Shown piece by piece: positions 1 to 55,728 of a DNA stretch of 55,728 bases. Numbering within the stretch: the first letter of the stretch is position 1; every line of letters starts with the position of its first letter. The notes below the pieces were generated by a model, which saw only the letters and a list, made by a program, of their open reading frames with translations, ran no database searches and was not told the origin of the DNA. The stretch spans positions 1 through 55,728 of the IMG/VR virus record IMGVR_UViG_3300036861_000270. One strand, written 5' to 3'. This stretch comes from a virus (taxonomy: Duplodnaviria; Caudoviricetes). The position numbers and the translations under genes are program-made.

Positions 1-42
1 GCCATTCGTCCCCCCCTGTGCCCGAACTAGGACCGGTCGCGC

Positions 43-303
43 ATGAGCAACGTCGAGAAGGCCACGCGGACGGAGCTGCGTAGGCTTGGTGTGTCGGTGC
101 AGACCTCGGCGACGGCGGCATTGGCGGTGGCGCTGGCGGCGCAGATCGACCGGGCTCGTGGTGCGGTTGCTGCGGCTGCTGCCGCGGCGCAGCATCGGCT
201 GCTGATGCAGGATCTGCGGGCGAAGGCGGAGGCGGTGAAGCCGACCAGGGACGGGATTGATGACCTCGCTACTCGACGTGCCGAACGGCGTGGCAGCGCC
301 TGA
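43..303 (+). CDS. terminase small subunit (putative)
   Basis: Small helical protein overlapping the TerL start; C-terminal 'IDDLATRRAERR' is typical of actinophage TerS. Confidence 0.75.
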   Translation: MSNVEKATRTELRRLGVSVQTSATAALAVALAAQIDRARGAVAAAAAAAQHRLLMQDLRAKAEAVKPTRDGIDDLATRRAERRGSA

Positions 304-1813
304 GCTTGGTGACCAGGCTCCGCGGATCCGTTGCGTCCCGTCGTACGTGTCGTCGGCTGGCCCGGAGGTCCGGGAGCTTGCGGCTCGTGCTGGGTTGGTG
401 CTGGATCCGTGGGAAGCGCTGGTCATCGACGACGCGCTGGGGGAGCGGAAGGATGGCAACTGGGCTGCGTTCGAGGTCGGCCTGGTCGTCGCCCGGCAGA
501 ACGGGAAGGGTTCGATCGTCGAGGTGCGGGAGCTGGGCGGTCTGTTTCTGCTGAATGAGCCACTGATCCTGCATACCGCGCATGAGGTGAAGACCGCCGG
601 TGAGGCGTTCCTGCGGATCAACGGGCTGATCGCTGACAACGACGAGTTCTCCCGCCGAGTGAAGCGGGTGAACCGATCGCACGGCGAGGAGGGCATCGAA
701 CTACGCGCGACCCCGACGATCATCCTGGGTGCTGGAGGTCGAAAGATCCGGCGGAGTGTCGCGCCGCGGCTGCGGTTCCTCGCCCGTTCCCGGGTGGCGG
801 GCCGGGGGTTCACCGGCCGGGTCGTTATCCTCGATGAGGCGTTCGAACTGGCGGACACGTCCATGTCGGCGCTGCTCCCGACCATGTCGGCGCAACCGAA
901 CCCGCAGCTGTGGTATACGTCGACACCTCCGAACCAGTTGAAGGACAAGAACGCTCGGGTCCTGGCACGGCTGCGGAAGCGGGGGCTGGCTGGTGGTCGC
1001 CGACTGGTGTACCTGGAGTGGTCGGCGGCTGAGCGGTCGGCGTTGAGCGTGGCTGATCGGGTGGCGTTGCGGTCGGACCGGCGTGCGTGGACGATGGCGA
1101 ACCCGGCGCTTGGCATCCGGATCACCCAGGAGTTCATCGAGTCTGAGCTTGGCGCCCTGGACCCGACGGATTTCGAGGTCGAGCGGCTTGGGATCGGTGA
1201 CTGGCCAACGGATCTGGACGATGCGTGGGCGGTGATCCCCAAGCGTGTGTGGGATGGTCTGGCCGACAACGACTCGGAGCTCGAGGATCCGGTGTCGTTC
1301 GCGGTGGATGTGAGCCCGGAGGCTCGCAGCAGTTCAGTTGCGGTTGCGGGTCGCCGTAGCGACGGGACACTGTTCGTGGAGCTGCTCGACCATCGGCCTG
1401 GGACCGCGTGGGTCAAAGATCGACTGCACGAACTCGACACGCAGTGGGATCCGTGCGCGATCGTCATCGACGTGGGCGGGCCGGCCGGGTCGATGACACA
1501 GGAGCTGAAGGACTCCGGACTGCGGATCGTCAACCCAAAGGTCGGCGAGATCGCGCATGCATGCGGGCAGTTCTACGACGCGGTGACCGACTCGAAGACC
1601 CTGCGGCACCTTGGGGATGTGGCGAGTCAGCGGCCGTTGCGTGCGGCGCTTGCGGGGGCTCAGAAGCGGCCGCTTCGGGATGCGTGGGCGTGGGACCGCA
1701 AGCATCCGTCGGTGGATATCTCGCCGCTGGTCGCAGTGACGCTGGCGGCGTGGGGGTTCATGACGTTCGGGATGGAGCTCGGCCCGTCCGATGTGACGGT
1801 CGGGGCGATCTAG
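260..1813 (+). CDS. terL: terminase large subunit
   Basis: Walker A VARQNGKG, Walker B VILDEA, 'W..ANPALG', C-terminal nuclease domain (AVDV...DISPLVA). Confidence 0.95.
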   Translation: MTSLLDVPNGVAAPELGDQAPRIRCVPSYVSSAGPEVRELAARAGLVLDPWEALVIDDALGERKDGNWAAFEVGLVVARQNGKGSIVEVRELGGLFLLNEPLILHTAHEVKTAGEAFLRINGLIADNDEFSRRVKRVNRSHGEEGIELRATPTIILGAGGRKIRRSVAPRLRFLARSRVAGRGFTGRVVILDEAFELADTSMSALLPTMSAQPNPQLWYTSTPPNQLKDKNARVLARLRKRGLAGGRRLVYLEWSAAERSALSVADRVALRSDRRAWTMANPALGIRITQEFIESELGALDPTDFEVERLGIGDWPTDLDDAWAVIPKRVWDGLADNDSELEDPVSFAVDVSPEARSSSVAVAGRRSDGTLFVELLDHRPGTAWVKDRLHELDTQWDPCAIVIDVGGPAGSMTQELKDSGLRIVNPKVGEIAHACGQFYDAVTDSKTLRHLGDVASQRPLRAALAGAQKRPLRDAWAWDRKHPSVDISPLVAVTLAAWGFMTFGMELGPSDVTVGAI

Positions 1814-1826
1814 CAGGAGGTGGCAG

Positions 1827-2102
1827 ATGGCGGACGCTGTCAAGCAGGCCCGCAATGGCAATGTCGGTGTGGCTGGGGAGCAGAACAGTGCGCAGCCGGG
1901 CCCGGACGCGACGAGTCAGATCACCTCGACGAAGCGGCAGGCGGAGGCGGCCGCGAACCGGCGGAAGAACGAGGCGGCGGGACTGATTCAGTCCCCGCAG
2001 GGTTCCGGCGTGGCCGGCCACCAGATCGGCGGCGGTGGGGACATGTTCGGGTGGGATGCGGGCTTGGCGATCAACGACGTGGAGGGGGGCGGGTCCGGGT
2101 GA
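1827..2102 (+). CDS. hypothetical protein
   Basis: AGGAGG RBS; Gly/Ala/Gln-rich ORF. Confidence 0.7.
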   Translation: MADAVKQARNGNVGVAGEQNSAQPGPDATSQITSTKRQAEAAANRRKNEAAGLIQSPQGSGVAGHQIGGGGDMFGWDAGLAINDVEGGGSG

Positions 2103-2308
2103 GCCAGGACACCGGCCAGCTCGCCCCGGGACTCCAGCAGACCGCCAGTGAGGTGCGTTCGGGGTTGGCGTCGTCGAAGTCGAAGGCGGATGCGCAGCAG
2201 GCCGACGCGCACCGGTTCATCGTCTCAAACGGCCACCAGGTCGTCGGCGGCCACGCTGACGTCGGGGACGGATCGGCGGACCGTGGCCGGCAGGCAGGAG
2301 GGTACTGA
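2099..2308 (+). CDS. hypothetical protein
   Basis: GTGA overlap with the previous stop; 3' part of ORF 1820..2308. Confidence 0.55.
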   Translation: MSQDTGQLAPGLQQTASEVRSGLASSKSKADAQQADAHRFIVSNGHQVVGGHADVGDGSADRGRQAGGY

Positions 2309-2309
2309 C

Positions 2310-2534
2310 ATGGCGACCCGGAAGAGTCGGAAGGGTGGCACGGCGGCTGGTGCGCCGCTCGGGTCGGGGGCGAACTTCAAGGCGGTGGAGGCCAGTGCTG
2401 CAAAGTCCGGCGCGAGAAATCCCGCCGCTGTGGCCGCGGCAGTGGGCCGGCGGAAGTACGGGAAGGCGACGATGGCGAAGCTGGCGGCAGCTGGCCGGCG
2501 CAAGTCTGGCGGCCGCGGCGGCAAGGGCAAGTAG
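2310..2534 (+). CDS. small Lys/Arg/Ala/Gly-rich basic protein
   Basis: AGGAGG RBS; MATRKSRKGG...GRRKYGK... Confidence 0.7.
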   Translation: MATRKSRKGGTAAGAPLGSGANFKAVEASAAKSGARNPAAVAAAVGRRKYGKATMAKLAAAGRRKSGGRGGKGK

Positions 2535-2580
2535 CCGAGCCCGGACCCCCGCGGTCCAGATCCTCATCGCGGTCGGTGGG

Positions 2581-2745
2581 ATGCTCGGCGGCGCGGCGCT
2601 GATCAGCCGGGTCGCGCTGGGGATCATGCTGATCGTCGGGTGCGCCATGGTCGGGGTGGATGGGCTGCTGCGGGAGTCGCCGGATGCTCGGCCGGTCCCG
2701 ACGAGCCATGAGGACGTGCTGGAGCGGTACCGGAGGGCGAGATGA
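2581..2745 (+). CDS. small two-helix membrane protein preceding portal
   Basis: Hydrophobic stretch; start codon uncertain. Confidence 0.5.
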   Translation: MLGGAALISRVALGIMLIVGCAMVGVDGLLRESPDARPVPTSHEDVLERYRRAR

Positions 2746-2972
2746 TCAAACTCGATGAGTTGCTCGAGGACGTTGAAGAAGTCCGCCGACTGACGATCCA
2801 GCCGGGCGACATCCTCGTCTTCCGGTTCAAGCACCGCCTGCGCGTAGACACCGCTAATGAGATTGGCGAACACCTCAAGGCCAAGCTCGGCGAGGACGTG
2901 AAGATCCTGATCCTCGACCAGGGCACTGCGATCGACATCCTGGAGAAGACCGACGGTGCCTCGCCTCCTTGA
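2742..2972 (+). CDS. hypothetical protein
   Basis: ATGA overlap, GGAGG RBS. Confidence 0.65.
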   Translation: MIKLDELLEDVEEVRRLTIQPGDILVFRFKHRLRVDTANEIGEHLKAKLGEDVKILILDQGTAIDILEKTDGASPP

Positions 2973-4410
2973 CCGGCTCGCGGATCGTTACAGCCTGCGC
3001 CAAGGCTTCTGGGAGGGGATGGCCTCCGGTGCCGCCGTCTACATGGGCAACTACGGCGACCCCGGCAAAGAGAAGGCCGTCACCAACCTGGTCGGGATGG
3101 CCAGGGACGCCTACCAGTCCAACGGGGCCGTGTTCGCGGTCATCCTGATCCGCTTGGCGTTGTTCTCTGAGGCCCGGTTCGTGTTCCAGAGCCTGGTCGA
3201 CAAGCACACCTACGGCAGCCAGGACCTCAAGATCCTGGAGGAGCCGTGGCCGAACTGCACCACCGGCGAGCTGCTGGCGCGGATGGAGCAGGACCTGTCG
3301 CTTGCGGGGAACGCCTACATCTGGAAGGCCGACGACAACCGCCTCGTCAGGTTGCCGCCGGATGAGGTCACGATCATCTCCCGGGAGATCCAGGGGCCGA
3401 CGGGGCACTACCGCGAGATCGTCGGCTACGACTGGGACCCCACCCCCGTCCAGAACGTCGCACCGGGCGAGTCGAACCGTTCCCCCCAGGCGCAGACGTT
3501 CACCGTGGAGGAGATCGCGCACTGGTCGCCGTATCCGGACCCGAGGGCGAACTTCCGTGGCATGTCGTGGTTGACGCCGGTGTTGCGGGACACGCAGGCC
3601 GACACGGCGATGACCAGCTACAAGATCGCGTACCTGGAGAACATGGCGGCACCCAACCTTCTGCTGAAGTATCAGCAGAAGCTCCGCCCGGACACGGTGG
3701 ACTCGATCGGCCAGCGGATGCACGCCAAGTTCGGCGGGTCGAACGCCTTCAAGACGTTCGTGCTCGACCAGGGCGCCGACGCCACGGTGCTGAACAACTC
3801 GCTGGATTCGATGGCGTTCGCGGAGACGCAGGAGGCCGGCGCGAACCGGATCTGTTCTGCGGGTGGGGTCGACCCGATCCTGATCGGCCTGCTGACGCTG
3901 GGTCGGGCTGCGGTGACCTACGAGCAGGCGATGCGTAGGCTCGGGGATGTCACCCTGCGGCACATGTGGCGGACCGGGTGCGCGGCGCTGCAAAAGCTCG
4001 TCCCCGGCGTCCCCCCAGCGGGGGTGCGGTTGTGGTACGACACCTCGGACATTGCGGCGCTCCGCGCTTCGGAGACTGAGCGGGGGCAGACCAGCCAGGT
4101 GCAGGCCGCCGCGCTGCTCACCGTCGTGCAGGCCGGGTACACGCGCGAGTCGGCGGTCGCGTTCCTGTCGTCGGGGGACGTGAGTCAGCTGGTCCCGGAG
4201 CCGCAGGCCCCACCGCCGGGAGTGTCGGGTCGGGAGACCACGTCGGAGAAGATCACCCCGCCGGCGGCCGCCAAGCCGATCACCGATGGGAACCCGGGCG
4301 GTGAGCCTCCACGGCCTAGCCAGAAGGTCGGACCGCCGACGGGGAACGGGAAGGGTCCGACCCCCAAGCAGATGCGGCCGATGCCACCCGCGTTACTCCG
4401 TCGGCCCTAA
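2956..4410 (+). CDS. portal protein (HK97 family)
   Basis: 'L..PWPN.T..ELL......LSLAGNAYI', 'RGMSWL', position after TerL; Pro-rich C-terminal tail. Confidence 0.92.
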   Translation: MPRLLDRLADRYSLRQGFWEGMASGAAVYMGNYGDPGKEKAVTNLVGMARDAYQSNGAVFAVILIRLALFSEARFVFQSLVDKHTYGSQDLKILEEPWPNCTTGELLARMEQDLSLAGNAYIWKADDNRLVRLPPDEVTIISREIQGPTGHYREIVGYDWDPTPVQNVAPGESNRSPQAQTFTVEEIAHWSPYPDPRANFRGMSWLTPVLRDTQADTAMTSYKIAYLENMAAPNLLLKYQQKLRPDTVDSIGQRMHAKFGGSNAFKTFVLDQGADATVLNNSLDSMAFAETQEAGANRICSAGGVDPILIGLLTLGRAAVTYEQAMRRLGDVTLRHMWRTGCAALQKLVPGVPPAGVRLWYDTSDIAALRASETERGQTSQVQAAALLTVVQAGYTRESAVAFLSSGDVSQLVPEPQAPPPGVSGRETTSEKITPPAAAKPITDGNPGGEPPRPSQKVGPPTGNGKGPTPKQMRPMPPALLRRP

Positions 4411-4610
4411 CCGATCACGATGTCGCCGCGAGCTTCAGCCTGCTCTCTGGCCCAGAGGTTCCACTTCGCTTGAAGGTCGGCCATCTTGGCCTTCCACTCG
4501 GCTGTGTGGACCAGGCCGTGCGCGACCTCGTTGTTGTAGCGGGACAACTCATGGAAGTCCTGTTCGGTCCAGCCGGGCGGCAACCAGCGCTCCTTGTGGC
4601 GGCGCATCAT
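4407..4610 (-). CDS. hypothetical protein
   Basis: Last gene of a reverse-strand 3-gene insert. Confidence 0.6.
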   Translation of the reverse strand: MMRRHKERWLPPGWTEQDFHELSRYNNEVAHGLVHTAEWKAKMADLQAKWNLWAREQAEARGDIVIG

Positions 4611-4975
4611 CCGCTCCGAGTGTTGGCGAGTGCATTGAACCGGGCGGCGAACTGGCGGGCGCTGGACTGATGCTTCGGGTCGCCCTTCAGTTCGATGAGG
4701 ATCGTGTACGCGTCGTCCGCGCCGATGATGGTGAGGAAGATCTGCCGCTCGTCACGCTTCTTCTTGAAGGCGAGCGCGAACGGGCCGGTGAGCAGCATCC
4801 GGGTGGCGGTGTACCGCTTCTGGAGTTCGCCGACGGATTCCACGGTGGCGTGGGCGCCGGCGACGGGGCCGCTCTCACCGCGTCCTGACACAGTGCCGTT
4901 CTTGACCTTGATGCCGAACAGGCGGGCTTGCGCTTCGAACTGCTGCCGTTCGACCCAGCCTAGCGTCTTGCTCAT
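4607..4975 (-). CDS. hypothetical protein with short hydrophobic segment
   Basis: GAAGGGA RBS; 'TATRMLLTGPFALAFKKK'. Confidence 0.7.
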   Translation of the reverse strand: MSKTLGWVERQQFEAQARLFGIKVKNGTVSGRGESGPVAGAHATVESVGELQKRYTATRMLLTGPFALAFKKKRDERQIFLTIIGADDAYTILIELKGDPKHQSSARQFAARFNALANTRSG

Positions 4976-4994
4976 ATCGTTCCCTTCTGGGGAT

Positions 4995-5474
4995 CTACTG
5001 GTGGCGTTCTAGATACTCGGCAAGCAGCCGAAGACGCTGCGGGTTGTCGTTGACCCAGCCGAGGATGAGGTTGCAGTCCTTGCAGAGAACTCCTCGAACG
5101 GCGTTGGTCTTGTGGTCATGGTCGATTGCCATACGAGGGGTGCGTCGTCCACACACGTCACAGCCGGCACCGTTGCGTAGCTGATCGTGGGCCTGTACGC
5201 CCTCCTTTCCATACAGCCGGCGGACTATTTGCTGCTTCCGGGCAGCCTTGGCGTGTGACAGCTGATTCCAGGTGGACACATATGCAGCCCAGCATCGCTT
5301 GCAGCGGCCTCCCCGACCACGAAAGCCCTTCTGCAGTTTTGGGAACTCATCCCACGACTTGAACTCGCCGCAGGTCGTGCAGTGCCGCCCGACATCGGTT
5401 GCCGCATCTCGCATCTCGGCCAGCGTCATCCCGTTGGCGCCGCGACGGGCGTCCGGCTTCCTCCTAGTAGTCAT
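4995..5474 (-). CDS. endonuclease VII-like homing endonuclease
   Basis: CxxC zinc motifs and 'CDVCG...IDHDH.T..VRGVLC..CN..LG'; apparently leaderless, TGaTACAAT 5 nt before ATG. Confidence 0.88.
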   Translation of the reverse strand: MTTRRKPDARRGANGMTLAEMRDAATDVGRHCTTCGEFKSWDEFPKLQKGFRGRGGRCKRCWAAYVSTWNQLSHAKAARKQQIVRRLYGKEGVQAHDQLRNGAGCDVCGRRTPRMAIDHDHKTNAVRGVLCKDCNLILGWVNDNPQRLRLLAEYLERHQ

Positions 5475-5527
5475 GCGGCATTGTATCAGCTTTTGCTGCT
5501 GGATGTAAGGCGGGTGGAGGTGACCCC

Positions 5528-6643
5528 GTGGCGTTGGCTCACGAAAAGGTCGGGCACACAGAGCAAGGGCTCTGGCATCACAAAGGGATGCAGCTGCCAG
5601 CCTTCATACAAAGAATCGCCAACGACCTGATCCACGAACGGGGCATGCCGGAGTCGGAGGCGATCGCCACCGCGATCTCCCAGTGCAAGCGGTGGGCCGC
5701 CGGCGGCGAGAACGTCAAGCCAGAGACCCGCGCGAAGGCTGCCGCGGCGATCGCCGAATGGGAAGCGCTGAAAGCCAAGAGCAAAGCAGGATCAGGATCG
5801 CACGGGAGGGCGGACACGCCGATGCCGTACACCAGAAGCTTTCCGTTGGAGGACATCTCCATCGCCAGGGACGGGAGCGGCAGAGTCGTGGACGCCTACG
5901 CCGCCGTGTTCAACACCCCCGCCAAGGTCAGAGACCAGGACGGCACCTACGAGGAAACCATCGACCCGACCGCGTTCAACCGCACCCTGGAACACCGCCG
6001 CCGCGCCAAGGGTGGCGCGTTCCCGGTGCTGTTCAACCACGGCATGACCCTGTTCGGCACCCCCTCTGAGCGGTACGCCGTCCCGATCGGCGTGTCGGAA
6101 GAGGTTCGCGTGGACGGCAACGGCCTGTTCACCCGTTCCCGGTTCCACCGCACCCAGGCCGCCGACGAGATCCTCGAGGCGATCCGAGACGGCTCCATCA
6201 CCGGCTACAGCTTCCGCGGCGACTTCCTCCGCTCCGACCCGGTCGCCCCTCGCGGCGGATTCCGTCCCGACCACGCCGGCCGGCTCCAGACCGTCCGCCG
6301 GACGGAACTGTCGCTCGACGAGTACGGCCCGGGGACGTTCCCGGTCTACAAAGGCGCAGAGATCGTCGGGGTCCGGGCCGAGCAGGCCGCACTCATGCTC
6401 AGCGCGCTGGCCCCCGGCGAGTTCGACAGGCTCGCCACCATGTTCCGGTCCGGCACTCCACTGGACTCGCCACCTGGCACTCCAGCAGATCCGCCGGCCG
6501 ACGACACCCCCGAACAAGGATCGGGGCCCGTCACCGAGGACCCGTCGCCACTGCGGCACTCCGTTCGGCCACCACATCTGGAACTCCAGGCCCAGCGGGC
6601 CAAGTTCCTGATCAAGCACGGAGGAGGTCACATCGGTGCCTGA
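5528..6643 (+). CDS. prohead protease (HK97 family) with N-terminal extra domain
   Basis: 'YAAVFN', 'LFNHG', 'GSITGYSFRG', 'FPVYKGA'; ~98 aa N-terminal extension. Confidence 0.85.
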   Translation: MALAHEKVGHTEQGLWHHKGMQLPAFIQRIANDLIHERGMPESEAIATAISQCKRWAAGGENVKPETRAKAAAAIAEWEALKAKSKAGSGSHGRADTPMPYTRSFPLEDISIARDGSGRVVDAYAAVFNTPAKVRDQDGTYEETIDPTAFNRTLEHRRRAKGGAFPVLFNHGMTLFGTPSERYAVPIGVSEEVRVDGNGLFTRSRFHRTQAADEILEAIRDGSITGYSFRGDFLRSDPVAPRGGFRPDHAGRLQTVRRTELSLDEYGPGTFPVYKGAEIVGVRAEQAALMLSALAPGEFDRLATMFRSGTPLDSPPGTPADPPADDTPEQGSGPVTEDPSPLRHSVRPPHLELQAQRAKFLIKHGGGHIGA

Positions 6644-8225
6644 CATGCGCACCCCCCCGGTCATCGGCGTCCGCGCCGACGGGCGCCCCATCTTCCTGAT
6701 CGCCGGCGGCGACGGAACCGGCGAGCCCACCCAGACCCAGGACCAGCAGCCGCAGACCACGCAGGGCCAGAACATGTACCGCACCCTGCAGGAGATCGAC
6801 GGGCGGCAGGCCGCGATCCGCACGGAGCTGCAGACCATCGACGTGCTCCCCGAACCGACCGACGAGGACGTCAACTGGCAGGGCACCCTCATCCAGGAGT
6901 ACGACCAGCTTGAGGACCGCGCCCGGCCGCTCCGCCGCCGCATGGCCGACATCGACCGGGTCCTCCGCGCCCGCCAGGACCCCGACAACCGCGAGGACGG
7001 CGCCCCCCGCTCAGGCGGCAACGGTGGCGGTCGGCAGGCTCCCGACGTGTACGTCCGTTCGGGCCGCGACCCGTTCGAGGAGCTCGACAAAGTCCGCCGT
7101 GGCCTCGTCGGCTCCAGTGATCTCCGGGTCCGCGCACAGCTGGCGATCGAGACCGACGCCAAGCGGTACGCGCTCGCCGACGCCTCCTACGCCGAGACCG
7201 CGACCCGCCGGGCCGAGTCAAGCCCCCGGATCGCCAAGCACATCCTGCTCACCGGTTCCCCGGAGTACCGGGACGCGTTCGCCGAGTATCTCCGCGACCC
7301 GGAGAACCTGAGCCGCGAACGTTCCATGACCCTGACCGCCGCCTCCGGCGGCTACCTCCTGCCATATGTCCTAGATCCGACGATTGTCCTGACTAACAAC
7401 GCTTCGGCCAATCCGTTCCGACGGATCAGCCGGAACGAGCAGACCACCTCCAACGCATGGCAGGGCGTCTCCTCGGCCGGCGTGACCGCCGCGTGGATCA
7501 CAGAGACCACCACCGCCGCCGACATGTCCCCCACCATCGGCCAGATCCAGATCACCCCCACCAAGGCCGCCGCCTGGGTGTTCGGCTCCTACGAGGCCCT
7601 TGACGACACCAACTTCGGGGAGCAGCTCCCCGGCCTGCTCGCCGACGCCCGCGACCGGCTCGAGTCCGCCGCGTTCGCAACCGGGTCGGGCACCAACCAG
7701 CCACTCGGCGTGGTCGCCGCGCTCGGCACCGGCTCCCGTGTCGCGCCCACCGCCACCGGCACCGCCTTCAACGGCACCGCCTCCATCCCCGACGTCTACA
7801 ACCTCCAGGCCGCCCTTCCACCCCGGTTCCGCAACAGCCGCAACGTCGGCTGGATCGCCAACATCATCGCCATCAACAAGGTCCGCGCACTCGACCAGTA
7901 CGGCGGCAGCGCGTTCTGGGCGAACTTCGGGTCGGACACCCCCGAGCAGCTGCTCGGCAAGTCGATCTACGAGGCGTCCGACATGAACGCCACCATGACC
8001 GGCGCCTCCGGCGCGACCGGGACCGGGTCGGTCACCCTGCTGTTCGGCGACTGGCAGCAGTTCATCGTGGTCGACCGAGTTGGGGTTAGTATGCTGTACG
8101 AGCCTTTGATCAAGGGTGCGAGCAATGCCCAACTTCCTACTGGTCAGGCCGGTTGGTACATGTTTTGGCGAACTGGGAGTTCTGTCAGTACTACGGCAGC
8201 TTTCCGGTATCTGACGATCTCGTAG
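6636..8225 (+). CDS. major capsid protein (HK97 fold, N-terminal delta domain)
   Basis: Coiled-coil N-terminus, 'GGYLLP', 'G.G..QPLG', 'LLGKSI', 'LFGDW..F.VVDR.G'. Confidence 0.93.
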   Translation: MPDMRTPPVIGVRADGRPIFLIAGGDGTGEPTQTQDQQPQTTQGQNMYRTLQEIDGRQAAIRTELQTIDVLPEPTDEDVNWQGTLIQEYDQLEDRARPLRRRMADIDRVLRARQDPDNREDGAPRSGGNGGGRQAPDVYVRSGRDPFEELDKVRRGLVGSSDLRVRAQLAIETDAKRYALADASYAETATRRAESSPRIAKHILLTGSPEYRDAFAEYLRDPENLSRERSMTLTAASGGYLLPYVLDPTIVLTNNASANPFRRISRNEQTTSNAWQGVSSAGVTAAWITETTTAADMSPTIGQIQITPTKAAAWVFGSYEALDDTNFGEQLPGLLADARDRLESAAFATGSGTNQPLGVVAALGTGSRVAPTATGTAFNGTASIPDVYNLQAALPPRFRNSRNVGWIANIIAINKVRALDQYGGSAFWANFGSDTPEQLLGKSIYEASDMNATMTGASGATGTGSVTLLFGDWQQFIVVDRVGVSMLYEPLIKGASNAQLPTGQAGWYMFWRTGSSVSTTAAFRYLTIS

Positions 8226-8253
8226 TTCGTCCGGTTCAATCCCTGTCGGACCT

Positions 8254-8331
8254 CTATGTGATAATGGTGAGGCCGGGAGAGTCACCTCCCGGCCTCGGGC
8301 CACCACCCTGACAAGGAGGGCAACGGCCATG
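8254..8331 (+). promoter_or_regulatory. HNH-leader variant: -10 box plus two hairpins
   Basis: GATAAT; GAGGCCGGGAG/CTCCCGGCCTC stem; GGCC..CCCT/AGGG..GGCC stem overlapping the RBS. Confidence 0.6.
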
Positions 8332-9051
8332 AAGGAGCGTACCTGTTCGGTCTCCTGGTGCGACCGGAAGCACCACGCGAACGGTCTCTGCCGTACCCAC
8401 AACGAACGGCGGAGGAAAGGACTCGACCTCGACACTCCGTTCCGCCAGTACGAACACGGCGAGCGACTCTGCAAGGTCGAGGGATGCGGGCGTCCTCGGA
8501 CGCCCGCACGAGACCCCGACGCGAAGACATGGACATCCGGATCAGCTGGCTACTGCCCGATGCATCTGACGCGTGTCGCGCGAAACGGCTCTGCAGGGGA
8601 CGCCGCTCCCCTGAGAAAGCCAAAGGCGCGGACTGCCGGCCTCCCTCGGCTGGAGCGGGCACCAAATGGTTCTCCGCAGTGGAACAAACCCGAATACAAA
8701 CGCGAGTATCGGCTGCAACTCGACTACGGCATGTCCCATGACGACCTTTTGGCGATGCTTACAGCGCAGGAGAACCTGTGTGCGATCTGCGGACGCGCCC
8801 TAGCTCGGGAAGCGGACCCCCGGAAGAAGCGTGAGTTCGCCATCGACCACGACGCGGTGACGGGCAAGGTCAGAGGGCTTCTCTGCCATGGGTGCAACAA
8901 GGGGATCGGGTTCTTCAAAGACGATCCTTGTCTGCTCGCCAGGGCGATCGTCTACCTAGCAACCACCTCGGGTGATCCCTGCCTTCGCGGCTATATGGGG
9001 CAACCGAGGCCTGTCGCATGGGAAACGTTAGTCCAGGCGATGCGTCGCTAA
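8329..9051 (+). CDS. endonuclease VII-like homing endonuclease
   Basis: Two 'C...C.R......LC..H' repeats; 'QENLCAICG...IDHD..TGKVRGLLCHGCN.GIG.FKDD'. Confidence 0.9.
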   Translation: MKERTCSVSWCDRKHHANGLCRTHNERRRKGLDLDTPFRQYEHGERLCKVEGCGRPRTPARDPDAKTWTSGSAGYCPMHLTRVARNGSAGDAAPLRKPKARTAGLPRLERAPNGSPQWNKPEYKREYRLQLDYGMSHDDLLAMLTAQENLCAICGRALAREADPRKKREFAIDHDAVTGKVRGLLCHGCNKGIGFFKDDPCLLARAIVYLATTSGDPCLRGYMGQPRPVAWETLVQAMRR

Positions 9052-9143
9052 CGCCTTAGCTTCAACCCCACCTATCCCAACAACGGCCGTCGGGCCGGCC
9101 CGGTCTCCCATGTCCGGGTCGGCCCGACTACATGGGAGGCCCT

Positions 9144-9719
9144 ATGCATCCACTGACCGTCGCTCGTGCCGCCATCCAGGAGCATGCCGCGCTCCAGAAG
9201 GAGGCGGAGCTCGCCAGCCTGCTCGCCGTCCTCGCCGAACTTGAGCCGAAAGTGATCGTGGAGATCGGCTGCGATGCCGGCGGGACGTTGTGGGCGTGGC
9301 GGCAGCTTGGGCCGCGTCGGTTGCTTGGGGTGGAGCTGCCGCGGGCGGGGTTCCATTCCGGGAAGCCGTTGGAGCGTCACGGCGCCGAGGTGATCATCGG
9401 CGACAGCCACCAGCAGGACACCCACGACCAGCTTGTGAAGCTGCTGGACGGGGAGCAGGTGGACTTCCTGTTCATCGACGCGGACCACACCTACGACGGT
9501 GTGAAACGCGATTTCGAGCTGTACTCGCCGCTGGTCCGTCCGGGTGGGGTGATCGCCCTGCACGACATCTGCAACCACCCGAGGATGCCGGAGGTGCAGG
9601 TGGGTCGGTTCTGGCTGCGGCTCCGTGAGGGGCAGGAGACGGAGGAGTTCATCACCGACCCGCCGACGTGGGGTGGCATCGGCGCGCTGTGCTACCAGCC
9701 CGCGGAGGTGCCGGCCTGA
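9144..9719 (+). CDS. class I SAM-dependent methyltransferase (Methyltransf_24-like)
   Basis: 'IVEIGCDAGGT', 'DFLFIDADHTY', 'VRPGGVIALHD'. Confidence 0.88.
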   Translation: MHPLTVARAAIQEHAALQKEAELASLLAVLAELEPKVIVEIGCDAGGTLWAWRQLGPRRLLGVELPRAGFHSGKPLERHGAEVIIGDSHQQDTHDQLVKLLDGEQVDFLFIDADHTYDGVKRDFELYSPLVRPGGVIALHDICNHPRMPEVQVGRFWLRLREGQETEEFITDPPTWGGIGALCYQPAEVPA

Positions 9720-10762
9720 TGCGGACCCTGGTCATCGGCGGGATCGCGCACGCCCCAGACGGCAGCGGCTACTACCGGTTTTTCCTGCCGTTCAAGCATC
9801 TGGGTGCCAACTCCCACCACATCGCCGGGATGGCCCCTCCCGGCCCGCAGCCGCCGATCACCCCTGAGGATGTCGGCCAGCTCGACGTGTTGGCGCTGCA
9901 GCGTCCCGCCGGGCGGCAGGGGACGCGGCAGCTGGAGCGGATCGTCGGGAAGGTGAAGCTGGTGTACGAGATCGACGACGACATGCTCCAGGCCGAGCCG
10001 TCGGGGTTGCCGCACCTGTACGACGAGCAGACCCGCGCGTCGATCCGGCGGTGTCTGCGGCTGGTCGACCTGGTCACCGCGTCCACGCCGTACTTGGCGG
10101 AGCAGGTCCGTCCCTACAATCCGAACGTGGTCGTGCTCCCCAACTGCATCAAGGCTGGGCTGCTGGACATGCAGCGGCCCCGGCGGGACCGGCTGACGGT
10201 CGGGTGGGCCGGCGGGACGAGCCATCTGGTGGACATGGTGACGGTCGCCGACCCGCTCCGCACGGTGCTCGAGCGGCACCCGCAGGTGGAGATGCACTGG
10301 ATGGGGTTCGACTTCTCCCCGCTGGTGCAGCGGACCTGCCGGTGGACCCCGTGGCAGGCCGACGTTGGCGATTACTACAAGCAAATCGACTTCGACATCG
10401 CGATCGCCCCCTCAGCGGACGTGCCGTTCAACCGCAGCAAAAGCGCGATCCGTGCGCTGGAGATGGGCGCGCTCGGCATCCCGATCGTCGCGGCCAACCA
10501 CCTGCCCTACTCGGACTATGTGATCGACGGGAAGACCGGCTATCTCGTCGACGGGCCCGACGAGTTCCAGGCACGGCTGACCGAGCTCATCAACGACCCT
10601 GATGCGCGGGCAGAGTTGGGCGCGGCGGCGAAGGAGCAGGCGGCGACCTGGACGATCCAGGAGCACTGGCGACTGTGGGAACGCGCATACGAAAGCGTCA
10701 TGGGTGAGGAGGCCACTGGTGGCACGCAGGGTGAAGATGGAGCTGACCCAGCCGGTCAGTGA
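9719..10762 (+). CDS. glycosyltransferase (GT-B, GT4-like)
   Basis: 'YEIDDD', 'VGWAGG', 'DIAIAP...FN.SKS....EMGALGIPIVA', 'DGKTGYLV'. Confidence 0.88.
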   Translation: MRTLVIGGIAHAPDGSGYYRFFLPFKHLGANSHHIAGMAPPGPQPPITPEDVGQLDVLALQRPAGRQGTRQLERIVGKVKLVYEIDDDMLQAEPSGLPHLYDEQTRASIRRCLRLVDLVTASTPYLAEQVRPYNPNVVVLPNCIKAGLLDMQRPRRDRLTVGWAGGTSHLVDMVTVADPLRTVLERHPQVEMHWMGFDFSPLVQRTCRWTPWQADVGDYYKQIDFDIAIAPSADVPFNRSKSAIRALEMGALGIPIVAANHLPYSDYVIDGKTGYLVDGPDEFQARLTELINDPDARAELGAAAKEQAATWTIQEHWRLWERAYESVMGEEATGGTQGEDGADPAGQ

Positions 10763-11045
10763 GCCGGACGGGACCGTGGTCTGGCAGCCCGGCGCCCAGT
10801 TCGACCAGGACGACCCGGCCCTGGACGATCTGCCGCCCGGGCATGTCCGTCCCGTCGTCGTGGAGATCGACGAGCCGCCGGCAGCGGCAGCGGCAGCGGC
10901 TGCGTCAGGCCCGACCGAGGTGCCGGCCTCGGAGCTCGAGCGTCTCCGGGGCCAGGCTGAGCGGCTCGGCGTCAAGGTGGATGGTCGCTGGTCAGCAAGC
11001 AGGCTTCAGCAGGAGATTGCCCAACACGAAGGGAGCAGTACATGA
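10719..11045 (+). CDS. small protein with C-terminal helix-extension-helix-like motif
   Basis: GAGGAGG RBS before GTG; 'LR.QAERLGVKVDGRWS..RL..EI'. Confidence 0.65.
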   Translation: MARRVKMELTQPVSEPDGTVVWQPGAQFDQDDPALDDLPPGHVRPVVVEIDEPPAAAAAAAASGPTEVPASELERLRGQAERLGVKVDGRWSASRLQQEIAQHEGSST

Positions 11046-11470
11046 GCAAGGGAAAGCGGATCATCGTCGCGCTGGCCACGGCCGCCGCGCTCACCGTCGG
11101 TGCCGCTGGCACCGCGCTGGCCGGCTCGCCCCACTTCGTCGACGACCAGCTCACCGCCACCCGCACCGGTGACACCCTCACCGTCAGCGGGAAGGAAGCC
11201 GGGCTGGGTTCTGAGGAGAGCGTGCATGTCGTGGTGGAGGCGAAGGCCGCCTGCCTCAACCCCGGTGAGAACTTCCCGCAGGCCGCCAACAAGGAATCCT
11301 TCTCCGCTGCGGGTGACTTCCCCGTGACCAACGGCAAGGCGTACTTCGAGGTGACGGTGGTGTTCACGTTCCAGCCGAAGTGCGTCCCGCCGATGCGGTT
11401 GGTGATCGGCGACGTGACGGTCACCGATACCAGCAACGGGATCTCCACCACGATCCCCGGCGAGTTCTGA
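11042..11470 (+). CDS. secreted protein
   Basis: Signal peptide: basic N-terminus, hydrophobic core, ALA cleavage site; two Cys. Confidence 0.75.
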   Translation: MSKGKRIIVALATAAALTVGAAGTALAGSPHFVDDQLTATRTGDTLTVSGKEAGLGSEESVHVVVEAKAACLNPGENFPQAANKESFSAAGDFPVTNGKAYFEVTVVFTFQPKCVPPMRLVIGDVTVTDTSNGISTTIPGEF

Positions 11471-11479
11471 AAAGGCCCG

Positions 11480-11567
11480 CTGACCTGCTAAAATAGCAAG
11501 AGAAGCGGCCCGGCGGCGCTTGCGACGCCCCGGGCCATGGCCAACACCTTCAGAGAGGTGCGGCATG
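11480..11567 (+). promoter_or_regulatory. HNH-leader motif copy
   Basis: CTGACCTG-TAAAAT-AAGCGGCCCGG.../CCGGGCC-ATGGCCAACACCT.../AGGTG-ATG. Confidence 0.7.
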
Positions 11568-12359
11568 CTCGATGTTAACCGCGCTGGCTACGCAGCCGCG
11601 CACCGGCTCATCGCTGCTGGGCTGTGGATCGTTGACGCTGAGGCAGGCACGGTCACGGGCAGCAGATATGGCAAGCAGCTAGGCCGCACCAAGCCGGTGG
11701 GTTACTACGTCAGAATCTACGTCAGAGAGAACGGGGCCAGGGTCGGCAACATCTCTGCCCACCGGCTGATCTGGGAGCACGTCAATGGCCCGATCCCTGA
11801 TGGCTTAGAGATCAACCATCGCAACGCCATCAAGAATGACAATCGGCTAGCGAACCTGGAACTTGTGACCCCAGGCGATAACAACAGGCATGCGTTCGCC
11901 CTTGGATTAATGACTCTCCAAGGCGAGCACAACAACAATGCCAAGCTCACCAAACAGGATATCCACGATATCCGCCAGGCCCTGGCTGATGGCGAGATGG
12001 GCGTGACTCTTGCTCATCGATATGGCGTGACCAAGGGGGCCATCAGCCTGATTCGTTCCGGGAGGCTCTGGTCGCATCTCGACGACCCTGCCAGGCACAT
12101 TCTAGACAAAGGAGCACATATGCCCAAGGGTTCTGCGTGGCAGTGGATCGTCGACGTCACCGACCAGTCCGGTACGCATCCGGAGAAGATCATCGGCTCC
12201 TGCAACGGCACGTTCGCCAGCGCCACCTACTACAAGGACGACGGGTACGGGAACCTGATCGTCCCGGACGGCAGCTTCATGGCCGACCCGTCCAGGGTGG
12301 CGTGTGAGGAGCAGGCGGTCGAGGCGTGGGCGATCGCCAACTACCCCAACCGCACCTAG
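11565..12359 (+). CDS. HNH endonuclease (HNH_3-like plus HTH), read in frame into a downstream 79-aa ORF
   Basis: 'AHRLIWE...GPIP.GLEINH.N..K.DNRLANLELVT...N..H', 'NAKLT..DI..IR'; internal AAAGGAG RBS and ATG at 12120. Confidence 0.85.
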   Translation: MLDVNRAGYAAAHRLIAAGLWIVDAEAGTVTGSRYGKQLGRTKPVGYYVRIYVRENGARVGNISAHRLIWEHVNGPIPDGLEINHRNAIKNDNRLANLELVTPGDNNRHAFALGLMTLQGEHNNNAKLTKQDIHDIRQALADGEMGVTLAHRYGVTKGAISLIRSGRLWSHLDDPARHILDKGAHMPKGSAWQWIVDVTDQSGTHPEKIIGSCNGTFASATYYKDDGYGNLIVPDGSFMADPSRVACEEQAVEAWAIANYPNRT

Positions 12360-12368
12360 GAGTTGCGG

Positions 12369-13046
12369 GTGGCGCTGTCTGAGGCCAGCATCCTCCAGAA
12401 GAACCAGGGATCGTTCGAGGCGGCCAGTGGTATAGCGACGCTGCCTTCGGGCACGACCGATGGCAGCACGGTCCTGATCATCGCCTGGGCGAACGGACTT
12501 GCTGGTCAGTTGCAGATTCCAGCCGGGTTCGAGCAGGATATCGTCCCGATTGGTCTGGGCAGCTCGGATCTTTATGCCTGGCGTCGCAAGGGCGTGCCGG
12601 CTAATGAGTCGTCATGGACGGTGCAAACTATTGGCGAGACGGGCCTCATTCTATGGTTTGCCTACGAGATCAATGGCGTTGATTTCACGGAGCCGCTGGA
12701 CCAGTGGCAGACCCACGGCGCAACCGGGGTCACGTCCATCTCGACCGGCACGACCCCACAGACGAGCGTCAGCGACATTGCGTGTTTCGCGGTACATGGG
12801 GCGTTTAGTCTGACCACAATCTCTGGGCAGACCAACGGCTTTGTGGAGGGCGAGGAGCTGTCGCAGTCGAGCGTCACGTATGGCGATGCGACGGTGGCGA
12901 TCTCCCGGCTGTATCCCGGGGCGGCCGGACAGTACGAGTGCACCGCGACGCTGGGTGCGGCAGCCACGGCGCTGGGCACGATGCTGGTCTACCGCGCCGT
13001 CGGGGAGCTGCCGGTGGACCCTGGCGGTGAGGTCCTGACGGGATGA
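12369..13046 (+). CDS. putative virion structural protein (beta-rich)
   Basis: Thr/Gly/Ser-rich, lies in the structural operon; 'P.GF' motif resembles the 14215 and 25776 proteins. Confidence 0.6.
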   Translation: MALSEASILQKNQGSFEAASGIATLPSGTTDGSTVLIIAWANGLAGQLQIPAGFEQDIVPIGLGSSDLYAWRRKGVPANESSWTVQTIGETGLILWFAYEINGVDFTEPLDQWQTHGATGVTSISTGTTPQTSVSDIACFAVHGAFSLTTISGQTNGFVEGEELSQSSVTYGDATVAISRLYPGAAGQYECTATLGAAATALGTMLVYRAVGELPVDPGGEVLTG

Positions 13047-13050
13047 GCCG

Positions 13051-13749
13051 ATGAGTAACCTCTACCTCACCAACACTGACATGTCCGGGGTGACCCCCTC
13101 GGGGACGGAGACAACCCGCCACAAGCTGAATGGGTCAGCAGGGGCCGCCTCAACGGCGCGGAACAAGAACTGCGCGGCGGCACCGCCGCTGAAGATCACC
13201 GATAGTGCCGCCGCCGGGACCGACGGGTCAAGCATCGCCTGGTACTCCGAGCAGCTTCAGGCCGTGACGATCGCCGGGCAGATCGTCGCGTCGCTGTGGG
13301 GCCGGGAGTCGGCCACTACCGCAAACGCCGCGCCGAGTATCGGCGTGTACCGCTGCGACCAGTTCGGCGCCGAGCTCGCCACGATCGCCGACCCGGCCGG
13401 CGCCCAGGGCGGCCTGGAGTTCGCGACCACCGCCGGTGGCGCGACCAAAACCTGCACGATCACCGCGGCAAACGTGGTCGACACCGCTATCGCGGCCGGT
13501 GAACGGCTGAAGGTCGCGCTCTTCATCGACAACGCGGTCGACCAGGGCGGCTCGGGAACGATGGGCACCACGCAGAACTGCCAGTTCTGGGTGAACGGCC
13601 CCAACGGCGCGGCGGGACAGTCCCAGATCGCGTTCACCGAGACGATCCTGTCGCTGGTGCCGGTCATCTCCGGGGCGATCAAACCAGCCATTGCGGGGCG
13701 GCCGACGAACCCAGGCCGCGAGGCCCCGTCGATCCTTTCAGGAGGCTAA
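13051..13749 (+). CDS. putative virion structural protein
   Basis: Ala/Thr/Gly-rich, operon context. Confidence 0.6.
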   Translation: MSNLYLTNTDMSGVTPSGTETTRHKLNGSAGAASTARNKNCAAAPPLKITDSAAAGTDGSSIAWYSEQLQAVTIAGQIVASLWGRESATTANAAPSIGVYRCDQFGAELATIADPAGAQGGLEFATTAGGATKTCTITAANVVDTAIAAGERLKVALFIDNAVDQGGSGTMGTTQNCQFWVNGPNGAAGQSQIAFTETILSLVPVISGAIKPAIAGRPTNPGREAPSILSGG

Positions 13750-13753
13750 TGCC

Positions 13754-14197
13754 GTGGCCCGTGCAGCATCCGCCTATCGCGCTACCGGCCCCGGAACGGC
13801 AACGTTGCCCCTTGCCAGCCTGTACTCGCTGGGAACTGGCGGGATATGGCTGGTCGAGGTCGGCATCACCAATGTCAGCGCCCTTGCGTTCGAGGTCACC
13901 CTACAACGGGTCAGCACGACTGGCACCCAAGGCGCAGCCAAGACAGTCGTGTACGAGGAGCACGACACCAACTTCACCGCCAAAGCCGACGCTCGCGATA
14001 CCCACACCGTCTTGCCGACCCTGGTGGCCGGCGAGATCCGCCGCGCGTCCATCGGCGCGTCGATCGGGTCGGGCATCATCTGGACGTTCGGTGGCCGTGG
14101 CCTGTTCCTCCCCTCCGGGACCGGCAACGGGTTCGCGTTGCTGCCGATCAATGGCACCGGCCAGAGCGCCGACGTGTATTGGTCGTTTGATCAGTGA
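13754..14197 (+). CDS. putative virion structural protein
   Basis: AGGAGG RBS before GTG; beta-rich. Confidence 0.6.
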   Translation: MARAASAYRATGPGTATLPLASLYSLGTGGIWLVEVGITNVSALAFEVTLQRVSTTGTQGAAKTVVYEEHDTNFTAKADARDTHTVLPTLVAGEIRRASIGASIGSGIIWTFGGRGLFLPSGTGNGFALLPINGTGQSADVYWSFDQ

Positions 14198-14214
14198 CCC
14201 TCGGGGGGTAGCTC

Positions 14215-15891
14215 ATGCCACCTCGCCGGGGATATCTCAAGCCCCCAGCCCGGATCATCCGCCGCGGGTCGCGGATCCTCCGCCCGCTCGTCACCGGCGC
14301 AGTCTCCCCGATCACCAAGGTCGGCACCGACGGCACCACCGCCGCGACCGTGCAGGACACCACCCCAACCACCGCATGGCCCTCGGGGATCACCGACGGG
14401 GACCTGGTCGTCCTCGAGGTCACCTACGGGTCCGGCGCCACCCCGACCACCATCTCGCAGGCCAGCGGCGCGACGATGACGCTGGCAAGCGACCTGTCCG
14501 ACACGTCCATCCGGACCGCCACCTACACCCGCTTCTTCGTCACCGGCGACACCGCCCCCACGTTCACCCTGTCCACCGCCCGCTCATGGGCGACCAAGAC
14601 AACAGCGTTCCGTGGGGTCGACACTGTTCACCGGTTCGGCCCGAACGACAACGACTTTCAGCAGACCGCCCAGGCGTCGTCCACCAGCTACGCGTCCGGG
14701 TCGCTCACCCCCGACGAGGACCTGGCGATGGCGGTCCTGGTCTGGGGCGGGAAGATCGCCGCAGGCGGGACGCAGACGATCACGGTCGCGTCCGGGTGGA
14801 CCGACACCGGCGCGATCAACCAGTGCAACATCGCGGCGACCACCAACGTCTGGTGCGACATCCAGTACCAGGCGCTCGGCACGGCGGCCGCGACCAGCGA
14901 GTCAGTGACGATCGGGACCGCCGCGGTCGGACAGGGCACGATCCTCGCGCTGAACCCGGCCCCGGCCGGTGGCGCTCTATCTCGCACCGCCGCTGATACC
15001 GCCTCGGCCACGGACACTGCCACCAGATCAGTTGCCGAGGCTCGTACTGCAGCCGATACCGCCAGCGCCTCGGACAGCGCGCCACGTATCGCCAGCTTCG
15101 CCCGTTCCGCCTCGGATACCGCCAGCGCGACCGACACGGCGGTCGGGGTCGGCGGTGGGAATAGCCGGACCGCCTCGGATGCTGCCTCAGCAACTGACAC
15201 AGCATCGCGGACGCTAGGGCTGGCCACCCGCACGACTGCGGACACGGCCAGCGCTTTGGACACGGTCACCCGGACCGCACCGAAGACCCGCACGACCGCT
15301 GACACGGCGTCGGCCAGCGACACGGCAACGCGGACGTGGGCGGCAGCCAGGACCGCCACGGAGACGGCAAGCGCCACCGACGCGGGCGCCCGGCTCGTCG
15401 CGTTCGCACGGTCGGCCTCCGATACCGCAACGGCAGCGGACGCCGCCACCCGGACGGCACCGCGCATCCGCACCGCATCCGACACGGCCAGCGCGACGGA
15501 CACGGCGGCTGGGTCGACGTCGGGGAACCTGCAACGCACCGCCACCGACACCACCCAAGCGACCGACACGGCGACACGCTCGGCGATCACCTGGGCACGG
15601 TCGACCGCCGACACCGCCCAGGCGGTTGACGCGGCCACCCGGACCGCACCACGCACCCGAATCGTCAGCGACACCGCCGCAGCCGCCGATGTAGCGGTCG
15701 GAGTCGTCAACCACTCGTTCACCCGCACCGCCGCCGACACCGCCAACGCAGCAGACACGGCATCGGGGACGGTCGTGGCGTTCACCGTCGGCCAGCTCAC
15801 CGCCACCTTGGCCGCCCTGACCACGCTTACCGCTGCCGACGCGCCGACCGCGACCCTGACCGCGACGGCCACACGGGGCGGCCCCACCTAA
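14215..15891 (+). CDS. putative fibre/appendage protein with tandem repeats
   Basis: Globular N-terminal domain then 13 repeats of 20-22 aa, R[TS]xxD[TA]AxAxD. Confidence 0.7.
   Translation: MPPRRGYLKPPARIIRRGSRILRPLVTGAVSPITKVGTDGTTAATVQDTTPTTAWPSGITDGDLVVLEVTYGSGATPTTISQASGATMTLASDLSDTSIRTATYTRFFVTGDTAPTFTLSTARSWATKTTAFRGVDTVHRFGPNDNDFQQTAQASSTSYASGSLTPDEDLAMAVLVWGGKIAAGGTQTITVASGWTDTGAINQCNIAATTNVWCDIQYQALGTAAATSESVTIGTAAVGQGTILALNPAPAGGALSRTAADTASATDTATRSVAEARTAADTASASDSAPRIASFARSASDTASATDTAVGVGGGNSRTASDAASATDTASRTLGLATRTTADTASALDTVTRTAPKTRTTADTASASDTATRTWAAARTATETASATDAGARLVAFARSASDTATAADAATRTAPRIRTASDTASATDTAAGSTSGNLQRTATDTTQATDTATRSAITWARSTADTAQAVDAATRTAPRTRIVSDTAAAADVAVGVVNHSFTRTAADTANAADTASGTVVAFTVGQLTATLAALTTLTAADAPTATLTATATRGGPT
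14980..15770 (+). repeat. 13 degenerate coding tandem repeats of ~60-66 bp
   Basis: RTAADTASATDTAT-like units counted in the translation. Confidence 0.85.
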
Positions 15892-15918
15892 CCACTGGAT
15901 CTAGGATCTGGAGGCTCG

Positions 15919-16227
15919 ATGCTCGTCCAACTCGGCAACTCCGCGCCGAAGGAGGCGTACCGGGACGAGGACGGGAACCTGCGGCACCGGCCCGTCGAGG
16001 GCGCCCGGGTGACCACCATCCACATCCCGGACAGCTACACCCCGATCGAGGCGTTCTCCGCGGTCACCGCGCAGGACGGGGCGTGGAACCACCACACCCA
16101 GGGCGATGACCCCGCCGATGTCAACCCCGACTGGCTGGAGTGCGATGACGACACTCTCCGGCTGCTGTTGGAATCGTACTTCGGCTGCAAGGTCGGCCGG
16201 CCGAGCAACTGGAAGGGGCAGGGCTGA
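15919..16227 (+). CDS. hypothetical protein
   Basis: GGAGG RBS; coupled to the next gene. Confidence 0.7.
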   Translation: MLVQLGNSAPKEAYRDEDGNLRHRPVEGARVTTIHIPDSYTPIEAFSAVTAQDGAWNHHTQGDDPADVNPDWLECDDDTLRLLLESYFGCKVGRPSNWKGQG

Positions 16228-16862
16228 TGCTCGTCAACACTGGGCGCGACCACCAGGCCGGCTCGATCGGCGGCGATATCGTCGGCTTCGCCGGTACCGC
16301 GACCGCCTCCTCCGCGACCTCGCTGACCACCTCCGGGCTCACGTCCGGGATCTACGTCGGGCACATCGTGGTCGCCGGCTCCACAGCGGCGAACTTCGTC
16401 TACGGGATCATCATCTCCAACACCACCACCAACATCACCGTCGACGCCTGGTCGGTCCCGGCCACCCCTGGCGGTGCCGCTGGAGCGACCCCAGCGGCGA
16501 CCGCGCCATTCATCATCCTTCCCGGCCAAGCGCCCGCCTGGTTCACTGGGCTGACCGCCAACACTGGCGCCGCAGCCGGCACCGACACGGTGCTGACGGG
16601 TGAGATCACCACCGCTGGGGGTGGGCTGATCCGCAAGATCAGCGCCTACGCACACACGGCGGGCGTGGCGAGCTACACCCTCACCACCGCCTACACCGCC
16701 AACGGGTCCGACACGTTGCCGGTCACCATCCACAAGATCGGCGTGTTCCAGTCGCTGACCGGCGCGACGCGGATGGCGTTCGAGACGGTACTGAACGCCG
16801 ACGCGACACTGAACATCTCCGGCGACCAGCTGACCGTGACGCAGACCGTCACGCTCTCGTAG
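16227..16862 (+). CDS. putative virion structural protein
   Basis: 'DTVLTGEI...GL.R', C-terminal 'SGDQLTVTQTVTL', fibre/baseplate-like. Confidence 0.65.
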   Translation: MLVNTGRDHQAGSIGGDIVGFAGTATASSATSLTTSGLTSGIYVGHIVVAGSTAANFVYGIIISNTTTNITVDAWSVPATPGGAAGATPAATAPFIILPGQAPAWFTGLTANTGAAAGTDTVLTGEITTAGGGLIRKISAYAHTAGVASYTLTTAYTANGSDTLPVTIHKIGVFQSLTGATRMAFETVLNADATLNISGDQLTVTQTVTLS

Positions 16863-16870
16863 GGGCAGCG

Positions 16871-17713
16871 ATGCCGCGCTACCCGCAGGGCCAGCCGATT
16901 ACCCTGTCGACCACGGTCAAGAACGCCGCTGGCCAGCTTGGCAACGCGACCGCGATCGCCCTCACGGTGCAGAAGCCTGACGCCTCCACCCAGACCTACT
17001 CCTCGCCGACCAACGACGGGACCGGCCTGTACCACCAGGACATCCCCACCACCGATCTGACCCTGGTCGGCCACTACGCGTACAAGTGGGTCGCGACCGG
17101 TACGAACGCAGGCGTTGCCTACGACGTATTCGATGTGTTCGACCCGTTCGATGTCAGTGTCCTGTCGCTTCGGGATGGCAAGGATCATCTGAACATCCCG
17201 CAGACGAACACCACCTACGACTCGGAGATCCAGTCGAAGATCGCCACCATCCAGGCCAACCTCGAGAAGTTGACCGGCGGCCCGATTATCACCCGCAGCA
17301 TCACCGAGCGGGCCCCGTGCCCGTACGGGCACAACACCATCGCTGTCCGGCAACGGCCGCTCGTCGGTGTCACCTCGATCACCGATGTCGCCAGCGGGGT
17401 CGCGCAGTCGACCAGCGACCTCGAGATCGACTCGAACGCGGGGATCATCCGCCGGAAGCTCGGCTGGCCGTTCCTCGGCTGGGGTGGCGCCTACACCGTC
17501 GTCTACACAGCCGGATGGGGCACCGCCGTGCCCCCGTCATTCAACGAGTTCGCCAGGATCGTCCTCGAACACCTGTGGCAGACCCAGCATGGCCCGTCGC
17601 TCCGCCCGAGCATCGGTGGGGAGGAGGAGGTCACGTTGCCCGGGTTCGGCTATGCGATCCCCAACCGGGCGGTCGAACTCATCGCCTGGGCCATGCTCGA
17701 GGCGTACGTATGA
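16871..17713 (+). CDS. head-tail connector (gp6-like) fused to N-terminal beta domain
   Basis: 'LSL..GK.HLNI......DSEI', 'VVYTAGWG', 'ILEHLW'; extra ~90 aa at the N-terminus. Confidence 0.75.
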   Translation: MPRYPQGQPITLSTTVKNAAGQLGNATAIALTVQKPDASTQTYSSPTNDGTGLYHQDIPTTDLTLVGHYAYKWVATGTNAGVAYDVFDVFDPFDVSVLSLRDGKDHLNIPQTNTTYDSEIQSKIATIQANLEKLTGGPIITRSITERAPCPYGHNTIAVRQRPLVGVTSITDVASGVAQSTSDLEIDSNAGIIRRKLGWPFLGWGGAYTVVYTAGWGTAVPPSFNEFARIVLEHLWQTQHGPSLRPSIGGEEEVTLPGFGYAIPNRAVELIAWAMLEAYV

Positions 17714-17768
17714 GTGCCATGCCTGCCGAGCCGTGCCATGCCGAGCCTAACCCTGCCGTGCCACGCCC

Positions 17769-18251
17769 ATGAGCACATCCAGAGTACCGGACGTTCTTGA
17801 CTACTTGGTGAGCCTGTTCTCGGGTGATGTGACGCTCGGCACAGCGCCAGCCCCCAACACCGTTGCGGTGTACGACGGACCCCGGATCACCCAGGAGCCC
17901 TCCCAGCGGAACCTGTACGTCGGTCTGACCGACCCTGACTCGGACGAGCCGGTCTCCGCGAACTCGGAGCAGACGTGGGCGGCGCTCGGCAAGCAGGCCG
18001 TCGACGAAACCCTCACCATCCACTGCTGCGCCGAAGCATGGTCCGGTGAGACAGACGTGCGGACGCTGCGGCTGGAAGCCTACGGGATCGTCCACGCGGT
18101 CGAGACGCTGATCCGCGCCGACCCGATGCTCGGTGGCCTGGTGCTGTTCTGCGAACCCGTCAGCGGCGGGGCGGAGCTGCGGCAGGACCAGACCGCCCAG
18201 GGGGTGCTCGTGAAGGTCCTGTTCCGCATCGACGCCAAAGCACGCCTCTAG
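17769..18251 (+). CDS. tail terminator/completion protein (putative)
   Basis: 'VETLIRADPMLGG'; position before the tail tube gene. Confidence 0.6.
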   Translation: MSTSRVPDVLDYLVSLFSGDVTLGTAPAPNTVAVYDGPRITQEPSQRNLYVGLTDPDSDEPVSANSEQTWAALGKQAVDETLTIHCCAEAWSGETDVRTLRLEAYGIVHAVETLIRADPMLGGLVLFCEPVSGGAELRQDQTAQGVLVKVLFRIDAKARL

Positions 18252-18259
18252 GAGGACAG

Positions 18260-18424
18260 GTGAAGGTACGCAACGTGAGCGGTGGTCCCGTCAGCTTCCC
18301 GCTGGTCGGCCGGGACGTCCAGGCCGATGAGGTCGTCGAGGTCCCCGACGGCACCAACCTGCCAGCCGACTACTTCCAGCCCGTCACCGAGACCAAGTCC
18401 GCCAAGGCGCAGACCAAGGAGTAG
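18260..18424 (+). CDS. small hypothetical protein (54 aa)
   Basis: AGGAGG plus GTG; VKVRNVSGG...EVVEVPDG. Confidence 0.65.
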   Translation: MKVRNVSGGPVSFPLVGRDVQADEVVEVPDGTNLPADYFQPVTETKSAKAQTKE

Positions 18425-18427
18425 CAG

Positions 18428-19579
18428 ATGCCGTACGCGTCAGGATTGGGCGCCAGTCTCGGGTTCGGCGTCGAGGGCACTCCAGGCACCGAGGCCGTGC
18501 CGACCGCCTGGTACGAGTTCCTGTCAGAGTCGCTGGCGCTCACCCCGACCTACCTCGACTCGGCCGGGCTGAAGCAGGGGCAGGCATTCAAGCGGGGCGC
18601 CCGCACCGCGATCAGCCGCTACGACGTCAACGGCGACCTCGTCTTCGAGTTCGCCGACCGTGGCGTGTCAGCGACCGGCGGGAAGGGCATGGGGTTTCTG
18701 CTCCACTACGCCCTCGGGTCACCGGCGACCGGGGCGCAGCAGCTCGGCGCCACCTCCGCATGGCAGCAGGTCCACCAGCCCGGCACGACCGCCGGCCTGT
18801 CACTCACCGCAGAGGTCGGCCGCCCGCAGATCGCAAGCCCCTACACGTCCATCCGGTTCGGGTACTCGGGGATCAAGTTCTCCGGGTGGGAGTTCACCTG
18901 CTCCGACGGCGCGCTCGCGCAGCTGAAGCTCACCGCCGACGGGATGAACTGCACCACCTCCGGCTCCGTCACCCAGCCGGTGTACGCGGCGGCCGCGTAC
19001 CAGGCGAGCATCTTCTCGTTCGTGGACGCCTACGCGGGTGGGTTCCTGATCGGCACGGGCGCCCAGGCCGGCACCGGGTCGCTGCCGGGTACTGGTGGGA
19101 CCGGGACAGGGACCGGGAACTACACCACCCTGACCGGCACCGCCTCGGTCAGCCACGTGGTGAAGGGGTTCACCCTCACCGCCGCCCGGCCGGTCGCCTC
19201 CGAGCGGTACGGGTTCGGCAACGCCGGCATAAAGCGCGAACAGCTTGAGAACGGCATTCCCACCCTAACGGGTACACTAGACGCGGAGTTCACCAACCGC
19301 ACCGAGTTCTACGACCTGTTCTCCACCAACGCGACCCGGTCGTTGCAGCTCGACTTCGCCCACGGCATCAACGGGTCCGGCGCCGACGGCGCCGCCGGCA
19401 GCACCGGCACTGGCGCGTACCGCCTGTCCTTTGTACTGCCGTTCGTGAAGTTCAAGACCGACCCGCTGGCGGTCGGCGGTCCGGACCTGATCCCCGAGTC
19501 CATCGGATTCGAATGTTACGACGACGGTTCGGGCGTTCCGCTCCAAGTGCGGCTTGTGTCCCAGGACCAAGCTTTTTAG
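18428..19579 (+). CDS. major tail (tube) protein
   Basis: 'SGLGASLGFG.E.T.GT', position before the tail assembly chaperone. Confidence 0.82.
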   Translation: MPYASGLGASLGFGVEGTPGTEAVPTAWYEFLSESLALTPTYLDSAGLKQGQAFKRGARTAISRYDVNGDLVFEFADRGVSATGGKGMGFLLHYALGSPATGAQQLGATSAWQQVHQPGTTAGLSLTAEVGRPQIASPYTSIRFGYSGIKFSGWEFTCSDGALAQLKLTADGMNCTTSGSVTQPVYAAAAYQASIFSFVDAYAGGFLIGTGAQAGTGSLPGTGGTGTGTGNYTTLTGTASVSHVVKGFTLTAARPVASERYGFGNAGIKREQLENGIPTLTGTLDAEFTNRTEFYDLFSTNATRSLQLDFAHGINGSGADGAAGSTGTGAYRLSFVLPFVKFKTDPLAVGGPDLIPESIGFECYDDGSGVPLQVRLVSQDQAF

Positions 19580-19584
19580 TCCTT

Positions 19585-19672
19585 CTGACCTGGTAAAATA
19601 GCCGCAGTAAGTGGCCCCGCGCGGGTGGTGCCGCCGGGGCCGTGGCCGACACGAACGGAGCGTGCCGACATG
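19585..19672 (+). promoter_or_regulatory. HNH-leader motif copy
   Basis: CTGACCTG-TAAAAT-AAGTGGCCCCG.../CGGGGCC-GTGGCCGACACG.../CGTGCCGAC-ATG. Confidence 0.72.
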
Positions 19673-20344
19673 GCAGAGCGTACATGCTCTCTCTGCGGGC
19701 AAGTTTTGCCGCTCTCCTGCTTCTATGAGCGGTCGCCTGGTGTCCCTCGCCAGGAATGCAAGGCGTGTCACAGCGAGCGTGCGGCCCGTTGGCGGGAGCG
19801 GAGCCAAGCGAAGATCAAGCTTGCGAGGCAGCGCTACCAGGAAACGCATCGCGATGAGATCCGCGCGCGGAGCAAACGGTACCGTGAGGAATACCCAGAG
19901 CAGATCCGCGCGAAGAAGCACGCTGGCCACATCCGGGACCGCGAGCGGAACCTCGCCCGCAGCAAGCGCTGGCAAGAGGAGAACCCAGAGCGGGCAGCCG
20001 CGATCAAGCGCCGTTACTACGAGGCGAATACGGTTGCCGCCAAGGCTCGCACCAAAGCATGGATCAAGGCGCACCCGGCCGAGAAGGCTGAGCGGCAGCG
20101 GCGGGATCGCGCCCGGAAGCTGGCTACGTCCGTTGTTCGCATCACTCCCGACCTGCTGGCCGCGAAGCTGGCGTACTGGGGCTGGCGGTGCTGGTTGTGT
20201 GGTGGCGAGCCGACAACCTGGGACCATGTGAAGCCCTCGACCAAGGGCGGCCCCCACATCCTGGCCAACCTGCGGCCTGCCTGCCAGCCGTGCAACACGC
20301 GCAAGCTAAACCGCTGGCCGTTCCCGACCCACCGGAGATGCTGA
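19670..20344 (+). CDS. HNH endonuclease
   Basis: N-terminal CxxC..CxxC, basic helical repeats, 'CWLCG....WDHVKP..KGG.H..ANLRPAC..CN.RK'. Confidence 0.9.
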   Translation: MAERTCSLCGQVLPLSCFYERSPGVPRQECKACHSERAARWRERSQAKIKLARQRYQETHRDEIRARSKRYREEYPEQIRAKKHAGHIRDRERNLARSKRWQEENPERAAAIKRRYYEANTVAAKARTKAWIKAHPAEKAERQRRDRARKLATSVVRITPDLLAAKLAYWGWRCWLCGGEPTTWDHVKPSTKGGPHILANLRPACQPCNTRKLNRWPFPTHRRC

Positions 20345-20541
20345 TGGCAGAACTTGAGGTGTGGAAGTCCACGGCGATTGTCCCGGTGAGCATTCTCGGG
20401 CAGGACGATGAAGGTCGCACGCTGGTGCGTTGCCCTGAATGCGGCGACACCGCCACGGTCATGGAAGACGGAGAGATCCGCTGCCCGTTCGGGGAGACGA
20501 TCCAGGCAGCACTCTCTACCGCGCTGGAGGGACTGTTCTGA
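20344..20541 (+). CDS. small Cys-containing hypothetical protein
   Basis: TGATG coupling on both sides; CPEC. Confidence 0.55.
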   Translation: MAELEVWKSTAIVPVSILGQDDEGRTLVRCPECGDTATVMEDGEIRCPFGETIQAALSTALEGLF

Positions 20542-20930
20542 TGTCGACCATTGAACTCCCCGACGGCCATTCGGCCGACCTCCGCGATGTCGGCGACCTG
20601 CGCCGCGGCGACGTCCGGTTCGCGCTGAAGGCTGCCGACGATGAAGGCATCAACCTGTTCGGTGCCGGGATGGGGCTGTCCGGGATCGGCACCCTGCAGG
20701 ATGCGCTGATCGTGCGGTTCGTGCGCCGCTGGTCGCTGACAGGCGACGACGGCCAGCCGCTCGAGGTGTCACTCGCGTCGGTGCAGGACCTCCCCGTCAG
20801 GTACCACAAGCCGCTGGCGGCGGTGGTCACCCCGGCGCTGGCGGAGATCCTCGGCGGCGGCGAGCAGAACGGACAGACGGCAACCCCTTTACCCGCGGGA
20901 CCCTCGTCAACATCGGCCAGTACGGGCTGA
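20541..20930 (+). CDS. tail assembly chaperone (gpG-like)
   Basis: 'RRWSL....QPL.V....VQDLP'; slippery C CCT TTA at 20885-20891. Confidence 0.8.
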   Translation: MSTIELPDGHSADLRDVGDLRRGDVRFALKAADDEGINLFGAGMGLSGIGTLQDALIVRFVRRWSLTGDDGQPLEVSLASVQDLPVRYHKPLAAVVTPALAEILGGGEQNGQTATPLPAGPSSTSASTG

Positions 20931-21130
20931 AGCCGCAGCTCGCGCAGCGCCTGGATCCGGTCTGGCATGCCGCCCTGGATGACCTGTGGTGGGCTGACCG
21001 GTTCCGGTGGACTCCCACCATGGTTGACGAGCTCGGCTGGAGGCAGGCGGAACGGCTCCGGTTCGTGACCAAGGCGGTCGACGAGGGCCGGCAGAAACGC
21101 GCCGACGAGGAGGCGAAGCGTGACCGCTGA
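20541..21130 (+). CDS. tail assembly chaperone gpGT-like, via -1 frameshift at 20885-20891
   Basis: -1 frame open to TGA at 21128-21130, encoding 'WWADRFRWTPTMVDEL'. Confidence 0.75.
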
Positions 21131-21368
21131 GCTGACGTACAAACCCATGCAGCTGGAGGTTGAAACGACCGATGGGACCCCCGCGACCGCCAGCGTCCAG
21201 ATCGACGGTAAGCAGGTCCTCGACGTGGCGGCGGTCGACTTCCACATCGACGGGGACGCTGCGCAAACGGTCCTGACCCTCGACATGCCGGCGATCAAGG
21301 TGGCGGGCCTGATCCCGACTGCGCTGGTCTGCACGCACTGCGGCCAGCAGATACCAGAGCTGGCCTGA
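21120..21368 (+). CDS. hypothetical protein
   Basis: GAGGAGG RBS; C-terminal CxxC. Confidence 0.6.
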   Translation: MTAELTYKPMQLEVETTDGTPATASVQIDGKQVLDVAAVDFHIDGDAAQTVLTLDMPAIKVAGLIPTALVCTHCGQQIPELA

Positions 21369-21389
21369 TGGCCAAGAGAGAGCTGAACG

Positions 21390-21536
21390 ATGAAGTGGCT
21401 GCATGTGACCAACAACACAGGTAACGCTCTGGTGATCCAGTACAACGCGGGGGCCTATCCGATCACCGTCCAGCCCGGCCGTTGGTGCTTCGGATGGACC
21501 AAGGAACCGCATTGCCGGCCAAAGGTGAGGCGATGA
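21390..21536 (+). CDS. small hypothetical protein (48 aa)
   Basis: MKWLHVTN...; ATGA overlap with the next ORF. Confidence 0.45.
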   Translation: MKWLHVTNNTGNALVIQYNAGAYPITVQPGRWCFGWTKEPHCRPKVRR

Positions 21537-21628
21537 ACGATCTGAAGTTCGGCGCGTACTTCCTGTTCGCCTGCTGTGCCTTCATGGTCGCGCTGATCGG
21601 TTGGAGCTTCTGGCGCGTGTATCACTGA
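21533..21628 (+). CDS. 31-aa single-TM peptide
   Basis: MNDLKFGAYFLFACCAFMVALIGWSFWRVYH; coupled on both sides. Confidence 0.5.
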   Translation: MNDLKFGAYFLFACCAFMVALIGWSFWRVYH

Positions 21629-22134
21629 TGCCGAAGATCGAGGCTGCCGACTACATCCAGCTGTACCGCGCGACCCGGGGGATGAAGCCGGAGATCCGCA
21701 GCGCGTTCCGGAAGCGGCTGCGGAAGGCCGCCAAGATCGGCGCGGACGCCGCCCGGGTGAAGATCCGCACGATGCCCGCCACCGCCAAGTACACCGCCAC
21801 CGGCGCCGGGCGGCATGCCCGCGGCAAGAAGGTGGTCGGCTTGCGGTCCACGCTGGTACTGGACATCAAGGTCAGCGTGACCGCCCGGGAGATTGCGGTC
21901 AAACAGTTTTCAGCCGGGCTCCGCGGCCGCAACGCCCGCGATCTGCCACGCGACATCGACAAGGGCGGGTGGCGCCACCCCGTGTACGGGCGCAAGCCGG
22001 ATGTGTTCCAGCGGGGCTACCCGTACTTCCAGTCGACGATGCGGGAGAAACGGCCAGCGATGGAACGCGAGGTCCAAGGCGTGCTGGACGACATCAAGGC
22101 GAAGGTCATCGCGCGGCAGCTTCATCTCGGTTAG
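21628..22134 (+). CDS. HK97 gp10-like tail/neck protein (putative)
   Basis: Basic protein, 'WRHPVYG...Q...PYF', located before the tape measure gene. Confidence 0.65.
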   Translation: MPKIEAADYIQLYRATRGMKPEIRSAFRKRLRKAAKIGADAARVKIRTMPATAKYTATGAGRHARGKKVVGLRSTLVLDIKVSVTAREIAVKQFSAGLRGRNARDLPRDIDKGGWRHPVYGRKPDVFQRGYPYFQSTMREKRPAMEREVQGVLDDIKAKVIARQLHLG

Positions 22135-22421
22135 TCGGGCGCGTCCTCGGCAACAGTGAGGCGGCTGATGACCCGCCAGTCACCGGGCTTACCCGCAGCC
22201 ACCGGCTCTTGGATGCCTGCCTCCCGTTGCATCCCAAGTTCGATGGCGACATCCATCTCAGTGATCTTCGACCACTCGAGCCGTGGCGCTCCGATGGGAT
22301 GGAGCCCGTTCCGCTCGGCTAGGTCGATGGCCTGCTCGGCAAGCATGCGCTCAAGGCCTTCCGCATCGGCGGCCTCGCGGAATTCCGCTGTGACGACCTG
22401 GATGCTGCCCCATTTGCCCAT
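22131..22421 (-). CDS. hypothetical protein (reverse-strand insert)
   Basis: Apparently leaderless: TAGACT 7 nt upstream of ATG. Confidence 0.6.
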   Translation of the reverse strand: MGKWGSIQVVTAEFREAADAEGLERMLAEQAIDLAERNGLHPIGAPRLEWSKITEMDVAIELGMQREAGIQEPVAAGKPGDWRVISRLTVAEDAPD

Positions 22422-22460
22422 GCCTACAAGTCTAGCTCAAGGAAAGGGGGTGGTCTTCAG

Positions 22461-25086
22461 ATGGCCGGGAACACCGCAAGTCTGACATTTCAAGCTGTTC
22501 GGAATTGACGTCAACGCCTCGAGGACCATCTCCGGTGTGGGCGTCGCCGCTGCTGGCACGGCCAAGGATCTCCAGGTACTGAGTACGGGCACCTTGAAGT
22601 TCGTCGCCGCTGCCGGCGCCGCCGGGATTGCCTCCGTCGGCCTGGCCGGCACGCTCGGTGTCGGCCTGGGTGCGGCGTTCGCCGGGGTCGGTGTCGCCGC
22701 AGCGCTGATGAACAAGAACGTCCGTAAGGAGTTCAAGGATCTCGGGCAGGGGTTGAAGAACCAGCTCGCCGCGGACGCCAAGCCGGTGCAGGACACGATG
22801 CTTGGGCTGGTGAAGTACATCCGCGAGAGCCTGAAGACGATGCAGCCGGTCTTGCAGGGGTTCTTCAAGTCTGTCGCGCCGCTGGTGGACGTGTTCGGGA
22901 AGGGCCTGGTCAGTGCGGTGTTCAATGTGATCACCGAGTTCCAGCCGCTGATCAAGCAGGTCCTGCCGATCGTGCGGGAGTTCTTCAACCAGATCCCTGA
23001 CCTGGTCGGCAATCTCGCTGCGGCGTTGCACCTGATCCTGGCGCCGCTGTCGGGGAACACCAAGGCGTTCGGGACCCTCTTGCAGACCATCGGGTCGCTG
23101 CTCCCGATCGTGGGGTCGATCATCGGGTCGCTGGTCCGGCTTGGCCAGCAGATCATGCCGGCGTTCCAGCAGGCGATCCTCGGGGTTGGCACCGCGTTGG
23201 ACTCCGGGCTGATGAAGGTGTTGCCACTGGTCGGTAAGGCGATCAACCAGATGCTCCCCGCGATCGGCCACCTTGCTGGGGCGCTGTTCCCCGCCTTGGC
23301 GGCGATCCTGCGGGCCCTGTTGCCGGTCCTGTCCAGCGTCGTCGCGGCGCTGGCCGGCGCGTTGGCGAAGGTGCTGCCGCAGCTTGTGCCTGCGTTCGTC
23401 GGGCTCATCCAGGTGGTCGGGCAGCTCCTGAAGGGACTCCAGCCGCTGCTGCCGTCGCTGGTCTACCTGGCGGTGTGGATCAGCAAGGTCGCCAACAACC
23501 TGCTGAGCGCGATCATCCCCGTCGTGACGGCGCTGCTCGGCGGGCTCGTGCCCGCGTTGAAGGTGATCCTGCCGATCATCATCCAGGTCGCCAACCAGGT
23601 TGGGAACGCGCTGGCGGTGGCGTTCAAGCAGGCCGCCCCGTCGCTGGTGCAGGTCGCCAAGGCGGTCGGGCAGCTCCTCATCGCCCTGGCTCCCCTTATC
23701 CCGGTGGTGGTGACTGCGGCACTGGCGTTCCTGCCGATCATTCCCGCGGTCGCCAAGATCGCCAGCGTGCTCGCGCAGGGCCTGGTCCCGATCGTGCTGG
23801 CGCTCACCCCGCTGCTGGTGTTCCTGGCACCAACGCTGGTGAAGCTGGCGGTCGCGGCCAAGCTGTACGCGGTCGCGCAGGGGATCCTGAACGTGGTCCT
23901 GGCCGCCAACCCGATCGGGATCGTGATCGTCGCGCTGATCGCCTTGGCGGCTTGGCTGGTGCATTTGTGGAAGACCTCGGAGACATTCCGCAACATCGTC
24001 ACCGGCTCGTTCAATGCGGTGAAACGGGTCGTCATGGACGTGTGGAACTGGGTGAAGCGGAACTGGCCGCTGCTGCTGGCGATCCTCACCGGCCCGATCG
24101 GCGCCGCGACGATCCTGATCATCCGCAATTGGAACAACATCAAGAACGCCGCCGTGACCGCGTTCACCGCCGTGGTCGGCTGGTTCAGGGCACTGCCGGG
24201 ACGGATCACCGGCGCGATCGGTGATCTTGGCCGGCTGCTCACCCAGGCCGGCCGGAACCTGATCAGCGGACTGTGGTCGGGGATCAAGGCGATGTGGGAC
24301 ACCGTGGTCGGCTGGTTCAAGGGTCTGCCCTCCAAGATCCTCGGGGCGCTTGGGATCCACTCCCCCCCCGACTGGGCGATCTCTGCGGGCAAGCATGTGA
24401 TGGGCGGCATCCTCAAGGGTCTGGCCCACGGTGCCGCCGACGTGGCCGGGTTCTTCAAGGGCCTGGCGTCGAGCATCACCGGGCCACTGGCGAGCATCTG
24501 GGCGGGGATCACCGCCCCCGGCGGGCCCGCCGGATACGCCACCATCGTCGAGCTGGCACAGGCGATGGTGGCGGCCCGCTGGGGCATGGGACAGTGGCCA
24601 GCGTTCAACGCGTTGGAGATGCGGGAGGCCGGCTACAACCCGTTCGCGACCAACCCATCCTCGGGGGCGTTCGGGATCCCGCAGGCACTGCCACCGTCGA
24701 AGTTGCCCCCAGCGGCCCGGTCGTTGTCGGTGGCGGGGTCGCTGATGAACATGGCGGCCGCGCAGTTGCAGTGGATGCTCGGCTACATCTCCGACCGGTA
24801 CGGCAATCCCGCCGGCGCGTGGGCGCATGAGCAGGCGTTCAACTGGTACGCCGGCGGCATGCCGCCGACCCTGTTCTCCCGTCCGACCCTGATCGGTGTT
24901 GGTGAGGCGGGCCCGGAGACCGTGTCGGTGCTGCCCGGCCGCCGCAGCGCCGCAGTCGTCAACCATTACCACGTGCACATCAACGGAGTGGTTGGCGGCA
25001 AGTCCGAGGTGATCGGCTGGCTCCGGCAGGGACTGCGTGAGTCGCTGCGGCGGGATGGCAAGACCACCATCGCCAACCAGTTCTAG
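22461..25086 (+). CDS. tape measure protein with C-terminal lytic transglycosylase domain; +1 frameshift near codon 10 (continuous ORF from 22537)
   Basis: Amphipathic helical repeats, 'LAANPIGIVI', 'LGIHSP'; 'REAGYNP.ATNPSSGAFGIPQALP...YI..RYG'. Confidence 0.88.
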
Positions 25087-25095
25087 GAGCCGTCC

Positions 25096-25779
25096 GTGGC
25101 AACCAAGTACCCCGCCGCGCTCGACGACGACACCACCATCCCCGACGACCTTGTCGTGGATGGGGTGACCACCGGGCACGACACGCACCACCCGAACGCG
25201 CACGGCGCGATCCGCGCGCTTGAGGCCAAACTCGGCATCGGTAGTTCGACCGCCGCTGCCGCGACGACCGGGTGGGTGCCGGTCAAGCAGGGCGACGGGA
25301 CCACCGCGTGGGCGGCGGTACCGGCCGGGACGCCCGCCTCCACGGTCACGGCGATGGACTACACCACTGGCTCGGTGGTGGGGACCGGCACCAACTACGC
25401 GCGGGAGGACCACAAACACAAGTCGGATCGGCCGATCCTGCCGTTCCTGTGGACCGTCGACACGGTCACCAGCCCGCTGGACCTGCAATACAACCTGGTG
25501 GTGCCGTTCAACGCCGACCTGTACAGCTACACGTGCTGGCTGAAGAACGTCGCCACCAGCGGCGCCAACACCAAGGTCGACCTGAAGGTCGGCGGCACCA
25601 CCCGCCTGACGACCCAGCCGGAGATCGTGGTCGGCCAGACCGTCAACACGATCGCGGCGGTGTTCTCCTCCACCACGCTGACGGGTGGGGTGAGCGTCAT
25701 CACCACCCACGTCACGCAGGGGTCGTCTGGTGGGCCGTTGCAGATCCTGCTGCTCGTGCAGTTGACGGTGCCGGCGTGA
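25096..25779 (+). CDS. minor tail protein
   Basis: 'T.YP.ALD', 'I.ALEAKLG', 'YAREDH.H' motifs of phage fibre proteins. Confidence 0.7.
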   Translation: MATKYPAALDDDTTIPDDLVVDGVTTGHDTHHPNAHGAIRALEAKLGIGSSTAAAATTGWVPVKQGDGTTAWAAVPAGTPASTVTAMDYTTGSVVGTGTNYAREDHKHKSDRPILPFLWTVDTVTSPLDLQYNLVVPFNADLYSYTCWLKNVATSGANTKVDLKVGGTTRLTTQPEIVVGQTVNTIAAVFSSTTLTGGVSVITTHVTQGSSGGPLQILLLVQLTVPA

Positions 25780-28118
25780 GCCTCAACTCTCTGTTGGTCC
25801 CCAATGTCGGCTGCCTGTTCGGGGTGTGGCCGTCCACCTCGTGTAATGCGGCGACCAGTCTCGCGACCCGGGTCCGCGACCATGAGTCGCTGATCAACCG
25901 GACCTCGGCCACCAACGGTGTCCTCAACATCGTTCACGCCTACCACGATTGGAATGACTACGCGACCACGTTCCCGACCGCCGACGAGCAGACACTGGCT
26001 AGCGAGGGCCGGCTGCTGCTGATCCACTGGACCCCGCGGATCTACGGGACCTCGACGCAGTACAGCTGGGCCAATATCGCTGCGGGGGCCTACGACAACT
26101 CGATCGTGATCCCCCAGGCACGGCTGATGCGTGACTGGGGCACCAGTTTCTTCCTGGCGTTCCACAGCGAGATGAACTCCGGCTCGACGGCGCAGGGTGG
26201 CACCTACGGCACCGACGCTGACTACGCCGCCGCAGCGCAGCACCTCCACGACGTGTTCGTCGCCCAGGGCGCCACCAACGTGGTCTGGGTGTTCAACCCG
26301 TCCGGGTACACCACCACGGTCCCGACCCGGATAAACGCGCTGTACCCGGGGGACGCCTACGTCGACTGGATCAGTTTCGACCCGTACGGGAGCGCCTCGA
26401 CCAGCGAGGACCTCGACTACGTCCTGGGCACCAAGTACCCGATGATCAACTGGGCCACCGTCACCAAGAGCGGCAGCCACACCAAGCCGATCATGCTGGC
26501 CGAGTGGGGGAAGACCGAGACCGGCGGAGCCTATCCGAACACCAAGCAAGGCTTCTTCGACCAGGTCCGCACGACCCTTCAGGCCAGCTACCCGCAGATC
26601 AAGGCGATCGTCTACTTCGACGGCGTCTCCGGGGTCAGCCAGTGCCTGAACACCTCCACCAATGCCCTGAAGGGGTACCAGGATCTGGCTAAGGCGGACT
26701 ACTTCAACCCGGACCTGAGCCCGACCGGCCCACCGATCAGCACGGGCTCGTTCCGGTCCAGCGTCGCCGCCACGTTCTCCAACACCAAGTCCAAAGCGAT
26801 CACGATCCCTGTCGATGTGCAGGCCGGCGACGGGATGCTGCTGTGGCACACCTGCACCCGCGCGGAGCTCCGGCAGGCCGCTGAGGGCACCAACGCCACC
26901 AACGTCACCGTTGCCAACTCCGGCGCCAAGGGTTCCAACCCGCTGGATGGGGTGTCGGCGACCCCACCGACCTATGACACGACCCAGAAGCACTCGGGCG
27001 CCTCCTCGTGGCTTGCGGGTCTGGCCGCGCAGACAACCCGTGCTGGCTGGTGGGAGGCCAGCTTCGGGACGCAGGTCTCCGGGGTGCCGTACTGGGGGGA
27101 GAAGTACTTCCGGATCCCGTCGGTGCCACCAGCCGCGATCCGGCTGTTCCAGCAGGCCGGCGTCGCCGGCTCCCCAGCGTTCCAGTGGGGCCTGGCAATC
27201 GACGTGACCACCGGGAAGCTGGTCATCCGCGACGGTGGGGGCACCAACCGGGCAACGTCGACTGCCGCGCCCGCGGTGAACACCCAGCATCGTGTCGAAT
27301 GGCAGTGCGACTGGAACGGGTCGACCACCACCGTCATCGCGCGGCTGTTCCTCGGCACCAACGTGGACGGCACCACCCCGGATGAGACGCTGACCTCCAC
27401 GCCGTTCACGCAGGCCGCCGCGGGGGGCCGCTACTACTTCGGTGCGCTGTCCTCCACCGCGCAGACATGGGCGCCATGGGTGGACGACTTCCGGCTTTCA
27501 AAGAACGGCTGGATCGGCCCGCAAGGGACCTCCCCGGCCCTCACCGCCCCGACCGGATGGACGTTCGTTGACTCCCGGCAGATCACCGACGGGCCCGTCG
27601 AGCTCATCAGCCGGCTGTACCGCCGGACCGCGCAGGCCGGTGACCCTGGCTCCGCGATCACGCTGACCACCGACGTGCTCGCGCATGGGTCGATCGACCT
27701 GGTCGCCTACTCCGGCGTTGACCAGCTTGCCGTGGTTGATGTGTCGGCGACCCCATCCACGAAGACGACTGACTCAACCACGGTCGTCACTCCTACGACG
27801 CCGACCACCACCGGCACTGCCGACATCATCGTCTCGGCGGCGTTCACCCGCGACAACCCGGGCGGCCTCACCAGCTCCTGGACGCTACCCGGCGGGGAAG
27901 TGCAACGTGCGGTGGCGTTCCCCTCCGGCACCGCTGACGGCAGGGTCGCCGGAATCGTCACCGACGATGCCGTCACCCATGGCGTCGGAACGTACGGGGC
28001 GAAAACGTTCACCTCCAACGCCACCAGTTACTTGGGCATTGGATGGACGATCGCACTCCTGTCGACGGCGGCGGTATCCAGCGGCCAGTCGTTCGGAATG
28101 ATGCAGACGCACAACTAG
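25776..28118 (+). CDS. tail protein with GH26-like glycoside hydrolase domain
   Basis: 'SEMN' (acid/base), 'VVWVFNP', 'YPGDAYVDWISFDPY', 'KPIMLAEWG' (nucleophile); GTGA overlap. Confidence 0.8.
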   Translation: MSLNSLLVPNVGCLFGVWPSTSCNAATSLATRVRDHESLINRTSATNGVLNIVHAYHDWNDYATTFPTADEQTLASEGRLLLIHWTPRIYGTSTQYSWANIAAGAYDNSIVIPQARLMRDWGTSFFLAFHSEMNSGSTAQGGTYGTDADYAAAAQHLHDVFVAQGATNVVWVFNPSGYTTTVPTRINALYPGDAYVDWISFDPYGSASTSEDLDYVLGTKYPMINWATVTKSGSHTKPIMLAEWGKTETGGAYPNTKQGFFDQVRTTLQASYPQIKAIVYFDGVSGVSQCLNTSTNALKGYQDLAKADYFNPDLSPTGPPISTGSFRSSVAATFSNTKSKAITIPVDVQAGDGMLLWHTCTRAELRQAAEGTNATNVTVANSGAKGSNPLDGVSATPPTYDTTQKHSGASSWLAGLAAQTTRAGWWEASFGTQVSGVPYWGEKYFRIPSVPPAAIRLFQQAGVAGSPAFQWGLAIDVTTGKLVIRDGGGTNRATSTAAPAVNTQHRVEWQCDWNGSTTTVIARLFLGTNVDGTTPDETLTSTPFTQAAAGGRYYFGALSSTAQTWAPWVDDFRLSKNGWIGPQGTSPALTAPTGWTFVDSRQITDGPVELISRLYRRTAQAGDPGSAITLTTDVLAHGSIDLVAYSGVDQLAVVDVSATPSTKTTDSTTVVTPTTPTTTGTADIIVSAAFTRDNPGGLTSSWTLPGGEVQRAVAFPSGTADGRVAGIVTDDAVTHGVGTYGAKTFTSNATSYLGIGWTIALLSTAAVSSGQSFGMMQTHN

Positions 28119-28654
28119 GAGAGGAGACGTTTACGGGCGCGCCTCTCACGAGCGAGTTGTCGATCGCAGGCACGGCAGCAACGTTCGCCACGGCGAGTGA
28201 TTCGCGTATTGCGCTCGTCGAATGGATGGCCGCGTAGGCAGTGCGTCATCCGCGCCCGTTGCGCACTCAATGAGCCACTACGCAGGACGTTCTCTTGCTG
28301 CGTGACCGGCTCTAGGTGAGCGGGGTTCACGCAGGATGTGACCCCGCAGAGATGGTCGATCACAAGTCCGATAGGAATCGGACCGACCATCCGCTCATAG
28401 GCGTAGCGGTGGACGAGCATGCGATGTCCTCGCTCTGGATAGCACATGCCATAGCCAGCACGGTTACGGTTGCCAGTCCAAAGCCAGCATGTCTCGGTCT
28501 TCTCAACCTTGGCCCAGAAGCGCTGTTCAGGGGTGGGCAGCTTCGTTGTCCCGAGTCGCTTCCATCGGCCGTAGTGCATCACGCACAGGCCGTGCCCGCA
28601 GTGACGGGTGACTGGCTGGTTGCAGTCATCGACTGAACAGATACGCTCTGGCAC
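28115..28654 (-). CDS. HNH endonuclease (HNH_3-like)
   Basis: 'RFWAKVEKT..CWLWTG...GYG', 'IDHLC....CVNP.HLEPVT..EN', 'THC.RGHPF'. Confidence 0.9.
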   Translation of the reverse strand: MPERICSVDDCNQPVTRHCGHGLCVMHYGRWKRLGTTKLPTPEQRFWAKVEKTETCWLWTGNRNRAGYGMCYPERGHRMLVHRYAYERMVGPIPIGLVIDHLCGVTSCVNPAHLEPVTQQENVLRSGSLSAQRARMTHCLRGHPFDERNTRITRRGERCCRACDRQLARERRARKRLLS

Positions 28655-28743
28655 GTCGGTCCCTCCCGGGGGATCGGCCAGCCCCGGGCGGTCCACATCC
28701 GCGCCGGGGCACTTCATTGCCTGATTCTACTGTGCAGGTGAGA
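28652..28743 (-). promoter_or_regulatory. HNH-leader motif copy (minus strand)
   Basis: CTCACCTG-TAGAAT-AAGTGCCCCGG.../CCGGGGC-TGGCCGATCCC.../GGGACCGAC-GTG. Confidence 0.7.
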
Positions 28744-28748
28744 CGGAC

Positions 28749-30053
28749 TTGCCGGACGTATATAGCGATGTATATCGAGACCTCTACGGCACCCTCGGCC
28801 CCCAGATCGGCGCGATCTACTCCCTCGACGGGATCAACGCGCCCCAGGTGATCGTCGAGGTCGCGTTCGGCGGGACCACCACCGTCGACCCCGCTGGCGG
28901 CTACTTCGTCCTCGACTCCTCGGCGCTTGGGACGGGGCAGCTCGGCGCGGTCGGGTTCGTCGATGTCACCGCCGACGTGCAGCGGGTCAGCTTCCAGCGT
29001 GGCCAGGCCGGCGAGTTGGAAGCCGCCTCCCCGGGTACCTGCCAGGTGTTCCTCGACAACACTGCTGGGACCTACGACCCGCTCAACCCCTCCAGCCCTT
29101 GGTACGGGCAGCTCGATGTCGGGGTGGCAGTGTGGGTCAAAGCGGTCTGGCAACAGGTCACCTATCCGCTGTTCCGCGGGTTCACCGACTCCATCAGCGT
29201 CGACGCCGGGTTCGATCCCACCGTCACCCTGGCATGCACCGACGGGCTGGAGGTGCTCGCACGGGCGGTGCTGCGGTCCGGGTTCCCCTACCCGGACGGG
29301 GAGACCACCGGCGCCCGGATCAACCGGATCCTCGACGGTGCCGCGTGGCCAACCACCCTCCGCAAGATCGACACGGGCCTGTCCACCTGCCAGCAGACCG
29401 TCCTGGCGGACGCCGGCTCGGCGTTGCAGATGGTCAACGACGCGGTTGCCACCGAGCTCGGCTTCCTCGCCGTCGACGGGAACGGCGCGGTGGTGTTCTA
29501 CGACCGCCTCCACCCCTACCTCGCGCACCGGTCCCAGACCGTCCGCGCGACCATCTCCGACGTCGGCACCGACGTGGACATGCTCGAGGTGACCGTCTCC
29601 AAGCAACGCGACACGATCGCCAACCGGGCGCTCATCACCCGCAACGGCGGCATCGAACAGCAAGCCGACGACACCACCTCCCAGGCCGCCTACGGGATCC
29701 GGACGTTCTCAGGGACTGCGGGCCCGCTGCTGCGGGTCGACTCCGACGCGCTGTCGCTCGGGAACTGGATCGTTGGCCGGTCCAAAACCCCGAACGTGCG
29801 GGTCAGCCACGTCACCATCCACTCGGAAACCCAGGGGATGTGGACGACCCTGCTTGGCCTCACCTACCTTGACCGGATTCGGGTGGTCCGCGACTACGGC
29901 CCCAACACGCTGGATGTGCAGGTCATCATCCAGTCGCTCAACCACGACATTACCCAGGACTACTGGGAGATTGGTTTCGACACCCGCAACGTCGACAACT
30001 TCAAGCCGTTTGTTTTGAACAGCTCGAAGCTCAACACCGGGACGCTGGCCTAG
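28749..30053 (+). CDS. minor tail/baseplate hub protein
   Basis: 'DVTADVQ.VS..RG', 'LDN..G.YDP.NP.SP.Y', 'LFRGF', 'GARINRILD'. Confidence 0.78.
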   Translation: MPDVYSDVYRDLYGTLGPQIGAIYSLDGINAPQVIVEVAFGGTTTVDPAGGYFVLDSSALGTGQLGAVGFVDVTADVQRVSFQRGQAGELEAASPGTCQVFLDNTAGTYDPLNPSSPWYGQLDVGVAVWVKAVWQQVTYPLFRGFTDSISVDAGFDPTVTLACTDGLEVLARAVLRSGFPYPDGETTGARINRILDGAAWPTTLRKIDTGLSTCQQTVLADAGSALQMVNDAVATELGFLAVDGNGAVVFYDRLHPYLAHRSQTVRATISDVGTDVDMLEVTVSKQRDTIANRALITRNGGIEQQADDTTSQAAYGIRTFSGTAGPLLRVDSDALSLGNWIVGRSKTPNVRVSHVTIHSETQGMWTTLLGLTYLDRIRVVRDYGPNTLDVQVIIQSLNHDITQDYWEIGFDTRNVDNFKPFVLNSSKLNTGTLA

Positions 30054-30066
30054 GAGGACGATCACC

Positions 30067-30390
30067 ATCGCACGGAAGACTTGGTCCTCAGGCGACATCC
30101 TCACCGCCAGCGACCTGAACACGCTCGTGGTGCAGGCCGCGCCCGGCTCGAGCCGCACCCTCCACATCGGGTCGGCGGCGATCACCACCGACGCCACCGG
30201 CTACGTGACCGTGACGCATGGGGCCGGGTTCACCCCGAGCGTGGTCATCGCAATCCCGAACTCGACCGGTGGGATTGCCTACAGCGCGGTCTATGGGGTG
30301 GACACGTTCACGTCGACGACGTTCCGGCTCCGGATGGCCGGAGTGACCGGCGCCGTATCGTTCACGGTGCTGTTTCTCTGCCTGTCATGA
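30067..30390 (+). CDS. small tail fibre-like protein; apparent ATC start (30061 or 30067)
   Basis: AGGAGG followed by ATC; 'ARKTWSSGDILTASDLN' and 'VTHG.GFTP' motifs. Confidence 0.6.
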   Translation: MARKTWSSGDILTASDLNTLVVQAAPGSSRTLHIGSAAITTDATGYVTVTHGAGFTPSVVIAIPNSTGGIAYSAVYGVDTFTSTTFRLRMAGVTGAVSFTVLFLCLS

Positions 30391-30851
30391 TCCGCGACCG
30401 GCTGCTGGGCGCCGACCATCGGCTCGCCATGGTGGTGCAGCGGCTGGTCCGCCGGCTCGGACTCCGCGGCGCGTTCCTCGGCGCGGTCGGCACCCTCGAC
30501 CTCATCTGGGCCTGGTCGCTGCTTGACCGCGACACCGCGCAACCCCTCTTCGGCGCCGCGTCCTTCCAGGTCATCATCGCCTACGGTGGCAAGCTCCACC
30601 ACGCCCGCCCGCTGCTGCCCTGGGCGCTGCTGCTCGCCACGGTCGGGCTGCTATGCCTGTGGCAGGCGTTCGTAGACGACGACCGGGCCGCGTTCGCCGC
30701 CGCGATCGGGATCAAGGTCCTGTGGGCGCTGCTCACCGTCGCGGCCTGGCCGACCGCCCACTTCCAGGTCCTCCGCGGCACCACGCAATGGGCGACACTG
30801 GCCGTGGCGGTACTGATCTGCGCCGCGGGTCTTCCGTATCGGCAGGACTAA
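30387..30851 (+). CDS. multi-TM membrane protein (lysis cassette)
   Basis: About four hydrophobic helices; ATGA overlap. Confidence 0.7.
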   Translation: MIRDRLLGADHRLAMVVQRLVRRLGLRGAFLGAVGTLDLIWAWSLLDRDTAQPLFGAASFQVIIAYGGKLHHARPLLPWALLLATVGLLCLWQAFVDDDRAAFAAAIGIKVLWALLTVAAWPTAHFQVLRGTTQWATLAVAVLICAAGLPYRQD

Positions 30852-31193
30852 ATGGCGACCTGGCTGGTGGTGCTCCTGCCGACTCTCCCCTCGGGTCTTG
30901 CCGCGGTGCTGGTTTGGCAGGTCAGCACCGCCAACCGCCGGCAGACCGCCGAACAGGCCGCCCGGACGATCGCCCTTGATGAGCGGAAGGCCGACCGGGA
31001 GGAGCTCCAAACGGCGCTTGCGTTCTGGAGGACCAGTTTCGAGGCGGTCTCCCTCGACAACAAGGAGCTCCGCAAGGAACTCGACGTGGAACGGCGGGAT
31101 CACTGGCGGACCAAGCGGCGGGTCGACAAGCTCGAGGACACGCTGCGCCGTCAAGGTCTCGAAATCCCGAACGGTTCCGAGGGCTCGACATGA
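30852..31193 (+). CDS. membrane-anchored coiled-coil protein (lysis cassette)
   Basis: N-terminal TM followed by a charged coiled coil. Confidence 0.7.
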   Translation: MATWLVVLLPTLPSGLAAVLVWQVSTANRRQTAEQAARTIALDERKADREELQTALAFWRTSFEAVSLDNKELRKELDVERRDHWRTKRRVDKLEDTLRRQGLEIPNGSEGST

Positions 31194-31597
31194 GCGTACG
31201 AGGATGGATCCTCAGCGGCGTCGGGATGGTGGCGTTCGTCGCGGCGGCCGTGGTCAGCTCCAGCTTGGCGCCCAAACCTGGGGAGTTCGGCCCGACCACG
31301 ATGCCGCCGTCGACCGTCACGGTGCCGTCATCGGTGCCGGGCAGCCCACCGACCACCTCGGTTCCACCGACGACCGCGCCTCCGTCGGTGTCCGGGCTGC
31401 CCGGCCCACCAGGACCCCCAGGACCCCCCGGGCCGCCGGGAAGTGTCGCGTTCGTGCCACCACCGACGACCGGGCCGCCGCCGGCCACGGCCGCACCCAC
31501 CACGGTCGGGGTGACCAGCACGACGAGATGCCGGACGCCCAAGAGCACGGTGCACCCTTCGAGTACCCTGCACCCCGCATGCCTGCCGTCGCACTGA
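31190..31597 (+). CDS. membrane-anchored Pro/Thr-rich protein with short collagen-like GPP tract
   Basis: N-terminal TM, then GLPGPPGPPGPPG. Confidence 0.65.
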   Translation: MSVRGWILSGVGMVAFVAAAVVSSSLAPKPGEFGPTTMPPSTVTVPSSVPGSPPTTSVPPTTAPPSVSGLPGPPGPPGPPGPPGSVAFVPPPTTGPPPATAAPTTVGVTSTTRCRTPKSTVHPSSTLHPACLPSH

Positions 31598-31678
31598 CCT
31601 GCGATAATGCATCAAGTGGCCCCGCGCGATAGTGGTCGCCGTGGCCGTGGCCGACACCTACAAGGAGGTGCCGACGTG
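31594..31678 (+). promoter_or_regulatory. HNH-leader motif copy
   Basis: CTGACCTG-GATAAT-AAGTGGCCCCG.../CGTGGCC-GTGGCCGACACCT.../AGGTGCCGAC-GTG. Confidence 0.72.
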
Positions 31679-32137
31679 GCGAAGTCTGGACCAAAGCCGC
31701 GGCCAGTGGAAGAACGCTTCTGGGAGAAGGTCGAGAAGACCGACGGCTGCTGGCTGTGGATCGGGTCTAACAACGATAACGGCTATGGCCAGATTTTTGT
31801 TAATGGCCGCATGGTCTACGCTCATCGCGTTGCCTACGAGTTGTATGTAGGTCCGATTGCGGCTGGCCTTACCATCGATCATCTCTGCCGTGTCCGCGCC
31901 TGCGTGAACCCAGCACATCTGGAGGCCGTGACACAGTCGGAGAACATCCGGCGAGGTCTTGGTCCAAGGATCGTCGCCGAACTCAATCGTCGGCGAGTCA
32001 TGCAGAGGCCCAATTGCCCCGCGGGTCATCCGTTCGACGATGAGAACACCTATTGGTGGAGGGGCATGCGCCACTGTCGAACATGTCGCTCTGAGCATAG
32101 CCGCCGACGCCATCAGAAATGCTCAGGTGACAGCTGA
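31676..32137 (+). CDS. HNH endonuclease (HNH_3-like), paralog of 28115..28654
   Basis: 'RFWEKVEKT..CWLWIG...GYG', 'IDHLC....CVNPAHLEAVT..EN'. Confidence 0.9.
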   Translation: MAKSGPKPRPVEERFWEKVEKTDGCWLWIGSNNDNGYGQIFVNGRMVYAHRVAYELYVGPIAAGLTIDHLCRVRACVNPAHLEAVTQSENIRRGLGPRIVAELNRRRVMQRPNCPAGHPFDDENTYWWRGMRHCRTCRSEHSRRRHQKCSGDS

Positions 32138-33003
32138 TGAGCGACCTCTACACCGACACCTACCACGACACGTACGGAGGTGGCATGGCGCTACGCAGGA
32201 TGTGGGATGCCGCGTTCCCGCCGACTTCTCCACCAAAGTGGGAAGTTGTCGCGTTCTACATAGGCGGTAATACTCCTCACGTTTGGACCGAAACGGAGAT
32301 CGCCCGCCAGGCGGCCCGCTACAGGCTGCCTATCTTCGTCCGCTCCCATGATGGTGATCCACTTGCCGACGCCCACAGCTCGATCGTGTGGTTGGTCAGC
32401 CATGAGGTTCCCCGCGGCGTCACCCTGGCGTTGGACTACGAAACCCGCGTCGACGCCATCTACCTGGCCGCCTTCGACCGGGCGGTCCTGGATGCCGGCT
32501 GGCGGGTGATGGTGTACGGCTCCCGCGATTTCGTGCTCCGCAATCCCAAGCCGTCCGGTGGCTACTGGGTTGCGGACTACACCGGCTCCCCGCACCTGTA
32601 CCCGGGCAGCGCCGCAACACAATGGTCGGGGAGCGAGCCGTTCGGCGGCGCCTACGACCCCAACCTTGTGGCGGACTCCACGCCACTGTGGGACACAGGG
32701 AAGGATGACATGACCACAGAAGAGCACGACGCGCTCATGTGGCTCCGCGCCAACGTCACCTCGCTCCGCGACCAGGGCGTCCGCATGACCGACCATGGCG
32801 ACCCGAACGTGATGGGCCGCTCCAACCATCTCGCGCAGGTCCGCGCCGACATCGCCGCGTTGCAGGCTGACGTGGACGCGCTCAAGCAGGCCCTCGCCGC
32901 CGGGCTGCAGCTCGACCCGGCGCAGCTCGACCAGATCAAGGCGGCCGCGTCGCTGGAGGGCACCGCGCTCGTCCAGCTCGCTGTCAGCCCGGCAGTGCCA
33001 TGA
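32137..33003 (+). CDS. endolysin (GH25-like muramidase, putative)
   Basis: 'LALDYE', 'MVYGS', 'YWVADY', 'ATQW'; lies between membrane protein genes. Confidence 0.75.
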   Translation: MSDLYTDTYHDTYGGGMALRRMWDAAFPPTSPPKWEVVAFYIGGNTPHVWTETEIARQAARYRLPIFVRSHDGDPLADAHSSIVWLVSHEVPRGVTLALDYETRVDAIYLAAFDRAVLDAGWRVMVYGSRDFVLRNPKPSGGYWVADYTGSPHLYPGSAATQWSGSEPFGGAYDPNLVADSTPLWDTGKDDMTTEEHDALMWLRANVTSLRDQGVRMTDHGDPNVMGRSNHLAQVRADIAALQADVDALKQALAAGLQLDPAQLDQIKAAASLEGTALVQLAVSPAVP

Positions 33004-33139
33004 ACGACCGCTCGTCCGACCCGGACAAGGTCGCCCTGCACGGCGTGGAGGAGTGGCCGGTCGGTCTGCCACTGTCGTGGGGGACCGGGACCACCTCATG
33101 GGTCTGCTGGAACCAATCGGTCACCTGGAGCAGGTCCCG

Positions 33140-33331
33140 ATGAGCACCGCGAAGTTCGTTGAGCCGAAGTGGAAGGCGGTCGGCTGCGGCATCGTCACCT
33201 GCGACGTGTGTGGCAAAGATGACCGTGTCATCTTCCTCCGGCGTGGCAGTGGCAAGACTGGCCATATCTACCGCTGCACGGAGCATGCGCACATCACCGA
33301 CTGGCACGACCCGAAGCAAGTGGACTGGTGA
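33140..33331 (+). CDS. small zinc-finger-like protein
   Basis: CDVC...C..H. Confidence 0.5.
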   Translation: MSTAKFVEPKWKAVGCGIVTCDVCGKDDRVIFLRRGSGKTGHIYRCTEHAHITDWHDPKQVDW

Positions 33332-33681
33332 CCGCCGCGCATCCACCCGGGGTCGACGTCACCGCACGGCCGACCAACGGGATGACCGCATGCCGATGCA
33401 TCCGGTGGCATCGGCCAATCCCCGTCGAGGAAGAGATCCACCACGTCATACCTCAAGGTGCGCCGTTCCACGGTCCTGACGTGGACGGCAACCGGGTGGC
33501 GCTGTGCCCAACCGCGCACGTGAACGTGCATTCGTGTATCCGTGTGTGGCTCCGCGCCCGCAAGCTGGACCGGGTACCCACCCCGCTCGAGCTGAGGCCC
33601 TACACCCGGTTTGTCCGCAAGCTCGCGGAGCAGGCTATGGCGGCGCTCGGCCCACAGGCTGACGTTCCGCTCGACCCGTAG
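33328..33681 (+). CDS. small HNH-like protein
   Basis: 'EIHHVIP...G.D...N.VALCP..H..VH'. Confidence 0.75.
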   Translation: MTAAHPPGVDVTARPTNGMTACRCIRWHRPIPVEEEIHHVIPQGAPFHGPDVDGNRVALCPTAHVNVHSCIRVWLRARKLDRVPTPLELRPYTRFVRKLAEQAMAALGPQADVPLDP

Positions 33682-33691
33682 GGAGGCAACC

Positions 33692-33844
33692 ATGCTCGCG
33701 TTGATAGCCGCGGCCCTGTTGCTGCTTGACGCGTTCGGGATCGACCACCTCGGCCAGGTCGACATCTTCCTCCTCGCCCTTGCCTGTTGGGCCGCGTCGT
33801 TCACCGTTCCCCTCGCGATCCCCTGGCCACGGAGGCAACCATGA
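33692..33844 (+). CDS. small 2-TM protein
   Basis: GGAGG RBS; hydrophobic. Confidence 0.65.
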   Translation: MLALIAAALLLLDAFGIDHLGQVDIFLLALACWAASFTVPLAIPWPRRQP

Positions 33845-34161
33845 TCGCCAAGACTCAGCCGCTGCTCGTCGCGTGGCTATCCACCATCCTCGTCACCGCA
33901 GCGGCCCGCTACTTCCCGGGCCTACACCTGGACGACCAGCAGGCCCTCTATCTGGCCGGTGGGCTGTTCACGGTGGCCACCGCGGTCGCGCACCGGTTCG
34001 TGACGCCGACCGCGGAGCCCCGTGCGGCGGATGGTATGCCGCTCATCCGGGCGGCCGACGGGGCCAAGCAGTCCGACGCGGCCAAGCAGTCAGCCCCGCC
34101 GCCGCCGAGCCGGATCGCCGACGAGCGGCCACAGTCCCAGCCGCGCCGGCCGACGGGATAG
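33841..34161 (+). CDS. holin (putative)
   Basis: Two TM helices followed by 'VTP...PR..DG.PL'. Confidence 0.65.
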   Translation: MIAKTQPLLVAWLSTILVTAAARYFPGLHLDDQQALYLAGGLFTVATAVAHRFVTPTAEPRAADGMPLIRAADGAKQSDAAKQSAPPPPSRIADERPQSQPRRPTG

Positions 34162-34303
34162 ACTCCCGGTACGGTACCGGCACGCCGTAGAAGTGTCGGA
34201 CCACGATTCGGCCCCCGCAGACCGTCCGGCCGGCGGTAGGGGGCCGAATGGTCTGCGGGGGCCGTCGTGGTAGACTCCCCGCAGGATCCCCACATAGAGA
34301 AAC

Positions 34304-34437
34304 GGGGAGCTGGGAGGTCGAGCCGACCAGGGGTTGCCCCCACCAAAGGCTGACGCGCCGGGCCACGGTGGAGCATCAGAAGTGGCAGAGACGAAGAGCG
34401 CGGGCACCGGCCGGTCTGCAAGCCCAGTTTCCCACCA
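34304..34437 (+). ncRNA. candidate structured ncRNA closed by an 11-bp stem plus ACCA
   Basis: GGGGAGCTGGG/CCCAGTTTCCC-ACCA, nested internal stems, upstream TGgTAGACT, downstream terminator. Confidence 0.45.
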
Positions 34438-34444
34438 GCAACAC

Positions 34445-34484
34445 AAGAGCCGCCTCAGCCTCTTCGGGTTGGGGCGGCTCTTTG
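34445..34484. terminator. intrinsic terminator, probably bidirectional
   Basis: AAGAGCCGCCTCAGCC/GGTTGGGGCGGCTCTT hairpin between convergent operons. Confidence 0.8.
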
Positions 34485-34493
34485 CGTCCGGGG

Positions 34494-34841
34494 TCAGTCA
34501 GTGTTGAAGAAGTGGTCGATCTGCGTGCGGATGTTAACCAGCAGCGTCCGGGCCTCGACCTCGGACCGCTGTGCGCTTTCGAAACCGCCGATCGCCGTTG
34601 CCAGATCGCTCCGCAACCGCTCGACCTCGCCGACGAGCCAATCCACATCCTCGGCGTACCAGCCGTCCAGCTTCCGCTCTCGGCGCCAGCGGACTACCGA
34701 TAGCCGGTCGGTACGCTTAGGTATTGGCCGCGAACAGTGCAATTGATGGGCCAGGATGAGCCGCTCTGGCGCGACAACACCGCATTCCTCGCACCACTGC
34801 CAAGTATCGGCGAGCCGGGTGAGTGGTTGCTGCTCGCTCAT
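34494..34841 (-). CDS. hypothetical protein
   Basis: GGAGG RBS; CxxC..H..H; 'DVDWLVGEVERLR'. Confidence 0.7.
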   Translation of the reverse strand: MSEQQPLTRLADTWQWCEECGVVAPERLILAHQLHCSRPIPKRTDRLSVVRWRRERKLDGWYAEDVDWLVGEVERLRSDLATAIGGFESAQRSEVEARTLLVNIRTQIDHFFNTD

Positions 34842-35176
34842 GGTTCCTCCGGTCGTGCCGGTGGGTTGCTGCGGACCTCCATCTCCTCGACCTCGAGCGG
34901 GTCGTCGCTCATTGCGGCGTGTGCTCTGGCGGCCTGTTCGTTGTCGTAGAGGGCGATGACCTCGCTGGGGTCGTAGTTGCCGTATCGCACGGCCCACACG
35001 GCGGGGAACCGACGCAACCGCTCACACTCGCCGACGAGCCAGTCGAGGTCCGCCAGCATGTATTGCAACTCGGCTGGGTGCGTGGCCGGGTCGGTCCAGT
35101 CCTTGGCCGGTCCACGAACGAACATCGACCTGCTGAGCCGCGCCTTGATCTCGACGAGTCGGTCGTGGTCGTTCAT
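34838..35176 (-). CDS. hypothetical modular protein
   Basis: 'DLDWLVGECERLR' plus a module shared with 54553..54735. Confidence 0.72.
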   Translation of the reverse strand: MNDHDRLVEIKARLSRSMFVRGPAKDWTDPATHPAELQYMLADLDWLVGECERLRRFPAVWAVRYGNYDPSEVIALYDNEQAARAHAAMSDDPLEVEEMEVRSNPPARPEEP

Positions 35177-35328
35177 CGTTCCTCATCTTCCACATACCAG
35201 CGGTCATGCCCGGTCTCGCGCGTGTGCACGGCCGCCCACTTCCCGCGCGCCTCCGCATTGTCGAACGGCATGATGAGCGCGTCATCGCCCTCGCCGCACT
35301 CCAGACACACGAGCAGATAGAAGATCAT
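35173..35328 (-). CDS. small hypothetical protein
   Basis: MIFYLLVCLEC...H..TGH; ATGA overlaps. Confidence 0.6.
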   Translation of the reverse strand: MIFYLLVCLECGEGDDALIMPFDNAEARGKWAAVHTRETGHDRWYVEDEER

Positions 35329-35579
35329 TGTGGCTCCTCCGGTCCAGCGGGATCCTCGTCGGCGCGTTCCATGATCGGCTCGATCCATGTGCCGGCGCGG
35401 CGGGCGCCGACCTGGCGGATCTCGGATGGGAAGACCAGCAGGTCGGCCATGCCGCGGGCCAGCGACTGCGGGATCGGCACGTGGAGCCGGTCGGCGTCCT
35501 GGCTGGCCTGCTGGACGAGTGACGCTATATGCGCCCAACTCTCCGCCAGCTGGTCGTACGCTTCCTGTGTGGCTGCCAA
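35325..35579 (-). CDS. hypothetical protein, paralog of 37000..37209
   Basis: AAGGAG plus TTG; 'LHVPIPQ.LA.GMADLL.FP.E'. Confidence 0.7.
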   Translation of the reverse strand: MAATQEAYDQLAESWAHIASLVQQASQDADRLHVPIPQSLARGMADLLVFPSEIRQVGARRAGTWIEPIMERADEDPAGPEEPQ

Positions 35580-35854
35580 GGGGGTCTCCTTGGTGGTCGC
35601 AGGCCCCGGGTGAGTGTGAGGCTCGCTCGGGGCCACTTGCGTTTGATGGCCCGGCCGGGCCGCCCGACCTTGAGCAGGTGGGCCGTGCGAACTCCCAATC
35701 CGGGTTGAACTAGGAGTTGGCTAGTAGTTGGGCAGGGACCTCGGGCCGCTCGTGGCGGCTGGCTGGCACCTGCTCCCGCGCGGTGAGCGGGTGCCGGGAC
35801 GGTGCCGCTGTGGAGGGTTGCGTCCCGCGGCAGGACTAGGTGGACAATGGAATC

Positions 35855-35883
35855 AGTGTAAGGGTATCCTTACCTCCTGTCAA
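35855..35883 (-). promoter_or_regulatory. near-consensus sigma-70/SigA promoter with palindromic operator
   Basis: TTGACA-N17-TACACT on the minus strand; GTAAGG-gtat-CCTTAC at 35858-35873. Confidence 0.75.
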
Positions 35884-35906
35884 GAATCCCTAACGCCGGA
35901 GGTCTG

Positions 35907-36092
35907 ATGCCAGAGTTCGAACTCGACGACATCAGCGAGCTTCGCCGGGAACGCGACCGCTTCGAGGCGCTGCTCACCGAGGCCATCCGACGGGCGCGGG
36001 CCAAAGGCGACTCCTGGGAGAAGATCGCGCAGCGGCTCGGCGTCTCCCGTCCGGCCGCGTGGGAACGCTACCGCCGCCAGGTCGAGGAGTAG
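35907..36092 (+). CDS. HTH DNA-binding protein
   Basis: 'ARAKGDSWEKIAQRLGVSRPAAWERY'. Confidence 0.85.
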   Translation: MPEFELDDISELRRERDRFEALLTEAIRRARAKGDSWEKIAQRLGVSRPAAWERYRRQVEE

Positions 36093-36095
36093 GCC

Positions 36096-36314
36096 ATGAG
36101 TCGCATCGAAGGGTTCGCGGTCATCCTCACCGAGCGCATCTCGGAGGAGGACGCCGACGCGGTCATGCAGTCCATCCGCCAGTTCCGTTATGTGGCCGAT
36201 GTGAAACCGGTCATGACCACCACCGACAGCTACTTCGCGGAGATGCGGGTCCGGTCGGAGCTGGTCGACAAGCTGTTCGACTTCATCAGCAAGGAGATCC
36301 GAGGAAAGCAGTAG
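36096..36314 (+). CDS. hypothetical protein
   Basis: Follows the HTH gene; typical codon usage. Confidence 0.7.
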   Translation: MSRIEGFAVILTERISEEDADAVMQSIRQFRYVADVKPVMTTTDSYFAEMRVRSELVDKLFDFISKEIRGKQ

Positions 36315-36316
36315 CC

Positions 36317-36562
36317 TCACCGGCCGACCTCCTGACGCTGCGGGTCGGGGAGTCCACGCAAGCGGATGACCTCGTTGTAGAGCGCGATCAGATGGGGCCG
36401 TTCATGCCACCAGCCGTCCGGGTCGGCCACGCGATCCCACTCCTCAACCCGCTCCCGTGTCGCAGCTAGGGCCAGCTCGACATCGGCGCAGCGGCGCCGG
36501 TAGTCCCAGTGCCCCTCCACGTAGCCGTCGACGTACTCGACGATATCCTCGGGTTCGATCAT
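36317..36562 (-). CDS. hypothetical protein
   Basis: AGGAGG RBS. Confidence 0.7.
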   Translation of the reverse strand: MIEPEDIVEYVDGYVEGHWDYRRRCADVELALAATRERVEEWDRVADPDGWWHERPHLIALYNEVIRLRGLPDPQRQEVGR

Positions 36563-36607
36563 GTCGCCTCCTGGAGCGGATCGGGGAGCCGGCCGAGCGC
36601 GCTCTCC

Positions 36608-36841
36608 TTAGAGCCAAGGGTTGCTGTGGATCGCGTGCTCTTCGGGGAATTGACAGCAACCCACGCCCGACTCGGGCCGGTCCGGCACCTTGTAGTAGAT
36701 GCGATGGGGAACATAGACAGCAGGACGTTCGCGGAGCAGGCGCGCCCATTCAGGGTCGAATCGGTCGGCTGCGTCAGCTAGCTGCATGACGGCCTCCATG
36801 AACCTTGCCTCATCCATGAAGAAAGCCGCATCTTTGCTCAT
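36608..36841 (-). CDS. hypothetical protein
   Basis: AGGAGG RBS; MSKDAAFF... Confidence 0.6.
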   Translation of the reverse strand: MSKDAAFFMDEARFMEAVMQLADAADRFDPEWARLLRERPAVYVPHRIYYKVPDRPESGVGCCQFPEEHAIHSNPWL

Positions 36842-36999
36842 CTCGCCTCCTGAAGTGGGTCTGGGAGCAGGCCGAGCGCGGCCGCCAACGTCTCCGGGTC
36901 CTGCGTGTAGAACTCCAACGACCCCAACCCCGCATGGCGGAGCGCATCCCGAACCAGGAACGGGTCGTGGGTCTGCCGACGGAGCCTCATCCTCCACTG

Positions 37000-37209
37000 T
37001 CAGGTCGAGGGCTGCCAGCCTGCCGCGTTCCGCGCCTCCCCGATCCGCTCGACCTCCGCCGGGAACGTCAGTAGGTCGGCCATGCCGAGGGCGAGCCGCT
37101 GCGGGATCGGGATGTGGAGCATGTCGGTGGCGTGGGTGGCTTCCTGGACGATGGTGGCGGCATAGCGCCACTGTTCGGCGGCGGCGTGGTAGTCCTCGAG
37201 CGTTGGCAC
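37000..37209 (-). CDS. hypothetical protein, paralog of 35325..35579
   Basis: 'LHIPIPQRLALGMADLLTFPAE'. Confidence 0.7.
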   Translation of the reverse strand: MPTLEDYHAAAEQWRYAATIVQEATHATDMLHIPIPQRLALGMADLLTFPAEVERIGEARNAAGWQPST

Positions 37210-37300
37210 TGGGCTTCCCTCTGTCGTATCTCTGCCGTTGTGGGAAGAGTTTAGCAGGAAGGTACCGACAAGGGAAGATTTTCGTGCCATGATTCATGGC

Positions 37301-37510
37301 ATGGCCGACGACCTCATCACTCTCGCCGACCTCGCCCGCCGAGTTGGCCTGAGCTCACGCAGGGTCCGCCAGATCGCGGACGCCGACCCCGCCTTCCCGC
37401 CACGGCGGCGTCTAGGCCGCTACTGGGTCGTCTCCTACTCCGAGGCCCGCGCCTACTTCGCCGCCCGCGGCGTCCCAGGCAAAAGCGGTCGGCCCCGCCG
37501 CCAGCGCTGA
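37301..37510 (+). CDS. AlpA/excisionase-like HTH protein
   Basis: 'LITLADLARRVGLSSRRVRQI....P.FP.'. Confidence 0.75.
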   Translation: MADDLITLADLARRVGLSSRRVRQIADADPAFPPRRRLGRYWVVSYSEARAYFAARGVPGKSGRPRRQR

Positions 37511-37526
37511 GCAGACCACTCCCCCA

Positions 37527-38294
37527 TCAGCGCTTCCGGCCGGCGCGGAGCTGCTCCAGGATGTCCCCCACATACCGTTCGGAGACGGTTACTTCACCCC
37601 CCCGGTTGATCGCTGCGGCGATCTCCCGCGGCTTCCGCGCGGCGAGCTCCGGATGCTCCACCAGATATCTCTCAACGTAAAGACGCTTGGCGCCGTAGAC
37701 CGCCAGATCCACCCCGCCCGCATTGTGCCCGTTGCCCAGTTCGGAACCTGGGCCGCTGGCAGTTTCTATCCCGGGCCGGATCAGCTCGCCCTCGAGCGTG
37801 TCCTGCCTCCGAACGATCCGGGCAGGCTCCGCCGATGGGGGAGCGAGGTGGATAACATCCGCGCCGCTGGCGGCCGCCAGCATCTTCAACAGGTACGCCA
37901 ACCCGAGTGTCACTAGGATCGACGCGACCGGCACCGCAAGCGCGATCGCGCGGACCTGCTCGGGAACACGGGTCGCGTTGAAGTACAGCGTGCCGGCCGC
38001 GGCGATCAGCACCAGCACGAACGGGATCGCGCGCGGGTAGGGAACGACCCTGCCGCGTTCCTCGACGCGGACCATGGACGCGGCGATCAGCAGCACCTCG
38101 AAGAACAGCAGTGCCATGTCTACCCCGATCGGGAACAGCCAGGCGTGTCCCTGGCCGAACTTGAGCGCGGGGTTCTCCGCGGCTTCGCGGAGCGCGAAGA
38201 AGCTCAGGGTGAACGCGGCGACGGCGACGCCGATGCCGAGCAGCAGCGCGACGCCGAGCACGGCACGCAGGTTAGATGGCAGCGAGGACCACAT
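37527..38294 (-). CDS. DUF2637-like multi-TM protein with C-terminal HTH-like region
   Basis: 'AAF.LSF.ALR..A......AWLFPIGVD'; four TM helices. Confidence 0.7.
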   Translation of the reverse strand: MWSSLPSNLRAVLGVALLLGIGVAVAAFTLSFFALREAAENPALKFGQGHAWLFPIGVDMALLFFEVLLIAASMVRVEERGRVVPYPRAIPFVLVLIAAAGTLYFNATRVPEQVRAIALAVPVASILVTLGLAYLLKMLAAASGADVIHLAPPSAEPARIVRRQDTLEGELIRPGIETASGPGSELGNGHNAGGVDLAVYGAKRLYVERYLVEHPELAARKPREIAAAINRGGEVTVSERYVGDILEQLRAGRKR

Positions 38295-38795
38295 TCAGGT
38301 CTTCCTCCTTGGGGTGGTGGTCGTGGTGGGGGAGAGGCCCTTGGCCTTGTCGCCCGCATGTGCCCACGCGCAGCGGACGAACCCCACCGGGTCCTTCCCG
38401 AATCCGGGGCAGCCCGCCGCCAGAACCGCCGCCTGTCGATGGGCCGGCCGGGCCGCAGGCTTGACGCCCGGGGGAGTGGGGGACTGCGACAGCAACGAGA
38501 CGAGCAGGGCCGCCGCAACCGCCTGCAAGATCAGCGCCACGGCCCACCGGTTGTCGAGCTCTTCCTTCCGGAACGCCACCACCACCGTCCCCAGCACGAA
38601 CGCGACCAGGCCGAGTACCACCCAGCCGACCTGCGACATGCCATAGAGCGGACCGGAGAACCGGGCCCGGACGTAGACGACCAGACCGATCAGTCCCGCC
38701 ACGACCGCCAGGACGAGGATGGTCTTGCCGCGGGGTCCGGAACGGATCGGCACGGTCGGGGTCGACGACGTCGGTGCAAGCGCTCGACTGGCCAT
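38295..38795 (-). CDS. membrane protein
   Basis: Three hydrophobic helices. Confidence 0.7.
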   Translation of the reverse strand: MASRALAPTSSTPTVPIRSGPRGKTILVLAVVAGLIGLVVYVRARFSGPLYGMSQVGWVVLGLVAFVLGTVVVAFRKEELDNRWAVALILQAVAAALLVSLLSQSPTPPGVKPAARPAHRQAAVLAAGCPGFGKDPVGFVRCAWAHAGDKAKGLSPTTTTTPRRKT

Positions 38796-38983
38796 CAACG
38801 TCCCCCCTCGATCGTGGCCACGGGATGCTGCAGGTCGAGGGCGTTCGTCGCGATGATCGTGCCGCCGAATGCGGCGACCGCCAGGAACAGCAGCCCCATC
38901 ACCACCAGCACCGACGTGAACCGGCCACTGCGGCGGCCCTTGCGGCGCCGACGCCGCTTGGTCTTGCGGGTCTTGCTTGGCAT
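38795..38983 (-). CDS. small membrane protein with very basic N-terminus
   Basis: AAGGAG RBS; MPSKTRKTKRRRRRK followed by a TM helix. Confidence 0.65.
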   Translation of the reverse strand: MPSKTRKTKRRRRRKGRRSGRFTSVLVVMGLLFLAVAAFGGTIIATNALDLQHPVATIEGGR

Positions 38984-39009
38984 CCGATCACTCCTTGTTT
39001 GAGCTTGGG

Positions 39010-39084
39010 TCAGTCCTTGGTGAAGGCCAGCCGGATACAGGCACCGACGAACACAACGACGAGTAGGACGGTGGCAACGCTCAC
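39010..39084 (-). CDS. 24-aa TM peptide
   Basis: GGAGG plus GTG; MSVATVLLVVVFVGACIRLAFTKD. Confidence 0.4.
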   Translation of the reverse strand: MSVATVLLVVVFVGACIRLAFTKD

Positions 39085-39087
39085 GAG

Positions 39088-39690
39088 TCACCTCCCCCCA
39101 GCCTGGTAGGAACGGGCGAGGAACTGGCGGTAGGTACCGCGCGTGTAGGTGGTCCAGGGCGTCCAGTCGGCCCCGCCGCCGGAGATCCCATAGGCGGCAC
39201 GCATGCAGGTCGCCGGGTCATACAGATCCGCGTTCGAGCGCAGATGGAACCGAGCACGCCGCGCCGGGCCGAGCTGGCCGAGCATGTTGATCTGCATCAG
39301 GCAGTAGGAGTCATCCGGCGGCACCGGGTTGTGCGCCTGCGGCCGACCGCCCGACTCGGCCAGCGCCACCGCCGTAGCGGTCACCGACTCCGAACTCGAG
39401 AACCCCGCCGCGCGGGCGTAGGCATGGATCCTCTCCGGGCTGAGCCGTGCGGCCGACCCTGGCAGAACCAGCGTGAGAGCGGCGGGGGAGTGCCGCTTGG
39501 GCTTGTGGGGCTTAGTGTCCTGCCCGACCGTATGCCGCAGATCGGTGGCGACCGCCAGGACGAACTCGCGCGGGTCGTGAACGTGATGGTCGGAGCAGTA
39601 GCCGTAGACCACCACCGCCAGCACGAACCACGGGGCCAGCTTCACCCGGGTCCGTACCGAGCTCCGCTGCTCGGGGTAGCGCGGGATCAT
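39088..39690 (-). CDS. membrane-anchored lytic transglycosylase (SLT/lysozyme-like)
   Basis: N-terminal TM; 'AVALAESGG...A.N', 'LMQIN', 'LYDP', 'W.PWTTY'. Confidence 0.8.
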   Translation of the reverse strand: MIPRYPEQRSSVRTRVKLAPWFVLAVVVYGYCSDHHVHDPREFVLAVATDLRHTVGQDTKPHKPKRHSPAALTLVLPGSAARLSPERIHAYARAAGFSSSESVTATAVALAESGGRPQAHNPVPPDDSYCLMQINMLGQLGPARRARFHLRSNADLYDPATCMRAAYGISGGGADWTPWTTYTRGTYRQFLARSYQAGGR

Positions 39691-39987
39691 GCGGCTCTAG
39701 CCCATCGGACGAGCGGCATGGGACGATCAACGAGCATCCGGAGACCACCTTCAGATGCAATGAGACCCGGCGGGGAGGTTGCGTCTTCCCGCCGGGCTCC
39801 CTGGCTTCACTTCTGCGGCTTCGCACGCTCCTGCTTGCCGCTATGCAGTTGTGGCGCCCACGCGAGGCGGATAGATCCCTGCCGCCCTCCCCTGCGGCAC
39901 TCAAGTTTCCCTTTAACACAAGGGGAGCATAACCGTTCTGACCAGCGGCGTCTAGTGAGGCTTTAACGAATGCGCTATGCTCTGAGC

Positions 39988-40284
39988 ATGGCAGAGCACC
40001 CAACCATCACCGACGCGCTGGAGCTGCTCGACCGCGCCCACCAGCTCGCCCGCCAAACCATCGCCCAGGCACCCAGCCCACAACAGGCACTCGAGTGGGC
40101 CGCTGCGTACGCCAAGGCCGCCGACATGATCCGCCGCAAGGCCTTCGGGCTCCGCGGTGATACCGCCGCCGAGATCTGGCGCAGCGAGGAGTTCGATATC
40201 GCCCTGGCCGACGTCGCCGAACCCTACGGCGTGACCGAGCAGCGAGCCTGGCAGATCATCCGGGAAGCGAAGGGGGAGTCATGA
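39988..40284 (+). CDS. HTH protein
   Basis: 'LADVA..YGVTEQRAWQII'; apparently leaderless, TATGCT 6 nt upstream. Confidence 0.7.
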   Translation: MAEHPTITDALELLDRAHQLARQTIAQAPSPQQALEWAAAYAKAADMIRRKAFGLRGDTAAEIWRSEEFDIALADVAEPYGVTEQRAWQIIREAKGES

Positions 40285-40844
40285 CCGACCAATTGCTGTA
40301 CGGGACCGTCGACCTCTGGGCCGTCGCCGCTGACGAGCAGGGCATCTGGGCACTCAATCCCCAGGCCCCAAGGCCCTGGCCAACCCCACCCCTGCACTAC
40401 ATCGAAGGCGACCTCAACCCCGCCCACACCGCCGCCGAGCTTGAACTCATCCAGCACGGCATCGACCTCGCACGGGTGCCTTGCCTGCACTCCACCTCCT
40501 GGCGCATCCAGGACCACGCGATGATCCTGCACTACTTGGCGATCATCGACGTCGGAGACGCGGTCGTCCGCCAACTGTACCCGCAGGCCAAGCCGTTCTC
40601 CCCGCACCTGCATGAGGTCGTCGGGCAGCCCCGCCACCACGGTGCCGCCGCACCGCCCGAGGAGAACCGCTACATCGACATCCTCCGCCACGGCGTTCGC
40701 CACTACCGGTTCCTCGGCGACATGGCCTCCATAGGCTACGACGAGCCCATCGGCCGGGCCCTGCCGGAGATCTGGCACCAGCAGCTCGCCAACGTCACCC
40801 CCGCGGTCGCCAAGATGTTCGGGCCCGTCACCGACGCGGCATAG
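40281..40844 (+). CDS. hypothetical protein, possibly a degenerate Nudix fold
   Basis: 'HSTSWR...ILHY' and 'LRHGVRHYRFL', recalled from an actinobacterial Nudix-like family; no canonical Nudix box. Confidence 0.45.
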   Translation: MTDQLLYGTVDLWAVAADEQGIWALNPQAPRPWPTPPLHYIEGDLNPAHTAAELELIQHGIDLARVPCLHSTSWRIQDHAMILHYLAIIDVGDAVVRQLYPQAKPFSPHLHEVVGQPRHHGAAAPPEENRYIDILRHGVRHYRFLGDMASIGYDEPIGRALPEIWHQQLANVTPAVAKMFGPVTDAA

Positions 40845-40872
40845 GCCATGAGGACGGGTCCGTAATGTCGCG

Positions 40873-40900
40873 GGTTTACATAACGAGGATTATGGGGGAG
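40873..40900 (-). other. dif-like 28-bp recombination site
   Basis: CTCCCCCATAA-TCCTCG-TTATGTAAACC (11-6-11), 18 bp past the recombinase stop. Confidence 0.7.
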
Positions 40901-40918
40901 TCGCGAGAGGGGTCAAGT

Positions 40919-42022
40919 TTACCTCGATCGGGGGTCCGGGAGGCGTCGGACCTCCGCCGCGATCTGCGGCTCGGCGCCCCGTGTGTACCGCTGGGTCGTC
41001 TCGATCTTGGAGTGGCCCAGCAGGATCTGGATGACCTCGAGGTCGGTGCCGTTGCGGCGCAGCGCGGTCGCGTACGAGTGGCGCAGCTGGTGCAGGGTCG
41101 CATGGAACCCGTTGGCGCGCAGCCACCGGCCACCCTCCACGCTGACAGTGGCCGGCTTCATCGGCCGCCCGTTGTACTCCCCGTCATGGTCCCGGCCCTC
41201 CACTAGCGGCCCCGACCGTGGCCGCCGTGCCAAGTAGGTGCGGATGAACTCGTAGGAGGCCTGGTGGAGTGGGATGTTGCGGCGCTTCTGCCCCTTGCCG
41301 TGGACCTCGATGAGGATGTCGTCGCCCTCCTCCCAGAACCGTTCGATCCGGGCGCCGGCGATCTCCATGCACCGCAGTCCCCCACCCCAGGCGAGCCAGC
41401 AGATCATCGCCATCCGCTCGTCGCTGCGTTCGGCGGTGGTGAGAATCGCGGCGACCATCGCATCCGGGAGGGCCCGCGCTGGGCCCTCCTCGACCTTGGG
41501 GCCACGTACCCCGAGCAGCAGGTGCCTGGGGAGCAGCTTGGGGTTGGTGGTGGCACACCACTCGTAGAAGCGGACCACCACCGCGGTGCGGTGCTTGCGG
41601 GTCGCTGCCGACAGCATCTCCCCCTTCCGCGGCCCCGACCGCGCCGGCAGGGCCAGCCATCGCAGCAGGTGCCGCTCAAGGTTGCGGCCATGCCACCGCG
41701 GCTGGTTGTCCGCGTCGCGTGGCAGGGTGGCCATGAAGTCGTACAGGGTCGCGCGGTAGTCGCCGACGGTCCGCTCCGAGTAGCCACGTTGCACCAGCAT
41801 CCAGCTCCTGTACCGGTCGAACGCGGTGCCAAAGGTGACGATCCCCAACGCGTCCACGTCAGGGTCAAGGCCGAGCTGTTGCCGGATCCGGTCGGCCACC
41901 AGCAGCACCACCGCGAGGACGAACAGGTACAGCAGCGTGCGAGGGTTCAGGTGGTCGTAGATGAGGTCGTGGAGTTGGGTGACAGGGTCACGGTCACCGA
42001 GCAAGTGGAGATGGCGGAGCAC
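40919..42022 (-). CDS. int: tyrosine recombinase/integrase (XerC/D-like)
   Basis: R (GLRCME), K (GKGQK), HxxR (HQLRH), LGH and Y (TQRY); GAAGGAG RBS before GTG at 42022. Confidence 0.92.
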   Translation of the reverse strand: MLRHLHLLGDRDPVTQLHDLIYDHLNPRTLLYLFVLAVVLLVADRIRQQLGLDPDVDALGIVTFGTAFDRYRSWMLVQRGYSERTVGDYRATLYDFMATLPRDADNQPRWHGRNLERHLLRWLALPARSGPRKGEMLSAATRKHRTAVVVRFYEWCATTNPKLLPRHLLLGVRGPKVEEGPARALPDAMVAAILTTAERSDERMAMICWLAWGGGLRCMEIAGARIERFWEEGDDILIEVHGKGQKRRNIPLHQASYEFIRTYLARRPRSGPLVEGRDHDGEYNGRPMKPATVSVEGGRWLRANGFHATLHQLRHSYATALRRNGTDLEVIQILLGHSKIETTQRYTRGAEPQIAAEVRRLPDPRSR

Positions 42023-42168
42023 CGGCGCTCCTTCCATGTTGGGGATGCTGTCCGCCATGGGGAGGCTGCGATGCTCACATCAAACGGCCGCTTTCACTAT
42101 ATGAAAGCGACGTACCCGTAACTACGGTCTTTAGGTCGTTACAGCCGGTTATAGAGCAAACGGGTACT

Positions 42169-42384
42169 CTAGGCCGGAACCGTCCCGCTCGGGATCTCGC
42201 GTTGGAGTTCGCGAAGCCAGCCGATCGCCCACTTCACGATGCCCGGGTCGGTGGAGTTGACCACTTGGCCGAGCGCGGTGGAGACCTTGAATCGGTCCAC
42301 GGCCGGGTAATCCTCGAGGATCTTGACGGCCTCGGCGATCAGTTCACGCAGGTCGCGGACCTCGAGGTCCAGCGGTGTCGTCAT
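42169..42384 (-). CDS. hypothetical protein
   Basis: ATGA overlap within the repressor operon. Confidence 0.6.
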   Translation of the reverse strand: MTTPLDLEVRDLRELIAEAVKILEDYPAVDRFKVSTALGQVVNSTDPGIVKWAIGWLRELQREIPSGTVPA

Positions 42385-42548
42385 TGGGGTTCTTCCTGCA
42401 TGAGCTTGACTTCCTCCGGCGTGGCAGCCCGCACCGGCACTCTGGCGTAGCAGACCATGCAGAAGGCTCGGGAAGGGTTCTGGCGGCTTCGCCATTCGTC
42501 GGGAATGCCGTTGCCGCACCGTACGCAGATGACAGGTGGTGTCGTCAT
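42381..42548 (-). CDS. 55-aa zinc-finger-like protein
   Basis: CVRC...CMVC; ATGA overlap with the repressor stop. Confidence 0.55.
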   Translation of the reverse strand: MTTPPVICVRCGNGIPDEWRSRQNPSRAFCMVCYARVPVRAATPEEVKLMQEEPQ

Positions 42549-42952
42549 GCGGCTACCCTCTCAAGTTGCTGACCAGTGTGATCCCACAACCCGACCTTAG
42601 TGTGATCACGCAGGTCGGTTGAGGCACCGACCGCCGCGAACTCGCCGGTGTCTAACGCCGCGCGAAACCGCCGATAGCCGTCCTCGTCAAGGTCGGGCGG
42701 CCACAACCCCACGGTCTTCCACGCCCCCTCCCACTCCAGCCCCAGGAAGCGGATCAGGCGGGTGATCAGTTCGATGGTGGTCTCGTCGCCGGGCTTCAGT
42801 TCGCGGCTGCCCTGCGCGATGCGGCGGATCTGCGTAGGGTCCAGGCCTCGTCCGTCCGGCAGGATGCCGATTGCCGCCGCGATGTCGGCGCGGGTCCACC
42901 CTTTGGCAAGCCGCGCCTCTTCGACCATGCGGCCGAACTCTCGCGCTCCCAT
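42545..42952 (-). CDS. immunity repressor (XRE/CI-like)
   Basis: 'FG..VE.AR..KGWT..DIA..IG'; divergent from the Cro-like gene. Confidence 0.8.
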   Translation of the reverse strand: MGAREFGRMVEEARLAKGWTRADIAAAIGILPDGRGLDPTQIRRIAQGSRELKPGDETTIELITRLIRFLGLEWEGAWKTVGLWPPDLDEDGYRRFRAALDTGEFAAVGASTDLRDHTKVGLWDHTGQQLERVAA

Positions 42953-43010
42953 CTGCTGAGCTCCCTTCATCTGCCACGACCGGCTGCTGGCAGGCCACGT
43001 TGCCGTTTCT

Positions 43011-43124
43011 AGTCTGCCGTGACGCCACACAAGTGTCAATCACTACGTCGTCGTCCTACACCTGCACGAGACATGAATGTCTTCGTCTGACACTCTTGAC
43101 ACCCACGACACAGGTGTCTAGTCT
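43011..43124. promoter_or_regulatory. divergent promoters with GACAC-N2-GTGTC operators
   Basis: Rightward TTGACA(43096)-N17-TAGTCT; leftward TTGACA(43039)-N17-CAGACT; operators at 43026-43037 and 43107-43118. Confidence 0.8.
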
Positions 43125-43155
43125 CTGGTTCTCGACTCCAGGGGAGGCCACCACG

Positions 43156-43395
43156 TTGACCGGATCAACGATCGCCCGGCTCCGCCATGAGCGGAACCTC
43201 AGCCAGCACCAACTTGCCGTGAAGGCTGGTCTGACGGCCCGGACGATCTCCCGGCTGGAGAACGACAAGCACCCCCCGCGGCTGGAAACCCTCCAGGCAC
43301 TCGCCGAGGCGTTCGGGATGACCCCGGACCGGCTGCTCGCCGAGGCCCGCAAGGACGCCGAGAAAGCCGCAGCCGCCGCAGGGGCACCCTCATGA
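43156..43395 (+). CDS. Cro-like XRE HTH protein
   Basis: 'IARLR.ERNLSQ.QLA.KAGL...TISRLEN....PRLETL..LA.AFG'. Confidence 0.88.
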   Translation: MTGSTIARLRHERNLSQHQLAVKAGLTARTISRLENDKHPPRLETLQALAEAFGMTPDRLLAEARKDAEKAAAAAGAPS

Positions 43396-43995
43396 CCGGC
43401 ACCTGCCTCCTCTGCGGCGCCCCCGCCACCAACGTCCTCGTCATTGACGGGGAGCAGTTCGAGTACTGCTCCGCCCATGTCACCCCGTCCGTCCCCGGGC
43501 GGGTCTCGGGTGGTGCCATGGCCGATGGTGCCGACCCCACCGACGGTTGCAGCCCTAGGGAGAGGGCTCCCGACGGTGAGCGGTCCGAGACCCGCCCGGT
43601 TTCCACGTCCGAGGCGGAGGTGGCGGGACCGGCGACGGCCGCGCCCTTGGGTAGGTGGATCGCCTCCGCCTCGGACCATCAGCCCATCGCCATTGACGAG
43701 TGGACCGAGTTCCGCCTCTCCGGCCCCATCACCAACATCAACATCCCAGGGGGGATCTTGTAATGACCGTCCTACTCATCGTCGTTGGCTATCTGGCCGG
43801 GTCGCTGCTGCTGGCGGTCGGGGTCGGCCGGTTCATCCGCGCCGGCCACCGACCAACCCCGCCCACACCGCCGTACCGGGTCGGCGACCCCACCACCTAC
43901 CGGAAGAGACCGTGAACGCCAGCGGCGCCAGCCCTCGAGAGACCGGCGCCGCCAACACCCGAACAGAGCACACCACAGGGAAGGAAAGGTAGCAC

Positions 43996-44277
43996 ATGAG
44001 GTCCACATCGCCATTCGCCGGCAAGACCGTGAAAGTGAAGCCCGCCGCCACATGGGATGGGCTCATCGACGACGCTGAATACCGCGTCGAGGACTGGTGG
44101 CAGAACGTCTACGGACAGTCCTGGATGACCGCAGAAGGCAACCCTGCCGCGCTCATCTACGCAATGCGAGCCGCCACAGGGGGGCTACCAACCGACGATG
44201 AGGTGCTCTACGGCAAGGTCGGTCCCTTCGGCTACCTCGTCCACATGCAGGAAATCGGCGATGTGGTGACCTCGTGA
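43996..44277 (+). CDS. hypothetical protein
   Basis: RBS; 'YRVEDWW', 'VLYGKVG'. Confidence 0.7.
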   Translation: MRSTSPFAGKTVKVKPAATWDGLIDDAEYRVEDWWQNVYGQSWMTAEGNPAALIYAMRAATGGLPTDDEVLYGKVGPFGYLVHMQEIGDVVTS

Positions 44278-45965
44278 CCGTCGCCGCGCCGCCGCTGCCG
44301 AGCACCGTCGAACTCGACATTGCCATGGCCCGCATCGACGACGCGCTGCTCCGGCTGTGCCTCCTCGGCGACACCGTGCCCAGCGGGGACCGTCACCAGA
44401 TCCGCAACGACCTGGCCGCCGCGGTCGCCGCGGTGGTCACCCATCGTCGCCTCCACGCCGCGGAGGTGCGCTGATGGCGACACATGTCTGCCCGGCGGAT
44501 GGGTGCGAGGTCGAGGTCGCCATGGACAAGCTCGCCTGCCCGGTGCATTGGGCACGGGTAAGTCGGCCCACGCAACAGCGGGTCTATCAGACCTGGAGAG
44601 CACGCAAACGGCTAAAGACGCTGGAGACGATACGCGCTCATCACCGAGCGATGACCGCCGCCGAACTGGAGATGAACAGCGACCCCGGGGAGGAATCCTC
44701 ATGACCTCCGCGACCCGGGTCACCCATCGTGACCTGATCATCCCCGTCCACTGGCTCCGCAGGGTCGCCATGTGCGACGACCCCCAACTCCCGGGAGTGC
44801 TGCGGGAGAAGTACCGGCGACTGGCGGACGAACTCACCCGCGACCTCGACTCGTGCCGGCAGGATCTGCTCCACCAGGAGGCCGCCGAATGATCGACCTC
44901 GCCAAGGCGCAGCAACTCTGCGACACGCTGACGACTGATAGGACCGTGCAGGCGGTCAAGCGGTACGCCCTGAACCTCGACGTGCGGCTCGTGGATGCCA
45001 CCGCTGCATTGGAACTGCTACCCGGCCTGATCGCTGAACTGCGCGCCACGCGGGAGGTCATCGAGGAAGTTCGGCGGTGGGAAATCGGCGACGAGTGGAC
45101 CGACATCATGGCCGCCATCGCCGCCTACGAAAAGGTCACAGGGGAGGCGAGCCGCTGATGCCGCATGTGCTCGGACCCGTCGACGGGCCACCGCCACCCA
45201 CCAGCAACGAAACCCTGCTCCGTGAGGCGGTCGACCGGCTCCGCCTTGAACTGGACGAGTGCCGTTCGGTCATCGCTCTACACCAGCAGAACGGCTGCGG
45301 CAAGCAGCTCTACGCCGAAGGGCTCCAAAACGAGCTGCGCGCAGCGCGGGAGGTATACGCCGAGCTTGGCCCCGTTCTCGAGCCGCTGCGGGCCATGCAC
45401 GGCCGTCATCCCGGCACCCGCATTCCGCCATGCGGTTGGTGCCGTCTCATCTTCGCCTACGACAAGGCCATCAAGGCTATGGGGGGCAAGTGATGGCTAA
45501 CAAGAGACACGACCCCCGAACGGGCCGGTTCGTCGGCCGGTTCGCCAGCCGCCAGACCCTCCGGCGGCTCGCCGACCTCCCCGACCAGGAATGGGCCACC
45601 GACGAGGCTGCGCTGGCCATCCTCGAGGGCGGCATCGCCCTGGCCATCTCCGGCGGCTGGCAGCCACCAGCCGAGGTCGAACTGGACGGTACGCCATGAG
45701 CGTCCGCTACTTCCTGGTCACCGCGCCCGACGAGACGCGCATGCGCATGTGGCTCAACACCACCTACGCCAATTGGCTGGAAGGTCGCCCCAACCGGAAT
45801 GGCGGCGAGACTTGGTCGGTGACCGTGTTCGGCGAGCATGCCAGCCACTTCATTGAGGTGGCTCTGGCCATGCCCGTCACCCTCGAGGAGATCGAAGGCG
45901 CTGGAGACGCCGAGCAGTACCGACTGCTGGTTGGCGACCCCGGAACGGGCTGGGGCGAGCCATGA
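44274..45965 (+). other. run of translationally coupled small early genes (44274, 44474, 44701, 44889, 45158, 45493, 45696)
   Basis: Each start overlaps the previous stop (ATGA/TGATG), mostly with a GGAGG-like RBS. Confidence 0.65.
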
Positions 45966-46306
45966 CCCGCGCGACCAGTCTCGGCAGTCTCGCCAAGCCG
46001 GTCGGGAATCTCCACCGTCCTCCCGGTGTCAACCTGCCACTTGGCAGGCCCGCCCCGAACTTCGGCGCTGGGCTGGCATGCCAAGATCCACACTGGGACC
46101 CGAATTGGTGGTTCGCGCCAGACCGGGATCTTGGCCTGTCCTATGACGATGCGGAGCATGCCAAGAAGCTGTGCAAGTCCCGCTGTCCGGCACTGCGCGA
46201 GTGTTTGGCGTGGGCGCTGGCCACAGGGGAGCCGAACGGGATTTGGGGCGGCATGTTGCCCCAGGAGCGGCACAAGGTCCGCCGGAACCTTCGGAGGCCC
46301 CCGTGA
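45962..46306 (+). CDS. whiB: WhiB-family transcription factor
   Basis: 'AC......F...AKKLC...CP....CL.WAL...E..GIWGG'. Confidence 0.88.
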   Translation: MTRATSLGSLAKPVGNLHRPPGVNLPLGRPAPNFGAGLACQDPHWDPNWWFAPDRDLGLSYDDAEHAKKLCKSRCPALRECLAWALATGEPNGIWGGMLPQERHKVRRNLRRPP

Positions 46307-46742
46307 CCTGGAACCTGGCGGCGCAGCTGGCCGGCGCGTTCCTCCTCGGCGCGCTGTGGATGTACCGGCGGCAGCGGCACCAGATCCGCCTGTTCGCCGA
46401 ATTCCTCGCGCGCGCGACCGCGGACCTCCAGGACGACCTGTTCGATCACCTTGCTCACGACGACCCCGACGACGACCCCGCCACCATGGACGCTGCGCTG
46501 GCGCACCCGCCGGCCGGCTACTGGCCCGACATGAACTAGGAGTCCCTGATGGTCCACCCGCTCAACAAGCGAGAGCGCAGCACCCACCGCGACGAACATC
46601 CAGGCGAGCAGGGCATGCGGGTCAGCGTCGCGCTCGACCGCGAGAACCAGCCGTCCCAAGTCGCGCGCGAACGGGTCATCCGCTACCTCGCTCAGTCGGC
46701 GCTGATCCAGGCATGTGCCGAGAGCTACGGAGAGGGCGGCTA

Positions 46743-47672
46743 ATGAGCGAACTTGAGCTTGGCGCCGACCGGCAGGCGTTGACCCTATTCGGCGACGCGA
46801 CCCCACACGTCATCGTTGCCCGTGCCACCGCCATCGCCGACGTGATCGCACCCCTCATCCGCGACCGTCAGCTCGTCAAGCGGATCCACCAGTCCGAACA
46901 CGTCTACCTCGAAGGATGGACGCTGGCCGGCACCATGCTCGGGGTGTTCGCGACCACCGCACGAACCTGGGAGATCGGCGACGACGACGGGTACGGCGCC
47001 ACCGCCGAGGCCCGCACCCTGGCCGGCGCGCTCGTCGGCCGCGCCGACGCGGTCGTCATGCGCAACGAGGAGGTCGGCACCGACCCCAAGACCGGCAAGC
47101 CGATCCGCAAGTGGGAACGCGCCCCCGCATTCCAACTCTTGAGCATGGCGCAGACAAGGGCGAGCTCGAAGGCGCTGCGGATGCCGCTCGGGTTCGTGAT
47201 GAAGCTGGCTGGCTACGACACCACTCCCGCCGAGGAGATGGACGCGGCCGCCGCCCGCGGGGAAACCGTGTCCGGCGGTAAGGGTGTTGCTCCAGGCTGG
47301 AAGGACCTCGCCGAGCAGCAGCGCGCCCACGCCGACCTCGGCGAGCTCATCCAGCAGCGCGGCCTGCGGGAGTGGGTCGCCACCTGGCTCGAGTCGAAGG
47401 GCTACACCCGTCCACTCGCGAAGGGGCAGCTGAACCAGCTCCGCCGCGCGATCGAGCGGGAGCAGGGTTCCAGCCGGCCGGCCAGTGACGACGACGACCC
47501 TGGCCGGCCGGCTGGTGCCAACACGTCGGCACCGGGGCACCCCCCCCGCCCCGGTGCCGACCAGACGTCCAGCCCGGGACGAGCAGACCGACGGGACGAG
47601 AACGGGGAAGGGTCCCAAGAGTCCGCGACGACTCCCGGGCTGGACGACCACGACAGCGGCGGTGAGGACTGA
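46743..47672 (+). CDS. putative ssDNA-annealing/recombination protein
   Basis: 'MAQTRA.SKALR', 'TPAEEM'; disordered C-terminal tail. Confidence 0.55.
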   Translation: MSELELGADRQALTLFGDATPHVIVARATAIADVIAPLIRDRQLVKRIHQSEHVYLEGWTLAGTMLGVFATTARTWEIGDDDGYGATAEARTLAGALVGRADAVVMRNEEVGTDPKTGKPIRKWERAPAFQLLSMAQTRASSKALRMPLGFVMKLAGYDTTPAEEMDAAAARGETVSGGKGVAPGWKDLAEQQRAHADLGELIQQRGLREWVATWLESKGYTRPLAKGQLNQLRRAIEREQGSSRPASDDDDPGRPAGANTSAPGHPPRPGADQTSSPGRADRRDENGEGSQESATTPGLDDHDSGGED

Positions 47673-48069
47673 TGCCCGCCATCAGATACGACCGTTGCAG
47701 GGAATTCGACTACGTCATTGACGGCGAGATCGTGCATTTCTCCTGGCACGGCTCCCGATGCACTGCCCTCTGGCGCAAAGGTATTGACGGCTGGATCCGC
47801 TATCTCTTCACCGCCGTTCGCTGCTACTGCCCATGCGGGCACAAAGAAGGTGGGGCCGATGCCTGAACGATCCGCCGCCATCACCTGGACAGACACCGGC
47901 CGGCTGGTGTGGACCCACGACCCCTCCACCGCGGAGCTTCACCGCATACGCGCCGAGGTCGACCGGGTCGCCGACACCATCATTCCCCTACTGGTGTGGG
48001 TCATCCATGACATGGCCGGGCTGGATCTCACCCTGCTCCGGACGTATCTGGCCTCCGAGCGTGGTCGCA

Positions 48070-48810
48070 GTGGCTGACGCCTGCCTCACCTGCGGCCATG
48101 AACGGGCTACGCATGTCCCCGGTGCCTCCACCTGCGCCATTCCCGGTTGTACCTGCGCCGCCTACGTGCAAACCGAACTGGTCGATGCCTGCATTACCTG
48201 TGGCCACGGAGAGCGAAGCCACATGATCTTGTGGGACACGCCGACGACCGGTCCATGCCGCGTTACCGACTGCACCTGCACCAAGTTCGAGCAGGCCAAT
48301 CCCACGGTCGAGCGGGGTGACGTCGACCTCCACCAGGCCATCCAGGCGGCAACCACGGCGCTCTGCGATCAGCACCCAGCCATCGGCCTGTCCGACCCAT
48401 GGGCCCAGGTCGCCCGCATCGCAGTAGAGGCCGCAGCCTCGGTCCTGCTCCAGGCCATCCGGGACCGGCTCGCCGACCTCGAGGTGCAGGTCGCCGAACT
48501 CCGCGACCTCCTGGAGCAGGCGAACCCACGGATCGGAACCCTGCTGGCCGGTGACGACCACTACGCACTCAAGGCGCGCATCGAAACCGTGCTCCAGGTC
48601 GACGGGCCCGCCAGAGGCCACGCAATCCTCGCCGAGGTCCAGCGGTTGCACGCGCTGACCGCCGTGGAGGATGTGCCGGCCCATCCGTTCGTCGCCGAGC
48701 AGCGCAGCAACCTCTGCCTGCTCTTCGTCCAGGGTGGCCGGACATGCGGCAAGGAACGCGACGACCCCATCCACGCCCTCGACCAGGCGGCACAGCGGGA
48801 GGGACAGTGA
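48070..48810 (+). CDS. modular Cys/His-rich hypothetical protein
   Basis: Two 'C.TCGH....H...C....CTC' repeats. Confidence 0.65.
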   Translation: MADACLTCGHERATHVPGASTCAIPGCTCAAYVQTELVDACITCGHGERSHMILWDTPTTGPCRVTDCTCTKFEQANPTVERGDVDLHQAIQAATTALCDQHPAIGLSDPWAQVARIAVEAAASVLLQAIRDRLADLEVQVAELRDLLEQANPRIGTLLAGDDHYALKARIETVLQVDGPARGHAILAEVQRLHALTAVEDVPAHPFVAEQRSNLCLLFVQGGRTCGKERDDPIHALDQAAQREGQ

Positions 48811-49803
48811 TGGCCACCGTCATCGACCATGTCCAGTGCGGCTCCGACGGGCGCCATCTCCAAGGCCGGATACCCAACGCGGTCGCGGTCGTGTTCGACC
48901 TGTCACGGCTGCTGTGGTGGAACGACGCCTACCCCATGTGCGCCGAATGCCTCACTCAGCCATGGGTCGCCGACGACCCACTCACCCGCGTCCTCTATCT
49001 CGACCAAGCGGCACAGCGGGAGGGCGACCGGTGAAGCTCGACCGGATGACCTGCCCCACCTGCGGGCGGCAAGTCGCGTTCCGGCTCATCCGTCCGCCCA
49101 GAGTCAACCGTGGCCGGCCCATCCCAGGGATCAGAAAGCCCGTCCGCCACAAGCAGCAGACACTCGTCGAGCCGTTCCAGACCGTCATCAGCGACCGATG
49201 GTGCCCCGCTGGCGAACCGCTCAGGGGAGGGTGAGCCATGACCGATCAGGGTTGGATGATGGTCGACGACGGCACCTGCCTCTCCTGCCTCCAAGGACAG
49301 GACTGGCTCTGCACCAAACCCATCGAATCCTACGGCGACCAGTGGGACCGCAGGATCCGGCTGCTGTGCTGCTGCGACAACGGCTACCACGTCGGCTACT
49401 TCGACCCGGACCTTGGGGACTCATGGCGCTGGCAAGGAGACCAGCCATGACCGCCATGGTGAACCCCCGGGTCGGGCGGGCCATCATCCGCGGGTCGCAC
49501 GCCAGTTCGCTTAGGCACTCTGACCTGCGGGTTCATGCTATGATCCGGGGTAGTGAACGGCCGGGCGGCGCGCGAACGCCCCCGGCCACGGCCCACACCT
49601 ACGTAGGAGGTAGGGCGTGATCAAGACTACCCGTGCGCTCCCCCAACGCGCACCCACCGCCACGGTCACCCTCCCCGGCGGCCAGCAGCTCGTCGTCTGC
49701 CTCGACTGCTCCGACGAGCTCCGCACCAGCTACCCACCGCTGGCATGCCACTTTCGCGACTGGCACCTCGTCCAACACCTCCACAAAGACAGGAGGGGCG
49801 AGG

Positions 49804-50562
49804 TTGATCTGGAAGCGTAACGAGGCGCAGCCGACCCGCTACAACGGCGCCCTCTTCCGGTCCTACCTCGAGGCCAAGGTCGCTGAGGAACTCGACCGCC
49901 TAGGTGTCGCATGGGAGTACGAGTGCGACGCCCACCACGCGCTCATCTGGCCCGAGGAGCTTCCATACCTCCCCGACTTCACGATCGTGGCGCCACTCCC
50001 CGATGACCTTGACCTGCCAACCTGGGTCGAGGTCAAGCCTGCGGATCTGCTGTTCGCGCTCCGCGACCACATCGGCATCCCAGAGCGGTTCGACGGCATC
50101 CACCGGGAAGAGATCACCGCGCAGGAGATCCACGACGCCGGCATCGAGGAAATCTGGAAACCGAAGCGGCTCGCGGAGCTATCCGGCCGGGATGCGCTGG
50201 TGGTCTACCAGATCAACCGGACCCGATCGCTCAGCATCCTCATGACGCCAACCTTCATCGAGCTGTCCAAGTCCCATCCGCTCGTCAACCACAAGAAGGT
50301 CGTGGCAGATCAGGAGCGAGCGGAACGCGAGGCGCAGTGCCGAGCCGACGCGGCACAACGACAGGCCGAGTGGGAGCAGCAGCGGCAGTTGGAGCTTGCC
50401 AAAGCAATCGAGTACGCCCGCGACTACGGACGCCCCGCACGCTATGACGGATCGTGCCTCTGCGGCCGGCAACAGCCAGCGGAAGCCATCGTCGTCTTCC
50501 AGGCAGATGGCCGATGGGTCGCCATTTGCAGAGCGCATTTCGAGGGAGCGGGAGGGCGATGA
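49804..50562 (+). CDS. PD-(D/E)XK-like nuclease
   Basis: 'Y.G..FRS.LEA......D.LG..WEYE', 'YLPDF', 'WVEVK'. Confidence 0.75.
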   Translation: MIWKRNEAQPTRYNGALFRSYLEAKVAEELDRLGVAWEYECDAHHALIWPEELPYLPDFTIVAPLPDDLDLPTWVEVKPADLLFALRDHIGIPERFDGIHREEITAQEIHDAGIEEIWKPKRLAELSGRDALVVYQINRTRSLSILMTPTFIELSKSHPLVNHKKVVADQERAEREAQCRADAAQRQAEWEQQRQLELAKAIEYARDYGRPARYDGSCLCGRQQPAEAIVVFQADGRWVAICRAHFEGAGGR

Positions 50563-52278
50563 GTGACACCACTCGAGCGATTCCGGTCAGCGCTCGAACA
50601 AACCGGCAGCAGACAGACATCGCCGGGCGCCTGGACCTGCCCAGCCCACGACGACCAGCACGCCAGCCTCTCAGTCAAGGAGGGCCGCGACGGCCGGGTC
50701 ATCCTCAACTGCCACGCCGCGGCGGGCTGCACGTTCGAAGACATCGTCCGAGCGGTCAACCTAGAACCTCAAGACCTGTTCCCACCCAAAGAACAGAGCA
50801 ACGGGTCGCGGTCCATCATCACCGCGACCTATCCCTACACCGACGAGAACGGCCACCTGCTGTTCGAAGCGGTCCGCATGGCACCCAAGGCCTTCCGGCA
50901 ACGCCGGCGGCCCTGGTCGACCGACCCCCTCGAAGCCATCCGCGACGGGTGGGTCTGGAACCTGCACGACGTCCGACGCGTCCTCTACCACCTACCCCAG
51001 GTCATCGGCGCGATCGAACGTGGCAAGGAAGTCTGGATCGCCGAAGGCGAGAAGGACGTCGCGGCGCTCGAGCAGGCAGGCGCCTATGTCGCCACCTGCA
51101 ACCCGATGGGCGCCGGGAAGTGGCGCGATGAATACTCCAAGTTCCTGGAAGGCGGCCACGCCGTGGTCGTCGGCGACCTCGACCCTGCCGGCCGGGCCCA
51201 CGCCGAAACGGTCGCCCGCAGCCTCCAAGCTGCCGGCTGCACCGTCCGCGTGGTCTACCCCGCCAAAGGAAAGGACGCCTACGACCACCTCGACGCTGGG
51301 CTCGGCCTGGACGACTTCATCCCCGCAGAAGGTGCACAGCAACGCCTCGACGATGCCGAGCCGACCGCCCCCAAGGCGCCACTCGCCGTCGAGATCCACG
51401 ACTTCCTCGACGCACCCGAAGACGAATACGACTGGCTCATCACCGGACTCCTCGAACGGACGGACCGGATGATCCTCACCGGACCCGAAGGCGGCGGGAA
51501 ATCCACGCTCCTACGGCAGATCGTCGTGGAGGCCGGCGCCGGCCTCCACCCGTTCACCCTCGAGCCGATCGACAAGATCCACGTGCTCTACGTCGACCTC
51601 GAGAACGCCAAGAGCCACGTCCGCCGCCAACTCCGCCCGCTCACCCTCAAGGCCGGCCCGAAGCTGGACCGTGACCTCGTCTACGTCACCGTCCAGTCCG
51701 CCGGCATCGACCTGCTCCACCAGACCGACGTTGACTGGCTGGAAGCCCGCATCGCCGAAGCCACCCCCGAGCTGGTCGTCATCGGACCTCTCTACAAGAT
51801 GTCCGCTGGCGACCCGACCTCGGAAGAAGTGGCCCGCAAGGTCTCAGCCGTCCTCGACGACCTCCGCACCAGCCATGAGTTCGCGCTCATCATCGAAGCT
51901 CACTCGCCCCACGCCGCCGGCGGCGGACGCCGACCCCAACGCCCCTACGGTGCCTCCATGTGGCTGCGCTGGCCTGAGTTCGGGATCTACCTCGACGCCT
52001 CGGGCTCGCTGACGCACTGGCGCGGCGCGCGCGACGAACGGGACTGGCCGACGACGCTCCGCCGCGGCGGCGAGTGGCCCTGGACCACAACCGACAACCC
52101 TCGTGAGGAACTGTGGGAACTGCTCTGCGCCTGGGTCGACCGGTACGGCCGCGTTCCATCAATCCGGTCGTTGGAGGCCGAGACCGGCAAGCCCCGAAGC
52201 TCCATCCAACGCGCCATCAAGGCCCACCAGGACGTGTGGGACGAGTTCAAGGCCAAGTACGGGGAGACGGACGCGTGA
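50563..52278 (+). CDS. primase-helicase (zinc-binding domain, TOPRIM, AAA_25/RepA-like helicase)
   Basis: 'CPAHDD..ASLS', 'EGEKD', 'D.D.AG', Walker A GPEGGGKS, 'VLYVDLEN'. Confidence 0.9.
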   Translation: MTPLERFRSALEQTGSRQTSPGAWTCPAHDDQHASLSVKEGRDGRVILNCHAAAGCTFEDIVRAVNLEPQDLFPPKEQSNGSRSIITATYPYTDENGHLLFEAVRMAPKAFRQRRRPWSTDPLEAIRDGWVWNLHDVRRVLYHLPQVIGAIERGKEVWIAEGEKDVAALEQAGAYVATCNPMGAGKWRDEYSKFLEGGHAVVVGDLDPAGRAHAETVARSLQAAGCTVRVVYPAKGKDAYDHLDAGLGLDDFIPAEGAQQRLDDAEPTAPKAPLAVEIHDFLDAPEDEYDWLITGLLERTDRMILTGPEGGGKSTLLRQIVVEAGAGLHPFTLEPIDKIHVLYVDLENAKSHVRRQLRPLTLKAGPKLDRDLVYVTVQSAGIDLLHQTDVDWLEARIAEATPELVVIGPLYKMSAGDPTSEEVARKVSAVLDDLRTSHEFALIIEAHSPHAAGGGRRPQRPYGASMWLRWPEFGIYLDASGSLTHWRGARDERDWPTTLRRGGEWPWTTTDNPREELWELLCAWVDRYGRVPSIRSLEAETGKPRSSIQRAIKAHQDVWDEFKAKYGETDA

Positions 52279-52305
52279 AAGTGGCCTACCCGCTGTTTTA
52301 CCCCG

Positions 52306-52527
52306 CTGACCTGCTGGGACACTCTAGATCCGTTACGCCACAATGGTGTACCACTGCTGTCCCACTGTCCCAAATAACTGTCCCAACCCTAAAACCGCAG
52401 GTCAGAGCCCATATTTGGTGGGTGGGACAGTCTAGGTGTCCCAACCACCCTGAAACCGCAGGTCAGGGCACTGTCCCACTGTCCCACCCTTCGGGTAGGA
52501 CCTGTCTGGGACAGGGTCCAGTCCCAC
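52306..52527. repeat. iteron array, putative replication origin
   Basis: About nine TGTCCCA/TGGGACA copies in both orientations and two AAACCGCAGGTCAG copies, just after the primase-helicase. Confidence 0.75.
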
Positions 52528-52540
52528 CCGAGGAGGACAC

Positions 52541-55130
52541 GTGACCCGGGTGAAGGTCCGCTGCGCGAACCCGCAGCCGACCCTGGCCGGCCCGTGCACC
52601 TGGACCGGCGTCCGCGCCGGCCGGACCGTCACCACCAACGGCGGCCGCACGTTCCTCCAGCCCCCGACCCGTAAGCGCTGTCCCCGCTGTGGCGGCCCCG
52701 TCGAGGAAGCCCCGTGACCCCGCTCGACCTTCCCCCCGACCCTGAGGAGACGACGTGAAGCACGCCCGACCCGACTATGACCGCTTCCAGGACCCCGACA
52801 AGCTGATCCCCGACGACGAACCCGTCTTCCTGCTCCGCGGGCAGGACCTATTCGCCCCTGTGGTTGTCGAGGCGTGGGCTGCGCTCATGGCGGCGACCGG
52901 CGACCGGGTGCTCTGCAATCTTGCTGCCAGCCAAGCGGCCTTCATGCGTGCATGGCAGATCGAACATGCGGTAAAGACCCCGGACCTGCCGGAAGACGTC
53001 GACTGACGCCTGACCTACCCGACTCCCGAGGAGCACCCGTGTACGCGACCAACGGCAACATCACCATCCACACCCGACCCGACCAGATCATCATCATCAC
53101 CGACCGGTTCGGCACCGCCGTCCACCTGAGCCCCGCCGACGCCGAGTTCGTCCGGGACGCCCTGGACCCGGTCGACGTCGCCCCGTGACCCAAGGAGCAC
53201 CGATGCCCGACCTGAAACCGCTAGCCGACTGGCAAGTGCACATGGCCATCTGGGGCTACGACACGTGGGGCGACCACGACGGCATCGCGTTCATGGCCGA
53301 ATGCCCGGGAGCCAGAACGATCGGGCGACATGTCTGGTGGGACCGTGACGCGGCCGCGCTTGCCGACGAGTGGATCAGCGATGGTGATTCGTGGCATCGC
53401 GTGCCTGAGTACTGGGCGCTACCTGCGGTCGCCGAGTTGCGGATGCGGTCCGGTGTCTGACCTTCCCCCGACCAAGGAGCACCCCATGCCCGACCCTGAG
53501 ATGTGCGCCATCTGCGGCGACCGGACCGCGATCGTCTTCGGCTCCGACGACGACCTTGACGGGCAGCTCGACGAGGACGAAGGCGTCTGCTCCTGGTGCG
53601 CGCTCGTTCTGTTCGACTACGAGGCCACCGATGCCTGACGTTCCCGTCGGCGCCCACCCCTGCGCCACCTGCCCCCGCCACATCTGGGGCAAGGTCGAGC
53701 AGTGCGGGTCGTGCGTCGGCAACGCCAAGGAGCGGTGATGAGCGACCCACACGGTTACGTCTCGCTCGACGGTCCGCTGCCGGTCGGCTGTGACCTGACC
53801 CCGGAGCAGGCTGCGGGCATCGAGCCGCCACCGGCCGACCCCGACCCGCAGGAAACATCATGAGCAAGGTACTTGTCATCGAACTCCCCGACGAAACGAA
53901 CCTCACCTCCACGATCAAGGCGATGAACGCGGTCCAGGTCGCCAACATCGAACGCTGCCGAGTCTTCGCCGCAGTCGGCGAGCACCGCTTCAGCGTCCTC
54001 GCAGTCTTCGACGCCAACAAGGTCGACCTCGACCCGTAGGAGACCCCATGAGTGACATCTCAATCGAGTTCATCCGCACCTGCGGCATGGCCGAAGGGAT
54101 CGCTCGCCAAGCCCAGGCTGGCACGTGCGCCATCGACGGGTGCGACCAGGACTGCGAACTCGAATTCCGCCATACGACCGACGACGCGATCACCTGGGTC
54201 CCGCTGTGCGTCAACCACGAGATCGACCGCTACCACGGTGAGCCGCTCGAGTACATCGTCCAACTCCACGGATTCCTGCCGCGTTGCCAACCCATCGTGA
54301 CCGTCCCATGACCGTCCCAGAGGTCCACCCCATGAGCGATGACGGGGCACGCGTCGAACTCGACACCATCTGGCAGCGCATCAACGGCAAGGAACGCGTC
54401 CGGGTCAAGCGTGTCTGGTTTTGGCCCGACCAAGGCTGGACCGTCCGAGCGCACCCCATCCGAGGCGGCGCGATCCTCATCGCCGACCAGGACTGGTTCC
54501 TGGAGAACTACGCCAAGGTCGAGCTGACCATCCCCGACCCGTAGGAGACCCCATGACCCACGTCTGGGCTGTGCGCTATGGCAACTATTACCCCCCAGAG
54601 GTGATCGCCCTCTACGACAACGAACAGGCCGCCCAAGAGCACGCTGCCACAGGTGACGACCCGCTGGAGGTCGTCGTGCTGGAGGTACGGAGCAAGGTCG
54701 AGCCGTCCCCGTCCGGTCCCGAGGAGACCAGTTGACCCAGCCGCCCGGCTACCGTGGCCCGCTCGACCCGGGTCGGGACCCGAACCTCGTCATGCGCGAT
54801 GGCGTGGCGCAGAACCTGATCGCCGAAATCTGCTGGCTCCACGAAGAGCTGCTCGCCAAGCTCGACCGTGACATCGAACGTGCCGCCCTGCCCAACACCG
54901 AACCGGCCTCCGGCAGGGTCACCGGATCCAGCGACCACGACCAGATGGAAGCATGCAGCCTCGCGGTCGCACAGGCACAGCGGGACCGCGACCGGCAACG
55001 CAAGAACGCCCTCGGTGAGCTACGCCGCATCATCGCCTACTACGAAGAACGCCTCGGCCGACGCCCACCCAAGCGGCCCCCGGTGCAGTCGATCGACTAC
55101 CAGGCCGACGGCAAACGGAGAGTCGGATGA
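52541..55130 (+). other. array of small hypothetical genes (52541, 53039, 53203, 53486, 53860, 54048, 54308, 54553, 54732)
   Basis: Most are preceded by a similar GACCC..AGGAG..CCC-start sequence. Confidence 0.65.
52755..53006 (+). CDS. conserved phage hypothetical protein
   Basis: 'IPDDEPVFLLRGQD..A'. Confidence 0.7.
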   Translation: MKHARPDYDRFQDPDKLIPDDEPVFLLRGQDLFAPVVVEAWAALMAATGDRVLCNLAASQAAFMRAWQIEHAVKTPDLPEDVD

Positions 55131-55342
55131 CGCATCTCATCCATGAGTACGGCATCACTGGATTCGTACCGGTCATGCTTTGTGCGCTCATCCTGCTCGT
55201 CATGCTGTTCACGCCAAGCGATGATGGGAAGTAGGAGCCAGATGAGGCCGAGCACGCAATCCGTCAAGCGGACGGCGCCGCAGGTCAGGGCTTGCATAAC
55301 CAGTCCGGCACATGATTTCATCGCGGTACCTGGAGTGTGACC

Positions 55343-55687
55343 ATGCCACGTTGGGCGGGCACCACCACACAGCGAGGCCTCGGCGCAGAGCACCAGGCCC
55401 TCCGCAAGCGCAAGCTCGCCACCCTAGTTGACGGCACACCATGCCGACGGTGCGGCCACCCCATGTACCACCCCAAGCGCTGCCCCCATGGCCCATGCTG
55501 GATGTGCCGTCTCGACCTCGGCCACCCCGAGGACGCACCACGTTTCCTCGCACGCAACCTTGTCGACCATGCCCGACCCAGCCATGGTCAGCGTGAGCTT
55601 GAGCATCGGCACTGCAACCGCAAGGCTGGTGCCCAACTCCTGAACAAGCTCAAGCGCCGAAGGCGCCAACACTCGCGACAATGGTGA
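55343..55687 (+). CDS. terminase-associated HNH endonuclease
   Basis: 'RG.G..HQ..R', 'C.RCG.P', 'LDLGH', 'EH..CNR.AG'; sits at the genome end, upstream of TerS if circular. Confidence 0.8.
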   Translation: MPRWAGTTTQRGLGAEHQALRKRKLATLVDGTPCRRCGHPMYHPKRCPHGPCWMCRLDLGHPEDAPRFLARNLVDHARPSHGQRELEHRHCNRKAGAQLLNKLKRRRRQHSRQW

Positions 55688-55728
55688 AACGGACTCAACT
55701 CGCAATCCGAACGGCGACCCCTGCGGAC

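Follow-up and report, generated by a model that had tools for sequence, protein, structure and literature searches.

The window, a stretch of 55,728 nucleotides analyzed at its full length, carries a gene for an HK97-type major capsid protein at 6636..8225 (plus strand; 529 codons plus stop), identified from its open reading frame and a match to Pfam PF05065. A prohead protease gene (PF04586) lies immediately upstream. Beyond the capsid stop codon, on the same strand, come a free-standing Endonuclease_7-type nuclease gene akin to T4 endonuclease VII and F-CphI (8329..9051; Pfam PF02945) and a methyltransferase gene (9132..9719; Pfam PF13578 and blastn). A second Endonuclease_7-type gene with an intact DHDH motif (4995..5474, minus strand; PF02945, E = 1.2e-16) sits upstream of the prohead protease gene, and the two nuclease genes thus bracket the protease and capsid genes. 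The region around this second gene, 4410-5528, is without counterpart in G001, the complete record of related locus L002 and the closest complete relative of the window.

The capsid gene has an overall GC3 of 0.887, and its A/T-ending codons are strongly concentrated at its 3' end. In the last 49 codons (codons 481-529; 8076..8222, plus strand) 23 of 49 end in A or T, 19 of them in T and 4 in A, against 37 of the 480 codons before them (Fisher p = 1.9e-11); nowhere is the gene richer in A/T than in this tail. The first-pass annotation of this DNA had counted about 23 such codons, a number that our recount bears out, and had described a preceding run of 32 G/C-ending codons; the run is there, immediately before codon 481, and is 62 codons long, so the contrast is stronger than that annotation stated. 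The break is sharp, and a one-change-point likelihood fit places it after codon 480 (nt 8076). Across 20,000 shuffles of the third-position labels of the gene, the best 49-codon window never exceeded 18 A/T-ending codons, against the 23 observed. Among 7,889 windows of 49 codons drawn from the long, high-GC3 open reading frames of this DNA, the capsid tail ranks second, behind one in the frame at 25272..28118 (33 of 49).

As had also been claimed, the recoded tail still encodes a normal capsid C-terminus. Residues 238-527 match positions 1-279 of the 280 in the PF05065 profile (E = 3e-39), a full-length match that takes in the C-terminus, and the amino acid identity of the tail to nearer relatives is 0.79-0.90. 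Its synonymous sites are saturated versus every relative compared, and the predicted combination of high silent and low replacement divergence is what we found. Relative to L002 and L003, the two nearest relatives of the window, synonymous difference (pS) rises from 0.29-0.31 in codons 263-480 to 0.79-0.93 in the tail, with nonsynonymous difference (pN) going from 0.10-0.11 to 0.11-0.17; for L003 the figures are a pS of 0.29 and 0.93 and a pN of 0.10 and 0.11. Compared with the consensus of ten high-GC3 tails, the tail in the window differs by 10 transitions and 8 transversions (4 and 10 in L002), and the counts for the window look like old, saturated divergence and not like recent point mutation. 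C-to-T deamination of resected single strands was considered as a cause of the bias toward T and set aside, the counts of transitions and transversions in both tails being unsupportive.

A block of 849 bp (8222..9070, plus strand) takes in the capsid stop, a spacer, and the nuclease gene; G001 has 5 bp in its place, as established by blastn against L002, L003, and the whole G001 record. In nuclease-less relatives the methyltransferase gene directly follows the capsid gene; in the window the block separates it from the capsid stop, and the insertion is clean. Identity between the window and G001 is 91.6% in the downstream flank from 9071 on (sliding identity 0.78-1.00), 78.7% in the capsid body, and just 0.62-0.78 in the last 135 nt of the capsid gene. 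The divergence is therefore one-sided, on the flank in which a cut by a free-standing nuclease would be expected. Judged against the closest nuclease-less genomes, the low-GC3 tail belongs with the nuclease gene in a single block. Sequencing run X1, probably from the source sample, yielded a contig in which position 8066 of the window is joined to 9074 with 168 different letters between them, at about one-seventh of the depth, so that a nuclease-less variant with an unalignable tail appears to co-occur with the form seen here. Run X2 covered parts of the stretch only (17 of 30 bins) and so carries no weight as evidence of absence.

After the capsid stop, the spacer holds a perfect, G+C-rich inverted repeat of 11 bp with a 6-nt loop (8269..8296, plus strand), present as a single copy in the window, which is terminator-like and is without a T run; the motif AAGGAGG follows at 8313-8319. 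RNA folding of 8215-8335 gave a minimum free energy of −52.6 kcal/mol (z = −2.6). A scan of 7800-9300 for terminators with a T tract found none and left the inverted repeat uncalled. One possible explanation is that the tail is itself a functional signal in DNA or mRNA: a promoter from which the nuclease gene is transcribed, a landing zone free of structure, or a rare-codon pause as capsid translation ends. Some free-standing nuclease genes of T4 are described as having their promoters within the gene upstream, at its 3' end (PMC2988022), and the A/T richness of the tail would fit such a role. We nevertheless regard this explanation as highly improbable: a scan of 7800-9300 for sigma-70-like promoters, the one promoter type it covers, returned no site; a functional signal should be conserved, yet no part of the capsid gene varies more in nucleotide sequence among relatives than the tail; and tail GC3 reaches 0.95-1.00 in several relatives. 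The values in L007 (1.00), L004 (0.98), and L037 (1.00) indicate that the capsid C-terminus has no built-in need for rare codons.

The longest open reading frame of the nuclease gene at 8329..9051 encodes 240 amino acids (163 in the call of the record itself) with a GC3 of 0.71, and matches PF02945 over residues 128-211 (E = 1.3e-18; 67.1 bits against a cutoff of 23.6). Its matches in the PDB include Hpy99I and T4 endonuclease VII, and Cys/His zinc-finger-like modules occupy its N-terminus. The protein has the CX2-4C and CX2C zinc ligands, the Asp and first His of the DHDH motif, the conserved Arg, and the Asn after CX2C; in our nuclease alignment A1, little or no variation occurs at C151, C154, C186, C189, H174, R182, and N190, and D173 is present. 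Its motif reads AIDHDAVTG, with DHDA where the family has DHDH. Ala176 aligns to the second His of homologues P0008-P0011 and P0013 and of the DHNH of Hpy99I, and the equivalent residue in T4 endonuclease VII is His43, whose H43T mutant is inactive (PMC6083498). That source describes the second His as conserved in "most" members of the endonuclease VII-motif family, not all, and the residue is also lost in P0003-P0006, so that the window and its four closest homologues have Ala at this position (DHDA, GHSA, DHEA). The closest homologues (P0002-P0012) share 54-83% identity with the protein; a scan of IMG/VR with the single protein found no homologue, and a scan with alignment A1 returned distant relatives only, at no more than 32% identity over the full length.

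A wider survey places this arrangement in a family context. We collected 85 related loci, 35 from IMG/VR and 51 from metagenomes with some duplicated, of which 83 have a complete tail; these collapse to 60 nonredundant lineages. A nuclease gene lies directly after the capsid stop in 20 lineages (7 of Endonuclease_7 type and 13 of HNH_3 type), none does in 24, and the state is unknown in 15. The site is an insertion hot spot for two nuclease families, whose unrelated catalytic domains are fused to homologous zinc-finger-like DNA-binding modules. The drop in GC3 from capsid body to tail could be scored in 17 nuclease-bearing and 21 nuclease-less lineages. It averages 0.178 in the former, where it is at least 0.10 in 14 of 17, versus 0.034 in the latter (one-sided Mann-Whitney p = 3.3e-5, uncorrected for phylogeny). 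The first-pass annotation had named the same low-GC3 end in relatives that lack the nuclease as grounds for refuting its proposal, and the survey tells against the proposal in part: four of the 21 nuclease-less lineages (L002, L003, L047, and L042) have a drop of 0.10 or more, though in codons other than those of the window. Among nuclease-bearing lineages L063 is an exception, with a drop of only 0.03. Mean GC3 is 0.75 in the nuclease genes, 0.72 in the tails, and 0.90 in the capsid bodies (n = 17), so that nuclease genes resemble the tails and not the bodies; across lineages, nuclease-gene GC3 and tail GC3 do not correlate (rho 0.08).

The capsid tree requires at least eight changes of nuclease state. 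With 6 pairs and a median p of 0.25, a formal independent-pairs test on it lacks power; of 10 sister contrasts chosen by hand, 8 have the larger drop on the nuclease-bearing side, 1 has it on the opposite side, and 1 is mixed. The silent excess in the tail recurs between close relatives. From body to tail, pS rises from 0.22 to 0.81 between L025, which has a nuclease, and L026, which has none (pN 0.02); from 0.14 to 0.59 between L078 and L007; from 0.09 to 0.42 between L042 and L063; and from 0.09 to 0.50 between L051 and L054. Pairs in which both tails are nuclease-less and high in GC3 (L021/L058, L004/L070, and L013/L017) have no tail pS excess.

The same pattern is found a second time, independently, in this genome. 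The gene for the tail-tube protein (18428..19579; PF18906) ends in a cluster of silent divergence from G001 (19418..19579, plus strand), with 9, 8, 6, and 5 synonymous differences per 15 codons at the 3' end versus 0-3 in most of the preceding 200 codons. These last ~55 codons abut a block of 959 bp missing from G001 (19576..20534, plus strand), which carries an HNH gene (PF01844; 19625..20344) directly after the tail-tube gene. Here the A/T-ending codons are on the nuclease-less side: GC3 in codons 331-360 is 0.60 in G001 versus 0.87 in the window. Other sites differ. Upstream of a third clean insertion (11042..11470), the divergence of the gene consists of silent and replacement changes together, and there is no GC3 drop. 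A second, smaller low-GC3 patch in the capsid gene (7356..7420, plus strand; codons about 241-262, with ~10 ending in A or T and GC3 0.56-0.69) lies where conservation peaks in the N-terminal part of the capsid domain (amino acid conservation 0.90-0.91); its pS to L003 is 0.72 and its pN 0.04, and no nuclease gene adjoins it. Larger low-GC3 patches away from nuclease genes occupy codons 19-185 of the open reading frame at 25272..28118 and codons 22-250 of that at 46026..47672.

Patches of this kind are what ordinary mosaic recombination would leave. Phage genes often recombine at their ends, and homeologous recombination with a lower-GC relative could have supplied the capsid tail, with the nuclease gene merely occupying a permissive intergenic gap. 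Identity between the window and G001 is indeed a mosaic, moving from 71% to 96% in adjacent segments, and the low-GC3 tails of the four nuclease-less lineages would be expected. A donor carrying the tail of the window was found in none of the collections searched (best nucleotide identity 0.73), which also fits a swap and makes joint transfer of tail and nuclease gene something that we infer and do not see. Against a simple swap, low tail GC3 and silent excess track nuclease presence over at least eight gains or losses of the gene, the diverged stretch lies on one side only and in every case reaches the insertion point, the pattern is repeated at the tail-tube gene, and near-identical capsids differ in their last 26 codons only, beside the insertion site. 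We judge mosaic recombination by itself to be a rather unlikely account.

Several searches delimit what these comparisons cover. No pair of sampled lineages has tails more than 0.10 more identical than their bodies, as shuffling of tails between them would produce. GenBank phages gave no nucleotide match to 6636-9131, and their capsid relatives, at no more than 41% amino acid identity, are too distant for silent-site work; GTDB genome contigs gave no capsid relative. As a hint only of such shuffling of tails, the tail nearest to that of L025 belongs to L035, both lineages bearing an HNH_3-type gene, and the nearest body is that of nuclease-less L026.

A different origin for the A/T-ending codons would be mutation in place, under diversifying selection by the nucleases of coinfecting phages that acts on nuclease-bearing and nuclease-less genomes alike. 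Protection of a target by silent changes is known: a phage gene was spared by a homing nuclease when it carried 17 silent mutations close to the target site (PMC11620839). Silent sites are multiallelic in the 98-100% identical capsids of L063, L042, L044, L048, and L008, in which one Gly codon appears as GGA, GGC, GGT, or GGG and one Arg codon as CGG, CGA, CGC, or AGA. The four low-GC3 nuclease-less tails and the A/T-ending tail-tube codons of G001 point the same way. Escape by mutation accounts poorly, however, for the abrupt break at 8076 after so long a G/C-ending run, for a patch of ~150 nt that is far longer than a recognition site and always reaches the insertion point, and for substitutions with the look of old saturation. 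We find this origin distinctly unlikely.

The explanation that we favor, and consider moderately probable, is that the A/T-ending codons are the capsid-side part of a foreign block of ~1 kb, that is, a co-conversion or immunity tract of intronless homing. The block would run from about 8067/8076 to 9070 and consist of the last 49 capsid codons, the hairpin spacer, and the gene for an Endonuclease_7-type homing nuclease. In a mixed infection, the nuclease would cut the nuclease-less allele within the conserved 3' end of the capsid gene; the break would be resected and then repaired from the nuclease-carrying genome, and the interval between the cut and the nuclease gene would be copied along with it. 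Strong constraint on the protein at the capsid C-terminus would let synonymous differences alone survive there, and since the codons of this family are nearly all G/C-ending, a diverged allele is necessarily richer in A/T-ending codons. With nearly all of its silent sites unlike those of the target allele, the imported tail would be a poor substrate for its own nuclease; such immunity of the carrier allele is suggested by the near-total silent-site difference from L002 and L003. Cleavage in the capsid tail and the direction of transfer are likewise inferred. Co-conversion of the interval would account for the saturated, one-sided silent divergence that abuts the insertion, for its recurrence across the family, and for the case at the tail-tube gene; no donor-recipient pair sharing a tail was found. 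The earlier proposal that the nuclease cassette carries a recoded gene end is partly supported, by the block structure, by the high silent and low replacement divergence, and by the family-wide association of low tail GC3 with a nuclease gene. It is tempered by the low-GC3 tails of the four nuclease-less lineages, by L063, by the low-GC3 patches away from nuclease genes, by the missing donor, and by the Ala in place of catalytic His43.

The homing mechanism that we invoke is a textbook one, of which the window would be a new case. Free-standing T4 endonucleases cut hundreds of base pairs from their own genes and co-convert the interval (PMC2988022). The systems of SegF, SegG, SegE, and MobE, as described there, share with the window a free nuclease gene between conserved genes in the same orientation, its presence or absence among collinear relatives, and a one-sided diverged stretch in the neighboring gene, as expected from a distant cut and a co-converted interval. 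T4 segD, located between genes 23 and 24, adjoins the major capsid gene as the nuclease gene in the window does (PMC2988022). The nucleases themselves differ, endonuclease VII-type and HNH_3-type in this family versus GIY-YIG and Mob-type HNH in T4. Unlike T4, these are uncultured high-G+C soil phages, and their signal is a GC3 trough across many wild genomes, whereas the T4 evidence comes from crosses.

F-CphI of cyanophage S-PM2, of the "DHHRN" family, is a proven homing nuclease with the endonuclease VII motif, and shares with the nuclease in the window a free-standing gene and a PF02945-type core; the zinc ligands, Asp-His pair, conserved Arg, and Asn of its family are all present here (PMC6083498). 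The second His of that family is replaced by Ala in the window and its four closest homologues, and the N-terminal part that binds DNA differs in consisting of a repeated Cys/His module. The target of F-CphI is reportedly psbA, beside an intron site, and not a capsid gene.

Mobile group I introns, such as T4 td and the plant mitochondrial cox1 intron, also leave a short donor-type silent tract beside the insertion site, and such exon co-conversion tracts can outlast loss of the element and so serve as footprints (PMC2988022, PMC3192709). A footprint outlasting nuclease loss would explain the low-GC3 tails of the four nuclease-less lineages. Unlike the group I case, there is no intron here; the tract forms the last part of the gene upstream, and the element has a gene of its own past the stop codon. 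In the "HEG islands" of Barth, Dunham, and Seed (2023; PMC10448857), nuclease genes likewise cluster by essential structural genes, capsid included, and nuclease domains are shuffled onto shared DNA-binding modules, as in this family. The bracketed cargo of those islands is described as unusually high in nucleotide identity (PMC10448857), whereas the cargo in the window is 71-79% identical to the nearest genome: 71.2% for the protease gene and the capsid value given above, versus 91-92% in neighboring segments. The striking feature here, in contrast to HEG islands, is an excess of silent divergence at the edge of the cargo; the words "synonymous" and "divergence" are absent from the main text of PMC10448857.

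Most demonstrations of homing by free-standing nucleases come from crosses between cultured phages, T4-like ones and a few others. The present case concerns the traces of homing in uncultured soil phages from the wild: a single hot spot that two nuclease families use, gains or losses numbering at least eight, and a one-sided, saturated silent tract in an essential gene, which in high-G+C phages takes the form of a GC3 trough readable from a single sequence. More tentatively, the last ~25-50 capsid codons may be a standing battleground of a guild of endonuclease VII-type and HNH_3-type nucleases, with silent sites under frequency-dependent selection to differ and "escape" tails persisting in the nuclease-less lineages and in the tail-tube gene of G001; in high-G+C phages, GC3 troughs at the ends of conserved structural genes could on that view mark present and former homing-nuclease target sites in general, from sequence only. 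We regard this whole reading as speculative. If the link between trough and nuclease is true, GC3 troughs could be used to find the target sites of nucleases, and homing events of the past, with no experiment needed, and homing would account for part of the fine-scale mosaicism seen where structural genes end.

Codons ending in A or T make up 23 of the last 49 codons (481-529, nt 8076-8222) of the HK97-type capsid gene (6636..8225) and only 37 of the remaining 480, and in 20,000 shuffles no 49-codon window exceeded 18. A likelihood fit places the change point between codons 480 and 481, at nt 8076, exactly where the first-pass annotation began its recoded patch; that annotation was also right that the preceding codons all end in G or C, although its count of 32 was too low for a run that extends over 62 codons. 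The recoded tail still encodes the normal capsid C-terminus that had been claimed for it, with the Pfam match reaching residue 527 of 529, and it ranks in the top two parts of the protein for conservation across the family. Far larger low-GC3 stretches (GC3 being the G/C share of third codon positions) occur in ORF 25272..28118 (codons 19-185, 25326-25826) and ORF 46026..47672 (codons 22-250), with 33 of 49 codons A/T-ending at the worst point and a 30-codon minimum GC3 of 0.30; neither has a recognised nuclease gene beside it. ORF 14215..15891 likewise carries a low-GC3 patch (codons 248-297), as well as a 13-copy family of imperfect 40-nt direct repeats (14979-15759).

The window is a complete IMG/VR virus record (55,728 bp, ~67% G+C) whose structural module also includes portal (2956..4410), prohead protease (5528..6643) and tail-tube (18428..19579) genes. 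It has no nucleotide match and no close relative among GenBank phages, where the nearest capsid proteins, from Gordonia, Mycobacterium and Rhodococcus phages, reach no more than 41% identity, nor any close relative among prokaryote contigs sampled at one genome per species. Related loci were found in IMG/VR (35) and in soil metagenome contigs (51, some duplicating IMG/VR records). After the capsid gene, this phage family carries a methyltransferase gene together with one or two for glycosyltransferases (9132-10762 in the window), which points to modification of either the virion or a sugar.

The prediction of high synonymous and low nonsynonymous divergence in the patch was borne out against two related capsid loci, L003 and L002, in which tail pS is 0.79-0.93 and tail pN 0.11-0.17. 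Against L003, pS climbs from 0.29 over codons 263-480 to 0.93 in the tail while pN goes from 0.10 to 0.11; against L002, the corresponding values are 0.31 and 0.79 for pS and 0.11 and 0.17 for pN. Where the window and L003 share a residue (Met and Trp excluded), they also share the codon in 78% of cases in mid-gene and in 24% in the tail, about the level of random codon choice. This divergence is one-sided, lying on the capsid side of the insertion: identity in 45-nt windows with G001, the complete 53.7-kb record of L002, is 0.78-1.00 over the first 675 nt past the insertion and only 0.62-0.78 over the capsid gene's final 135 nt. The tail itself was not found in any other sequence of the collections searched, the best nucleotide identity being 0.73. 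A second synonymous low-GC3 patch of ~10 A/T-ending codons lies at 7356-7420 (capsid codons ~241-262), in the best-conserved segment where the capsid domain begins, with no nuclease gene beside it; pS to L003 is 0.72 there and pN 0.04, and one pair of relatives (L025/L026) shows an excess at the same codons (pS 0.47 vs 0.22).

The capsid stop is followed by a perfect 11-bp G+C hairpin (8269-8296), a Shine-Dalgarno-like AAGGAGG and the nuclease ORF 8329..9051 (Pfam Endonuclease_7, E = 1.3e-18), whose GC3 is 0.71 vs 0.83-0.89 in neighbouring genes. By blastn, homology to the nearest relatives runs up to 8221 and resumes from 9071, the insertion site holding 849 bp in the window vs 5 bp in relatives; nuclease-less relatives pass from capsid directly to methyltransferase, or to a family-2 glycosyltransferase and then methyltransferase. 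Copies of the hairpin and ribosome-binding stretch (8264-8345) that differ by 6 changes and 4 gaps occur in other settings, with unlike flanks on both sides, in a 639-nt contig of the probable source run (X1) and a 1,928-nt contig (depth 86.5) of a second run (X2). In X1 the window's form has a depth of 85.5, and a 745-nt contig of depth 11.6 maps to 7985-8066 and 9074-9300 with 168 other letters between. This contig joins 8066 to 9074; a nuclease-less relative was therefore present in the same sample, which shows that both alleles meet. Alignment to this variant is lost (<85% likeness) no more than 10 nt from the GC3 change point and picks up again at the downstream edge of the insertion. The variant may be a member of the L002/L003 lineage and hence not be independent of that comparison.

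The closest homologues of the nuclease are 54-83% identical to it. Its motif at residues 173-176 is DHDA rather than DHDH, with Ala where T4 endo VII has His43, a substitution common to the four nearest homologues (P0003-P0006) and not found in P0002 or P0007-P0013; the T4 H43T mutant is reported as inactive (PMC6083498). With this motif, the window's enzyme may have impaired function, may make nicks or may act in another way. Decay of a nuclease beside a fixed tract would fit a late phase of the homing cycle. Repeated Cys/His modules at its N-terminus (8329-8700) are homologous to those of HNH_3-type genes at the same site (L010, L025, L030, L050, L051, L063 and L078 were compared; blastp E = 9e-10 to 1e-5) and match neither the window's other-site nuclease genes nor that of L032, a single DNA-binding module being carried on two different nuclease domains.

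Family-wide, 83 loci with a complete capsid end formed 60 lineages at 98.5% identity, 59 of them with at least 30 tail codons. A nuclease gene lies directly 3′ of the capsid stop in 20 lineages (7 Endonuclease_7-type, 13 HNH_3-type) and none in 24, the other 15 having a contig end or an unassigned next ORF; nuclease state changes at least eight times on the capsid-body tree. Among scorable lineages, the GC3 drop (GC3 of codons 263-475 minus that of codons 485-529) averages 0.178 in the 17 with a nuclease (all positive, 14 at least 0.10) and 0.034 in the 21 without (one-sided Mann-Whitney p = 3.3e-5, relatedness ignored). An independent-pairs test of only 6 pairs gave a median p of 0.25. Among 10 sister contrasts, hand-picked from the tree and pairwise BLASTs and including "without" partners of unknown nuclease state (L006, L021, L069), the nuclease-bearing side drops more in 8, with one reversed (L063 vs L042) and one mixed. 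Low-GC3 ends in nuclease-less relatives, which the first-pass annotation had named as evidence against its reading, are present in 4 of 21 (L002, L003, L047 and L042, all at least 0.10) and absent in the others. These four tails may be escape alleles or the footprint of a nuclease since lost, and are also compatible with nuclease-independent recombination.

Low GC3 is not required by the capsid gene, because several lineages have tail GC3 of 0.95-1.00. The existence of such high-GC3 tails, the hypervariability of tails and an empty scan of 7800-9300 for sigma-70-like promoters all speak against a regulatory or translational signal in the tail, which we regard as very improbable. Mean GC3 is 0.75 in nuclease genes, 0.72 in tails and 0.90 in capsid bodies, a match of the first two that fits a common history; lineage by lineage they show no correlation (rho 0.08). 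Preference for A or T endings is heterogeneous among tails (L002-L087; chi-square 76.5, 42 df, p = 9e-4, relatedness uncorrected) and often unlike that of the gene's own body, A:T endings being 4:19 in the window's tail and 6:3 in its body, and 13:3 and 5:15 in L002. Strand-biased deamination of resected DNA was tested on tail endings and substitutions and dropped.

Other members of the family also lose silent-site identity sharply in the tail. From body to tail, pS rises from 0.22 to 0.81 between L025 (HNH_3) and L026 (no nuclease), with tail pN of 0.02, and likewise in L078/L007 (0.14 to 0.59; tail pN 0.07), L051/L054 (0.09 to 0.50; 0.07), L034/L036 (0.19 to 0.59; 0.00), L042/L063 (0.09 to 0.42; 0.02) and L042/L044 (0.03 to 0.34; 0.00). 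No excess appears in three pairs whose members both have a high-GC3 tail and no nuclease, where pS goes from 0.40 to 0.18 (L021/L058), 0.37 to 0.30 (L004/L070) and 0.39 to 0.27 (L013/L017). Within the group L042, L044, L048, L063 and L008, codons 476-503 are identical, after which the last 26 codons show many silent differences, with three or four alleles at several of the sites. In-place escape evolution of silent sites accounts for such multi-allelic sites and for recoded alleles without a nuclease, but it leaves the abrupt 150-nt block and the near-equal transitions and transversions unaccounted for; improbable as a rival to co-conversion, it may well act alongside it.

The structural module contains at least five free-standing HNH-type genes, among them 4995..5474 (minus strand, endo VII-type), 11520..12359, 19625..20344 and 28115..28717 (minus strand); the five have GC3 of 0.69-0.79 vs ~0.85-0.9 in neighbours, three of the window's HNH-type genes are clean insertions relative to G001, and two endo VII-type genes (4995..5474 and 8329..9051) bracket the protease and capsid genes. 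The 3′ end of the tail-tube gene (18428..19579) replicates the capsid-tail pattern within the same genome. It is followed by 959 bp that G001 lacks and that hold an HNH gene, and silent differences from G001 number 9, 8, 6 and 5 per 15 codons over the last 55 codons (19418-19579), vs mostly 0-3 over the preceding 200 (single windows of 4 and 6). Over codons 331-360 the A/T endings are on the side of nuclease-less G001 (GC3 0.60, vs 0.87 in the window); over the last 23 codons they are on the window's side. Gene 11042..11470, before the third insertion, also diverges increasingly towards its end, and is a weaker case because replacement and silent changes are mixed and a GC3 drop is absent. Plain mosaic recombination would have to leave aside the repeat of the pattern at the tail-tube gene, the association with nuclease genes and the one-sided divergence, and we consider it unlikely as the maker of the tail. 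A 49-nt element with a G+C-rich inverted repeat occurs at 19604-19652 (5′ edge of HNH gene 19625) and 31609-31657, the copies being 82% identical; the ORFs starting at 11520 and 19625 both begin ..PGPWPT..ER.., which suggests a common leader.

The comparisons show the block structure and its comparative pattern, and anatomy, pattern and GC3 fit together lead us to read 8076-8222 as the probable capsid-side part of a mobile block. The free-standing nuclease would cut at a distance, in the conserved capsid gene next door, and the break would be repaired from the carrier genome with co-conversion of the interval between cut and nuclease gene; cutting by the nuclease, the direction of transfer and immunity are what we infer. 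The anatomy fits T4 intronless homing. T4 free-standing nucleases are described as cutting a conserved gene nearby, in many cases at a distance of hundreds of bp, with co-conversion of the interval, and segD lies between genes 23 and 24 (PMC2988022). Homing activity is given as proven for F-CphI, an endo VII-motif protein (PMC6083498), and a gene is reported to be shielded from such a nuclease by silent changes surrounding the target site (PMC11620839). For Skunavirus HNH genes, a 2025 study found core genes beside insertion sites to be less identical and suggested homing as the cause (PMC12724721). Among the abstracts searched and in the main text of Barth et al. 2023 (PMC10448857), no description was found of a family-wide GC3 trough with saturated silent change; the words "synonymous" and "divergence" are both absent from that main text. 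The mechanism is already known, and the locus is a probable further example of it, with no new principle; what is new is that, in uncultured phages of high G+C, nucleases of the endo VII and HNH_3 types share a hot spot at the capsid end. The locus provides a clean natural example, and the GC3 trough would be usable as a sequence-only marker if its link to nucleases holds.

Follow-up and report, generated by a model that had tools for sequence, protein, structure and literature searches.

A structured, covarying leader carried with free-standing HNH and endonuclease VII genes in soil actinophages

In a clade of uncultured soil actinophages, free-standing HNH and endonuclease VII (EndoVII) genes are inserted as units, and a leader of about 90 bases belongs to the inserted unit. 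This leader is a shared, structured and covarying element; the first of its two hairpins is robust and the second is weak. We examined it in one viral DNA of 55,728 nucleotides, which we call the window, and in homologues from other sources. What might such an element do for the gene behind it? The original prediction saw a portable regulatory RNA that controls toxic mobile nucleases by hiding the ribosome-binding site, as in T4-type phages. The structure and the portability hold. The module resembles a portable expression cassette more than it does a switch for hiding the ribosome site.

Results

The leader reads, in order, a CT[GC]ACCTG box, a -10-like hexamer, AAG[TC]G, hairpin 1, TGGCC[GA]A, a stem with the Shine-Dalgarno (SD) sequence and the start codon. 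Hairpin 1 of the clear copies is built from a 7-bp GC stem, one bulged C and an inner stem of 4 bp. We modelled a structured element of 65 nt. A covariance model built from two window copies (R1), searched over the whole window with filters off, regained the two remaining clear copies at 51.5 and 46 bits, so that the four clear copies listed beforehand score 46-92 bits. A second model (R2) finds five copies in the window at 61.9-80.6 bits; the next match scores 20.4 bits.

The copy at 11480-11567(+) (46 bits with R1, 70.6 with R2) has CTGACCTG at 11480-11487, the extended -10 match TGCTAAAAT at 11486-11494, hairpin 1 at 11507-11536, hairpin 2 with the SD, and ATG at 11565; its hairpins fold at -23.0 and -11.4 kcal/mol. 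At 19585-19672(+) (90.7 and 69.8 bits), CTGACCTG (19585-19592) is followed by TGGTAAAAT, hairpin 1 (19613-19641), hairpin 2 and ATG at 19670. The copy at 31594-31678(+) (92.5 and 80.6 bits) consists of CTGACCTG (31594-31601), TGCGATAAT, hairpin 1 (31618-31646, with one C.U mismatch), hairpin 2 and GTG at 31676; its CTGACCTG is partly native, a relative carrying CTAACCTG at the same place. On the minus strand, the copy at 28652-28742(-) (51.5 and 69.7 bits) has CTCACCTG at 28742-28735, TAGAAT at 28729-28724, hairpin 1 at 28710-28681, hairpin 2 and GTG at 28654. A fifth clear copy, missed by the original prediction, lies at 49520-49619(+) (24.8 and 61.9 bits). In this 'native type' CTGACCTG (49520-49527) stands 11 nt further from its -10 match, TGCTATGAT (49536-49544); hairpin 1 (49559-49587), hairpin 2 and GTG at 49617 follow.

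The looser copy at 8254-8331(+) is present as it had been described: TGTGATAAT at 8257-8265, a 12-bp hairpin without a bulge at 8268-8297 (z -3.75), a second small stem and ATG at 8329. Its -10 ends 2 nt before the hairpin, as against 9-14 nt in the other copies. Because it scores 9.8 bits with R1 (E 1.2) and 18.4 bits with R2 (E 0.17), it is not separable from noise by sequence. It has only the layout in common with the clear copies, and is an analogue at best.

For tests of structure we collected 45 distinct homologues from other viral and metagenome contigs and one bacterial contig; a set of 36 distinct leaders was used for folding, wobble and accessibility counts. In further metagenomes, 8 of 80 fetched contigs yielded nine matches, and the element is also present in one Micromonosporaceae genome. 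A few related sample series account for many of the copies.

Paired cells make up 94.9% of the 45-sequence alignment and 74.1% of its shuffled counterparts, a share raised by fitting the alignment to the model and inflated, as is the frequency of CTGACCTG, by collecting most sequences with a search pattern in which the promoter box and the 5' arm were set in advance. Compensatory change occurs at 12 of the 17 pairs. The covariation score is 0.455, compared with 0.096 after shuffling and at most 0.045 with the pairing partners slid. Hairpin 1 is regained without any model by MAFFT and RNAalifold (nine pairs, six of them compensatory); hairpin 2 is not regained in this way. In the 36-sequence set hairpin 1 has a mean energy of -22.0 kcal/mol and a z-score of -3.4 against shuffles, with 34 of 36 below -2; the values for hairpin 2 are -9.3 kcal/mol, -0.9 and 2 of 36. 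On the model-fitted alignment hairpin 2 is nevertheless 89.5% paired (67.1% shuffled), with a covariation score of 0.506 (0.123 shuffled) and compensatory change at all six pairs.

G.U pairs are nearly missing (2 of 752 cells in the 45 sequences; 1 of about 490 in hairpin 1 alone), while A.C and C.A mismatches are frequent in hairpin 2 (20, compared with one G.U, in the 36 sequences). The hairpin 2 region folds better in antisense in 35 of 36 leaders; hairpin 1 is about equally stable on both strands (-22.0 and -22.6 kcal/mol). Wobble pairing therefore settles neither the strand nor whether the element acts as RNA or DNA.

The genes behind the leaders do differ, as had been claimed. The loose copy precedes an EndoVII family gene (8329-9051(+), 240 aa). 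HNH_3 genes follow the copies at 11480 (11565-12359(+), its frame continuing into the next gene, ATG 12120), at 31594 (31676-32137(+), 153 aa) and on the minus strand (28115-28654(-), 179 aa), and an HNH gene of family PF01844 (19670-20344(+)) follows the copy at 19585, within an insert at 19576-20534 that carries a 65-aa Cys-rich ORF (20344-20541). The native-type copy precedes a 67-aa Cys/His-rich ORF (49617-49820(+)) with no Pfam or PHROG match and no nuclease domain, a homologue of which has its own leader in a metagenome locus. The 252-aa ORF after it (49804-50562(+), TTG start) weakly matches PHROGs of the Holliday-junction resolvase and endonuclease families. One more His-Me nuclease gene, the sixth, is of EndoVII type (4995-5474(-)); it has no hairpin leader and had been overlooked.

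Among 43 assessable downstream ORFs, 24 carry Pfam HNH_3, HNH or EndoVII domains, and would by sequence be candidate homing endonucleases; six more have HNH-annotated PHROG matches, and 11 are other genes. In five related records only 8 of 15 HNH loci carry the leader. The leader is thus enriched before nuclease genes, but the link is not exclusive.

Is the leader itself mobile? By blastn, the complete syntenic relative G001 lacks 8222-9070, 11471-12073, 19576-20534 and 31602-32147. These four nuclease cassettes are missing jointly with their leaders, and the leader is therefore part of the mobile unit. At the site of the minus-strand gene G001 has a different small minus-strand ORF. The interval 49515-49596, by contrast, has a counterpart of 96% identity in G001, lying before an exonuclease gene (phrog_466) and ahead of the recombination genes. 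In G010 a native-type leader precedes a 22-aa ORF and then a further gene, whose N-terminus may be replisome-organiser-like. The leader heads a replication/recombination module in at least three soil actinophages of the clade.

The prediction that the leader is conserved independently of the ORF family is borne out: leader similarity is almost unrelated to protein similarity, and near-identical hairpins stand before unrelated ORFs. Some hairpins are identical between records. The similarities of hairpin 1 and of hairpin 2 are uncorrelated (rho 0.02, 630 pairs), and tandem leader-ORF arrays occur in G008, G013 and G015; this mosaicism would fit recombination between copies. In the window no cassette has a second copy flanking it.

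The box upstream of the hairpins resembles a promoter. In each of the five clear window copies a -10-like hexamer ends 9-14 nt ahead of hairpin 1 and over 45 nt ahead of hairpin 2; such a hexamer can be read by eye in the remaining listed copies. The CTGACCTG box stands 1, 5 or 11 nt from it. The extended -10 pattern TGNKADRAT matches five times on the two strands of the window, all five at leaders, a number of matches not above chance (5.7 expected). In a two-hexamer sigma-70 scan only one of the leaders within 8000-21000, the 11480 copy, passed, with the TG element. The -35 region is not conserved among leaders.

Does hairpin 2 hide the ribosome site? On the T4-type reading it would sequester the site, and the toxic nuclease would be made only from a particular form of the transcript or at a particular time. 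The position suits this idea: the SD invariably falls in the loop or 3' arm of hairpin 2, whose end is 3-6 nt from the start codon. All six pairs of hairpin 2 have compensatory changes in the model-fitted alignment. Hairpins at ribosome-binding sites are documented for I-TevI, I-TevII, I-TevIII, segB and Aeh1 mobE in one review (PMC2988022). The predicted accessibility argues the other way. The unpaired probability of the SD, by thermodynamic prediction, is 0.44 in the leaders (35 with an SD-like motif, of the 36) and 0.35 at 47 further gene starts of the window, picked by a heuristic. No stable structure is predicted to pair the SD; hairpin 2, at a z-score of -0.9, is further weakened by its conserved A.C mismatches. 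In T4 the late promoter sits within the hairpin, such that late transcripts lack the 5' arm and only the long early and middle ones are silenced (PMC2988022). Here, in each of the five clear copies, the -10 precedes both hairpins; both arms would be present in every transcript, and there would thus be no form without the inhibitory arm. Because the SD is no more occluded than at ordinary genes and the putative promoter precedes both hairpins, T4-style sequestration is not supported, and we consider it unlikely.

A second possibility is that hairpin 1 and its flanks are a protein-binding site and not a passive structure. They might form an RNA operator for a regulator of translation or stability that the phage encodes, or else a DNA palindrome (about +7 to +40) for a repressor, which would put the nuclease cassettes and the recombination module under common control. 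All 45 sequences share three invariant base pairs of hairpin 1; a fourth pair is G:C in 43 of 44 scored cells and G:U in the other. The bulged base is C in 31 of 36 leaders, and the flanks AAGYG and YGGCC are conserved. The near absence of G.U from hairpin 1 and its equal stability on both strands fit the symmetry of double-stranded DNA. One copy, counted by hand, has three TGGCC motifs, spaced 33 and 31 nt apart. Against this, the loop and inner stem vary freely, and G:C, C:G, A:U and U:A all occur at three inner pairs, as is typical when selection acts on pairing and not on a sequence to be read out. No candidate regulator was identified. We regard a protein site as quite improbable.

Might the hairpins instead act on RNA polymerase, as a cis antiterminator or as an attenuator of read-through from the upstream operon? 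The two-hairpin leader may resemble HK022 put. Two stem-loops stand right after the putative promoter, heading a long module in three phages, and the leaders lie 10-25 nt past the stop codon of the upstream gene. Furthermore, the stem-loops of PeSL (promoter-early stem-loop) cassettes of T4-type phages were reported to lower reporter expression much as a strong terminator does (PMC2839356). However, hairpin 1 is followed by (N)YGGCC(G/A)AC and not by a T-run, and a scan of 8000-21000 for intrinsic terminators, a GC hairpin with a T-run, calls none at the leaders. A terminator role for hairpin 1 is doubtful because the T-run is missing. The place of hairpin 2, across the SD and right up to the start codon, points to translation. 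Action on the polymerase is in our view highly improbable. That the leader has no function of its own, its similarity left from cassettes recently duplicated or co-converted in a single phage population, would suit the few related sample series and the hairpins identical between records, but is very improbable: unconstrained drift would not hold pairing at 95% and give compensatory change in 12 of the 17 pairs, and the element also stands before unrelated ORFs, in other metagenomes and in a Micromonosporaceae genome.

Discussion

We favor the view that the leader is a portable promoter-plus-leader cassette; taken with the working proposed here, we give it about an even chance. At its head would be an extended -10 promoter, often with the CTGACCTG box. 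Only 2-7 nt would separate the predicted mRNA 5' end from a GC hairpin of 11 bp with a bulged C. The conserved linker YGGCC(G/A)AC would come next, then a weak hairpin whose loop or 3' arm has the SD, then the start codon. Such a cassette would supply an inserted nuclease gene with a transcription start of its own as well as a standard translation start. The nuclease could then be expressed alongside the recombination genes, independently of the late operon at its landing site. Hairpin 1 may serve as a 5'-terminal RNA stem that stabilizes or insulates the transcript, and may also attenuate read-through from upstream; hairpin 2 would tune initiation without blocking it. Finally, the roughly 90 bp of common sequence may be a recombination linker through which ORFs and hairpins are exchanged, as has been proposed for PeSL (PMC2839356).

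How does the leader compare with named elements? An RNA family that adjoins HNH-domain genes is HEARO, the omega-RNA of IscB, which is a few hundred nucleotides long. The leader differs from it in size (65 nt) and in its ORFs, which encode free-standing HNH_3, HNH or EndoVII proteins of 146-264 aa and not IscB. Rfam, with HEARO and group I introns included, gives no match at gathering score in the whole window and none at E up to 5 in 19560-19700 and 31570-31700, in agreement with the original failure to assign a named family.

Like the leader, the T4-family elements place a hairpin at the ribosome-binding site of a phage nuclease gene, a homing endonuclease there and a candidate one here. Hairpin 1 resembles the very stable hairpin just upstream of a free ribosome-binding site in seg43 of Aeromonas phage 25. 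In that review (PMC2988022) the T4 hairpins are gene-specific and not a shared module; here a weak SD hairpin follows a putative promoter that precedes both hairpins, and SD accessibility is not reduced.

The closest analogues appear to be two, the PeSL cassettes of T4-type phages and the ESAS elements of cluster K mycobacteriophages. The latter are also actinophage elements. SAS is a conserved SD-containing sequence found where some of the genes start, and half of the SAS copies are preceded by ESAS, imperfect inverted repeats with a variable spacer whose role is presumed to be translational (PMC3203893). The arms of ESAS are 17 bp and conserved in sequence, and the available part of that paper describes no promoter box or link to HNH cassettes for SAS or ESAS. 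The 13-nt SAS consensus, whose place is 3-8 nt ahead of the start codon, is not found at the leaders: its one match in the window with two mismatches is at 30645-30657(-), away from them, and 1.78 such matches are expected by chance.

PeSL elements of phages RB49 and phi1 fit a promoter, a GC stem-loop and an SD into about 100 bp, adjoin accessory ORFs and recombine with each other (PMC2839356). The leader differs in having two hairpins, both downstream of the -10, and no T-run, in serving mainly HNH and EndoVII genes where PeSL serve ORFans, and in window cassettes without a second flanking copy. PeSL occur in AT-rich enterobacterial myoviruses and the leader in soil actinophages of 67% GC, and homology is not expected. 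The promoter, terminator and mini-circle activities of PeSL were measured; for the leader a promoter is predicted from sequence. The two nonetheless share a great deal. Each is a conserved intergenic module of about 100 bp with a sigma-70-like promoter (for the leader, a putative one), a G/C stem-loop, an SD and a start codon. Each lies directly after an upstream stop codon, beside accessory genes that differ between close relatives, and in our case the leader marks four such differences between the window and G001. Both have been proposed to act as a portable expression signal and as a linker for recombination.

Results

Copies of the leader in the window

The original prediction described a leader shared by five nuclease genes: a module comprising a box, a -10 element, a GC-rich hairpin 1 with a bulged C, a hairpin 2 carrying the Shine-Dalgarno (SD) sequence, and a start codon. 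All five of its copies are present, with sequences that match the description. R1, a covariance model trained on just two copies (19585 and 31594), was used to scan the entire window unfiltered and found the 28742(-) copy at 51.5 bits and the 11480 copy at 46 bits. It also found a copy that had been overlooked, at 49555-49619 (24.8 bits, E 1.8e-4), which has a CTGACCTG box of its own at 49520 and TGCTATGAT as an extended -10. With R2, a broader model, scores are 61.9-80.6 bits for the five clear copies and 20.4 for the next match. The 8254 copy resembles these in layout, having an extended -10, a 12-bp hairpin without the bulge and a small SD stem, but its -10 ends 2 nt from the hairpin (9-14 nt in the other copies) and it scores 9.8 bits (E 1.2) with R1 and 18.4 bits (E 0.17) with R2. 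Because of these weak scores, we treat it as an analogue by layout only.

The window contains 12 occurrences of the motif CTSACCTG, where 5.0 would be expected. When the 11480, 19585, 31594, 49520 and 28742(-) copies were compared, the distance from the CTGACCTG box to the -10 was 1 nt in most, 5 nt in the minus-strand copy 28742(-) and 11 nt in the native-type copies (49520 in the window) and in two metagenome copies; the shortest and longest spacings differ by about one helical turn. In four soil DNA runs over 8000-21000, short contigs fork or stop where the leaders lie, which is the behaviour expected of a repeat. Soil run X1 gives almost no cover of 19718-20585.

Which genes of the window carry the leader? 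Domain searches identified an EndoVII gene at 8329(+), HNH_3 genes at 11565(+), 28654(-) and 31676(+), and an HNH gene (PF01844) at 19670(+). The domain inventory of the record adds the second member of the EndoVII family, a 159-aa His-Me nuclease at 4995-5474(-). The claim of a leader on five nuclease genes stands for the four clear copies and falls for the 8254 copy, which is not significant. The link between leader and nuclease holds at four of the six nuclease genes, but the 49520 copy precedes a 67-aa ORF and the 4995-5474(-) gene lacks the leader. The region upstream of this gene contains no hairpins, and a TGATACAAT box ends 5 nt upstream of its ATG, an arrangement that would fit a leaderless transcript.

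The proteins encoded at 8329, 19670 and 28654(-), and many homologues, have an N-terminus of the form M-x-(E/K)-R-(T/I)-C-S, with Cys/His-rich motifs after it. Members of three catalytic families, EndoVII, HNH and HNH_3, thus have this N-terminal module in common.

The phage and the mobility of the leader

The window is an entire virus record of 55,728 bases, 100% complete by CheckV, with a GC content of about 65-71%. A module with terminase, portal, protease, major head and minor tail genes lies on its plus strand. Megablast and blastn with 6-8 kb of the window found no DNA-level relative in the cultured-phage collection. Matches of the capsid protein are confined to phages of Gordonia, Mycobacterium and Rhodococcus and do not exceed 40% identity (81 records, including 43 Gordonia, 19 Mycobacterium and 5 Rhodococcus). 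Soil metagenome runs contain the DNA of the window; among the sequencing runs listed with 11400-20400, none is an RNA run. The window reads as an uncultured soil actinophage.

A related virus record, G001, has terminal repeats and a length of 53.7 kb. It shows synteny with the window; DNA identity ranges over 71-96%, and the capsids are 79% identical. Four stretches of the window, each holding a leader and its nuclease gene, are missing from G001: 8222-9070, 11471-12073, 19576-20534 and 31602-32147. All four start at, or just past, the stop codon of the upstream gene. The leader is thus portable, as had been proposed, being absent together with its nuclease gene from four syntenic sites. The place of 28118-28749 is taken in G001 by a different small ORF on the minus strand. 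The 31594 site reads CTAACCTG in G001, so the box there is partly native. Insertion of a group I intron or an intein was ruled out, there being no Rfam match and the insert boundaries lying after stop codons.

Lacking a stop of its own, the HNH_3 frame at 11565-12359(+) reads on, without a change of frame, into the gene that follows (ATG 12120). The near-identical record G009 has a stop for this HNH_3 gene after 187 aa, inside a duplicate of the upstream gene's last ~12 codons; relative to G009, the window has a ~25-nt deletion at this junction, near 12074-12125. The duplication indicates that the HNH_3 cassette brings a replacement 3' end for the gene that it splits. Behind the HNH gene in the 19576-20534 insert lies a 65-aa ORF, 20344-20541(+), with two CxxC-like pairs. 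This ORF ends in a stop that overlaps the start of the following phage gene, as the stop of the upstream gene does in G001; comparison with the 67-aa ORF at 49617 showed no likeness.

A wider family

Two pattern scans of the viral collection, the first of which was too loose (at least 114 stretches), gave 22 records after filtering by model. R2 finds 41 matches at E <=0.001 in 22 of these 22 records, all of them pre-selected by pattern or model match, and recovers the G001 copy that R1 missed. On 35 loci of capsid relatives (flanks of at most 10 kb each), R1 found nothing above 20.7 bits. Blastn of the leader against phages gave only partial hairpin matches (E >=0.07); the best of them falls between two genes of the minus strand in Mycobacterium phage Knocker and has no relation to the leader.

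Genomes and metagenomes were scanned with a tighter pattern; the homologue counts are lower bounds. One of the 80 bacterial loci fetched, among at least 120 pattern matches, has a copy (36.6 bits) by an HNH gene, on a contig of Rhizomonospora bruguierae (Micromonosporaceae). It looks like part of a prophage and as such may be a clue to host range. This leader precedes a 217-aa protein with no Pfam match and, by eye, an HxK-like motif (L291:2085-2796(+)); the HNH gene is small and lies 0.9 kb downstream. Metagenome contigs yielded nine copies in 8 of the 80 fetched. Two leaders, L201:1796-1865(-) and L206:1719-1781(-), have ATC at the position of the start codon, one of them with an in-frame GTG 9 nt upstream (by eye). 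The final alignment holds 46 rows, 45 of them distinct.

Hairpin 1 covaries; hairpin 2 does so on the fitted alignment

The alignment was fitted to the model, many of its rows are related to each other, and most were collected by a pattern in which box, -10 and nine 5'-arm bases were fixed; on its 45 distinct rows, standard pairs fill 94.9% of 752 pair cells, against 74.1% after shuffling. None of 500 shuffles reached the observed pairing. The covariation score is 0.455, compared with 0.096 for shuffled rows and at most 0.045 when partners are slid by 1-3 columns, and 12 of the 17 pairs change on both sides. Cells are paired in 97.8% of cases for hairpin 1 and 89.7% for hairpin 2. Earlier subsets, and hairpin 2 counted alone, give the same picture.

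The prediction of two covarying hairpins fares better for the first than for the second. MAFFT and RNAalifold, given 36 sequences, recover hairpin 1 model-free with nine pairs, six of which show compensatory change; hairpin 2, which covaries on the model-fitted alignment, is absent from this fold. Hairpin 1 averages -22.0 kcal/mol (z -3.4; 34 of 36 below -2) and the hairpin 2 region -9.3 kcal/mol (z -0.9; 2 of 36 below -2). The three inner pairs of hairpin 1, which are free of the search pattern, occur as G:C, C:G, A:U and U:A.

Hardly any cells hold a G.U pair (2 of 752). The set of 36 sequences has a single G.U but 20 mismatches of the A.C or C.A kind, plus 17 more in a conserved A.C internal loop. 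In 35 of 36 sequences the hairpin 2 region folds less well than its reverse complement (-9.3 versus -13.7 kcal/mol); hairpin 1 is equally stable on both strands. This pattern may mean that an A/C-rich 5' arm is kept weak on purpose, or it may reflect a requirement at the level of DNA or of the other strand.

Downstream genes and mosaicism

Nuclease genes prevail behind the 45 distinct leaders. The downstream ORF matches Pfam HNH_3, HNH or EndoVII at E <=0.001 in 24 cases and HNH-annotated PHROGs alone in six; two are HNH-like but weak or truncated, two run off their contigs, and 11 are other genes. These 11 comprise an exonuclease, an MT-A70 methyltransferase, a DUF3102 protein, the 217-aa protein without matches and seven ORFs of 22-94 aa. 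Conversely, of 15 HNH-domain loci in five larger records, 8 have the leader. Leader and nuclease gene occur together far more often than not by rule: the enrichment is strong, with exceptions on both sides.

Leader and ORF also vary almost independently, much as the original prediction held. Over 630 pairs of leaders, similarity in hairpin 1 and in hairpin 2 is uncorrelated (rho 0.02), and similarity of leader and of protein is only weakly related (rho 0.17). The leaders at 19585 and 31594 precede unrelated proteins despite being 86% alike in each hairpin. Hairpin 2 of 19585 recurs at 97% identity at another locus (L205), beside a different hairpin 1 and an unrelated ORF. Tandem arrays of leader and ORF occur in three other records (G008, G013 and G015).

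The 49520 copy points to the recombination region. Box, -10 and hairpin 1 (49515-49596) are 96% identical in G001, with divergence from hairpin 2 onwards. In G001 the element lies upstream of an exonuclease (phrog_466, E 1.4e-80); in the window, upstream of the 67-aa ORF and then a 252-aa ORF with weak PHROG matches to a resolvase and an endonuclease; and in G010, upstream of a 22-aa ORF and then another gene, whose N-terminus we take to be replisome-organiser-like. One module therefore heads the replication/recombination region in three phages. The 67-aa ORF, 49617-49820(+), is Cys/His-rich and has a close homologue with its own leader on an unrelated metagenome contig (L406:2138-2329(-)); next on that contig come another leader and a DUF3102 protein.

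Discussion

Free-standing homing endonucleases must fit the expression programme of their host phage; outside the T4 family, we know of little on how they do so. The element described here is real, structured, mobile with its gene and new to the literature searched. Judging by sequence, we give even odds to its being a portable promoter-leader cassette that would place selfish nuclease genes, along with some other small genes, in the same expression class as the recombination module. Hairpin 1, at the 5' end, would stabilise or insulate the transcript; hairpin 2, which is weak, would present the SD.

The original prediction invoked the T4-type logic instead, in which hairpin 2 sequesters the ribosome-binding site. 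We consider this unlikely. The SD has a mean predicted unpaired probability of 0.44 (35 of 36 distinct leaders have an SD-like motif), compared with 0.35 at 47 other gene starts of the window, which were chosen by a simple SD and GC3 rule and may include wrong starts. Moreover, the T4 device frees the ribosome-binding site by means of a late promoter inside the hairpin (PMC2988022); it has no counterpart here, because the -10 precedes both hairpins.

Somewhat less probable again is that the element serves as a protein-binding operator. We are equally doubtful of a joint reading in which it is one regulatory 'handle' for unrelated selfish nuclease genes and the phage recombination module, its invariant bulged hairpin being read by a single phage or host factor or acting on RNA polymerase. 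If so, a whole guild of homing endonucleases would be turned on together with recombination functions, and the scarcity of G.U pairs would mirror a DNA-level or both-strand requirement. That the hairpins simply act on RNA polymerase seems very improbable.

We return to the portable promoter-leader cassette. Several unrelated nuclease families in one phage lineage have the same compact, covarying promoter-leader, which also heads recombination genes. This points to a common solution: the nuclease would bring its own standard expression signal, timed with recombination. The 65-nt motif, absent from Rfam, could mark mobile nuclease cassettes in uncultured actinophage genomes and is possibly a compact expression part for high-GC hosts.

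How does the leader compare with known elements? In line with the original prediction, which could assign it to no named family, Rfam gave no match at gathering score over the window, nor at E <=5 on two leaders. Searches of full-text literature for an actinophage leader associated with HNH genes turned up no account of this element. Gordonia phage Vardy, whose genome is 51% GC, has a 50-bp motif of a different kind. The SAS/ESAS elements of cluster K mycobacteriophages come nearer, with inverted repeats and an SD-containing repeat at start codons, their function being reported as unknown (PMC3203893), but the consensus given there is absent from the leaders. Among the nearest analogues are the PeSL cassettes of T4-type phages, which unite promoter, GC stem-loop and SD, lie beside variable ORFs and undergo recombination (PMC2839356).
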